A stretch of 63,808 nucleotides of DNA, filler included, from Conidiobolus incongruus B7586 (GCA_000697335.1; 40 parts of 40 records of this genome joined end to end with filler, not necessarily neighbours in it); one strand, 5' to 3'. Numbered from the whole stretch's first letter, positions 1-63,808 are shown. The notes: generated by a model from the sequence alone, not told the origin. Numbers and translations are program-made.

Positions 1-1850
1 AAAATATTAATAGGAATGATATAATATCTATAAATTATTATAATTCAGTAAATAATTAACCTTAGTGTATATATTATTTAAAAATTAACGAGATAGTTAT
101 TTAGGTTATTATAATGAATATAATTTAATTAAAAACAATATTAAATTTATCAAATAAAAGTTTAGGAATTAAGAAACCTTTATATGCATCCTATTCATAT
201 AATAAATATATAAAATATATTTGACAACTCTAACAACATAATATTTGGATACAAATAATATTTCGAATATGAATTTATTTAATCAACTATGATTGTTTAT
301 GATAGTTATATTATAAAGATTATTTATATAATTTAAAATTATTTAATATTGAAAATTATTACTCAAAAAATTAATACCTTAAATTTGATCAAACTAAATT
401 ATTTTAATTGAATTATCATAATATGTAAAATTATAATACTAGTCTCAGTTAGATTAAACTAATTTAACTTATATTTCAATATATTTAAATCAATCCCAAA
501 TTAACTGATTTTTAATCAATTATTAAGTCATATTAATATCATTTATCACTATGATATAATATAATATGATGAGTAATATACTTATATTAAAATAGAAAAT
601 ATATTAGTAAATAAATGATTTGATAACTATATCATATTGGTAATCAGTGATAAAAATCGTAAATTATAAAATAAAATATTATTTTATCATTAATTTAATT
701 AATTTATTGGTTTTCAATCAATGATCATTGATGACTTAATTTATTATTATAGTGATAATCATTTTATTATGATTATATAATTCTAATATATATTTTTTTT
801 TCATAAATATTTGTAACAAAAAATAATTTTGAATAAACAAACCAAAACAATAATAAAATATGGGCTTAAATATTTAAACAAGTGAAAATTCAAAATATAC
901 TTAAGTTTTTGGAATGAAAAATTTTAATGAGTATTTAATAATATCAGATTAATATCAAGCGCTTTTCATTTTCAAGATATTCTCATATGTGGATTCAAAT
1001 GGAATTGATTTTATTACTCTTTTGTCTTGAACTTTGAAATATCAACCAATTCAATTTCAACTATATATATATTACACTTAACTTTTTTATTTTATATTGA
1101 TTTATAATTAAGACTTTCCAATATCTTGAATAATAATATTAAAACTATCAAATAAAGTGAAATTATTTTAATTGATCACATTGAGGCATAGTGAATTCTA
1201 TAAAAATTTCTGTTAAATAGAAGAATTTTTTGTAATATATATATATTGTAAAAAAATTATAATCACATGAAATTATAAGTCAAAATTTATATAAAAAATC
1301 TATTTTAAAAAAAATAATTAATATTATTTCAAGTGTGTAACAAACTTTAAATTTTTTTTCACATCATTTGTATTATCACATAATATTATAATAATACAGT
1401 AATAACTTGAATTATTATAATAATCTAAAAACTAAATGCCAAGTAACATATTAGAACAAACTATTGTGAACAGAGGGTAGCTATCCGCTATTTCTAAATT
1501 AAGGAATATCTATATTATTCAAATACTAATCAAATTCTATAAAATTCGCTTTTATTTAAAAAATATCAAATTATAAAGATATTATTTATAAAAGATTATT
1601 ATTAACTTTTTTCACTAATAATTAACACCATTTTAAACTATAAAGATATTTTTATTTTGAGATTAAGAAAATTATCTATTTATATTTCAATAACGTTTCA
1701 CGTTAAATATATATATATTAAAATTGAAAAAATATATATATAATATAGAGAAATTAATAACTTACATACACAAATTTAATTTATTAAAATAAATTATAAA
1801 AAAGAATAATTTAATAATTTTACACTTTTAATAAATTTTTAATTAAAAAT

Positions 1851-1950
1851 NNNNNNNNNNNNNNNNNNNNNNNNNNNNNNNNNNNNNNNNNNNNTTAATT
1901 AATTAANNNNNNNNNNNNNNNNNNNNNNNNNNNNNNNNNNNNNNNNNNNN
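1851..1950. other. Artificial contig linker N44-TTAATTAATTAA-N44 (stops in all six frames); first of 39 identical linkers
   Basis: Identical 100-nt spacer starts at 1851, 4161, 5794, 7444, 9023, 11022, 12712, 14645, 16183, 17738, 19512, 21616, 23241, 25077, 26656, 28053, 29890, 31461, 32883, 34265, 35793, 37334, 38713, 40085, 41464, 42945, 44454, 45928, 47276, 48765, 50205, 51539, 52977, 54413, 56427, 57736, 59210, 60924, 62314. Adjacent contigs are not biologically adjacent. Confidence 0.98.
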
Positions 1951-3408
1951 ATTATTTGATTATAAATATATATATTTAAATATATTTAGTAAATTATTAG
2001 TAAAAGTATTAATATTTCATATTTAACTAATATAAGTCATAATTTTGCAAGTTTTTGAGATAAAGTGATATATTCAACAATATATAACCGTATCTTTTTT
2101 CTCTCTATGCTATTATTTTATATAATATTTTACAGATTTACTAAATTTTTTTATTAGTATCATTATACCTAAATTCATCTTTAAAAAATTCCACTTATAT
2201 ATCAATCAAATTTATAAAGAAGATAAATCAACTTGTGATATTGCTAGAATTACTGGTGTTAGCTAGTTTACTATGCTAAAGCTGTTAAGAATAGCAATAA
2301 AGACATATTTAAACCTAAACTTAAATGTGTTAAGATCATAGATAATTATAATGAGAATTATATCTATAGGTTGATTAGTACAAGTAAATATAGTATTGCT
2401 ATAGAAATATAGCAAGAATTGTGAGACTATGTAGGAATATTAGTTAGTATTGATACTATTATATATCCTTTATATTAGCATAGATACCACTTACACTTCA
2501 AGAAAAAACACCACCAACTAAAGAAATCCCATTTTAAAGCTAGGCAAGATTTTAAATATCATCACTAATATTAAATCAAAACTAATTAAAATAAGGTTAT
2601 TTAGTCTAATGAAACAAAAATATACCTTAGTAAATCTGATAGAAAAGCTAGATGCTTCAGAAAAGATGCAGAATTACTTTGTAACCATTATGTTAATTCT
2701 ACCCAAAAATACAATGGTGGGTCAATTATTGTTTGGGGATATATATTGTTTTTAAATATAGGGTATCTTTGTAAAGTTAATTGGGGAATTAATGTTAAGA
2801 TATACCAAAGTATATTAAACAATGAATTGAAAAAAACATTGAATGGTATAGGTTAAACAAATCTAATGTTATTTTCCAGCAAGATAATATCTCTTCCTTT
2901 ACTATAGCTTTTATTACCAAATAGCTTAAAAATAACAAGATAGTAGTTATGAAGTGGCTTCCTCAATCTCTTAACCTTAACCTAATTAAATATCTTTAAG
3001 ATTAGTTAAAAAAAGCTATTTAAGCTTTCCCCCTAGCAAAAGATTTAGATCAACTTTAGGAATATGCTCAAGAAGCATAAAACAAAATTAACTCTTCTTA
3101 GTGTAAGAAGTTAATTGATTCTATCCCCTACAAATTTAAAGAAGTTAGAAAAGCTAAAGATAGATATACTAAGTTATAATTTTTTTTATCACCAAAAACT
3201 TGCAAATTTATAACTAACCTTAGGTAAAATTTGAGTTTTTATATTTTAACCAAATAATAGCTATATATCATTATTTAATGATTTATATTATTAATAAATA
3301 TAATAGATTTTAATTATTTAATTTAATTTAATTTAATTTAATATTAATCAAGTTATTAGTAAAAATATAAGTATTTTTGATTTTATAACTTATTTTTATA
3401 GGTCAATG
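1951..3408 (+). mobile_element. Tc1-like DD34E transposon, subfamily A, dead; left end cut by contig edge; transposase remnant ~2165-3179
   Basis: Reads IARITGVS (HTH), SNETKIYL (WSDETK), NGGSIIVWG, IFQQDN, MKWLPQSLNLNLIK (WPPQSPDLNPIE). Ends ...GGTCAATG followed by TA at 3409-3410. Many stops. Confidence 0.95.
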
Positions 3409-4260
3409 TATATAAAGATTTTGGAAACAAAAATCAAATTATTATTAATTAAATAGCATTATTAGTTATTTTTTATAAAAAACAAAAAGAAATTTAAATA
3501 GTTGTTATATTTTATAAATAAATCAACTGATAATGATTTTTATTAAGTAAAAAGATATAATATTATAAAATATAGCTTTATTTAATAATATAATCATTAA
3601 TAAACTATTAAATTAAACTTTCAATATAATATTTTTTAAAACTTATTAAGTGATAATCATAAAAATGTTAATACAAATATTTTGTAATAAATCTAAAAAA
3701 TAAAACTATATAAATTAATATTAGTTAAAAAAATAGTTTTAATAATTATAGTATTTATTGTTAGCTATTATAATAATAGGATTTTGGCCAGTTTTATTTA
3801 ATTAATAAATATTTCAAAATTTTATTAAATATATAAACCATCATTTATAAAAGTCAAAATATATAATAGCTTATTTCATAATTAAATATAGATTTTATAT
3901 TAATGTTTAAAATTATATAATCAATTTATATAATTTAAAAATAATTTATTTAATATTGAATTATTGAATTTTAATTAAGTTCTAATTAATTAGGAATATT
4001 AAAATTTTTTAAAATATGGATAATTCAATAAAAATTAATATTAATTAGTGAAAAATTAAAACTAATCAAAATATTTTAATCCATTATTATTTAAAAAAAT
4101 GAAAATCAATAATAAATTTAATAAATTAGATTTTGTATAGTTATTTTAAAATATATCAATNNNNNNNNNNNNNNNNNNNNNNNNNNNNNNNNNNNNNNNN
4201 NNNNTTAATTAATTAANNNNNNNNNNNNNNNNNNNNNNNNNNNNNNNNNNNNNNNNNNNN

Positions 4261-5793
4261 ATTTTATATTTTTATCAATAACTATTTTATTAATGATTAA
4301 AATAGTTATATAAAATAATAAAGTAACAGAGATATAAAAAGAATGATAAAGGAATCAATTTTTTCTAAATTTAAAATATAAAGAGTAATATTCTAAAGCT
4401 AACTCTATAATATATTTAAAGGAATTATTATGGCGATTAACTAAAGGATTAACCTTATAATATATTTCTTTTTTAAAATCATATAAAACACTCATTATAT
4501 TGTTAAATCACAAATATTAAGGTAGTTGATTTTTAAGATATTTATAAATATCTAAGTAATTAAAAACAACAGTTATTTATTATAGATCATAAAATTTATG
4601 TTGAGTAATATTTTTAAGTTAAAAAAAATAAAGTTTTTTTTATTTTATTTTAAACTATTTAATATCTAAAATAAAATAAAGATTATATTTGTTAAAAAAA
4701 TGATAATATGATTTTTAATAGTTTTGAACTAGTTTTAAATATTATCTATATAATAAATGGAGACCAAATCTAACTAATTAAAAGGGAATATATATACATA
4801 TTTAAAATAAATTTCAAATAACTTTAAGTCTTGAATTTATTAGATATTTTTAAAACCAATATAGTTTTTTAGTTTTTTAAATAATTATTTAATTAAAGGA
4901 ATAATAAAAATAATCGCTTGAGCAAAATAAATTGATAGAAAAGGAGTAATCTTTTATAAACCTTGGTATCTAAAGAATAGGTATATCAAGAGTGCTATCT
5001 TTTATCAATTATTTAATTTATAAAAATAGTTATTTGGCTGAATAATTTAATTAAAATAATTTTTAATAAAAAAGAATTTTAAGATATTTAAGTTTTAAAA
5101 GATATTTTCAAGTTAATAATTAATTTCTTAGTTTTATTTTATATATAATGATTAATTATTAATAGTTATGTTTCACTTAATAGTTTAAATAAGGAATAAG
5201 AAACAAAAGATAAAAAAATTATAAAAAGATAGAAAATAAAATAAAATAGAATAATAGAATTAAAAAAGAATAAATAACAAAGGTAACAAAAAAAGATGAA
5301 TTAGAGAATTATAATTTGCTTATGAAAATAATTAAAGGTTTTTATATTGCTAAAAAGATTTATTATAATTATTATTTAAATATATTTTTAATAGGTTAAT
5401 AAGAGAAAGATAAGAAACTTGCTATTATCATATATTATCTTAATATTATGAACTAAGGTAGTTGCTTTATTTTTGGCAAACTTTATTTATTTAAATTAAG
5501 AAAAAACCTTTTTTTATTGAAATAAAGTTTGTGATAATATAAATAAAATATATTAGGAATAAATTATAGGTGAGTTTTGATAAAAAACAAGGGTATTAAT
5601 ATATAAAAAATATTTATATAATTAATATTATAATAATTAAAAATATTTTAATTTATATAATATTGCATTTTTAGATGATTTTTTAATTCTATTATTAAGG
5701 AAAATTTTGACAATAAAAATCAATTTTTAAAATTCAAAAATATTTTAATATAAAATCTCTTTCAGTTAGAATATAACTAATACAAAAAAAATA
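4261..5793 (+). mobile_element. Possible heavily decayed retroelement pol fragment (tentative)
   Basis: Only weak motifs: KELL-like at ~4420 and ATA GAT CAT AAA (TDHK-like RNase H motif) at ~4580. No open frame. Confidence 0.25.
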
Positions 5794-6000
5794 NNNNNNN
5801 NNNNNNNNNNNNNNNNNNNNNNNNNNNNNNNNNNNNNTTAATTAATTAANNNNNNNNNNNNNNNNNNNNNNNNNNNNNNNNNNNNNNNNNNNNATAAGAT
5901 TACTAAAACTATTATTAACTCCTAATTTATTATAATTAGGATTATTAAAATAAATATTAATAATATACTTAAACTTAAATCTATATATATAATGAATATA

Positions 6001-7443
6001 CACTAGCCTCTAAAATTGAGTCATAATATTAAAAATATATATATTTCTATTAATATCTTAATCAATACTAATTTAAATAAACTTATATTGAACTATATAA
6101 TTAATATATATTTCTTATCTATAATATAATATATATAGTTAAATTTAATTAATTATTAATTGATATATTAAAACTAAAAGTATACTTAAGGTAAGTTATA
6201 AATTTATGGGTTTAAGTATTAATAGAAAAATTAATATCTAATATATCCATCTTTTGCTTTTCTATCTTTTTTAAGTTTAAGAGGTATAGAGTCAACTAGC
6301 TTCTTATATTAAGCAAAATTAATATTATTCTAAGTTTCTTGAATATACTCTTAAAGTTAATTTAAATTTTTTACTAAGGGGAAAGCTTTAATTAATTTTT
6401 TTAATTAATCCTAAAGATATTCAATTAGGTTAAAATTAAGAGATTAAGGAGACTATTTCATAATAATTATTTTGTTATTTTTAAGCTATTTAATAGTAGA
6501 ATTTATATTATAACAAGGTATATTATTTTGTTAGATAATAATATTTGATTTCTTTGATTTATATTACTTAATAGTTCTTTTCATTTTATTGTTTAGAATA
6601 CTTTAATATATTTTAGTATTAATTCCCCCATCAACCCTACAAAGATACCTTATAACTAAAGATAACATATATCCCTAAACTATAATTAATCTATTATTAT
6701 CTTTTTGGGTTATAATAATATAATGGTTATAAAGTGGTTTTTTTTTCTTTTTTGAAGTATCTAGTTCTTTTATTAGATCTATTAAAATATATCTTTGTTT
6801 TATTAGATTAAATAACCTTACTTTAGTTAGGTTTAGTTCAACTTTAGTATTGACATTTAAACTCCCACCTAGCTTTATAATAGGACTTCTTTAGTTTGGG
6901 GTGTTTTTTAAAGTGTAATTGATATCTATTCTAATATAAAGCATATATAATAGTATTAGTATTAATTAATATTCTTGTAGAGTTTTATAATTCTTATTAT
7001 ATTTTTATAATAATATTACACTTCCCTGTACTAACTAATCAATAAATATATTTTTTATCATTTTTATCTATAATCCTAATATATCTAAGTTTTAGTTTAG
7101 GTGTTTTTTTTAACATTGTTCTTAATAACCCTAGCTATAATAAATTAGGTAACATTAGTAATTCTAGCAATTTCACAAGTTGATTTATTTTCATTATAAA
7201 GTTGATTAATATATAAGTGAAGTTTTTTAAAAAAAACTTTATATATTATAATATTAACTTTAAAATATTAGCTTAATAGTTTTATAATATATATAATATA
7301 ACAAAAAAAAGATATATATTAGTTTTGTTATTTATATCCCTTTAAATTATAAACCCATAAATTTATAACTCATTTTGGTTAAATTTTAGGTTTTGATATA
7401 TTAACCAATAGCTAATGAAATATAATCAAATATAGTTAGTTAT
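6001..7443 (-). mobile_element. Tc1-like transposon, subfamily B, dead; transposase remnant ~6231-7246
   Basis: Terminus TA|CACTAGCCTCTAAAATTGAGTCATAA at 6001. Colinear with the other copies on the minus strand. Confidence 0.93.
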
Positions 7444-7580
7444 NNNNNNNNNNNNNNNNNNNNNNNNNNNNNNNNNNNNNNNNNNNNTTAATTAATTAAN
7501 NNNNNNNNNNNNNNNNNNNNNNNNNNNNNNNNNNNNNNNNNNNAAAATTTATAAAATCAACTTAATAGTTTTATTATATA

Positions 7581-9022
7581 AACTAACTTACAAAAGTGAG
7601 TCATAAAATCAAAGATATTTATATTTTTACTAATAACTTGATAAATATTTAATGAAATAAACCTAAATGAAATAATTAAAATCTTTTATATTTATTAATT
7701 ATATATATTATTAAATGATAATATTTAGCTTTTAATTAGTTAGAATATAAACCCTTAAATTTTACCTAAGGTGAGTTATAAATTTGTGGGTTTTTAGTGA
7801 TAAAAAAAATTAAAACCTAATATATCTATTTTTAACTTTTCTAACTTCTTTAAGTTTGTGGGGTATAGAATCAACTAACTTTTTATATTAAGAAGGGTTA
7901 ATCTTATTCTATGTTTTTTGAATATATTCCTAAAGTTAATCTAAATCTTTTGCTAAGGGAAAAACTTTAATAACTTTTTTTAACTGATCTTAAAGATATT
8001 TAATTAGATTAAAGTTAAAAGATTAAGAGGCTACTTTATAACTATTATTTTGTTATTTTTAAGCTATTTAGTAGTAGAAGCTATAATATAATAAGAAGCA
8101 TTATCTTATTAGAAAATAACATCAAATTTATTTAACCTATACTATTCAATGGTTTTTTTCAATTTATTATTCAGAATATTTTGGTATATCTTAGCATTAA
8201 TTCCACTATTAACTTTATAAAGATATCTTACACCTGAAGACAATATATATCCCTAAATAATAATTAACCCATTATTATACTTTTGGGTAGAATTAATAAA
8301 ATAGTTATAAAGTAATTTTGTATCTTTTCTAAAGTATCTAACTTTTCTATTAAATTTATTAAAATATATTTTTGTGTTATTAGATTAAATAACCTTACTC
8401 TAATAAATTTTAATTTAATATTAATAATGACATTTAAATTCCCACCTAGTTTTATAATAGGATTTCTTTAGTTAAGGGTGTTTTTTCTTAAGGTATGAGT
8501 AATATCTATGCTAATATAAAACACATATAATAGTATTAGTGCTAACTAATATTCTTATATAGTTTTATAGTTCTTGCTATATTTTTACAATAGTATTTTA
8601 CTTACCTATACTAACTAACCTATAGATATACTTCTTATCATGTTTATTTATAATCCTAACATACTTAAGTTTAGGTTTAAATGTTTTTTTATTGCTATTC
8701 TTAATAGCTTTAACTATAGTAGATTAGCTAACACTAGTAATTCTAGCAATATTACAAGTTGATTTATCTTTTTTATAAGGTTAATTAATGCATAAATAGA
8801 TTTTTTTTAGAGAGGGATTTAAGCATAATAATACTAATAAAAAAATTTAGTATAATTGTATAATATTATAAAAATAATAACAAAGAGAAAAAAAATATGA
8901 TTAAATATTGTTAAATATATTCCTTTATCTTAAAAACCCACAATATATAACTCACCTTGGTTAAATATTAAGGGTTAATATTTTTGCTAATAGTTTATTA
9001 AATATATCTAAATATATTTATT
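7581..9022 (-). mobile_element. Tc1-like transposon, subfamily A, dead
   Basis: Outer repeat CAAAAGTGAGTCATAAAATC at 7591, inner repeat AAGGTGAGTTATAAATTTGTGGG at 7768. Start ATG retained near 8826. Confidence 0.93.
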
Positions 9023-9202
9023 NNNNNNNNNNNNNNNNNNNNNNNNNNNNNNNNNNNNNNNNNNNNTTAATTAATTAANNNNNNNNNNNNNNNNNNNNNN
9101 NNNNNNNNNNNNNNNNNNNNNNATTTAAATTAGAAATGATTTAGATATTAATAAAAATATTTGTATATTTGATTTTATTACTTTTTTTTATCAATTAGTT
9201 TA

Positions 9203-11021
9203 TATTAGCTTATTATTATAAATTACAAAATTCAAAATATTTTTTTATTTTGATTTTAATTAATTTTTATTTTTATTTTTATTTGAATAAATTAATATTG
9301 AGTTTTATAATTAATTTATAACTTTTAGAAAAATAAAATATATAAAATTCAATTTAATTAATTTTAAATGATTATATTATATTTAAAATTTATTCAAGCA
9401 AATTTATAAATTTATAAATTATAATATTAACAAAGAAATTAATAAATAATATATTAATCCTTTGTTTTTTTAACTTTCTTAATTTTATTGGATATAAAAT
9501 CAATTAGCTTTTTATATAAATATAGATTAATATTAATTTAAGTTTTATAAATATATTTTTAAAATTAATTTAAATATTTTACTAAAAAACAAGCAATAAT
9601 TAATATCCTTAATTAATCTTAAATTAATTGATTTGGGTTAAATTAAAAAATTAAGGATAATATATCATTATATTTATTTTGTTATTTTTAAGCTAGTTAT
9701 TAATAAAAATTATTATATAAAAAAGGTATTACTTTATTAAAACAAAATATTTCATTAATTTAACTTATAATACTTAATAGTTTCTTGAATATATTATATA
9801 AAATATTTTATTATATATAAATATCAATTACTTTATTAATTTTATAAAGATATTTATATCTAAATATAATATTTAACCTCAAATTAAAATTGACTTATTA
9901 TTATATTTTTAGGTTAAAATAATATAATAGCTATAAAATGGTTATTTATCTTTTTTGAAATATCTAACTTTTTAATTAAATTTTTTAAAATATATCTTTA
10001 TTTTATTAAATTAAATAACCTTATTCTTATTAATTTTCAATTAACTTTAATAATAATATTGAAATTATTACCTAACCTTAAAACAAAATTTTTTAATTAG
10101 GGATATATTTTAAAACAAAGAAAATATTTATTTTATTATAAAATATATGTTAACAATGAGTTATTTCTTAGTATCAAGGATTTGGGTAAAAGTTGAATGC
10201 TATGCTTGCTGGTTATATCAAAAGATAGGAATAAATATTAATAATATAGATTGCTTATAAATCACAAATATCCATAATATCCCTAACCAAGAATTACAAA
10301 GATTTGATGTTATTTTGGTTCTTGATATAGTCACCAGTTAATAATAATAACTTTAAGATTTAAGTGATCTAATAGATTTATAATAGAAAAAGATATCTTT
10401 ATTATGATGGTTATAATTAAAGTTATATATCCATGGTAATTTATAGATTATGACTCACCTTCTAAAGGGTTAAAGTTCATCAATATCAAGATAACAACTA
10501 TAGATGACAAATGAGGCTTTGCTATATATAAGTAAATTAAAAGGGATGTCAATATCCAATAAAATTATAGAAATGACTTGACTATCAGAATACTTGCTAG
10601 TAATATATATTATAATATTAATCCTAACTAATAATTTTATATAATCTTGAAATTCTTATTAAATTTATTAATATTAATCAATTTATAAATATATTTTTTA
10701 TTATGTTTATTTATAGTTTTAATATATTTAACTTTAGTTTTAAATTTAATTTTTTTTTAAATATTATTATTAATTACCCTATTTATAATAGAATTATTAA
10801 TATTAATAATTCTAATAATCTGATAAATTAATTTATTTTCATTTTAAGATTTATTAATATATAAATAAACTTTTTAAAATAAGGTTAAAATATTATAATA
10901 AAAAATTTATATCAAATATAATAAGGCAAAAAAAAATAAATATATAAGTTTGGTTATTTATATCTTTTTAACTAATATATCTGTATATTTATAAATAATT
11001 TTTATCAAATTTTAGATTTTA
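9203..11021 (-). mobile_element. Tc1-like transposon, very degraded, interrupted by a solo LTR at 10148-10605
   Basis: Colinear with the family from ~9440 to 10147 and resumes at 10606. Terminus near 9203 is only weakly recognisable. Confidence 0.85.
10148..10605 (+). mobile_element. Solo LTR (458 bp), copy 1
   Basis: TGTTAACA...GCTAGTAATA (decayed TG...CA), flanked by TATA on both sides. TATATAAG at ~10525 and AATAAA at ~10558 suggest orientation. Reverse-complement homologue of the same length at 36431-36888. Confidence 0.85.
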
Positions 11022-11207
11022 NNNNNNNNNNNNNNNNNNNNNNNNNNNNNNNNNNNNNNNNNNNNTTAATTAATTAANNNNNNNNNNNNNNNNNNNNNNN
11101 NNNNNNNNNNNNNNNNNNNNNTATTTCAATAATATTCAAAATATAGAATAATATAATTATTTATAAAATTTATTATCATTTTATAAATAATTACTATTAT
11201 ATATATA

Positions 11208-12711
11208 TACTAGCCTATAAAAATAAGTCATAAAATCAAAATTACTTATATATTTACTTATATCTTAAACAATTCTTAAATAAATTTAAATTAGAATATA
11301 TTATTTACCAATATTGATTGATTATAATTAACTATATTTGATTATATTTCATTAACTATTGGTTAATATATCAAAACTTAAAATTTAACCAATATGAATT
11401 ATAAATTTGTAGATCTATATATTAAAGGATTATATATAACAAAATTTAAATATATCTTTTTTTTGTTATATTATATATATTATAAGATTATTAAGCTAAT
11501 ATTTTAAAATTAATGATATAATTCTTAAATCTTTCTTTAAAAAAGTTCATTTATATATTAATCAACCTTATAATAAAAATAAATCAACTTATAAGATTAT
11601 TAGAATTATCAGTGTTAGCTAATCTATTATAACTAGGATTAAGAAAAATATTAAAAAATCACCTAAACTAAAACTTAAAAATATTAAAATTATAGATAAG
11701 CATAATGAAATGTATATTTATAGATTAGTTAGTACAAATAAGTATAATATTGCTATAAAAGTACAATAAGAATTATAAGACTATATAAGATTATTAGTTA
11801 ATATTGATATTATTTATATATTTTATATTAAAATAGATATCACTTATATTTTAAATAAAATATCCCCAACTAAAAAAATCCCACTATAAAACTAAATAGG
11901 AGTTTAAATGCCAATATTAAAGTTGAACCAAAATTAATTAAAATAAAGTTATTTAGTTTGATGAAACAATGATATATCTTAATAAATTTAATAAAAAAGC
12001 TAGATATTTCAAAAAAGATAAAGAATTACTTAATAACCATTATGTTATTATAACTTAAAAATATAATGATGGGTTAATTATAGTTTAAGGATATATGTTA
12101 TCTTTAGGTATAAGATATCTTTATAAGGTTGATGGAAGAATTAATGTTGAGATATATTAAAGTATTTTAAACAATAAATTGAAAAAATCTATTAAGTGAT
12201 ATAAATTAAATAAATTAAATATTATTTCCTAATAAGATAATACCTTTTGTTATATTATAAATTTTATTAATAAATGGCTTAAAAATATAAAATAACTATT
12301 ATAAAATAGCCTTCTTAATCTCTTAATCTTAATCTAATTAAATATCTTTAGGATTAACTAACAAAATCAATTAAAGCTTTCCCCTTAGCAAAAAATTTAA
12401 ATTAACTTTAGGAGTATATTCAAGAAGCTTAGAATAATATTAATTTTACTTAATATAAGAAGCTAGTTGACTCTATACCCTATAAACTTAAAAAAGTTAG
12501 AAAAGCAAAAAATAAATATATTAGATATTAATTTTTCTATCAATATTAAAACCAACAAATTTATAACTTATCTTAAGTATACTTTTAGTTTTAATATATT
12601 ATTTAATAATTAATTAAATTTCATTTTTTATATTATATTATAAATAAAAAATATATATTAACTATATAATTTAATATATATTTATTAAAATGAAAAATAA
12701 TTAAGATATTA
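11208..12711 (+). mobile_element. Tc1-like transposon, subfamily B, dead; transposase remnant ~11521-12531
   Basis: Left terminus TACTAGCCTATAAAAATAAGTCATAAAATC. GATGAAACA (DET) retained at ~11960. Confidence 0.93.
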
Positions 12712-13150
12712 NNNNNNNNNNNNNNNNNNNNNNNNNNNNNNNNNNNNNNNNNNNNTTAATTAATTAANNNNNNNNNNNNNNNNNNNNNNNNNNNNNNNNN
12801 NNNNNNNNNNNAATAATTAAATTATTAAATATAAGCTATTATTAATTATTATTATTTTATTATGAATAGTTTAAAATATATTATAATGATACTGTATATA
12901 AAATTATTAATATTTTATAATATCTTGTATATATATTTTTAATAACATTTAAGATATTAAAAGTTATTTAAATATTTTATATCAAACAATTCGAAAAAAC
13001 TTTAAAGTATTTTTCTAAAATAAGAAAGTTTCACTTTAAATAATAAAACTTTATTTTTGAAAATATAATTTCTAATACTTTAATATTTATTAAATTAAAT
13101 ATATTATAATAATTAATTTTCTTTTTAAAAATTCATTCAAATTCAAATTA

Positions 13151-14644
13151 TATTAGCCATTAAAAGTAAGTCATAAAATCAAAATTACTTAAATATTTAC
13201 TTATATCTTAAACTATTCTTAATTAAATAAATTTAAATTAAAATATATAATTTACCTATATTAATTAACTATAATTAAGTATATTTGATTATAATTCATT
13301 AGCTATTGGTTAATATATCAAAACCTAAAATTTAACCAAAGTGAGTTATAAATTTATGTATTTATAAGTTAAAATGATATAAATAACAAATGTTATATAT
13401 ATCTTCTTTTTCTTTTGTTATATTATATATATTATAAATTATTAAGCTAATATTTTATAAATAATATTATAATACTTAAATCCCTCTCTAAAAAAGTTCA
13501 CTTATATATTCATCAAATTTATAATAAAAATAAATTAACTTATAAGATTATTAGAATTACTAATATTAGCTAATTTATTATAGCTAGGGTTATTAAGAAT
13601 AATACGAAAAAAACACTTAAATTAAAACTTAAGTATGCTAAAATTATAGATAAATATAATAAAAAGTATATTTGTAGATTAGTTAGTATAAGTAAGTATA
13701 ATATTATTATAGAAATACAACAAGAATTACAAGATTATATAAGAATATTAGTTAGAACTAATATTATTATACATACTCTATATTAGAATAAATATTGCTT
13801 ATATTTAAAAAAAACACCCTTAACTAATGAAGTTTTATTACAAGATTAAGCAGGAGTTTAAATGTCAATACTGAAGTTGAATTAAAATTAACTAGAGTAA
13901 AGTTATTTAATTTAATAAAACAAAGATATGTTTTAATAAATCTAATACAAAAGCTAGATATTTCAAAAAAGATAAAGAACTATTTTATAATTATTATATT
14001 ATTACAACCCAAAAATATAATAATAGGTTAATTATAATTAAAGGATATATATTATCTTCAGGTATAGGGTATTTTTATAGGGTTAATAGGGGAATTAATA
14101 CTAAAATATAGTAAAGTATTTTAAACAATAAATTAAAAAAACTATTAAGTAGTATAGATTAGAAAAATCAAATATTATTTTCCAACAAGATAATACACCT
14201 TGCTATATTATAAATTCTACTATTAAATGGCTTAAAAATAACAAAATAACTATTATAAAATAACCTTTTTAATCTCCTAATTTTAACCTAATTAAATATC
14301 TTTAGGATCAAATAAAAAAATTAATTAAAGCTTTCCCCCTAGTAAAAAATTTAAATCAACTTTAGGAGTATATTTAAGAAGCTTAGAATAATATTAATCC
14401 TGCTTAATATAAGAAGCTAATTGATTTTATGCCTTATAAACTTAAAGAAGTTAAATAAGAAAAAAATAAATATACTAGATATTAATTTTTCTATCAATAC
14501 TAAAACTTGCAAATTTATGTTTAATCTTAAGTATACTTTTAGTTTTAATATATCAATTAATAATTTATTAAATTTAACTTTATATATTATATTATAATTA
14601 AATAATATATATTAATTATATAGTTTAATATAAGTTTATTTAAA
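13151..14644 (+). mobile_element. Tc1-like transposon, subfamily B, dead; transposase remnant ~13472-14485
   Basis: Left terminus TATTAGCCATTAAAAGTAAGTCATAAAATC. TTCCAACAAGATAATACACCTTGC (FQQDNTPC) and KWLKNNK retained. C-terminus YTRY*. Confidence 0.94.
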
Positions 14645-14744
14645 NNNNNNNNNNNNNNNNNNNNNNNNNNNNNNNNNNNNNNNNNNNNTTAATTAATTAA
14701 NNNNNNNNNNNNNNNNNNNNNNNNNNNNNNNNNNNNNNNNNNNN

Positions 14745-15095
14745 TATAAATAATTTTATTTTCTGGTTTTAAAATAATTTAGCTAGCAATAAAAAATTAA
14801 TTAAAATAATACTTTATTATCAAAAAATACTTTTAATATATAAATAATTTTAGAGAGTTTATGGTTAAATTTGATAAATAAAAGAGTATAGGAATTTTAA
14901 TAACTATAAATTGATTTTAAATTAATCAAACTAAATAATTAATTTTAAAAAGTTAATTTTTTAATCCAAATGGCTAATATATATATAATAAAACTCTATA
15001 TTTTCAAATTTATTTTTTATATATTTGAATATTTAAGCGAATAATATATTTAAATAATCAAAAATTAAAAAACTTTTAATTTTATTATAATATTT
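14745..15095 (-). mobile_element. mariner 5' fragment
   Basis: Aligns by eye with 54010-54358 (e.g. TTTAGAGAGTTTATGGTTAAAT vs TTAGAGGGCTTATGGTTAAGG). Confidence 0.75.
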
Positions 15096-15129
15096 TTTTT
15101 AGTTTAAATTATAAATTTTCCTATTATAA

Positions 15130-16182
15130 AATTTCTGTATTAATAATTAATATATTAAACTATATCAATCCATTAATATTCTATAATATTTATTTTTAAA
15201 TAAATCCTAATATATATCATTAATTAGATGATTTATTAAATAAATCCCTAATTTTTTTTTATTAATATAACATAATATTTTCAATATAATATCAAATAAT
15301 AAAATCAAAAAATAAGTAATCTTAAGTTTATTCAAATCTATCTTATTTTTTTTATTTTCAATTTGACTGATTTTTTCCAAAACTAATATTAATTATTTAC
15401 CCAAAAAAGATTAAAAATATTCGTTAAATAAATAGCTTACTAATTTTTTCAAATCATAAAACCCTTTAGTTTTTTTTATAAATTATAAAAATAAGGTTAA
15501 AGGTTTCATATTGTAATTAATAAAGATATGGCTTAATTTTATATTAATTAAACCACTTTTATTTTATTTTGAGTATTATAAAAAATTATTAATAATAATA
15601 TTATTTTTAAGCTTTATTTTGTTTTCTTTTTTATATTATTTACTAATAATACTAGTAAAAATTTAAAGACTTTTTTAAACTATATTTAATAAAAATGATA
15701 CTTAGTTAGTTAAAATAAGAGAAAAAATAAAAATCCTGGTGCTTTAATAAGTTAAATATATTTTCCAAATATATAGGTTTATCCTTATTTTAAAAGTAAT
15801 ATATTATATAAAATTGAGGAAAAAGCTTAATTAAGTATTTAATTATATAAGAACACTTATTCATAGATATTAAAACTATTAAACAAATTTAATTAAATAT
15901 TTAATATAGTAGAAATGACCTTTTGTTTATAATTATTAATATTTTTATAATATAAGATAATTTAGTTTTTGAATCGTTAATATAGCTCCTATAGATTTTT
16001 TATAATATAATAATTTCACTATATAATAATCTTATTATAAGGAATTAATTATTCTAAATAATAAAAAAATAATAGCATCTTTTATCTTTTGTTGTTTTTT
16101 TAATTAAAAGCTTTAAAAGCATAAGAAATAATAAAAAAATATTTAATTTTCCTTTTTTTTAAGATTATCTAAGAATACATAC
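15130..16182 (-). mobile_element. Decayed Ty3/gypsy-like reverse transcriptase / RNase H region
   Basis: Minus-strand motifs in gypsy order: ...QKLN (~15965), IKAPGFF (NAPATF-like, ~15735), VNNI (YVDDI-like after G>A, ~15640), SFLGK (~15400) and a TDAS-like relic (~15230). Frameshifted. Confidence 0.55.
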
Positions 16183-16282
16183 NNNNNNNNNNNNNNNNNN
16201 NNNNNNNNNNNNNNNNNNNNNNNNNNTTAATTAATTAANNNNNNNNNNNNNNNNNNNNNNNNNNNNNNNNNNNNNNNNNNNN

Positions 16283-17686
16283 ATATTAACCTTTAATATT
16301 TAACTAAGGTGAGTTATATATTTATAAGTTTTTAAGATTAAGGGATATATTTAACAATATATAACCATATCTTTTTTCTCTCTTTGTTATTATTTTATAT
16401 AATATTTTTTAGATATATTAAATTTTCCTATTAATATCATTATATTTAAATCATTTTTTTAAAAAAATCTATTTGTGTATTAACTGACTTGATAAAAAAA
16501 TAAATTAACTTGTGATATTACTAGAATTACTAATGCTAGCTAGTTTATTATAGCTAAAGTTATTAAGAATTACAATAAAAATACATTTAATCTTAAACTT
16601 AGATATGTTAAGAATATAGATGAATATGATAAGAAATATATTTATAGGTTAGTTAATATAGGTAAATATAATACTACTGTTGAAATTTAATAAGAACTAT
16701 AAAATTATACAAGAATATTAATTAATATTGATACTATTATATATATTTTATATTAATATAGATATCATTTATATTTTAAGAAAAAACACCCCCAATTAAA
16801 GAAATCCCATTGTAAAACTAGGTAAGAGTTTAAATATTGCTATTAATATTAAACTGAAATTAATTAAAATAAGGTTATTTAGTTTAATAAAACAAAAATA
16901 TATCTTAATAAATCTGGTAGAAAAGTTAAATACTTTAGAAAAGATATAAAATTATTTTATGACTATTATGTTAATTTAACCCAAAAGTATAATAGTAGGT
17001 TAATTATTATTTAGGGATATATATTATCTTTAAGTGTAAAATACTTTTATAAAGTTAATAAGGGAATTAATATTAAGATATATTAAATTATTTTAAACAA
17101 TAAATTAAAAAAATTATTAAAAAATATAAGTTAAATAAATCTAATGTTATTTTCTAATAAGATATTATTTTTTGCTATATTATAACTTCTAATACCAAAT
17201 AGCTTAAAAATAACAAGATAATAGTTATAAAGTAGCTTTTTTAATTTTTTAACTTTAACCTAATTAAATATCTCTAGAATTAGTTAAAAAAAGCTATTAA
17301 AGTTTTCCCCTAAGCAAAAAATTTAAATCAACTTTTAAAATATGTTTAAGAAGCATAGAATAAGATTAATCCTTCTAAGTATAAAAAGTTAATTGATTTT
17401 ATACCTCATAAACTTAAAAAAATTAGAAAAATTAAAGGTAGATATATAAAGTTTTAATTTCTTTTATTACTAAAAACCTATAAATTTATAACTTATATTA
17501 GGAAAAATTTAACAGTTTATATTTTAACCAATTAATACCTGAATATTATTATTTGATAATATATATTATTAAAAAATATAATGGATTTTAATTATTTAAT
17601 TTAAGTTTATTTTATTAAATACTAATTAAGTTATTAGTTAAAATATAAGTGTTTTTGATTTTATAACTTACTTTTATAGGTTAGTA
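16283..17686 (+). mobile_element. Tc1-like transposon, subfamily A, dead; transposase remnant ~16442-17457
   Basis: Inner repeat AAGGTGAGTTATA at ~16306. Right terminus ...CTTTTATAGGTTAGTA|TA. KKKHPQLKKSHCK retained. Confidence 0.94.
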
Positions 17687-17837
17687 TATATTTATATAAT
17701 AAATTTTAAAATTAAAAGTATTTATTATTTATTAATTNNNNNNNNNNNNNNNNNNNNNNNNNNNNNNNNNNNNNNNNNNNNTTAATTAATTAANNNNNNN
17801 NNNNNNNNNNNNNNNNNNNNNNNNNNNNNNNNNNNNN

Positions 17838-19511
17838 AAAGTTATTATTTTTTTAAGATTAAACTAATTATATCTATTATTAATTTTTATTAAACTAATA
17901 AACTTATTGAAAAAACTATTTAAATCTTAAATCAAATTATTAAAACTTATATTAATAAAAATTAATTAAATAAAGATATTGATATCATTTAGTTTTAATA
18001 TATATTTAATATTTTTATAAATATTTTAATATATTTTAACCTATTATTTTATTTAAGGGAGTATTTTAACTCCTTATTCTAAGAACTGGTGATATTCTAG
18101 ATAATCTATTTTATAAGCTACTGTTTGATGAGTTTATAATATTTAAATTATCTGACTTTCTTAAATAAACTCTCTCTTCTATTCATATTAACTTTAACTT
18201 TACTCTTTCTTTATCTTTTACTTACCTTTTTGGCTTTTTTGCTTGATACTTTATATTTTTTTATAAGATTCCTCCTAATAAAGCAAGTTTAAACCCCAAC
18301 AAATGGTGATTCCACTAGAGATTACTACAGACATCTTAAAAACAGTTAATCTAGTAAAGATAATTATTTAATTTGTGATATCTTACTTTATACCTCTATC
18401 TCAAGACTTCTATGTTTCTTTTCTCTATCCTATTTATTTTAGAATTTTCACATAGTGGGTAATAATCCTAAGCTTATAAGCTTTTGCTTAAGTTATTAAT
18501 TTTATACCTTCAAAGCTAATCCATTCATCTTTTTGTAAAGTACTAGGTTAATATATCACCTAGCTTTTGTTTATCACTTTTTATTTGAATTTATCATTTT
18601 GTATATATTTATTATTTTGTTTTTAAGTACTCATAGCCTACCTATTTTTTTGTTTCTTTGGTAGTGTAATAAGTGTGGGGATATTCTTTACCTTTCAGCT
18701 AATTATTAAATCAAAAAATCTTTGATTCAAGCTGGATAGAACTTTAAATTTGAAAAGATAAGGTAATGAGGGAGTATTTTAACTCTTTGTTTTAAGAACT
18801 AGTGATATTCTAGATAATCTATTTTATAAGCTACTGTTTGATGAGTTTATAATATTTAAATTATCTGACTTTCTTAAATAAACTCTCTCTTCTATTTATA
18901 TTAACTTTAACTTTACTCTTTCTTTATCTTTTACTTATCTTATTAATTTTTTTGCTTGATACTTTATATCCTTTTATAGGATTCCTCCCAATAAGGTAAG
19001 TTTAAACCCTAATATATTAATTATATTAAATTTCTTAATTTAATAATTTTTTTAAAATTTAAAATTAATAAATCTTTAAAAAATTTGAATTTTAATTTAA
19101 TATTAAATATAATAGTTCTTAAGTTAAAATTAACCTTGAGGAATATTAAAAGATTATAAAACAATAATATTTCAAATTTTATAAGAACCTTTTAAAATAT
19201 AATACTAATATGTTTATTTATTTAAAATAGTTTGCTTTTAAACTCACTTTACTTAAATCTAGCATAAATACTAAATATTTACTATTATATTATAATTTAT
19301 ATTATATTTAATTTATTCTATTGATTTAAATTTTTAAAATATTATCTTAAAATTATCTTTAATTTTCAGGATTAACTTTACCTTTCAAATATTTAAAGTT
19401 AAATCTAATTATTATTTAAATAAAAAAAGAAAAATACTATATTAATTATATAGTTAAATCTAAATTTATAAGGAATATGCTTTATTTTTATATAAAATAA
19501 ATAAGTTATTA
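17838..19511 (-). repeat. Unclassified dispersed repeat (host of the TRIM), homologous to ~41700-42390
   Basis: Reverse complements of both TRIM flanks align colinearly with the contig at 41564-42944. Confidence 0.8.
18054..19014 (+). mobile_element. Complete TRIM-like non-autonomous LTR retrotransposon (961 bp); LTRs 18054-18301 and 18767-19014
   Basis: Two 248-bp direct repeats (TG/TA...CA/TA), TATT TSD on both sides, PBS TGGTGATTCCACTAGAGA at 18304, purine tract GAAAAGATAAGG before the 3' LTR, 465-bp interior with no ORF. Confidence 0.92.
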
Positions 19512-20909
19512 NNNNNNNNNNNNNNNNNNNNNNNNNNNNNNNNNNNNNNNNNNNNTTAATTAATTAANNNNNNNNNNNNNNNNNNNNNNNNNNNNNNNNN
19601 NNNNNNNNNNNAATAGAATATATATATTGATATAATATTTTTATTATATAAAAATATAAGCGATATTAAGTTTTTATTATATAAATATATATTTCAATAT
19701 ATAAATAAATAATAAAAATTAATGATAAAGGAAGCTAGTCTTTTAATATTATAAAAAATTTAATAACTTAATATTTAGCTATTAATAAATTTATTAATAA
19801 TAAAGCTTATATGCAAAGTTATATATTAATAACTAAACCTTGTGATATCAAGTTATAAATAAATATATATATTGAAAAATAGCAAAACAGAATTTAATAT
19901 ATTATTTAAAAAGTTTATGAATAATAAAATATAATAATAAATTATATTCATTGAAAATAATTTTAAATGAATATTTCTATTTAATAATTCAACATCTAAT
20001 ACATTGGTTATTTTACTTGAAATATTAAAATATATTTTGAAAATATAATAATATTATGATTGAATTTAGATTAAATTTAAGAAATATCATGAAATTCAAT
20101 TTTATATGAAAAAAATAGTCAAATAATATCATTAGATATATTAATTAATTTTAATATTATAATTTTGAAAAATCTATAATTTTATATTACTTATTATTCT
20201 TAATTAAATCTCAAATTATAATCCAATATTCATAACTTATTAATAAGAGATTTAATTTATATATCTTCATTTTGGAACAATTTTAAATTAAATATAATAT
20301 ATAATTAATTTATATATCATTTATAAATAAATGAATTATAGAGTAGTTATAATAGAATTGAATTTAATATAATATTTAATTTATACCAATTTAATTAAAA
20401 TATTATATATACAATATTCAAATTATTGATATTTGGAAATTTATGTATATAACGAGCTTCAAATATTATTTATTCATTTATAAATTTTAATGATATGAAT
20501 GAGACTATTGGTATAAGTTAATCGCTAGTAAAGACCTAATTTTATTTTATATTAAATAGTCAGATAATTACTTATATTTTAAAGTTTACTGTTTAATTTA
20601 ATTATAATTAATAATTATCTATTTGAAATATCAGTAATAATTTTAATTAAAAATAAAACAATAATCCAATAAACTTTTAACAGTATTTAAAATTAATAAT
20701 AATATATATTTAAAATTTAATAAAATATTATAATATTAAAAATTTGGTTTTTCTGGAATTGAAAATCTATTAAAATTATATTATTTCTTGTAATATAGAG
20801 AATTAATTAAAGACATATAACTAAATATAATAAACTATGATAGATAAATTTTAAAAATATTAAACAAAAAAGATTGTTTGGAAATTGATAAAAAATACAA
20901 TATTAGAAA

Positions 20910-20978
20910 GCTTAGCTAAATTGGCAGAGTGTCCGTCTAGTAAGCGGAAGATCATCAGTTCGGTTCTGGTAGAAAGAA
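20910..20978 (+). tRNA. tRNA-Thr(AGT) pseudogene
   Basis: D-arm relic TAGCTAAATTGGCAGAGTG, anticodon arm TCCGT-CT[AGT]AA-GCGGA (anticodon 20939-20941), variable loop AGATC, T-arm ATCAG-TTCGGTT-CTGGT. The 5' acceptor strand looks ~4 nt short and the conserved T-loop A reads G, so probably non-functional. Confidence 0.85.
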
Positions 20979-23463
20979 AGATTCTTCATATCTTGGCCCT
21001 AATATATATTAATATATATTTATATATTAGATTTATATACTCTTTGGAATTATCTAATTGTTTTAATATGCTAATAAACTTTGATTTGTATAAAATCATT
21101 TTTATGTATTTTTTATTTAAAATAAACTCTTTCCAGCCTTAACCAAAGTTTTTATATGATAATCTATTTTATTATATATTTAATAAATCAAAAATTTAAT
21201 TTATAATTATTATATCAAGTATTTGTAAATTATATTTTGAATTTTTTCTTAATCATTTATTATTTAACATTCCATATTATTAATTTTATTTCCAAAATTT
21301 CAAGATTAATATAATTCCCTAGTTAAAGATAAGATTATTGAATATTCTATAACATTACCATAAAAGATCAAATGATATTTAATTCTTGATATTTTAGATA
21401 AAGATCATAGCTATAAAATTATATTAATATAATATAATAACACTTGGATAAAAGTGTTATTATAAGATATATTTATCAAATAATATTTTGATATAACCTT
21501 TTGATATATATATATTAATAATTCTTTTGATTAAAATATTTATAATTATTAAAATAATTATAATATTTATAATAAATATTCTCATCAAATGAATAAAATA
21601 ATGATATTCTAATATNNNNNNNNNNNNNNNNNNNNNNNNNNNNNNNNNNNNNNNNNNNNTTAATTAATTAANNNNNNNNNNNNNNNNNNNNNNNNNNNNN
21701 NNNNNNNNNNNNNNNAAAAATAAAAATATATAATGATTATAAAACAAAGTAATATATATTTTTATATTTATTTATTATCATAAATTTGAACTATAATTAT
21801 ATATTAATATATCCTTTTTTAATACTTAATTGTAATTTGTGTTATTATTAAATTGAATAAAAATTCTCTGATAATAAAAAATTTTTTTGAAAAATTTATA
21901 ATCAAAGCTTTTATTAAGATATATTTTAATATTTGTATAAAATATTAAATATAATTAATAATGATTATATTTGTTTATATTTTATATTTTATATAAAGAC
22001 TTTATTTTAAAAATATAATGATACTATTAATTAAGTTCGTATTCGTCAACGTTTATTATATTATTGTATTTTAATCCTAATATTCAATTCCTTTCTAGTT
22101 TTAAGCATGAGAAGCTTAATCAAATATAGAATAAAGCATCAATTCATATTTATATATTTATTTAATATTATCATTAATATAAAAAATAACATATATTTAT
22201 TCAATTGCTTATTTATAAATTATTGATAGAATATTTCAATAATTTGCTCTTATTTTCAAATATTATATTATTAGAGTTAATAATTTTTATAATTATAAAA
22301 TATATCTTTTTTATTTGAAAAGTTGATTTATTATAAGATCATATCAAAGTCAGGTAAGAAAATATTTAAAAATAGATAGCATTATTTATTATTATTTTTA
22401 ATTCCAATATTAATTTAATATTATAAATTAATATTTAATTTTTAAGAATATATGATATTGATATAATAAATCAAAAAAATATTGAATAAAATGATTTCAA
22501 ATATATTATTTATATTAAAGCAATGATAAGTATCAATTATTATATAATATATATATCTATGTATTGTTTATGATTTTTATAATCCAATTAATATAATAAT
22601 GAAAAAACTGAATTTTTTAAATTAAAAATAAAATATTAAAATTTAATAAAATAATATATAATAGTTGATAATTGGATTATTTTAATATACTAACCAAATT
22701 ACGATATATTTATCTATATTAGAGTTTTTTAATTTCTCAGTTATATTCGCTAAAAATATCCTATTTTGATTTAATTTGAAAATAATAGTTTTTATGTATT
22801 ATATATTTTACTAAATAAAAATAAAGATAATAATAAATTATTCAGGCTCGGTAATATTTTTAACTCCCTTTATATTAAATATATGGAAAAGTTATTTTAA
22901 ATTGAAAATATAAGGTGTAGAATTATATGATATTAAACAATATTAAATTACATTATATATTTTGACTATTAACTATTTAACAATATTTAAATTTCATAAT
23001 TAATAATATATTATACTTATAGGTTTGTCAATTCAGATATAGTTAAATTTGAAACTAAATAAATATTTTAAAAAAAATAATAACTTAATAAAACTAGTAT
23101 ATATTATGAGATTAATTATATAACCAAATATTATCTAAAAAATAAGTAAAATTTAAATTAATATAAAAATGATAAATTTAATAATATATATCTCAATTAA
23201 TAAATTATAGTAATTTTCCAAATTTTATTTAATAATATATNNNNNNNNNNNNNNNNNNNNNNNNNNNNNNNNNNNNNNNNNNNNTTAATTAATTAANNNN
23301 NNNNNNNNNNNNNNNNNNNNNNNNNNNNNNNNNNNNNNNNAAACACTAGTTCTCTAAATGCTTATATATTTTTTTATATAATTCAATTAATTATATAAAT
23401 AGTATTTAATTATTAAATAAACTAGGTTTTTTTTTATTTTCAATCCTTATTATTTTTGTTATA

Positions 23464-25036
23464 TATTAACCCACAAAAGTGAGTTATAAAATCAAACATA
23501 ATTATATTTTTACTAATAACTTGATTAATGTTTAATAAAATAAACTTAAATTCAATAATTAAAATCTATTATATTTATTAATAATATATATATTATTGAA
23601 TGATAATATTTAGTTTTTAAGTGATTAAAATATAAACCCTTAAATTTTACCTATAATAACTTATAAATTTGTAGGTTTTTAATGATAAAAAAAATTAAAA
23701 CTTAGTATAACTATCTTTAGCTTTTCTAACTTCTTTAAGTTTGTAGGGTATAGAATCAAATAACTTCTTATACTAAGAAAGGCTAATCTTATTTTATATT
23801 TCTTAAATATATTCTTAAAGTTGATTTAAATCTTTTGTTAAGGGGGGGAAAGCTTTAATAGCTTTTTTTAACTAATTTTAAAAATATTCAATTAGATTAA
23901 GGTTTAGAAATTAAAAAACCACTTTATAACTATTATCTTGTTACTTTTAAGCTATTTAGTAATAAAAGTTATAATATAACAAAGAGTATTATTTTATTAG
24001 AAAATAATATTAAATTTGTTTAAATTATACTATTCAATGGTTTTTTTTAATTTATTGTTTAGAATACTTTAATATATCTTAGCATTAATTCCTCCATTAA
24101 CTTCACAAAAATATCCTATATTTAAAGATAATATATATCCCAAAATAATATTTAATTTATCATTATACTTTTGGGTAAAATTAACATAATAGTCATAAAG
24201 TAATTTTATATCTTTTTTAAAATATCTAGCTTTTCTATTAAATTTATTAAAGTATATTTTTGTTTTATTAGATTAAATAACCTTATTCCAATTAGTTTTA
24301 ATTTAATATTAATAATGACATTTAAACTTTTACCTAGCTTTATAATAGGATTTTTTTTAATTAAAAATATTTTTTCTTAAAGTATCAGTGGTATTTATAT
24401 TAATATAAAGTATATATAATAGTATTAGTGTTAATTAATATTTTTGCATAGTCTTATAGTTCTTGCTATATTTTTATAATATTATTACACTTATTTAAAC
24501 TAACTAATTTATAAATAAACTTCTTATTATATTTATCTATAATTCTAATATATTTAAGTTTAATTTTGATATGTTTATATTATTATTCTTAATAATTTTA
24601 ACTATAATAAATTAGCTAACACTAATGATTCTAGCAATATTATAAGTTGATTTATTTTTTTTATAAAGTTAGTTAATACATATATAAATTTTTTTAGAGA
24701 GGGATTTAAATATAATGATACTAATAAAAAAATTTAATTTATTTGTAAAATATTATATAAAATAATAATAAAAAGAAAAGAAATATGGTTATATATTATT
24801 AAATATATCCTTTTATCTTAAAAACTTGCAAATTTATAACTTACCTTTGTTAAATATTAAGGGTTAGTATTTTTGCTAATAGTTTACTAAATATATTTAA
24901 ATAAATTTATTTATTATCAAATAATATACCTTAATTATATATTATAGTTTCAGGTAATTTAATATATACAATTGTTTTAATTATTAATTAATATATATAT
25001 ATTTTTGATTTTATAACTTATTTTTGCAAATTATTG
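23464..25036 (-). mobile_element. Full-length Tc1-like transposon (1573 bp), subfamily A, dead; transposase remnant ~23695-24713
   Basis: Both termini present (TATTAACCCACAAAAGTGAGTTATAAAATC and GATTTTATAACTTATTTTTGCAAATTATTG), TA on each side, outer and inner repeats at both ends. Confidence 0.95.
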
Positions 25037-25176
25037 TATTTAAGGTAAAAACTATATTTTTTCAATATTTTAATATNNNNNNNNNNNNNNNNNNNNNNNN
25101 NNNNNNNNNNNNNNNNNNNNTTAATTAATTAANNNNNNNNNNNNNNNNNNNNNNNNNNNNNNNNNNNNNNNNNNNN

Positions 25177-26568
25177 AGGGTGAGTCATAAATTTATAAAT
25201 TTAGGGGTTAAAAAAATATATAGAACAAAAATTACTTAAATCTTTTTTTCTTTAATTAAATTATAAATATATATATAAATTATTATTATTGTGAATTATT
25301 ATTTTAAATAATATTAGTATTAAATTGCCTAAATCCTATTTTAAAAAAATTCACTTATATATCAATTAACTCTATGATAAAAATAAATCAACTTATAAGA
25401 TTACTGGAATTACTAATGTTAGTTAGTTTATTATAGTTAAAGTTATTAAATATTATAATAAAAATATATCTAAACTTAAACTTAAGTATATTAAGATTAT
25501 AAATAAATATGATAAAAGGTATATTTATAGGTTAGTTAATACAAGTAAGTGTGATATTGTTATAAAAATACAGAAAGAATTATAAGACTATATAAAAATA
25601 TTAGTTAGTACTAATACTATTATATATGCTTTATATTATAATAGATATTGCTTGCACCTAAAGAAAAAACATTGTTAATTAAAGAAGTCCTATTGTAAAG
25701 CTAGGTAGGAGTTTAAATGTCACTATTAAAATTGAACCAAAACTAATTAATATAAGTTTATTTATTTTATAAAACAAAAATATAACTTAGTAGATTTGAT
25801 AAAAAAGTTAGATATTTTAGAAAAGACAAAAAATTACTTTTAACTATAATGTTATTTTAACCCAAAAATATAATGATAAATTAATTATAGTTTAAGGATA
25901 TATGTTATTTTCTAATATAGGGTATCTTTATAAAGTTAATAGGGGAATTAATATTGAGATATATTAAAATATTTTAAATAATAAATTAAAAAAAACTATT
26001 GAAAAATATAGGTTAAATAAATCAGATATTATTTTCTAATAAAATAATACCCCTTGTTATACTGCTATTTCTATTACCAAATAATTTAAAAATAATAAAA
26101 AAATAGTTATGAAATAGCTTCTTTAATCCCTTAATTTTAATCCAATTCAATATCTTTAGGATTAATTATAAAAAAAATTAAAGCTTTCCCACTAGCAAAA
26201 AATTTAAATTAGTTTTGGAAATATATTTAAAAAATTTAGAACAAAATTAATCCTTCTCAATATAAGAAATTAATTGACTCTATACCCCATAAACTTAAGG
26301 AAGTTAAAAAAACAAAAGATAGATGTACTAAGTTTTAATTTTCTTTATATAACCAAATTATATAAATTTATAACTCATCTTAGGTAAAATATAAATTTTA
26401 ATATAACATCTAAAAGTTAATATAATTGGATCAAATATATTTAATTATAAATAAATAATATATATTTATTATATGTTTTAATTTTAATTAATTTGATTAA
26501 GAATTAATAAAGTTATTGATAAAAATATATATATTTATAATTTTATTACTTATTTTTTAAAGCCAATG
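25177..26568 (+). mobile_element. Tc1-like transposon, subfamily C, dead; transposase remnant ~25325-26338
   Basis: Starts at inner repeat GGTGAGTCATAAATTT and ends ...AAAGCCAATG|TA. Confidence 0.93.
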
Positions 26569-29500
26569 TATATAATAATATATCATTATCAGAATAAAAC
26601 TATATATTATATTATTATTTTTATTAAATAATTTAAAAAAATTCAAAAATATTTANNNNNNNNNNNNNNNNNNNNNNNNNNNNNNNNNNNNNNNNNNNNT
26701 TAATTAATTAANNNNNNNNNNNNNNNNNNNNNNNNNNNNNNNNNNNNNNNNNNNNTAATTAAAGGTAAAGAATCATAAAATTGATTAATTACTAAAATAT
26801 TTTTAGTTTTTAGTGATTTAATAAGTTAAATCTCTTTAGTATATATAATTTAATCTATAAAATTATTAGTCTATTAAAGCTTTTATAGATTAATATAGAA
26901 TTTACTAACTAATTATAAAATAGGTAATTTTAAGGCTATTTTAATATTATTCACATTTAATTTATAGTTTGTAAATTAAAATTATTGAGAATTAACCTAA
27001 TATAGTTTCTTTAAAGGATATTTATTAAATTTATAGTTAACTTAAATATTTTAACAATAGTAGAAACTTTTATTAACTCTTAAATAAGCTTTAGTTTTTT
27101 TTAAAAATTTTATTATAGAATTTAAAAGCAAAAACATTTATTATTAAAGATTTAAATAGGTTAAAATAAATTTTAACAGATTAATTCTTTAAGTAAAAAA
27201 GTTTATTTATAAAATAAAAAATTTAATTAATTATATTTGCTATATCACAGATATTAAAAAAACATATTATTATAATATTCCCTAATAATTATTTAAAGTT
27301 TTATTTGAGGATTAAAATATTATAATATCTTGTGAACTTATTCTTTTTTAGTGATATTTAATATATTTGAATATATCTCATTAAATCTCTCAATTAATTA
27401 CCTTATAGAAGTTTTTTATTTAAGTTAAAAAAGTTTTTCTCATATTTATTAAATTTAACCTTTTAAGCAATATTTTTTTTAAAAGTTTTTTTTAGTTGTT
27501 TAAAAGCTTATATTTTTATATTAAGTTATCTTTCTAAAGATTTTTTAAGATTAAGCTTATAGTAACTTAACTACCAAATAAAATAGATTTTTCTATAAAA
27601 CAAAAGCTAATCTAAATAAATTCTCAAAATCTTTATTAAAAATTAAATTAAAATAATTCTTTATATTTTTAAAGTAATTTTCAAGCTTATAAAAGTATTA
27701 TAAATTATTATAAATAATTGATTAACTTTAAAAACACAAAAATGATGATTTAATATATAAATATTAGTAAAATAACTAGGTTTTTAAATTTAAGCTTTTT
27801 AAGTTATATTTTTCTTAACCAAAAATTATTTAATATAAGTTCTTTAAAGGGTAATAAGTTTTTAAAAATTAAAATCTTAAATTTACTTAATAATTAAGTT
27901 ATTATCATTATTAATTTAATATAAGGGTATTTTTTTAATGATATTATTATATATAATATATAATATTAAATTTAATTAAAATTAATTACAAATAAAATTT
28001 AAAATAATAATAAATAAAGTTAATATAAATAATTATTAATTTTCTAATAAAANNNNNNNNNNNNNNNNNNNNNNNNNNNNNNNNNNNNNNNNNNNNTTAA
28101 TTAATTAANNNNNNNNNNNNNNNNNNNNNNNNNNNNNNNNNNNNNNNNNNNNTTTATATATTATAGTTATATTAATAAATCTTGATTCAATTTAGTGTGA
28201 TTAATTTCAAATATAAACAACTGGTGTTGAGAATTATTTAAATATTTTCTTCCAAATAACTAATTATAATCCAAATATAATAATATAAATCATTTGGTAG
28301 TCCAAATTTTATTTATATTTGGAATAATTAGAATAATTAAAATTCCATATATAACATTGCTTTTTATTAATTATTTAATAAAAATTACTATTTTTTCATA
28401 GATATTATGTATTATCCATTGCTATATTTATTTATAAATATTGGTATTCAATTTAAAAATATTTAATATTATATTTAATGAATACATAAAATTGAATGAA
28501 GATTCAATTTTTAATATTATTTACAAAAAATAATATTTAATAATTGATTAAAAACAATTTTGATAATATTTTAATAATTTTGATAATTATTTTACTATAA
28601 TAATTTTGATTAAGAAAAATATTATTTTTATTATTTAAATAATTATATTAAAATCAATTATTAAATATACCAATATATAATATAAAATTGTTGATCAGTT
28701 ATTTATTATATTAACTTAATTGATATTTTTAATATATAATTTTATTTAAAATATTTTCGAATTATCAATAAATAATATCAGTAATAATTGAAATTTAGGT
28801 TTAACAGAATATTTAAAAAAATATAGATTTGTAAAATTATATAAATTATCGTATTAAGGACTATTTTTGCAAAGATTATATTGATAAATTCATTTAATAT
28901 CGAGAACCGTTATTATCACTTTATCAACTTTCATCATTTTATACATTTTTAATAAAATTAAATGATATTCTATAGGAAATGAATATTTTACGCTTAAATT
29001 AAAATAAAAATATTATTAAAAAATTTTAATTAATAATATTAAAAGATGGAATTAAATATATTAAAATCGAACTAACATTTATAAAATAATATTTTATTAA
29101 ATATATTTTTATTTTTTTTATTTAGTTTATTATAACTAAATACATATATATATATATATTTTGAAAATTTGATTTTAATTTTATTATAAATAGTTTATTA
29201 AAGTATTTTTCATTATATCACAAATTATATGATTACTTATTAATCTATCTAAATTGTATTTATTCAATTTAAGATAAATATTTTATTGTTTTATTTCACT
29301 CAATAAATAAATACGATTTTGTTTTAAATATTGTTAACTCAAATATATAATTTAAGTTTGAGATATATAATATAAAAGAAAAAATAATATATAAAGTTAA
29401 TATAAATTATCTGATAAAAAATAAATGGAGATTTTTAATACTTCATAACGTCGCTTGAATAAATTTTTCATTTGATAAATATTTGATAACTTATATTATT

Positions 29501-31560
29501 AATAATTAATATTTGAGAAATTTAGATAAATCCAACTATATTCCTTAATAACGAGACTTAGTATATTTGGAAATAAAGAATAAAATTATAATTATATCAT
29601 TTAACTATTTTATATCTTTTATAATATTACTTAAATAATTATTTGGCAAATATAAAAAATTATTAGTGGTATTTCTTCCTCGTAATTATAATGAAATAAT
29701 AATTGAAAAAAATATTAAATCAAATTAAAAAATTATTGAAATTTAAAAGAATTTTATAAAGTTCAGTTTCAATCATTTTTATATCAATGAAATTTTTCAA
29801 ATTACATAAATTTTGATTTATACTGATGATTTTAAATACATTATTTTAAAAAAATATTAAATTATTTATTTTTAACCTGATAAATTATANNNNNNNNNNN
29901 NNNNNNNNNNNNNNNNNNNNNNNNNNNNNNNNNTTAATTAATTAANNNNNNNNNNNNNNNNNNNNNNNNNNNNNNNNNNNNNNNNNNNNAGATCTTTTAA
30001 ACATTAAATATAGTGTTTTACCTGAATTAATGAATTAATTTATTTTAAATTTAAAAATTTAAATATATTTTTTTTATAATTTAATAAATTATAATATATA
30101 ATAATAATAAAATAAATTTTCATTATAATTTTGATTTATTATGAAAATTAGGTAAAAATTATAAATTATATTTTTTGGATTGATATATAGTGAAAAAGAT
30201 ATATTATGATAAATAGAAACTATAAAAATTTCAATTTTATACTATATTACTAAAAAAAGAACATATAATTTTCATTGTATCCTTGCTATTCGATCAATCA
30301 ACTATTGACAAATAATAATTAAAAATTCAATCGATCAATTGATTTATAATGGAAAAAGGTATTTTTATTTTAATTACCATAATTAAGCATATATTTATAT
30401 TTCAATTATGGAATTTAACTCTTATTATAAAGGGATATAATTCATCAAAAATAGGTTAAACACTTGGGATGACTAATAAGGCAATATAATTAATTTATGA
30501 ATCAAAACTGATAATATTATTATTGATATTATGGAAATATTTATATTAACTAAATAATTATTGATCAAATATAGTTATATTTATTAAAATTTTAATAATA
30601 TTTTTGTTAACATTTATTATTAAAATTTTAAAATTTTCAAAATCAAAATTTAATTTTAATGATTTCAAAATTAATAAATATTTAAATAAATTATTTTATT
30701 ATATTATCGATAAATATATATAATATTGGTCAAATTTCAAAGTTAAATTTAAAAATTGAATTGATAATTAAAAAATAAATTTTTCAAATAAAAAACAATT
30801 ATTATTCTCCTTTAATATTATTAACTTTTTTGAATAATTTTGATTGGCTTTCGATACTCAAAAATTATTATTTTTATTAAAAGTTCTTATAAAAAATTTC
30901 AAAAACGAATTCATTTTATTTTCAAGAATATTCCACTAGGAAGTAGATTATTTTATATATCTAAAATAATTATATTCGCTTGAGTTAACATCAGATGAAG
31001 GTATCAGTAATAATAACACTTTCTAGTAATATTTTATATAAATAATCTTTTTTATCTTTAGTTTATATATTTTTTAATTATTATACAAAATAATAGATAA
31101 TTTGATTTATATTTAGAAAACCATTTGGAAATTTTATTATTTAAAAAATTAACAAATAATTTACTGTTAAATGATTTTCTTCAAGATATTAAATAAAAAA
31201 ACCATATATCAATTTAATTTATTATAAAATTAACATTTTTTTATATTCCAAATAATTACTCATCGGAACTTAATTATGAGATCATTTTGGCTTACTCTAA
31301 TAATATATTTTAATTTTAGTTACAATATAATATACAAGAATCTAAAATCATTAATATTAAATATTAATGGTAAAAACCAATATTTTAAGTTATAATTTGA
31401 TAAATTCTAATTAACTATAATTATTCAAGATTTTTTTGAAATTTTTATTATATTATAAAANNNNNNNNNNNNNNNNNNNNNNNNNNNNNNNNNNNNNNNN
31501 NNNNTTAATTAATTAANNNNNNNNNNNNNNNNNNNNNNNNNNNNNNNNNNNNNNNNNNNN

Positions 31561-32775
31561 TATATAAAATATACAAAAGAATAAATATTTTCAAATTATA
31601 TATATATTTAATTTTAATTATTTTTTTTATTAAAATATTTTAATTTTAAAATTTATATTTAAATTTGATTATTTTAAACTAAATAATGATTATCAAAAGG
31701 CTTTTATTTTTATATCTTTAAAACTTACTCATAAACCCTCTATAATTATCTAAAACTTATAAATAGCTTATAAAGATAGTGTTTTATCTAAAACTACCAT
31801 ATATTGTTAGATTTGTGATTTTAATATTAGAAGGGACATTATTCAAAATTTGCTAAAATTTAAGATAAAAATCTAATATTACTTTTTTATTATAAATAAA
31901 ATAAAAAAATATATTAAAAAATAACTTTTTATTATTGATAGAAAGTTATTAAAGTAATTTAATATTAATTATATAAGCATATTATATATATTTAAGTTTA
32001 AACTTAAATTAATTAATAAAAATATAAAATAAATATCTTATAATTTAATAATAACTTAAAAAAAACTAAAGTAGCTATAGTTAAACTAAACTTATTAAGG
32101 TATAACTAAAAATAAAGGTTATTACAATAAATACTTATAATTAATAAATCTTAGATTTTCTTTATATAATCCTTTATTTAAAAATAAAGTAAGATGTTAG
32201 GTTAAGTTAAATTAATTCTTTTTATAAATTTTAATGAATAAGCACTATAAGTATAAGTAAATATTAAATATTATAATAGATTATAATGGTATATAGATCT
32301 TTTATTTAATATTTCAAGAAAAATCAATTAATAATATATTATATATTATTTTTTTAAATAAAACAATTTTTAAATAATATTTTTAATATAAATTAAAAAC
32401 ACCTATTATTTTATATAATAATTATAAAATATATAATATTAAAGCTATAAAAGATTTTTTATATAAAAAAACTAAAGAAAGTAACTATATCTAATATATT
32501 CACTTGATTATAATCTATGTGATTATAATTGTTTTAAACAATTAAAAAAACAGCTTACAAGAAAATATATTCCTGTAAACAAATTAAATTAGTTTGTGAA
32601 ACATTAAATTTCAGTCTTTAATAAAAAGAACTATTTTTTAGATATTAAAAGCTTATTAAAAATATAAAAAAAGTTATTAATAATAAAAGAGGGTATTAAT
32701 TTTATATTATTTATTAATTTATTTGTTTAATTTTAATTTTAAAATTATGCCATTATTTAATTTTTGTATTTATAA
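31561..32775 (+). mobile_element. mariner DD34D transposon, dead; transposase remnant ~31686-32699
   Basis: ATG at 31686. YSLDYNLCDYNCF (YSPDYNPCDY) at ~32495-32535. TIR relic CCATTATTTAA at ~32750. Confidence 0.9.
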
Positions 32776-32982
32776 TTAAATAAATATAATATTAAAATAT
32801 TTTTTAAAAATTTTGAATATTTTTTAAATATTAATCTTGTTAGCTTTGAAAAACAAATTTAATAATATATAATATTTTTAAANNNNNNNNNNNNNNNNNN
32901 NNNNNNNNNNNNNNNNNNNNNNNNNNTTAATTAATTAANNNNNNNNNNNNNNNNNNNNNNNNNNNNNNNNNNNNNNNNNNNN

Positions 32983-34264
32983 TAAAAATATTAATATATA
33001 TATTAATATCTTAAACAATTCTAATTTAAATAAATTTATATTAAATTATGTAATTAATAAAAGTTTTTTATTAATAATATAATATATAAAGTTATATTTA
33101 ATTCATTATTATATGATATATTAAAACTAATAATATATTTAAATTGAGTCATAAATTTGTGAGCTTTAGTATTGATAAAAAAATTAATATCTAATATATC
33201 TATTTTTAACTTTTTAACTTTTTTAAGTTTATAAGGCATAGAGTCAACTAACTTCTTATATTAAGTAAAACTAATATTTTTCCAAGTTCTTTAAATATAC
33301 TCTTAAAATTAATTTAAATTTTTTACTAAGAGGAAAGCTTTAATTGATTTTTTTAATTAATCCTAAAGATATATAATTAGGTTAAAATTAAGAGATTAAA
33401 GAGGCTATTTTATAATAATTATTTTGTTATTTTTAAGCCATTTAATAATAGAATTTATAGTATAGCAAGGGGTAATATATTGTTGGAAAATAATATTTGA
33501 TTTATTTAACCTATATTATTTAATAGATTTTTTCAATTTATTATTTAAAATATCTTAATATATCTCAGCATTAATTCCCCTATTAACCTTATAAGGATAC
33601 CTTATACTTAAAGATAATATATATCCCCATACTATAATTAACCCATTATTGTATTTTTAGGTTATAATAACATAATAGCTATAAAATAGTTTTTTATCTT
33701 TTTTGAAATATCTAGCTTTTTTATTAGATTTATTAAAACATATCTATATTTAATCAGACTAAATAACTTTACTTTAGTTAATTTTAGTTTAACTTTAGTA
33801 TTATGATTCAAACTCCCACCTAGCTTTATAATGGGACTTTTTTAGTTAGAGGTGTTTTTTCTTAAAATATTAGTGATATCTATTTTAATATAAAACACAT
33901 ATAATAGAATTAATATTAATTAATATTCTTATATAGTCTTATAATTATTATTGCACTTTTATAGCAATATTACACTTACCTATACTAACTAATCTATAAA
34001 TATACTTTATATTATATTTATTTATAATCCTAACACACTTAAGTTTTAGTTTAGGTGTTTTTTAATATTGGTTTTAATAACCTTAGCTATAGTAGATTAG
34101 CTAGCACTAGTAATTCTAGCAATTTTATAAATTGATTTATTTTTATTATGAAGTTAATTAATATGTAAATGAACTTTTTTAAAGAGAGATTTAGGTATTA
34201 TAATATTAATTTTAAAATATTAGCTTAATAGTTTTATAATATATATAATATAATAAGAGAAAAA
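32983..34264 (-). mobile_element. Tc1-like transposon, subfamily B, dead; transposase remnant ~33184-34198
   Basis: Colinear with the family. ORF-track entry 33054-33239 begins in its C-terminus (MPYKLKKVKK). Confidence 0.93.
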
Positions 34265-34379
34265 NNNNNNNNNNNNNNNNNNNNNNNNNNNNNNNNNNNN
34301 NNNNNNNNTTAATTAATTAANNNNNNNNNNNNNNNNNNNNNNNNNNNNNNNNNNNNNNNNNNNNAAATATTTTTTAATT

Positions 34380-35230
34380 TAATTAAAAAATTATTAAAAT
34401 AATTGAATATCAAATATATAAATACAATATAAATACTTAATTTTAAACTTAAACTACACAATATATTTATATAATAAATACTTAATAGTTAAAAATAACT
34501 GGGAAATAAGTTAGAATAATCATAGCTAAAAAACCTTATTAAGATATCTCCAAAAGCAAAGGTTATTTGGCTGTATTATAATAATTGATATATTTAAATT
34601 TATTATAAAATTATTTATTTAAAATTATAACAAAGCATTAAGTCCAACTGAAATAACCATTTTTATAAATTCTAATAAATATATATTTATAAGCAAATGT
34701 TAATTGTTATAGAAAATTATTATATAGTATAGTTTCCTTACTTTGTTATTGAAGGTAAATTAATTAATGCTTTATATTGAATGATAAATGAAATAATTTC
34801 TAATTAATATTTTGTTTATAAATTAAAGTTAAAAATCAATATATAAATTAATTGCAAAATATACAAAAATAAAGCGATAGAAGATATTTTATATATAATA
34901 ATCTGAAAAAGGTACCATATTTAATATATTTTTTATATTATAACCCATTTTATAATAATCGCTTTAGGTAATTAAAAAATAAACTTGCAAAAATAGATTC
35001 TAGAAAATAAATTAAATTAATTGAAAAAAAATATTAAATTTCAAGTTTTAATAAGCATAGTAATTTTTTAAATATTGGAATTTTGTTAAAAATATGACAA
35101 AGGGTTATTAATAATGAAAAAAGATATATCCTCTATCATATATGAATTTTTATAAATTATAATTTAATAACTCAGTTTAATTTTGATTTTAAAACTATAT
35201 TATTATTTAATTCCAGAACTAATAAATAAG
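34380..35230 (+). mobile_element. Internally deleted, strongly diverged mariner copy
   Basis: AAACCTTATTAAGATAT...ATAATTGAT, GATTATAATTGCTTT-like and AAAGGGTTATTAATAATGA segments match the family. N-terminal coding part largely missing; many indels. Confidence 0.7.
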
Positions 35231-36430
35231 CATTGATAGTATCAACAAAAATAAAAATATTATTATAAAACTCTGTTGTTTACATTTCTATATGTTTTAG
35301 AATGATTTTAAATGTAATTGGGATTAGCGTCATTGGAAGTCATTTTTTTTCAGATTCAAGTTTTCAAGATTTCATTAGGATAGGTTTATAATAAAATACA
35401 GCACTCAAAGATATTCATTGCCAAAAAAAATTTACATATATTTAAAATATAGAAAATGAAACTACAAATATTAGTTTAGGTTATCAAAATATCATCTATT
35501 AGTATAATAATACCTAATATTATGATTAATATATGTAAAAAATATAATAGAAATATATTAAAGAATTTTAATTAAATAATGGCTAAAAAAACAAAATAGT
35601 TTATATTAATTAATATCAGTCTATCAAATAATAGTGAATTTCAATTTAAAAATATAATATATAAAATTTAATTAAATTTTGAAAAGTTATATCATTATAA
35701 TTCTATTATTAAAATTATTATTTATTAAAATATTAATAAATGTTGTTGATTTTTTTACCAATATATCGATGTTTTGGAGTCTATTATTATTANNNNNNNN
35801 NNNNNNNNNNNNNNNNNNNNNNNNNNNNNNNNNNNNTTAATTAATTAANNNNNNNNNNNNNNNNNNNNNNNNNNNNNNNNNNNNNNNNNNNNTTTAAATT
35901 AATATCTTTTAATCAATTTATTATTATGATATTTAATTTTTTATATCTAATTATTAATGTTTTTATAATTAATTACTAATATTATTTATCATTTTATATT
36001 TTTAATATATTTGAATATGTTTTTTAAGGTTTAATAATATTTTTGATAAAATTAATACTATTGAATATATATTAATATAATATTTATATTTTAATCTTTT
36101 TTAATTAAATTCAAATTTAATTTCTCTTTTAAGTAAAAAAAATAAATAATAAGAAAATATTGTTGATTTATTAAATTAAATAAGATTTTATATAGTTTTA
36201 GTTCTTTATTTTTCTATTCTCTATTATTAATATTTTATTTATTAGATTATTATTAATTTTCAAAATTAATAAAAACTATTAATATAGTACTTGATATTAG
36301 ATTTTTTAAGTAGATTTAGTATTTTTTAATATAATTAAATATGATTTCAGATATAGACAATTATAACTAGGTGTATTATTACTAATATAATTATATATTA
36401 ATATATTTTTTAAATTTTATTAACAATTAA

Positions 36431-36888
36431 TATTACCAGCAAGTATTCTGATAGTCAAGTTACTTCCATGATGTTATTGGATATTGATATCACTTTTGAT
36501 TCACTTATATATAGCAAAGCCTCACTAGTCATCCATAGTTGTTATCTTGATATTAATGAACTTTTACCCCTTGAAGGTGAGTCATAATCTATGAATTACC
36601 ATGGATATATAACCTTAGTTACAACAATCATAATAAAGACATCTTTTTCCATCATAAATCCATTGGATCACCTGAATCTTTAAGCTATTACTTATCAACT
36701 GGTAATTAAGTCAAGAATCAAGATAACATCAAATCTTTGTAATTCTTGGTTAGAAACATTGTTGAAATTTGTGATTTATAAGAAATCCACTTTATTAGTA
36801 CTTATCCCTGCCTTTTGGTATATCCAGCAGGCATAACATTCAACTTTTTACCTAATCCTTGATATTAAGAAACAACTCATCATCAATA
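36431..36888 (-). mobile_element. Solo LTR (458 bp), copy 2
   Basis: TATTACCAGC...CATCATCAATA flanked by TTAA on both sides. Reverse complement of 10148-10605. Confidence 0.87.
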
Positions 36889-37433
36889 TTAATTATGGTT
36901 GCTATTATTATATAGATTTTATCATTATTAATAATATTATAAAGGATAATCAAATCTTTAAATAATACTCTTATTAATATATATAGTATATTTGTTTTTT
37001 AAAATATTTGATTGTTTTTTTATTTTCTTTTGATTATTAATATATTAAATTAAAACATATTCAATTGTCGATATCATTTAAAATATTAATTTATATTTAA
37101 ATATAAACCAAATATCATTCAAATTGAGATTATTGTACTATAATTATCAAACTCAGAATTTCATAATTATTTAATTAATATTAATAAAATCCTAAGTCAT
37201 AATGACAAAATAACTGTAATAATTGTAATAATCTTATTAACAATAGATTTTTCTATTATTAGTATGGAAATTAAGAAATGGCAAATTTTTTAATTTCTGA
37301 TCTTTCAAACATATTATACATTTTGAAAGATTANNNNNNNNNNNNNNNNNNNNNNNNNNNNNNNNNNNNNNNNNNNNTTAATTAATTAANNNNNNNNNNN
37401 NNNNNNNNNNNNNNNNNNNNNNNNNNNNNNNNN

Positions 37434-38708
37434 TAATTATTCAAATATTTTATTAGTATTATATAAAAAAATATATATAAAACAAATAGGAACACAAATA
37501 GTTTTGAATTATATATATATATTTATATAATAATATTTTTGATTAAAAAATTTATTTTGTAAAATTAGTTATTTAATTTAATTATACTTAAATCAAATAA
37601 CAACTATCAAAAGTTTTTTATTTTAGTATTAGTAAAACTTAACCATAAACTCTTTAAATCATTTAAAATTTACAAGTAGCTTTTGGTAATTAAGTATTAT
37701 CTAAATCAATAATTTATTGCTAGATAAATTATTTTATGATTAAATAAGAAATTACCTAAAACTTATTAAAATCTAGAAGATTAATTTTAACTTTTATTTT
37801 TCTAATTATTAATAAAATAAAAAATTACATTAAAAAGCATCTTTTTATTTTAGTTAAAAAACTATCAAGATATTTTAATATTAATCACATAAGTATTTTA
37901 TATATATTAAAGTTAAAACTAAAATTAATTAATAAAAATATAAAATAAGTATTTTATAATTTAATTAAAACTTAAAAAAAGCTAGAATAGCTATTGCTAA
38001 ACAAATCTTACTAAGGTATAACTAGAAAGCAAGGCTTTTATAATAAATTATTATAATTAATGAATATTAGATTCCTTTGAATAATCCTTTGTTAAAACAT
38101 AAATTAAAATGTTGGATTAAGCCAAATCAATCCCTTTTATAAATTCCTTTAGATAAATATTTTATTGACAAGCAAATATTAATTATTATAATAAATTATA
38201 ATAGAATATGCAATTCTTATTTTTTTTAAAGAAAAATCAATTAATAATAAATTTTATATTTTTTTTAAATAAACTTATTTCTAATTAGTATTCATAATAT
38301 AATTTGAGAAAACCTATTATTTTGCATAATAATTGCAAAATATATAAATTTGAAATTATAAAAAACTTTCTAATTAAAAATAACTAAAAAGAACTACCAT
38401 ATCTAGTATATTATTTAGATTATAACTTATGTGATTATAATTGCTTTAAGCAATTAAAAAACTAGCTTGTAGGAAAGAAAATTTCTTAAAAAAACTTAAT
38501 TTGTTTGTAAAGCATTAAATTATAATCTTTAATAAAAAGAACTATTTTTTAGGTGTTAAATCTTTATTAAAAATATAGCAAAAAGTTATTAAAAATAGAG
38601 GAAATTATTAATTTTATATTATATATCTATTTTTACTTTTTATATATTAAAATGTTTATTTTTTTTCAGTTACAAAAAATTCCTATTATTTAAATTACAA
38701 AATAATAA
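37434..38708 (+). mobile_element. mariner DD34D transposon, dead; transposase remnant ~37597-38611
   Basis: CWIKPNQ, ILHNNCKI, ELPYLVY, DYNLCDYNCF, RGNY*. Right TIR AAAATTCCTATTATTTAAATTACAAAATAA. Confidence 0.92.
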
Positions 38709-38812
38709 TTTANNNNNNNNNNNNNNNNNNNNNNNNNNNNNNNNNNNNNNNNNNNNTTAATTAATTAANNNNNNNNNNNNNNNNNNNNNNNNNNNNNNNN
38801 NNNNNNNNNNNN

Positions 38813-40084
38813 ATATTTTTATCAATAACTTTATTAATTCTTAATTAAATTAATTTAAATTAAAATATATAATAGATTTATATTATTTATTTATAATTAA
38901 ATATATTTGATTTAATTATATTAACTTTTAATTAATATATTAAAATTTAAATTTTATCTAAGATAAGTTATAAATTTATTTATTTTGATTATGGAAAGGA
39001 AATTAAAACTTAATTTATCTATCTTTTGCTTTTTTGACTTCCTTAAATATATAGGGTATAGAGCCAATTAAACTCTTATATTAAGAAAAATTAATTTTGT
39101 TTTAAGTTTCTTAAATATATTCTTAAAGCTTATTTAAATTTTTTGTTGGTAGAAAAGTTTTAACTATTTTTTTATCTGATCTTAAAGGTATTTAATTAAA
39201 TTAAGGTTAAGGGATTGAAGAAACCATTTTATAACTATTATTTTATTATATTTAAACTAATTGGCAATAGAAATATTAATATAACAAAGGGTATTATCTA
39301 GTTGGAAAATAATATCTAATTTATTTAATCAATATCATTTAATAGTTTTTTTTAATTTATTATCTAAAATATTCTAGTATATCTTAATATTAATTCCTAT
39401 ATTAATTTTACTAAGATATCTTATATCAAAAGATAATATATATATCCTTAAACTATAAATAGCCTATTATTATATTTTTGAGTTGAAATAACATAATAGT
39501 TATAAAATAACACTTTGTTTTTTTTTGAAATATCTCTATTTTTATTAAATTTATTAAAATATTTTTTTTATAAAACTATATAACTTTACTTTAATTAGTT
39601 TTAGTTCAACTTTAATAATGACATTCAAACTCTTATCTAGCTTTATAATATGATTTTTTTAATTAGGGGTGTTTTTTCTTAAGATATGAATGATATTTAT
39701 TATAATATAGAGTATATATAATAATATTAATATTAATTAATATTCTTATATAGTTTTTTAATTTATTTTGTATTTTTATAGTAATATTATACTTATTTAT
39801 ATTAACTAACCTGTAAATTTACCTTTTATTATATTTATCTAAAATTCTCTTATATTTAAGTTTAAATTTAAATATATCCTTATTATAATATTTAATTGTT
39901 TTAGCTATAATAAACTAATTAACATTAGTAACTCTAATAAATATATAAGTTGATTTAATTTCACTATGGAGTTGATTAATATATAAGTGAATCTTTTTAG
40001 AGAGGGATTTAAGTATTTTAATATTAATATTATTTAATATAATAATTCAAAATAATAATATTAATATATATATATATATAATCT
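38813..40084 (-). mobile_element. Tc1-like transposon, subfamily C, dead; transposase remnant ~39003-40016
   Basis: Colinear with 25177, 40185 and 46028 copies including their distinctive UTRs. Confidence 0.92.
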
Positions 40085-40184
40085 NNNNNNNNNNNNNNNN
40101 NNNNNNNNNNNNNNNNNNNNNNNNNNNNTTAATTAATTAANNNNNNNNNNNNNNNNNNNNNNNNNNNNNNNNNNNNNNNNNNNN

Positions 40185-41463
40185 ATATTAATATTATTAT
40201 TGTAAATTATTATTTTAAATAATATTAATATTAAAATGTTTAAATCCCTCCCTAAAAAGATTCACTTGTGTATTAATTAACTTTATAATAAAAGTAAATT
40301 AACTTGTGAGATTATTGGAATTACTAATGTTAGTTAGTTTACTAAAGTTAAAGCTATTAAAAATTATAGTAAAGATATATCTAAACTTAAACTTAAGTAT
40401 TTTAAGATTATAAATAAATATGATAAAAGGTATATTTATAGGTTAGTTAATATAGGTAAATATAATACTACTATAGAAATATAAAAAGAATTATAAAACT
40501 ATATAAGAATATTAGTTAGTACTAATACTATTATATATACTTTATATTATAATAGATATTACTTATATTTTAAAAAAAACACCTTTAACTAAAGAAGTCC
40601 CATTGTAAAATTAAGCAAGAGTTTAAATGTCACTATTAAAATTAAACTAAAACTAATTAAAATAAGGTTATTTAATCTAATGAAACAAAAATATACTTTA
40701 ATAAATTTGATAGAAAAGCTAGATGATTTAGAAAAAACAAAAAACTATTTTATAACTATTATGTTATTTCAACCTAAAAATATAATAGTAGGTTAATTAT
40801 CATTTAAGTATATATGTAATCTTCTAGTATAAAACATCTTTATAAAGTTGATAAGGGAATTAATATTAAAATATACTAAAATATTCTAAATAATAAATTA
40901 AAAAAACTATTGAATAATATAAGTTAAATAAATTAAATGTTATTTTCTAATAAGATAATACTTCTTGTTATATTATTATTTTTATTACCAAATGGTTTAA
41001 AAATAATAAAATAATAAAATAATAGTTATGAAGTAGTTTTTTTAATCCCCTAACTTTAATCTAATTAAATATCTTTAGGATCAGTTAAAAAAAATAATTA
41101 AAGCTTTTCCATTAGCAAAAAATTTAAATAAGCTTTAAAAATATATTTTAGAAGCTTAGAACAAAATTAATCCTTTTTAATATAAGAAGTTAGTTGACTC
41201 TATAACTTATAAACTTAAAAAAGTTAAGAAAGCAAAAGATAAATATATTAAGTTTTAATTTTCTTTCTATAATTAAAATATATAAATTTATAACTTATCT
41301 TAGACAAAATTTAAACTTTAATATATCAATTAAAAGTTAATATAATTAGATCAAATATACTTAATTATAATTAAATAATATAAGTTTATTATATGCTTTA
41401 ATTTAAATTAATTTGATTAAGAGTTAATAGAGTTATTGATAATAATATATATAAATATAATTT
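40185..41463 (+). mobile_element. Tc1-like transposon, subfamily C, dead; transposase remnant 40236-41258
   Basis: ATG retained: MFKSLPKKIHLCIN. C-terminus ..KF*. Confidence 0.93.
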
Positions 41464-41563
41464 NNNNNNNNNNNNNNNNNNNNNNNNNNNNNNNNNNNNN
41501 NNNNNNNTTAATTAATTAANNNNNNNNNNNNNNNNNNNNNNNNNNNNNNNNNNNNNNNNNNNN

Positions 41564-42944
41564 ATATATTCTTTAGATTTTTACAAATAAGTATAATAAG
41601 TTAAAATATTTTTAATATTTTCTAAGGGTATTTATATAACTTCTTTAATTAGATAACTTATTTATTTTATATAATAATAAATTATATTCCTAATAAATTT
41701 AAATTTAAATTTAATTATATAATTAATATATTATTCATCTTTTTTATCTTAATTAATAATTAAATCTAATTTTAAAATTTTTAAAATAAAGCTTGATTTT
41801 AAATATATAAAAGATAAAATTAATTTTGAAAGTTAATGATAATTCTAAGGTAATATTTTCAAAATTTAAATTAATAGATTAAATTTTATAAAGATTATAA
41901 TATAATGGTAAATATTTTGGGTTTAAATTAAACTTAAATAAGGTAAGTTTAAAGGTAAATTATTTTAAATATACTAACATATTAATTTTATATTTGAGAG
42001 GATTTTTAAATAAATCTATATATTGTTGTTTTATAATCTTTTAATTTTTTTCCAAGATAAATTTAATAAAAAAGTTAATAAATTTAATATTAAATTAAAA
42101 TCTAATAATATCTAAAGATAAAATAATTAAAAATTTTAAAGCAATTATTAAATTAAAATATTTGCTATAATTAATAAAATAAAAGCTAAAATTTATTGAT
42201 TTTTTAATAAAAATATTGAATAAATATTAAAATAAATATATATAAATATTTTCATTTAACTAATTAATGTTAATATAAGTTTTAGTCACTTGCTTTAAGG
42301 TTTTAATAGTTTTTTAATAAGTTCATTAATTTAATAATAATTAATAGTAAATATAGCTAGATTAATCTTAAAGGAAAAAAATAATAACATTTAAAATTAA
42401 AAGTTAAATCATATATCTCTTAAATATAATAGTTTGTAAAATTTTATAATAGGTAAAAATATTAAAGAATAATAATTATATAATATTTTTAATTACAGAT
42501 ATTTTGAAATAAAAATAAAATAAGTATATTCAAAGAATAAATTAATTATAATTAATAATTTATTATAATTATTTGTTGATTTAAGAATTTTTATCAAATC
42601 AAGTTAAGTTTATTATTAAGTTTTATTAAACACTTATAAAAAAATAAGTTTATTATATTTTAATTAAGCATTATATATAATCCTTCAATATATATTATAA
42701 ATAATAATATATTTTTAAATTAATTAGATTAAAAAAAGCTAATAATATTTTATTTTAATTTTTTTAATAATCATTAATTAGTTTTAATATTTTTTAACAA
42801 ATAGGTTATAATATTAATTAAATATTATTTATTAAATCTTAAGAATATTAACAATATATAAGAAATTATTATAATATAATAAGTTATCAATAATTTTAAA
42901 TCTTTTAATAAATTTTAATTAGTTTTCTAATAATTTAAAAAGTT
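41564..42944 (+). repeat. Unclassified decayed dispersed repeat containing the empty TRIM insertion site (~42173-42176)
   Basis: Homologous to the flanks of 18054-19014. No CpG seen and no open frame. Confidence 0.75.
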
Positions 42945-43086
42945 NNNNNNNNNNNNNNNNNNNNNNNNNNNNNNNNNNNNNNNNNNNNTTAATTAATTAA
43001 NNNNNNNNNNNNNNNNNNNNNNNNNNNNNNNNNNNNNNNNNNNNAGGTTTATATATTAAAGGGATATAAATAACCAAACTTATATA

Positions 43087-44453
43087 TATTAACCTACAAA
43101 AATAAGTTATAAAATTATCATTATATATATTATTATTAATAACTCTATTAATTCTTAATTAAATTAATTTAAATCAAAACATATAATAAACTTATATTAT
43201 TTATTTATAATTAAATATATTTAATCTAATTATATTAACTTTTAATTGATATATTAAAATTTAAATTTTACCTAAGGTAAGTTACAAATTTATAAGTTTT
43301 GGTTATAAAAAGAAAATTAGAACTTAATATATTTATCTTTTGCTTTCCTAACTTCTTTAAGTTTATAAGGTATAGAGTCAACTAACTTCTTATATTAAGA
43401 AAGATTAATTTTGTTTTAAGCCTCTTAAATATATTTTTAAAGCTTATTTAAATTTTTGATTAGTGGGAAAGCTTTAATTACTTTTTTTAACTAATCCCAA
43501 AGGTGTTGAATTAGATTAAAGTTAAAAGGTTAAAGAGGCTACTTTATAACTATTATTTTATTATTTTTAAATTATTTAGTAATAGAAATAATAGTATAGC
43601 AAAAGGTATTATCTTATTAGAAAATAATATCTAATTTATTTAATCTATACTATTCAATAGTTTATTTTAATTTATTATTTAGAATATTTTAATATATCTT
43701 AATACTAATTCCCTTATTAACTTTATAAAGATACCCTATATTAAAAGATAATATATATCTTTAAATTATAATTAACTTACTATTATATTTTTAGATTGAA
43801 ATAATATAATGGTTATAAAATAATTCTTTGTTTTTTTTTAAATATCTAGCTTTTCTATTAAATTTACTATAGTATATTTTTATTTCATTAGATTAAAAAA
43901 CTTTACTTTAATTAGTTTTAGTTTAATTTTAATAATGACATTTAAACTCCCACTTAATTTTATAATGGGATTTTTTTAATTAAAGGTGTTTTTTCTTAAA
44001 ATATAAGTAGTATCTATTATAATATAAAACATATATAATAATATTAGTATTAATTAATATTCTTGTATAGTTTTGTAATTTTTTTATATTTCTATAGTAG
44101 CATTATATTTATTTATATTAACCAACCTATAAATATATCCTTTATTATATTTATTTATAATGTTAACATATTTATGTTTAAATTTAAATATATCTTTACT
44201 ATAATTTTTAAAAGTTTTAGCTATAATAAACTAGCTAACACTAATAATTCTAATAATCTCATAAGTTGATTTATTTTTACTATAAAGTTAATTAATATGC
44301 AAGTAAGTTTTTTTAGATAAGGATTTAAGTATTTTAATAATAATATTATTTAAAATAATAATTCACAATAATAATTTATAATAATAATATTAATATATAA
44401 ATATATATAATTTAATAAAAAAAAGATTTAAGTTATTGTTAATTTATATATTT
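43087..44453 (-). mobile_element. Tc1-like transposon, subfamily C, dead; inserted into the 5' UTR of a subfamily B copy (43045-43086)
   Basis: Terminus TATTAACCTACAAAAATAAGTTATAAAATT at 43087. HLWD retained (reverse complement of ATCCCAAAGGTG at ~43494). Confidence 0.92.
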
Positions 44454-44553
44454 NNNNNNNNNNNNNNNNNNNNNNNNNNNNNNNNNNNNNNNNNNNNTTA
44501 ATTAATTAANNNNNNNNNNNNNNNNNNNNNNNNNNNNNNNNNNNNNNNNNNNN

Positions 44554-44949
44554 AAAAAAGTAATTAAAATTTTACCTTATTAATATATTTAAATTAGTTT
44601 TAAAATTTTATTTAAAAAATATAAAATAAAATTAACTATTTTAAATATAAAAAGTTAATTGATTTTATACCCTATAAACTTAAAAAAATTAATAAAGCTA
44701 AAGGTTAATATATTAAGTTATAATTTTTTTATTATTAAAAATCTATAAATTTATAACTCATCCTAAGTTTTAATTTAAGGGTTAATATCTTAATTAATTA
44801 ATAATTAAATATCATCATTCAATGATTTATATTACTAATAAATATATATTATTCTAATTATTTAATTTAGGTTTATTGTATTAAATATTAATTAAGTTAT
44901 TAGTAAAAATATAAATATTTTTAATTATATGACTTTTTTTATAGATTTG
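44554..44949 (+). mobile_element. Tc1-like 3' fragment with right end (subfamily A type)
   Basis: Transposase C-terminus, inner repeat AAATTTATAACTCATCC and terminus TATGACTTTTTTTATAGATTTG|TA. Confidence 0.85.
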
Positions 44950-46027
44950 TATATATTCTTTTATTAAATATTTAATTTAAGGAATTTGATTTATCTTTTT
45001 TATTAATAATACTACCTATAAATTCTATTTTAACTAAAAATCAGGAATTTTAAAAATTAAAATTAGTTTTTAATAAGGTAAGTTTTGTTAAATTAACTAT
45101 TTTAATAAAGGTTATTATTGTTTACCTGTTTTATTTAACTTAAGGTTATCTTATGTTTTTTCTTAATTTATATATATTTTTATATCTTTAATAGGTAATA
45201 ATTTTGATTTTTCATTTACTTCCTCAAATAACTTTTTATCTTTAATTTCAAATTATTATTGGTTATTTAATAGATATATTTTTTTAAAATTATATTTATT
45301 TTAATATTAATTTATTTATAACTTTTAACAAATTAACTTTTTTTAAATAATTTTAACTAATAGTTTTTATAATTCTTTTTAATTTTTTATCTTTAATTAT
45401 TTTTTTATTTATTTATTATAAAAGATTCAATATCATTATTTAAATCTATAGTGGTTTTTTTACTTATTAATCCTAATCTTTTCATATTTTTTTAAGATAT
45501 TATTATGTTTGATAATTATTACTTAAGTAATAATAATATAACTTATATTATTTAATATATAATATTCTTTTAATCTTTTTTTTACCTAATAGTTTTAGAT
45601 TATTTTTAGCATATGTTTTTTTATTTGATAGGCTATTACTTTATTTTTCAATAAAATAAGCTATATTTCTTTTTAAAATATTATCAGAACTATATATTTT
45701 TTTTAATTCCACTATTTTTTCTTAAATTCTTTTTTAGTTCATATTATCAAATTACTTGATTTAAGCTATATTCTTTAATTTAGGTTTTAATAATCTAATG
45801 AATTTAAGATAAAATATATTTTTTTAATATTTACCTTTTACTTTATTATTAATTAATTTAAAATTATTTAAGTAGTCTATAAATATTATATTTTTCTTTT
45901 AACTTATATAAATCAATATATTTTATANNNNNNNNNNNNNNNNNNNNNNNNNNNNNNNNNNNNNNNNNNNNTTAATTAATTAANNNNNNNNNNNNNNNNN
46001 NNNNNNNNNNNNNNNNNNNNNNNNNNN

Positions 46028-47275
46028 AATATTATTATTGTAAATTATTATTTTAAATAATATTAGTATTAAAATACCTAAATCCCTCTCTAAAAAGATT
46101 TATTTGTGTATTAATCAACTTTATAATAAAGATAATTCAACTCATGAGATTGCTAGAATTATTAGTGTTAGCTGGTTTATTATAGTTAAAGCTGTTAAAA
46201 ATTATGATAAGGATATATTTAAACTTAAACTTAAGTGTGTTAGGATTATAAATAAATATGATAAAAAGTATATTTATAGGTTAGTTAATATAAGTAAATA
46301 TAATATTATTGTAGAAGTATAGAAAAAATTACAAGACTATACAAGAATATTAGTTAGTATTAATACTTTTATATATACTTTACATTATAATAGATACCAC
46401 TTATACTTTAAGTAAAAATACCCCCAACTAAAAAAGTTTTATTATAGGGTTAAGCAAAAATTTAAATGTCACCACTAAAATTAAACTAAAACTAATTAAA
46501 GTAAGATTATTTAATCTAATGAAACAAAAATATATTTTAGTAGATTTAATAGAAAAGCTAAATATTTCAGAAAAAACAAAGAATTACTTTATCACCATTA
46601 TGTTATTTCAACCTAAAAATATAATAATAGGTTAATTATAGTTTAAGGATATATATTATCTTCTAATATAAGGTATCTTTATAAAGTTAATGGGGGAATT
46701 AATGTTGAGATATATTAAAATATTCTAAACAATGAATTAAAAAAACTATTGAATAATATAGGTTAAATAAATCAGATATTATTTTCTAACAAGATAATAC
46801 CTTTTGCTATATTATTATTTCAGCTACCAAATAGTTTAAAAATAATAAAATAACAACTATGTAGTAGTTTTTTTAATCTTTTAACTTTAATCTAATTAAA
46901 TATCTTTAAGATTAGTTAAAAAAAGCAATTAAAGCTTTCCCACCAGTAAAAAATTTAAATGAGTTTTAAAAATATATTTAAGAAGCCTAGAATAAAATTA
47001 ATCTTTTTTAATATAAGAAGTTAGTTGACTTTATAAACTTAAGGAAGTTAGGAAAACAAAAGATAAATATACTAAGTTTTAATTTTCTTTCTATAACTAA
47101 AACATACAAATTTATAACTCACCTTAGGTAAAATTTAAACTTTAATTTATCAACTAAAATTTAATATAATTAGATCAAATATACTTAATTATAAATAAAT
47201 AATATAAGTTTATTATATATTTTAATTTAAATTTATTTGATTAAGAATTAACAGAGTTATTGATAATAATATATA
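46028..47275 (+). mobile_element. Tc1-like transposon, subfamily C, dead; transposase remnant ~46074-47082
   Basis: ORF-track entry 46104-46322 (STHEIARIISVSWFII) is its N-terminal helix-turn-helix. Confidence 0.94.
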
Positions 47276-47407
47276 NNNNNNNNNNNNNNNNNNNNNNNNN
47301 NNNNNNNNNNNNNNNNNNNTTAATTAATTAANNNNNNNNNNNNNNNNNNNNNNNNNNNNNNNNNNNNNNNNNNNNAATTTACAAAGATATTAATAAAAAT
47401 ATCCATA

Positions 47408-48718
47408 GTACTTTTTAATTTAAATAACAGGAATTTTTTCTAATTAAAAAAATATATATTTTGATATATAAAAAGTAAAAATAAAATATAATATAAAATT
47501 AATAATTTCCTTAATTTTTAATAATTTTTTGCGATATTTTTAGCAAAGATCTAATATCTAAAAAATAGTTCTCTTTATTAACAACTTAAACCTGATATTT
47601 TATAAATTAATTAAATTTTCTTGCAAAAATTTTCTTTCCTATAAGCTGGTTTTTTAATTACCCAAAACAATTATAATCATATGGGTTATAGTCTGGGGAA
47701 TATATTGGATATGGTACATCTTTACAATTATTTTTAATTACAAAGCTTTTTATAACTTTAGAATTAAATATTTTGCAATTATCATGCAAAATATTAGGTC
47801 TTCTCAAATTATATTGAGAATACCAATTACAAATTATATTATTATTAAAAAGAAACATAAAGTTTAATATCAATTGATTATTATTTAGGAATTAAATAAG
47901 AATAGCATATGATATTATAATCTATTATTAAAATTAACAATTTCTTATTAAATTATTATTTTAAAGAAATTTATGAAAGGGGTTAATTTGGTTTAATTCA
48001 ATATTTTGATTTATATTTTGGTAAAGGATTATACAAAAAAACCCAGGATTTATCAATTTCAATTATTCATTGTAAAAGCCTTAGTTTCTAGCTATAATCT
48101 AGTAAGTTTTGTTTACATTAGCTACTTTAATTTTTTTAAACTTTAGTTAAACTATAAGGTTCCAATTTTGTATTTTTATTAATTAATTTTAATATAAAAT
48201 TTGATATATATATAATATTTATATGACTAATATTAAAGTGTCTTGATAATTCTCTAGCTAAAATAAAAGGACATCTTTTATTATATTTTTTTATTTTATT
48301 AACAATTAGAAAAGTGATATATAAAATTGGTTTTCTAGATTTTAATAGGCTTTGGGTAGTTTTTTTCTTAACTTTAAAATAATTTACTTATCAATAGATT
48401 GTTGATTTGGATAATATTTTATTACCAAAAGCTGCTTATATATTTTGAATGATTTTAGATGATTTATGGTTAAGTTTTATGAATAATAAAATCAAAGACT
48501 TTTGATGGTTATTATTTGGTTTAAAAATAATTAAATAACTAATTTTAAAGAGTTATTTTTAATCAAAAATATTATTATATTTATATATATAAATATATAT
48601 ATAATTCAAAACTATTTATTTTCTTATTTGTTTTATATATAATTTTTTTTTTGAAATTAATAATATATTTGAAAAATCAGAAATTAAACAATTTCCTATT
48701 TTTTCAATTTTATGATAA
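47408..48718 (-). mobile_element. Full-length mariner DD34D transposon (1311 bp), dead, nested in a Tc1 terminal repeat; transposase remnant ~47499-48515
   Basis: ORF 47658-47873 contains ILHDNCKI...YSPDYNPYDY with 34 residues between the catalytic Asp residues. TA at 47406-47407 and 48719-48720; ~30-bp imperfect TIRs. Confidence 0.95.
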
Positions 48719-48720
48719 TA

Positions 48721-48755
48721 TTTTTAATTTTATAACTCACTTTTGCAAGCTAATA
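48721..48755 (+). mobile_element. Tc1 right terminus (continues 47376-47405, split by the mariner)
   Basis: TTTTATAACTCACTTTTGCAAGCTAATA matches the Tc1 outer repeat and terminus. Confidence 0.8.
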
Positions 48756-48864
48756 TATATTATANNNNNNNNNNNNNNNNNNNNNNNNNNNNNNNNNNNN
48801 NNNNNNNNTTAATTAATTAANNNNNNNNNNNNNNNNNNNNNNNNNNNNNNNNNNNNNNNNNNNN

Positions 48865-50035
48865 TAATAAAAAATTAACTCTTTATAGTTATATATTTAA
48901 TATAATTATATTTAAATCAAATAATTATTATCAAAAGTCTTTTATTTTGATATTATTAAAACTTAACCATAAATCCTCTGTAATTATTTAAAATTTACAC
49001 CCAACTTTTGATAATGAACCATTATTTAAATCAATAATTTATCATTATTTAAATTATTTTAAAGTTAAAAAGATTTATTTAAAACTTACTAAAATTTAAA
49101 AAACTATTTTTAACTATTATTGTTTCAATTATTGATAAAATAAAAAAATATATTAAAAAGTATCATTTATTTCAGTTAGAGAATCATTTAAATATTTTAA
49201 TATTAGATTTATAAATGTTGTATATATATTAAAGTTTAAACACAAATTAATAAATAAAAATATAAAATATATATTTTATAATTTAACTATAGCTTAAAAA
49301 AAGTTAGAATAATTATTATTAAACAAACCTTATTAAATAATATTAAATACCTAAGCTTTTTCAATAAATAAATATAATTTATGAATCTTAAATCTCTTTA
49401 TATAATTCTTTCCTAAAATATAGATCAAAGCGTTAGATTAAGCTAAATTAACTCCCTTTAAAAATCCCTTTAAATAAATATTTTTTTAATAAAAAAATAT
49501 TAATTATTATAATAGATTATAATGTTTTATACTACTTTTACTTAGTTCTTAAAGGAAAATTTATTAATAGTAAGCTTTATATTGCTTTATTAAATAATAT
49601 TATTTCTAATTAATAATCTTAATATAATTTAAAATGACCTATTATTTTGTATAATAAATATAAAATATATAAATCTAAAGCTATAAAAAAATTTTTTATT
49701 TAAAGAAAACTAGAAAAAACTAACATATCTGATATATTCTTTAGATTATTACTTATTGAATATAATTACTTTAGGTAATTAAAAAACTAGTTTATTAGAA
49801 AGAAAATTTTTTCAAGGAAATTTAATTAATTTGTAAAATTTTAAATTTTAGTATTTAATTAAAAAAACTATCTTTTAGGTATTAGAAGTTTATTAAAGAT
49901 ATAGCAAAACATTATTAAAAATAAAAGAAATTATTAAATTTTTATTTTATATATATTTTTATATATTATATTTTAAAATATTTATTTATTTTAAATTATA
50001 AAAAATTCCTATTATTTAAAATAAAAAGTAAAAAT
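48865..50035 (+). mobile_element. mariner transposon, dead; transposase remnant ~48921-49937
   Basis: Colinear with the family; right TIR AAAATTCCTATTATTTAAAATAAAAAGTAA. Confidence 0.9.
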
Positions 50036-50304
50036 AATTAATTTTTATATTAATAAATACTAATCTATTCTATTAATTAAAATAAATTATATTGTAACTA
50101 TAACTTAAATATAATATATATAAGTTTTAAATTAAATATGATAATTATTTAAATTAAAAACTATTAAAACTTTAATATAATATTTTTAATTTTAATATTA
50201 AATTNNNNNNNNNNNNNNNNNNNNNNNNNNNNNNNNNNNNNNNNNNNNTTAATTAATTAANNNNNNNNNNNNNNNNNNNNNNNNNNNNNNNNNNNNNNNN
50301 NNNN

Positions 50305-50389
50305 TAGGTTTATTTTATTAAATATTAATTAAGTTATTAGTAAAAATATAGGTGTTTTTGATTTTATGACTTACTTTTGTGGGTCAGTG
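50305..50389 (+). mobile_element. Right end of a subfamily A Tc1 copy inserted into another Tc1
   Basis: Best-preserved terminus: GATTTTATGACTTACTTTTGTGGGTCAGTG|TA. Confidence 0.88.
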
Positions 50390-51538
50390 TATATTAATTA
50401 ACTTACTAATAAGAATAAATTAACTTATGAGATTATTAAAATTATTAGTATTAGCTAATCTATATTAGCTAAGGTTATTAAGAATAATGTTAAAAAACAC
50501 CTAAACTAAAATGTAAATATGTTAAAATTATAAATATATATGATAAAAAGTATATTTATAAATTAATAGTATAGGTAAATATAATATTATTATAATAATA
50601 TAGTAAGAATTATAAAATTATATAAGAATATTAATTAATAGTTATATTATTATATATATTTTATATTAGAATAAATACCACTCATAACTTCAAAAAAACA
50701 CCCTTAACTAAAGAAATTTTATTATAAAATTAGGTGAGAGTTTAAATATCAATATTAAGGTTAAATTGAAATTAATTAGAGTAAAGTTATTTAGTTTAAT
50801 AAAACAAAAATATATTTTAATAAATTTAATAAAAAAACTGGATATTTCAAAAAAAATAAAAAATTATTTTATAACTATGTTATTATAACCTAAAAATATA
50901 ATGGTGGGTTAATTATAATTTAAAAAATATATTATCTTTAAATATAAAGTATTTTTGTAAGATTAATAAAGGAATTAATATTGAGATATATTAAAGTATT
51001 TTAAATAATAAATTCAAAAGAAACTATTGAGTAGTATAAGTTAATTAAGTCAAATATTAATTTTTAACAAAATAATACCTTTTGCTATATTACAAAATCT
51101 ACTATTAAATAACTTAAAAATAATAAAATAATAAAATAATTATTATAAAATAATCTCCTTAATCTCTTAATTTTAATCCAATTGAATATTTTTAAAATTA
51201 ATTAAAAAAATTAATTAAAGCTTTCCATTTAACAAAAGATTTAAATTAACTTTAGGAGTATATTTAAGAAACTTAAAATAATATTAGTCATGTTTAATAT
51301 AAAAAGCTAGTTAACTTTATACCCCATAAACTTAAAAAAGTTAGAAAAGCAAAAGGCTGATATATTATATATTAATTTTTCTATTAATATTAAAACCCAC
51401 AAATTTATAACTTATCTTAAATATACTTTTATTTTTAATGTATCAATTAATAATTAATTAAAATTTACTTCATATATTATATTATAAATAAAAAATATAT
51501 ATTAATTACATAGTTTAATATAAGTTTATTAAAATAAA
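50390..51538 (+). mobile_element. Tc1-like transposon, subfamily B, dead; begins at about codon 12
   Basis: YNGGLII and AATCCAATTGAA (NPIE, catalytic Glu retained, ~51175). Confidence 0.92.
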
Positions 51539-51758
51539 NNNNNNNNNNNNNNNNNNNNNNNNNNNNNNNNNNNNNNNNNNNNTTAATTAATTAANNNNNN
51601 NNNNNNNNNNNNNNNNNNNNNNNNNNNNNNNNNNNNNNAATAAATAAAATAACTAAGTTTTATAAAATAAATTAGGCTAATTTGATAAAAATTAATATTA
51701 ATTATATATATATATAGTTTTTAACTTTATATTTTTATCTGATAAATTTATATAAATA

Positions 51759-52976
51759 TATTAACTTGCAAAAATAAACCATAAAATCAGAAACACTTAT
51801 ATTTTTACCAATAACTTGATTAATATCTAATAAAATAAACCTAAATTAAATAATTACAATTTATTATATCTATTAATAGTTTATAATATTAAATAATGAT
51901 ATATAGTTATTAACTGGTTAAAATATAAACCCTTAAATTTTACCTAAGAGTTATAAATTTATGGGTTTTTAGTGATAAAATAAATTAAAACTTAGTGTAT
52001 TTATTTTTAGCTTTTATAACTTTAAGTTTGTGGGGCATAGAATCAACTAACTTTTTATAATAAGAAAGTTTAATTTTATTTAATATTTCTTAAATATATT
52101 CTTAAAGCTAATTTAAATTATTTACTGAAGAGAAAGCTTTAATAGCTTTTTTTAACTAATCCCAAAGATATTTAATTAGGTTAAGATTAAGAAATTAAAA
52201 AAGCCATTTTATAACTATTATTTTATTATTTTTAAATTATATGGTAATAAAAGCTATAATTTAGCAAGAGGTAATATCTTATTAAAAAATATCATTAGTT
52301 TATTTGACCTATATTATTTAATATTTTTTTTAAATTTATTATTTAAAATATTTTAATATATCTTAATATTAATTCCCTTATTAAATTTATATAGATATTT
52401 TATAACTAAAGATAGTATATGTTCTTAAATAATAATTGACCTATTATTGAACTTTTAGATAGAATTAACATAATAGTCATAAATTAATTTTATATTTTTT
52501 TAAAAATATTTTGCCTTTCTATTAAATCAATTAAAATATATTTTTATTATAGTAAATTAAATAAACTTAATTTAATTAGTTTTAATTTAATATTAATAGT
52601 GATATTTAAACTCCCACTAAGTTTTATAATGGGATTTCTTTAATTAAAGGTATTATTTCTTAAGGTATGAGTGATGTCAATATTAATATTAAATATATAT
52701 AATAATATTAATATCAATTAATATTCTTACATAGTCTTTTAATTCCTATTATATTTCTATAATAATATTATATTTGCTTATATTAACTAACCTATAAATA
52801 TATTTTTTATTATATTATTCTATAATCTTAACACATTTAAGTTTAAGTTTAAATATATCTTAATTATTATTTTTAATAACTTTAACTATAATAAATTAGC
52901 TAAAACTAGTAATTCTATTAATATCATAATTTAATTTATATTTTTTATAAAAAAGAAAAATTTATAAATGAATTTT
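51759..52976 (-). mobile_element. Tc1-like transposon, subfamily A, dead
   Basis: Terminus TATTAACTTGCAAAAATAAACCATAAAATC; DSMPHKL retained near the C-terminus. Confidence 0.92.
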
Positions 52977-53090
52977 NNNNNNNNNNNNNNNNNNNNNNNN
53001 NNNNNNNNNNNNNNNNNNNNTTAATTAATTAANNNNNNNNNNNNNNNNNNNNNNNNNNNNNNNNNNNNNNNNNNNNAAATAGATTTTTTT

Positions 53091-54358
53091 TTACTCTGTA
53101 TTTTTAATAATGGGAATTTTTTATAATTATAAATAAATATATAATATAAATTTAATAATTTCATTTATTATTAGTAACTTTATAGTATACTTTTAGCAAA
53201 GATCTAAAAGCTAAAAAATAATTCATTTTATTAAAGACTGAAATTTAATGTTTCATAAAGTAATTAAATTTTCTTATAAAAATTTTCTTTCCTGTAAACT
53301 AGTTTTTTAATTATCTAAAGCAATTATAATTACATAGGTTATAATCTAAAGAGTATACTAGATATGGTAGTTTTTTCTAGTTATTTTTAATTAGAAAGTT
53401 TTTTTAACTTTAGATTTATATATTTTGCAAATATTATGCAAAATAATAAGTCTACTCAAATTATATTGAAAACACCAATTAGAAATATTATTTTTTAAAA
53501 AATCAATATAAAGTTTACTATTAATTGATTTTCCTTGAGGAATTAAATAAAAGTAATATATATCATTATAATTCATTGCAATAATTAACATTTGTTTATT
53601 AATAAAATACTTATTTAAAGGGATTTGTAGAGGGAGTTGATTTATCTTAATCTAGCATTTTGATTTATATTTTAGTAAAGGATTATATATAAAAATCTAA
53701 AATTCATCAATTATAATTATTTGTTGTAAAAGTTTAGGCTTCTGGTAATATTATGATAAGTTTTGTTTTATAATAACTATTTCAGTTTTTTTCTAAGCTT
53801 TAGTTAAATTATTAAGTTCCTATTTTATGTTTTTTTTATTAATTTGAGTTTAAACTTTAATATATATAAAATACTTGTAAGACTAATATTAAAGTACTTA
53901 GATAATTCTTTTGCTGAAATAAAAAGGTATTTTTTAATATTTTTTTTCACTCTAATAACAATTGAAAGAATAACAGTTGAAGTTAGTTTTTTAGATTTTA
54001 ATAGATTTTAGATAATCTCTCTTTTAACTTTAAAATAATTTACCTAGCAATAAATTGTTAATATAGATAATGCTTCATTATCAAAAGCTGCTTGTAAATT
54101 TTAAATAATTTTAGAGGGCTTATGGTTAAGGTTTATTGATACTAAAATAAAAGACTTTTGATGATTATTATTTAATCTAAACAAGATTAAATTGAACAAC
54201 CAATTTTGAAAAATTAATTTTTTAATCAAAAATATTATTATATATATTAAAAATATATAATTTCCTATTAACTTTGTATATTTTTTTCATTTCCAACTAA
54301 TAATATATTTGAAAAATCAAAAATTAAAAAATTTCCCATTATTTCAAATTTATGATAA
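53091..54358 (-). mobile_element. Near full-length mariner transposon (1268 bp), dead; transposase remnant ~53152-54170
   Basis: Both TIRs (TTACTCTGTATTTTTAATAATGGGAATT and TTCCCATTATTTCAAATTTATGATAA|TA). ORF 53391-53591 (LIPQGKSINSKLYIDFL) is a fragment of it. Confidence 0.94.
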
Positions 54359-56526
54359 TAATTATAATTATTTTTACTTTATAATCAATATTTAAATTTT
54401 TTTCTTTTAATANNNNNNNNNNNNNNNNNNNNNNNNNNNNNNNNNNNNNNNNNNNNTTAATTAATTAANNNNNNNNNNNNNNNNNNNNNNNNNNNNNNNN
54501 NNNNNNNNNNNNTAATAATTTGATATAATTTTTACTAAACAAAAATCGTATAATTTTCAAAATAATCATATATTATAAACTTAATAAATATTTCAACAAG
54601 TCAAAATAACTAAATATTAAAAATATTATTACGATATTTTTAATATTTCCTAGTTTTCCTTTAGTAGCTTTTGTATTTAGTGAACTAATTTAATTTATAT
54701 TCAAAATGATTATACTTAATAGATATAATTCAATTTTGTAATTAACTTAGTATTTTTTATTAAAATTGAATTTATTAATAGAAATATCTTTTTACTTTTA
54801 TTTAATTAAGGTTTAGATTGAAATTTAATTAGTATTAATGATCAATCAACAAAATAAAGAAATTTCAAAAATAGATCTAATGCTAGGTTTTATTTCAAGC
54901 TTATAATAAAATAATTTTGCTTTATTTTAATGATTTGTTATATTTGGTTATTTAATATATATCATATATTTTGGTATAGTTCTAATATTTTCAAATTTAT
55001 TAATAATATCATTATTTTTCATTTTTTAATTAGTATTTAATTCTTTTGAATATTAAAAAAATAATATATATTATACTTAAAATATTATTTGATAAATTGT
55101 ATATTATTTGAATTATATATTATATTATTAAAAAATCATAAATTAACAATAATATTAATTTTTTGAAATGTTTTATTTGATTTTTGAATAAATTATATAA
55201 TTATTGATTAATTAAAAATGAAATTAATAATGAATATATTTTTTCAATAAGTTTAAAATTTTTTATCATTTTATTTTTAAACCAAAATTTAAAATTAATA
55301 ATACAGAATAAAAGGATTACAATGATAAATAGATATAATATATTATATAAATAATTTAAGATATTAATTTTTATATCGAATTAATCAGAATTATTAATTT
55401 ATATAACTGATTTTACTGTAAATAATAAGTTTCATTAAATATAATTATTGTATTAAAATAAAATACAAAAATTTCAATATAAATTAAATATAAATTTTAT
55501 AAAATATAATATTAATATTATATATATTTTCATAAGGTTTTGGCCTTACTTTTTACACAGATCAATTATTTAAAAAAGTTTTTTTTATTTAAGAATGATG
55601 TTTTATATAATAATTAATTAAATTTTCTAAAAATGATTTTTTGTATGAGGAATAGTGATTTATTTTCTTAATTTTTACATAGGTTTTAATCTATCAATTT
55701 CATTTCAAATTATATTATTTTAAAGTTAATTTTTATTATATTTTTTAAATTTAATTGATTAACATTATTATAAAATATAAGTTATTAAATATATATTATT
55801 ACAACCTATCAAAATATTTCAAATTTTTATTATTAATTTGCTTATTCAATGGCATTTACAAAATGGTTTAATTTGGCTTGATCCAATATCTTGTGTAATT
55901 ATTTAATTATACATTATATCAAAATAAATAAAATTTATTCAATTTAATTATTTATTATCACAGCATAAGTTTTCATTTTATTTTATTTTAATTTAGTCAA
56001 TTATTTCAATTTTTTTTTAATCAAATTCCCAGATATTAATTTTATAATATAATTTATTAATATAATTTTAAACTTTGTTATTTATAATACTTATGAGACT
56101 TATATTATATATTTTAATTATTCTCTTTGTTAAAATTAATTGTTACTTGACAATATATTTTTTTACTTATTATTTATAGATTCAATATTAAAACTCTTTT
56201 TTTATAGTTTAATAAGTTTTAGATTGCTTTTCTCCTAGCTTAAAATAATATAATTAGTGATATATAATTTGTTTAAAGAGTTTTATATTATTATTAATTA
56301 CTTATAAATTTTAAAAAATTTTACAAGGTTTGAGATTAAATTAAATTATTATGAAAATACAAAACTTTTAATGATTATTAATGTTTTTAATTAAAGAGAA
56401 TTAAATATATAAATATAATTAATTAANNNNNNNNNNNNNNNNNNNNNNNNNNNNNNNNNNNNNNNNNNNNTTAATTAATTAANNNNNNNNNNNNNNNNNN
56501 NNNNNNNNNNNNNNNNNNNNNNNNNN

Positions 56527-57735
56527 TATTAAATTATATAATTAATATATATTTTTTATTTATAATATAATATATAAAGTTAAATTTAATTAATTACTAA
56601 TTGATATATTAAAATTAAAAGTATACTTAAAATAAGTTATAAATTTGTTAGTTTTAGTATTAATAGAAAAATTAATATCTAATATATCTATTTTTTGCTT
56701 TTTTAACTTCTTTAAGTTTATAAAGCATAGAGTTAACTAACTTTTTATATTAAGCAAGATTAATATTATTCCAAGCTTCTTGAATATACTTTTAAAGTTG
56801 ATTTAAATTTTTTGCTGGGGGGAAAACTTTAATTGATTTTTTTAGTTGATCCCAAAGATATTTAATTAGGTTAAGATTAAGAGATTGAAGAGGCTATTTC
56901 ATAATAGTTATTTTGTTATTTTTAAGCCATTTAATAGTATAATTTATAATATAACAAGGTGTATTATCTTGTTGGAAAATAATATTTGATTTTTTTAATC
57001 TATATTACACAATAGTTTTTTTCAATTTTTTGTTTAAAATATTTTAATTTATTTCAATATTAATTCCCCTATTAATCTTACAAAGATACCTTATACCTAA
57101 AGATAATATATATTCTTAAATTATAATTAACCTATCATTATATTTTTGGTTTATAATAATATAATAGTTATAAAGTGGTTTTTTATCTTTTTTGAAATAT
57201 CTAGCTTTTTTATTAAATTTATTAAAATATATCTTTATTTTATTAAACTAAATAATTTTACTCTAGTTAGTTTTAGTTTATTTTTAATATAGGTATTTAA
57301 ACACTTACCTAGTTTTACAATGAGACTTTTTTAATTAGGGGTGTTTTTTCTTAAGATATAAGCAATATCTATTTTAACACAAAACATATATAATAGTATT
57401 AGTACTAACTAATATTCCTATATAGTCTTATAATTCTTGTTATATTTCTATAATAATATTACACTTACCTGTATTAACTAATCTATAAATATACTTTTCA
57501 TCATATTTATCTATAATTTTAATACACTTAAGTTTTAATTTAAGTGTTTTTTTAGCATTATCTTTAATAACCCTAGTTATAATAAATTAGCTAATATTAG
57601 TAATTCTAATAATTTCACAAATTGATTTATTTTCATTATAATGTTAATTAATATATAAGTGAACTTTTTTAAATGGAGATTTAAGCATTATAATATTAAT
57701 TTTAAAATATTAGCTTAATAGTTTTATAATATATA
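56527..57735 (-). mobile_element. Tc1-like transposon, subfamily B, dead
   Basis: FQQDNTPCY, LWDQLKK and EAWNNI retained; ATG near 57688. Confidence 0.94.
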
Positions 57736-57835
57736 NNNNNNNNNNNNNNNNNNNNNNNNNNNNNNNNNNNNNNNNNNNNTTAATTAATTAANNNNNNNNN
57801 NNNNNNNNNNNNNNNNNNNNNNNNNNNNNNNNNNN

Positions 57836-58860
57836 AACTTATGATAATAAAATATTATTTAAATTAATAATTAATTACCAGGAAAATTATTTTAAGGCTA
57901 AGAAAAAAACTATCCAAAACTTATTAAATTCTAGAAAACTAATTTTAACTTTTATTTTTTTAATTATTAATATTAAAAAAATATATTAAAAAGGATCTTT
58001 TTATTTTAGCTAGAGAACTATCAAAGGGCTTTAATTTTAGTCATATAAGTATTTTATATATATTAAAATTTAAATTAAAATTCATTAATAAAAATATAAA
58101 ATAAGTACCTTATAATTTAATTAAAACTCAAAAAAACTAGGGTAGTTATTAATAAATAAAACTTACTAAGGTATAGCTAGACCCTAAAGCTTTTATAATA
58201 AATTATTATAATTGATAAATCTTAAATCCTTTTGTATAATCCTTTATCAAAACATAAATCAAGATTTTAGATTAAGCTAAATCAATCTCTTTTATAAATT
58301 CCTATAAATAAAAATTACATTGATAAGCAAATATTAATTATTAAGATAAATTATAATGGTATTTGCTATTTTTATTTTATTTCTAAAGGAAAATCAACTA
58401 ATAATAAACTTTATATTTTTTTTAAATAAAATTATTTTTAATTGGTATTTTGAATATATATTAAGAAGAGCTATTATTTTGCATAAATATTATAAAATAT
58501 ATAAAATTAAAACTATAATAAACTTTCTAATCGAAAATAATTAGAAAAAACTATTATATCTAGTATATTCCTTAGATTATAACCTATATAATTATAATTA
58601 CTTTGAGTAATTAAAAAACCAGCTTATAAAACAGAAACTTTTATAAAAAAATTTAATTAATTTATAAAATATCAAATTTCAGTCTTTAATAATAAAATTT
58701 TTTTTCAAATAATAAAATTTAATTAAAAATATGGTAAAAAGTTATTAAAATAAAAGAAATTATTAATCTTATACTATATACCTATTTTTATATATTATTT
58801 ATTTAATTATTTATTTTTTTAATCATTAAAAATTCCCATTATTTAAATTACCAAATAATA
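57836..58860 (+). mobile_element. mariner transposon, dead, 5' end cut by contig edge
   Basis: Colinear with the family; stop ~58764; TIR AATTCCCATTATTTAAATTACCAAATAA. Confidence 0.9.
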
Positions 58861-59646
58861 ATATAATAGCTATAATTTAAAACAAAAATAATTATAAAAA
58901 TAATATGACAAGATTATACAAATATAAACAAATAAATGAATATAAATATATTAGATTTTATTTAATATAATATTCAAATTCATATTAATAGATATAATTT
59001 TAATTTTAAAAGAATATAAGTATGAATATCAAAATTAATATAAATTATAATAAAAAAAGATCCATATCTAATAATTATATCAAAATATTTAAATATTTAA
59101 ATTAATTTTAAAATTATATATTATTTTATTATTTTATTATATTAAAATAAATATAATTATATAAAACTATATATAAAATTTCAAAAAATTAATTTTTTAA
59201 TCAAATTAANNNNNNNNNNNNNNNNNNNNNNNNNNNNNNNNNNNNNNNNNNNNTTAATTAATTAANNNNNNNNNNNNNNNNNNNNNNNNNNNNNNNNNNN
59301 NNNNNNNNNAAAATTAATATATATTATAATAATTATAATAATAAAACCAATATAATATAAATAAAATAAAAAATAATTTTGTTAATAATATAATAATATA
59401 ATATACAGATATAAACAAAATTAAATTAATATTTAGTAAATAATAAAATATTAATATATTTGATTTTATATTAAAAAATAACAATAAAATATAATATTGA
59501 CAAAATATAACTTCAATTATAAAAACAATAAAAAAAACAATAATTAAAAAAAAATAATAATATATTAGATAATTTAATGATATTTATATAATTAATTTAA
59601 TTTTAAAAATATATATAAGATTTTAAAAAATTAGTTCTTTAATATA

Positions 59647-60923
59647 TACTAGCTTATAAAAGTGACTCATAAGATTAAAAATATAAATATTTCTATTAAT
59701 ATTTTAATCAATTTTAATTTAAATAAACTTATATTAAACTATGTAATTAATATATGTTTTTTATTTATAATATAATATAAAAAGTTAAATTTAATTAATT
59801 ATTAATTGATATATTAAAACTAAAAATATATTTAAGATAAGTTATAAATTTACAGGTTTTAATATTAATAGAAAAATTAATATTTAATATATCTACCTTT
59901 TGCTTTTCTAACTTATTTAAGTTTATAGGGCATAAAGTCAACTAACTTTTTATATTAAATAACATTAATATTATTCTAAGCTTCTTAAATATATTTTTAA
60001 AGTTAATATAACTCTTTTGTTAGGAGGAAAGCTTTAATTAATATTTTTAATTGATTTTAAAGATATTTAATAAAATTGAAATTAAAATATTAAAGAAACC
60101 ATTTTATAATAATTATTGTGTTATTTTTTCAGCCATTTAATAATAGAATTTATAATATAACAAGGGATATTATCTTGTTGGAAAATAATATTTAATGTAT
60201 TTAACCTATATCACTTAATAGTTTTTTTTAATATATTATTTAAAATACTTTAATATACCTTAATATTAATTGCCTTATTAATCCTATAAAGATATCTTAT
60301 ACCTACAGATAATATTTATCCTTAAATTATAATTAACCTATTATTGTATTTTAGGATATAATAACATATTAATTATAAAATAATTTTTTATCTTTTTTAA
60401 AATATCTAAGTTTTTGATTAAATTTATTCAGATATATTTTTGTTTTATTAAAGCAAATAACCTTACTCTAGTTAATTTTAATTTAACTTTAATATTAACA
60501 TTTAAACTCCAATCTAATTTTATAATAAAACTTCTTTAGTTAGAGGTATTTTTTTCTTGAGAGATAAACAATATCTATTCTAATATAAAGTATATATAAT
60601 AATTTTAATACTAACTAATATCCTTATATAGTTTTATAATTCTTATTATATTTTTATTCTAATATCATACTTAGCTATACTAACTAATCTATAAATATAT
60701 TTTTTATCATATTCATTTATAATTTTAATGCACTTGAATTTTAGTTTATGTGTTTCTTTAATATTATTCATAATAACCCTAGCTATAATAAATTAATTAA
60801 TACTAGTAATTTTAGCAATATCATAAGTTAATTTATTTTTATTATGAAGTTGATTAATATATAAATGAGCTTTTTTAGAGAGAGATTTAAGTATTATAAT
60901 ATTAATCTTAAAATATTAGCTTA
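59647..60923 (-). mobile_element. Tc1-like transposon, subfamily B, dead
   Basis: Terminus TACTAGCTTATAAAAGTGACTCATAAG; FQQDNIPCY and KWLKK retained. Confidence 0.92.
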
Positions 60924-61106
60924 NNNNNNNNNNNNNNNNNNNNNNNNNNNNNNNNNNNNNNNNNNNNTTAATTAATTAANNNNNNNNNNNNNNNNNNNNN
61001 NNNNNNNNNNNNNNNNNNNNNNNAATATTGATTTTAAAATTATTAATTTCTATAAAATGAATATTTTATAATATATATTTTAATTTTTCCAAAAAATTCT
61101 ATAATA

Positions 61107-62313
61107 TTGCTTTATAATTTAAATAATAGGGAATTTTTTGCAATTGAAAAAAATAAACATTATAATATATAAAAAGTCAAAATAAATTTATAATATAAAA
61201 TTAATAATTTCTTTTATTTCTAATAACTTTTTGCTATATTTTTAGTAAAGATTTAATATCTAAAAAATATTTCTTTTTATTAAAAACTAAAATTTCATAT
61301 TTCACAAACCAAATAAATTTTTCTGTAAAAATTTTCTTTCTTGTAAGTTGGTTTTTTAATTATCTAAAATAATTATAATCACATGGGTTATAATCTAAGG
61401 AATATACTCAACATAATAGTTCTTTCCAGTTATTTTTAATTAGAAAGGTTTTTATAACTTTAAGTTTATATATTTTATAATTATTATATAAAATAATAGG
61501 TCTTCTCAAATTATAACAAGAACACTAATTAGAAGTAATTTTATTTAAAAAAGAAATATAAAGTTTATTATTAATTGATTTTCTTTTAAGAACTAAATAA
61601 GAAAAGTATATTCTATTATAATCTATTATAATAATTAATATTCATTTATCAATAAAATAATTATTTAAAAAAATTTATAAAAAGGGTTAATCTAACTTAA
61701 TTTAATATCTTGATTTATGCTTTAGCAAAAAATTATACAAAAGAATCTAAGATTCAATTCATTATTATAATTTATTATAAAAGCCTTGGTTTCTAGTTAT
61801 ACTTTAGTAAGTTTTGTTTAACAATAGTTACTCTAGCTTTTTTTAAGCTTTAGTTAAATTATAAAATACCTATTTTATACATTTATTAATTAATTTTAAT
61901 TTAAACTTTAATATATATAAAATACTTATGTAACTAATATTTAAATATCTTGATATTTCTTTAGCTGAAATAAAAAGATGAATTTCAATATAATTTTTCA
62001 TTTTATTAATGATTAGAAAAGTAACAATTGAAATTAATCTTCTAGATTTTAACAAGTTTTGGGTAGTTTTTCCCTTAACTTTAAAGTAATTTACCAAGCA
62101 ATAAATTATTAAGTAATGTTTTATTACCAAAAGCTGCTTGTAAATTTTAAGTGATTTTATAGGGTTTGTGGTTAAGTTTTATTAATAATAAAATAAAAGA
62201 CTTTTGATAGTTACTATTTGGTTTAAATATTATTAAATTAAACCACTAATTTTAAAAAATCAATTTTTTAATTAAATAAATTTTTATCATTATTATTATA
62301 TATATAAATAGAT
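61107..62313 (-). mobile_element. mariner transposon, dead; transposase remnant ~61201-62217
   Basis: TIR TTGCTTTATAATTTAAATAATAGGGAATT; DYNPCDY retained; ORF 61870-62130 is its N-terminal HTH region. Confidence 0.93.
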
Positions 62314-62413
62314 NNNNNNNNNNNNNNNNNNNNNNNNNNNNNNNNNNNNNNNNNNNNTTAATTAATTAANNNNNNNNNNNNNNNNNNNNNNNNNNNNNNN
62401 NNNNNNNNNNNNN

Positions 62414-63808
62414 ATATTAAACTATATAATTAATATATATTTTTTATTTATAATATAATATATAAAGTGAAATTTAATTAATTATTAATTATTTATTAAA
62501 ACTAAAAATATATTTATAATGAGTCATAAATTTATAAATTTTAATATTTATAGAAAAATTAATATTTAATATATGTATCTTTTGTTTTTTTAACTTCTTT
62601 AAGTTTATGGGGTATAAAGTCAATTAGTTTCTTATATTAAATAAGACTAATATTATTCTAAGCTTTTTGAATATACTTTTAGTGTTGATTTAAATTTTTT
62701 GTTAAGGGGAAAGTTTTAATTAATTTTTTTATTTGATCCTAAAGATATTTAATTAGGTTAAGATTAAAAAATTAAGGAGGCTATTTTATAATAGTTACTT
62801 TGTTATTATTAAGCCATTTAATAATAGAATTTATAAATATAACAAAGGTTATTATCTTGTTGGAAAATAATATTTGATTTATTTAACTTATATAACTCAA
62901 TAGTTTTTTTCAATTTATTGTTTAAAATATATTGATATATTTTAGTATTGATTCCTTTATCAACCCTATAAAAATACCTTATATTTACAGATAACATATA
63001 TTCTTAAATTATAATTAATCTATCATTATATTTTTGGGTTGTAATAATATAATGGTTATAAAATAGTTCTTTATCTTTTTTGAAATATATAGCTTTTTTA
63101 TTAAATTTATTAAGATATATCTTTATTTTATTAAACTAAATAACTTTACTCTAGTTAATTTTAATTTAACTTTAGTATTGATATTTAAATTCCCATTTAA
63201 TTTTATGCTAAAACTTTTTTAATTAGGGGTGTTTTTTCTTAAGATATGAGTAATATCTATTCTAATATAAAACATATATAATAGTATTAGTATTAATTAA
63301 TATTCTTATATAGTTTTGTAATTCTTATTATATTTCTATAGTAGTATTATATTTACTTATATTAATTAATCTATAAATATACTTCTCATTATATTTATCT
63401 TTAATTTTAAGATGCTTAAGTTTTAATTTAGGTGTTTTTTAGTATTGTTTTTAATAACCTTAGTTATAATAGATTAGCTAACATTAATAATTTTATTAAT
63501 TTTATTAGTTAATTTATTTTTATTATAAAGTTGATTAATATGTAAATGAACTTTTTAAAGAGAGATTTAAATATTATAATATTAATTTTAAAATATTATC
63601 TTAAAAGTTTTATAATATATATAATATAACAAAAGGAAAAAAAAATATAAATAGGTTTTGTTATTTATATCCCCTTAATTTATAAACCCATAAATTTATA
63701 ACTTACCTTAGTTAAATTTTAGGTATTTATATATTAACCAATATCTAATAAAATATAATCAAATATAATTAGTTATAATCAACTAATATAGGTAAACTAT
63801 ATATTTTA
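62414..63808 (-). mobile_element. Tc1-like transposon, subfamily B, dead
   Basis: Inner repeat TGAGTCATAAATTT at ~62520; colinear with the family to the window end. Confidence 0.93.

Follow-up and report, generated by a model that had tools for sequence, protein, structure and literature searches.

C-to-T erosion of Tc1 and mariner repeats on both strands, a likely scar of long-running DNA methylation rather than of classic fungal RIP

More than half of the C:G pairs in the dead Tc1 and mariner copies described here are now T:A, while other changes stand at about 1–2%. We regard this pattern as likely to be the scar of long-running, repeat-targeted DNA methylation, and not of the classic fungal RIP defence. 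The window, that is, the whole stretch of 63,808 nucleotides that was analysed, is not a single locus but 40 separate short contigs joined by N44-TTAATTAATTAA-N44 spacers.

Window composition and direction of change

Twenty Tc1 (DD34E) copies, 18 near-full and 2 partial, lie in the window together with seven mariner (DD34D) copies and four older mariner relics; the original prediction of seven mariners was therefore correct besides these relics, while its count of 19 Tc1 copies was not. The catalytic spacings of both families were read from reconstructions retaining G/C alleles. An intact relative (P0006) matched at E 1.8e-89 and a Mos1 match stood at E 4.7e-8, Pfam searches of 16 segments returned HTH_Tnp_Tc3_2 in six and DDE_3 in three, and a terminal-repeat match (Tc1 ends only) was present in ten Tc1 contigs. 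Copies are 80–87% identical, and length is nearly conserved, as had been claimed, with 1–8 indel events per copy of 1.1–1.5 kb. The features are as follows (A1–A3, Tc1 subfamilies).

1951..3452, + strand: Tc1 copy c2, A2, least converted (C>T 0.22, leave-one-out)
5922..7443, - strand: Tc1 copy c4, A1; terminal repeat at 5999
7561..9022, - strand: Tc1 copy c5, A2
9123..11021, - strand: older Tc1 relic c6; insert near 10140-10620 is a segment also in c22
11122..12711, + strand: Tc1 copy c7, A1
13149..14644, + strand: Tc1 copy c8, A1; terminal repeat at 13149 differs from intact L002 by C>T and G>A only
16283..17737, + strand: Tc1 copy c10, A2
23345..25076, - strand: Tc1 copy c14, A2
25179..26637, + strand: Tc1 copy c15, A3
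32983..34264, - strand: Tc1 copy c20, A1
38813..40082, - strand: Tc1 copy c24, A3
40185..41463, + strand: Tc1 copy c25, A3
43079..44453, - strand: Tc1 copy c27, A3
44554..45021, + strand: Tc1 3' fragment c28, A2-like
46028..47275, + strand: Tc1 copy c29, A3
50305..51538, + strand: Tc1 copy c32, A1, most converted Tc1 (C>T 0.52)
51639..52976, - strand: Tc1 copy c33, A2
56527..57735, - strand: Tc1 copy c36, A1; 338-codon frame at 57688-56675, without frameshift but with many stops
59349..60923, - strand: Tc1 copy c38, A1
62414..63808, - strand: Tc1 copy c40, A1
31561..32870, + strand: mariner copy c19, more diverged
37436..38712, + strand: mariner copy c23
47405..48729, - strand: mariner copy c30
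48868..50202, + strand: mariner copy c31
53120..54369, - strand: mariner copy c34
57836..59121, + strand: mariner copy c37
61054..62313, - strand: mariner copy c39
30305..31460, - strand: old mariner relic c18, without the signature (6 CpG, no CpA deficit)
34365..35270, + strand: old mariner relic c21, little or no signature
14768..15097, - strand: old mariner 5' relic c9
55707..56426, - strand: old mariner 5' relic c35 (approximate limits)
18056..19012, no strand: 249-bp direct duplication in c11 (18056-18304 and 18769-19017); 17 of 19 differences are transitions
36405..36880, no strand: c22 segment shared with the c6 insert; 46 of 64 differences are transitions
1..1850, no strand: control contig c1, signature absent; CpG o/e 0.72, CpA 1.15
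19612..21615, no strand: control contig c12, signature absent; truncated tRNA-Thr(AGT)-like sequence at 20911-20972
21716..23240, no strand: control contig c13, signature absent; CpG o/e 1.06
28153..29889, no strand: control contig c17, signature absent; CpG o/e 1.57

In the segment common to c22 and c6, c22 carries the G/C allele at 36 transitions and c6 at 10, and neither copy retains a CpG; the pair of repeats in c11 and c26 gives a weaker picture, with transitions making up 50 of 97 differences.

Substitutions were polarised with an outgroup, scoring only positions fixed in 18 intact relatives. At ancestral C:G positions (n = 1302) there were 748 C>T, 18 C>A (1.4%) and 9 C>G changes, so that 748 of 775 changes were C:G>T:A, and at ancestral T:A positions (n = 1377) 1344 (97.6%) were kept, the remainder being 20 T>A, 12 T>C and 1 T>G. 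The contrast is one of 748/1302 C>T with 12/1377 T>C. The original prediction of repeat-associated C>T hypermutation on both strands, far above the AT pressure of the genome, is supported. Pairwise differences within subfamilies were transitions in 63–79% of cases. When the G/C allele was retained at variable sites, as in the maximum-GC check proposed earlier, the longest stop-free frame grew from 48–62 to 106–215 codons and the DDE and DDD motifs reappeared; because this choice restores both frames and catalytic motifs, the erosion ran from G:C to A:T. For the elements the outcome is permanent inactivation, with Trp and Gln codons turned into stops and start codons into ATA. Nine individual sites cited beforehand read as claimed, the one given as 12082 beginning at 12083; the start codon is indeed ATA in most copies (11 of 16 alignable Tc1 copies, with ATG in 3 and another triplet in 2), and the codon taken to have been CGT, where intact relatives conserve Arg, now reads TAT in 5 copies, TGT in 4 and CAT in 1.

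Sequence context, strand symmetry and dose

A first tally of sequence context was biased, as one C had to survive for a site to be counted, and was superseded by a mixture model and by outgroup-polarised fates. In all four subfamilies the 3' base ordered conversion similarly as CpG > CpA > CpT > CpC, with mixture-model rates of 0.79–0.94 for CG, 0.54–0.58 for CA, 0.34–0.36 for CT and 0.21–0.26 for CC; the outgroup-based values were 0.59–0.80 for CpA, by codon class, and 0.23–0.44 for CpC, and at three positions with conserved Arg none of the 30 codons retained CG. The CpA bias proposed originally thus held as strong CpA loss, but not as CpA being the leading target, since CpG converts most. 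The 5' base had no effect (0.48–0.52) and there was no TpCpG preference, both in the tally conditioned on one surviving C, and any CHG preference was weak at most (CAG 0.55 vs CAH 0.42, CTG 0.37 vs CTH 0.31, about 100 sites each). Newly made CpGs numbered 5 of 1103 against 26.7 expected (p 0.07 under a lower gain rate), and fresh CpGs seem still to be purged.

The two strands were equally affected, with a permutation p of 0.33 and nominal p < 0.05 in 3 of 24 copies, and simulated one-strand rounds matched the data only at 20–40 or more rounds per site, fewer than about 20 being excluded. The load was specific to each copy, correlating between halves (r 0.82) and between strands (r 0.76), and rose with a T>A clock (Spearman 0.45, p 0.03). 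This relation is sublinear and front-loaded, the fitted line being rate = 0.37 + 6.6 x T>A; at a similar C>T load, T>A in the mariner subfamily is double that in A3.

Contrast between repeats and other DNA

The contigs carrying young copies retain 6 CpG in 35.9 kb, as compared with 31 in 7.1 kb of c1, c12, c13 and c17, where CpG o/e is 0.6–1.6 and CpA o/e 0.96–1.15. Masked repeats hold 15 CpG against 242 expected, with a CpA o/e of 0.70, and unmasked DNA 42 against 74. In contigs with young copies the fraction of C that has G as its next base is 0.002, vs 0.049 in all six contigs with no partner within the window (p 5e-18), and the same two sets differ in CpA vs CpT (p 2e-17). Four of the six partnerless contigs are free of the signature and two (c3, c16) carry it. 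Element flanks are intermediate (9 CpG vs 28 expected) and showed no clean boundary, the distance profile being noisy; the signal in c3, c16 and the flanks may reflect unrecognised repeats or spreading. For these reasons, repeat restriction rests on the contrast and not on individual sites.

Relics mark the other edge of the pattern. CpG is absent from c6, c19 and c28 (72–79% identity), and relics at 65–70% identity lack the signature; the old mariners c18 and c21 together retain 8 CpG in 2062 bp with no CpA deficit, and the earlier wording that every transposon family had been hit was accordingly too broad. Non-repeat contigs, at 12–15% GC, are as AT-rich as the elements themselves.

Preferred reading, rivals and significance

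The best reading of the Tc1 and mariner erosion, which we hold with modest confidence, is all-context repeat methylation of DNMT1/DIM-2 type with gradual C-to-T change, an option that the original prediction had included and that our data support. A cytosine methyltransferase of this type would mark repeats in all contexts, perhaps guided by heterochromatin or small RNAs, and the marked cytosines, presumably 5mC, would become thymines slowly, over many cell generations, with targeting fading once a relic had drifted to about 65–70% identity. The features expected of such a mutator are present: all CpN are converted, there is no strand processivity, and the dose increases with age, if sublinearly. 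The very high non-CpG rates suggest that conversion may not be purely spontaneous, enzyme assistance or poor repair being the candidates. DIM-2 has been reported to methylate all CpN contexts and to be present in Mucoromycota (PMC13297926, excerpt), and in Zymoseptoria tritici Dim2 drives mitotic C>T change in repeats (PMC8016269, excerpt). As there, transposon C>T change here would be methyltransferase-linked and would need no cross, and in methylated regions of Z. tritici more than 95% of changes are C>T; however, over 98% of those are at CA, with CG left alone (PMC8016269, excerpt), whereas in the present elements CG converts fastest and CT and CC also lose heavily.

That this sole demonstrated mitotic fungal mutator spares CG runs counter to the preferred reading, as do the modest new-CpG deficit at the lower gain rate, the front-loading of the load relative to the T>A clock, and a copy identity close to the RIP threshold of about 80% (PMC2621366, excerpt), as pairing-based RIP predicts. 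True RIP, comprising premeiotic pairing-based recognition, a RID-like enzyme, many mild rounds and a separate CpG methylation decay, is a possible but doubtful alternative. It would fit the less than proportional increase of load, the attack on copies at 80–87% identity with escape of relics at 65–70%, and pooled Tc1 contigs that qualify by the standard indices (1.16 and 0.70), although TpA/ApT is uninformative because control contigs also reach 0.91. A preference for CpG and then CpA has been called RIP-like in Aspergillus nidulans MATE (PMC2621366, excerpt), and these are also the top contexts in Tuber melanosporum (PMC4352252, excerpt); both are ascomycetes, Tuber with a RID/Masc1-like gene, whereas the present repeats are converted in all four contexts and come from a host that apparently lies elsewhere. 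RIP indices have been reported for Zoophthora radicans, where RIP-like composition outside Dikarya covers 24.2% of the genome (PMC11105155, excerpt); that Entomophthorales signal comes from dinucleotide indices with major caveats by its authors, ours from alignment and outgroup polarisation. Neurospora RIP clusters are 91.9% one-strand (PMC7296669), in contrast to the many rounds per site required here, and in composition the non-repeat DNA, at 12–15% GC, differs from the Pezizomycotina with documented RID (distribution in PMC5751038, excerpt). The likeness to RIP of Neurospora crassa and Pezizomycotina lies in near-pure C:G>T:A change in repeats, strong CpA loss, few indels and permanent transposase inactivation. 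Nevertheless, because the strands are equally hit, with at least 20–40 one-strand rounds needed, CpG outranks CpA and new CpGs are apparently purged, the data do not support classical RIP, a process with strand-coordinated clusters, as raised in the original prediction.

Untargeted, genome-wide AT pressure on incoming GC-rich elements is very unlikely. The AT-richness of the non-repeat contigs would suit it, and any AT-biased genome would erode elements whose intact relatives have 46–57% GC in their ORF, but an equilibrium simulated at the element-spectrum rates gave 2.7% GC, CpG o/e 0 and CpA 0.55, far from the values in the four control contigs. The CpG and CpA contrasts between contig sets and the rarity of C>A also oppose it, as do old relics that retain CpG; these are of the same mariner family and therefore belong to the same genome. 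A cytidine deaminase of AID/APOBEC type recruited to transposon DNA, which we consider highly improbable, would explain pure C>T change at rates far over background even at CpC and CpT. Such enzymes are 5'-base readers and leave one-strand clusters, whereas here the 3' base sets the rate and strand clustering is absent. An artefact of library or assembly (bisulfite, damage, mosaic contigs) might be suspected from the short contigs ending near element ends, from best runs containing only 38% of sampled c2 words and from similar pieces numbering in thousands; it is extremely unlikely, given that both strands are affected inside one contig and other contigs spared, that none of the copies changes subfamily along 85 diagnostic columns, that copy halves share their load, and that variable places on one Tc1 copy are transitions in 200/223 and 211/234 cases in two public runs of one sample. 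Ordinary CpG decay was rejected: of 80 intact Tc1 loci, 42 have CpG o/e < 0.3 and none has CpA < 0.8, whereas CpA is depleted here. Decay of 5mCpG in methylated transposons of Basidiomycota (PMC3318451, PMC4352252, excerpts) likewise leaves CpG nearly gone from repeats and retained elsewhere, but it expects CpA/TpG enrichment and spared non-CpG sites, unlike the low CpA and the conversion of CpA, CpT and CpC at 0.21–0.80 observed here.

The host is probably an early-diverging fungus; a protist, a member of Dikarya or an animal, the last as suggested originally, is in each case quite improbable. Among named relatives of the intact Tc1 the closest come from Rhizophagus irregularis, and animal ones are more distant. 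The tRNA-Thr offered as an animal hint is a weak 32.5-bit Rfam match lacking an acceptor stem, draws no ARAGORN call and is not kingdom-diagnostic; a tRNA pattern had no match among viral contigs. The window Tc1 sequences form a clade of 15 rows with support 99 (quick tree only), in which no protein carries an organism name. Apart from Rhizophagus and Closterium, cluster look-ups named only animals (a frog, two fishes and a pseudoscorpion), and each of these taxa either fell outside the clade or was not placed. Taxa in the atlas were mixed: one mariner ORF has neighbours in clusters from Arthropoda as well as from Basidiomycota, which leaves an animal some probability. A homologue search with a single mutated copy found none, and Pfam on 45 segments of the non-Tc1 contigs, either stop-free or read through, was uninformative for 44, with two weak sub-threshold hits. 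In fungi, Tc1/mariner elements bearing Transposase_1 domains are described as ubiquitous (PMC5751038, excerpt).

In a survey from 2025 that covered 1,239 genomes, RIP-like signatures were confined to ascomycetes (PMC12543289, excerpt); as the survey set repeats against other non-coding sequence on scaffolds > 50 kb, an AT-rich, fragmented genome could have been missed. Within the mostly open-access literature covered, a four-context pattern is unreported in an animal or protist, and an alignment-based one in an early-diverging fungus. It is conceivable, though unlikely, that a non-Dikarya eukaryote, possibly non-fungal, harbours a RID-independent counterpart of RIP, that is, a homology-guided, non-processive, four-context mutator acting tens of times faster than every other substitution, releasing copies below about 70% identity and pushing the genome toward 13% GC. 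If the host lies outside Dikarya, these data would constitute alignment-level evidence for heavy non-CpG repeat hypermutation there, where the literature covered offers only index-based hints. More than 12,000 pieces of a single Tc1 family were assembled in one run, and the organism would thereby allow one to ask directly whether methylation alone can give RIP-scale mutagenesis without sex or RID.

Cytosine erosion of Tc1 and mariner copies

The window is made up of 40 contigs of 1.2–2.2 kb and 10–19% GC, separated by spacers (N44-TTAATTAATTAA-N44). All-against-all alignment and translated search of the window identified three Tc1 subfamilies comprising 18 near-full copies, two further partial Tc1 copies (c6, c28), and seven mariner copies together with four older mariner relics. 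Family calls were based on catalytic motif spacing (DD34E for Tc1, DD34D for mariner) and Pfam, and were backed by an intact relative, P0006, for Tc1 (E 1.8e-89) and by Mos1 for mariner (E 4.7e-8). The Tc1 family is huge: two runs from a single sample contain 12,073 and 13,679 assembled pieces that align to one copy. Runs X5–X7, under the same species label as the Tc1-carrying sample, contained none of the sampled words, and no contig of X5 or X7 aligned to the Tc1 copy. X1 and X2, by contrast, hold the family in great numbers. The difference could stem from a recent burst specific to one strain, from mismatched labels or from filtering.

All nine sites cited in the original prediction were found, one of them displaced by 1 base. 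Within the four subfamilies (n = 8, 5, 5 and 6 copies; c6, c28, c19 and relics were excluded and scored apart), transitions accounted for 74, 74, 79 and 63% of pairwise differences, and C/A plus G/T for 4–9%. Choosing the G/C allele at variable sites gave frames of 106–215 codons, against 48–62, and recovered the catalytic motifs, and the direction of change is therefore G:C to A:T. Since fully converted sites would bias such a tally, 18 copies were also scored at residues shared by 85% or more of a set of 18 intact relatives. Among 1302 ancestral C:G positions, 748 had become T:A, with 18 C>A and 9 C>G, while 1344 of 1377 ancestral T:A positions were kept and the remainder split into 20 T>A, 12 T>C and 1 T>G. 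The frequency of C>T is thus about 40 times that of the second commonest change. The C>T erosion of these transposons is real and unusually strong.

In a mixture model, conversion in each of the four subfamilies ranked CG (0.79–0.94), CA (0.54–0.58), CT (0.34–0.36) and CC (0.21–0.26). By codon class, the outgroup test gave 0.59–0.80 for CA and 0.23–0.44 for CC, and all 30 codons examined at three conserved Arg sites had lost CG. The predicted CpA bias holds outside CpG, which is itself the top-ranking context. The 5′ base had no effect on conversion in a context tally of the window copies.

Distribution of the signature across the window

The 25 contigs with young copies contain 6 CpG in 35,942 bp vs 31 in 7,116 bp of the control contigs c1, c12, c13 and c17, which lack the signature and have no partner within the window; the substrate index is 1.44 in these controls vs 0.70 in Tc1 and 0.94 in mariner. 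The comparison holds when all six contigs lacking an in-window partner are set against the young-copy contigs (CpG, p 5e-18; CpA versus CpT, p 2e-17). The claim that the process is restricted to repeats fared less well: c3 (4261–5793) and c16 (26756–28052) carry the full signature though they have no in-window partner, and the flanks of copies show an intermediate one. Both contigs are likely relics of other repeat families. Two low-copy repeats, a 249-bp duplication in c11 (17 of 19 differences being transitions) and a segment pair in c22 and c6 (46 of 64), likewise carry the signature. The old mariner relics c18 and c21 retain 8 CpG in 2062 bp, with a substrate index of 1.41 and T>A of 11–13%; they link the unaffected class of DNA with this genome and demonstrate that some transposon relics lack the mark. 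Such relics may have been released from the process or never hit.

Further features of the window:
10140–10620 (inside Tc1 relic c6) and 36405–36880 (c22): ~470-bp segment, ~86% alike, 24–29% GC, CpG-free and far less eroded than the surrounding Tc1; no Pfam match in the c22 frames
17838–19511 (c11) and 41564–42944 (c26): common repeat, ~75% over 530 bp; the direct duplication of c11 surrounds a disrupted lysine-rich frame, perhaps the remains of a retroelement
20911–20972: sequence resembling tRNA-Thr(AGT) (32.5 bits in Rfam, over model positions 6–65 only; no tRNA call here by ARAGORN) and keeping 3 CpG, probably a pseudogene or SINE head
48733–48757: Tc1-type terminal-repeat match where mariner contig c30 ends
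50367–50391: Tc1-type terminal-repeat match directly before the 5′-truncated Tc1 of c32; with the preceding match, it suggests nested or adjacent insertions

Intact relatives and the host

In a quick tree, the window Tc1 falls in a clade of environmental transposases, whose representative matches the window profile at E 1e-76, against about 1e-17 to 1e-23 for named animal Tc1s. Among named proteins, the two nearest come from Rhizophagus irregularis: one is 43% identical to P0006, and a second belongs to a cluster whose representative is 47% identical to it. The non-repeat DNA of the window, at ~13% GC with intact CpG, is to our knowledge unlike that of vertebrates and land plants, and unlike that of the ascomycetes in which RIP is usual; some early-diverging fungi are equally AT-rich. 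An early-diverging fungus is the more likely host; a protist, a member of Dikarya or an animal would each be improbable, and any other lineage still more so. Tc1/mariner elements are common in fungi, according to excerpts of PMC5751038.

Among 80 metagenome loci chosen for intact Tc1 motifs, 42 were CpG-depleted and none CpA-depleted, and the window pattern therefore differs from an ordinary CpG footprint. Loci L005–L080 fall into two classes, CpG-poor/CpA-rich (42/80) and CpG-normal, which implies that some hosts methylate CpG in these elements and others do not. A TA-flanked 25-bp end is common to the window Tc1 and the intact relatives L001 and L002, and the terminal regions of L002 are long inverted repeats with direct repeats inside.

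Candidate mechanisms

The 3′ neighbour sets the conversion rate, as it does the specificity of methyltransferases. We lean modestly towards chronic methylation mutagenesis in all contexts; its methyl mark, its enzyme and when it acts are inferred. The rate of AID/APOBEC depends instead on the 5′ neighbour, opposite to the dependence on the 3′ base found here, which makes a cytidine deaminase hardly probable. Plain AT pressure is also quite improbable: with rates hand-set from the mixture-model and outgroup-test spectra, the simulated equilibrium under element rates was 2.7% GC without CpG, unlike c1, c12, c13 and c17, so that the element spectrum differs from the genome-wide one. C>T load varies among copies (0.22–0.52) but correlates, within each, between halves (r 0.82) and between strands (r 0.76), and 85 diagnostic columns show no subfamily switch in any copy; a mosaic assembly is therefore an unlikely source of the strand symmetry, and a library or assembly artefact is scarcely credible.

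Many rounds of RIP combined with CpG decay would be a possible, if doubtful, alternative. Neurospora-type RIP has a like outcome, but there CpA is hit first and in one-strand clusters (91.9% of clusters in the portion of PMC7296669 available), neither feature being seen in the window copies, where the strands differ no more than expected by chance (p 0.33). Simulated one-strand rounds fitted only from ~20 rounds per site with 400-bp tracts, or >40 with whole-copy tracts. Copies that are older by the T>A clock carry more load (Spearman 0.45), but the intercept is large, which could reflect saturated fast sites, clock noise or an early burst. New CpGs numbered 5 in 1103 vs 26.7 expected (p 4e-7); assuming a slower gain brings the expectation down to 9.9 (p 0.07). 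This tilts the balance towards ongoing purging. As regards chronic methylation mutagenesis, DIM-2 is described in extracts of PMC13297926 and PMC7862722 as methylating all CpN contexts and as present in Phycomyces beside DNMT1, and in Zymoseptoria repeats Dim2 lifts mitotic C>T more than tenfold, at CA only (extract of PMC8016269).

The window pattern resembles the CpG-then-CpA signatures described in partial texts for Tuber (PMC4352252) and Aspergillus nidulans MATE (PMC2621366), and lacks the TpCpG preference that an excerpt of PMC3318451 gives for Pucciniomycotina. RIP-like signatures are reported from ascomycetes only in the available section of PMC12543289, and index-based hints of RIP are mentioned for Entomophthorales in that of PMC11105155. 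A dedicated RID-independent mutator outside Dikarya is an unlikely reading.
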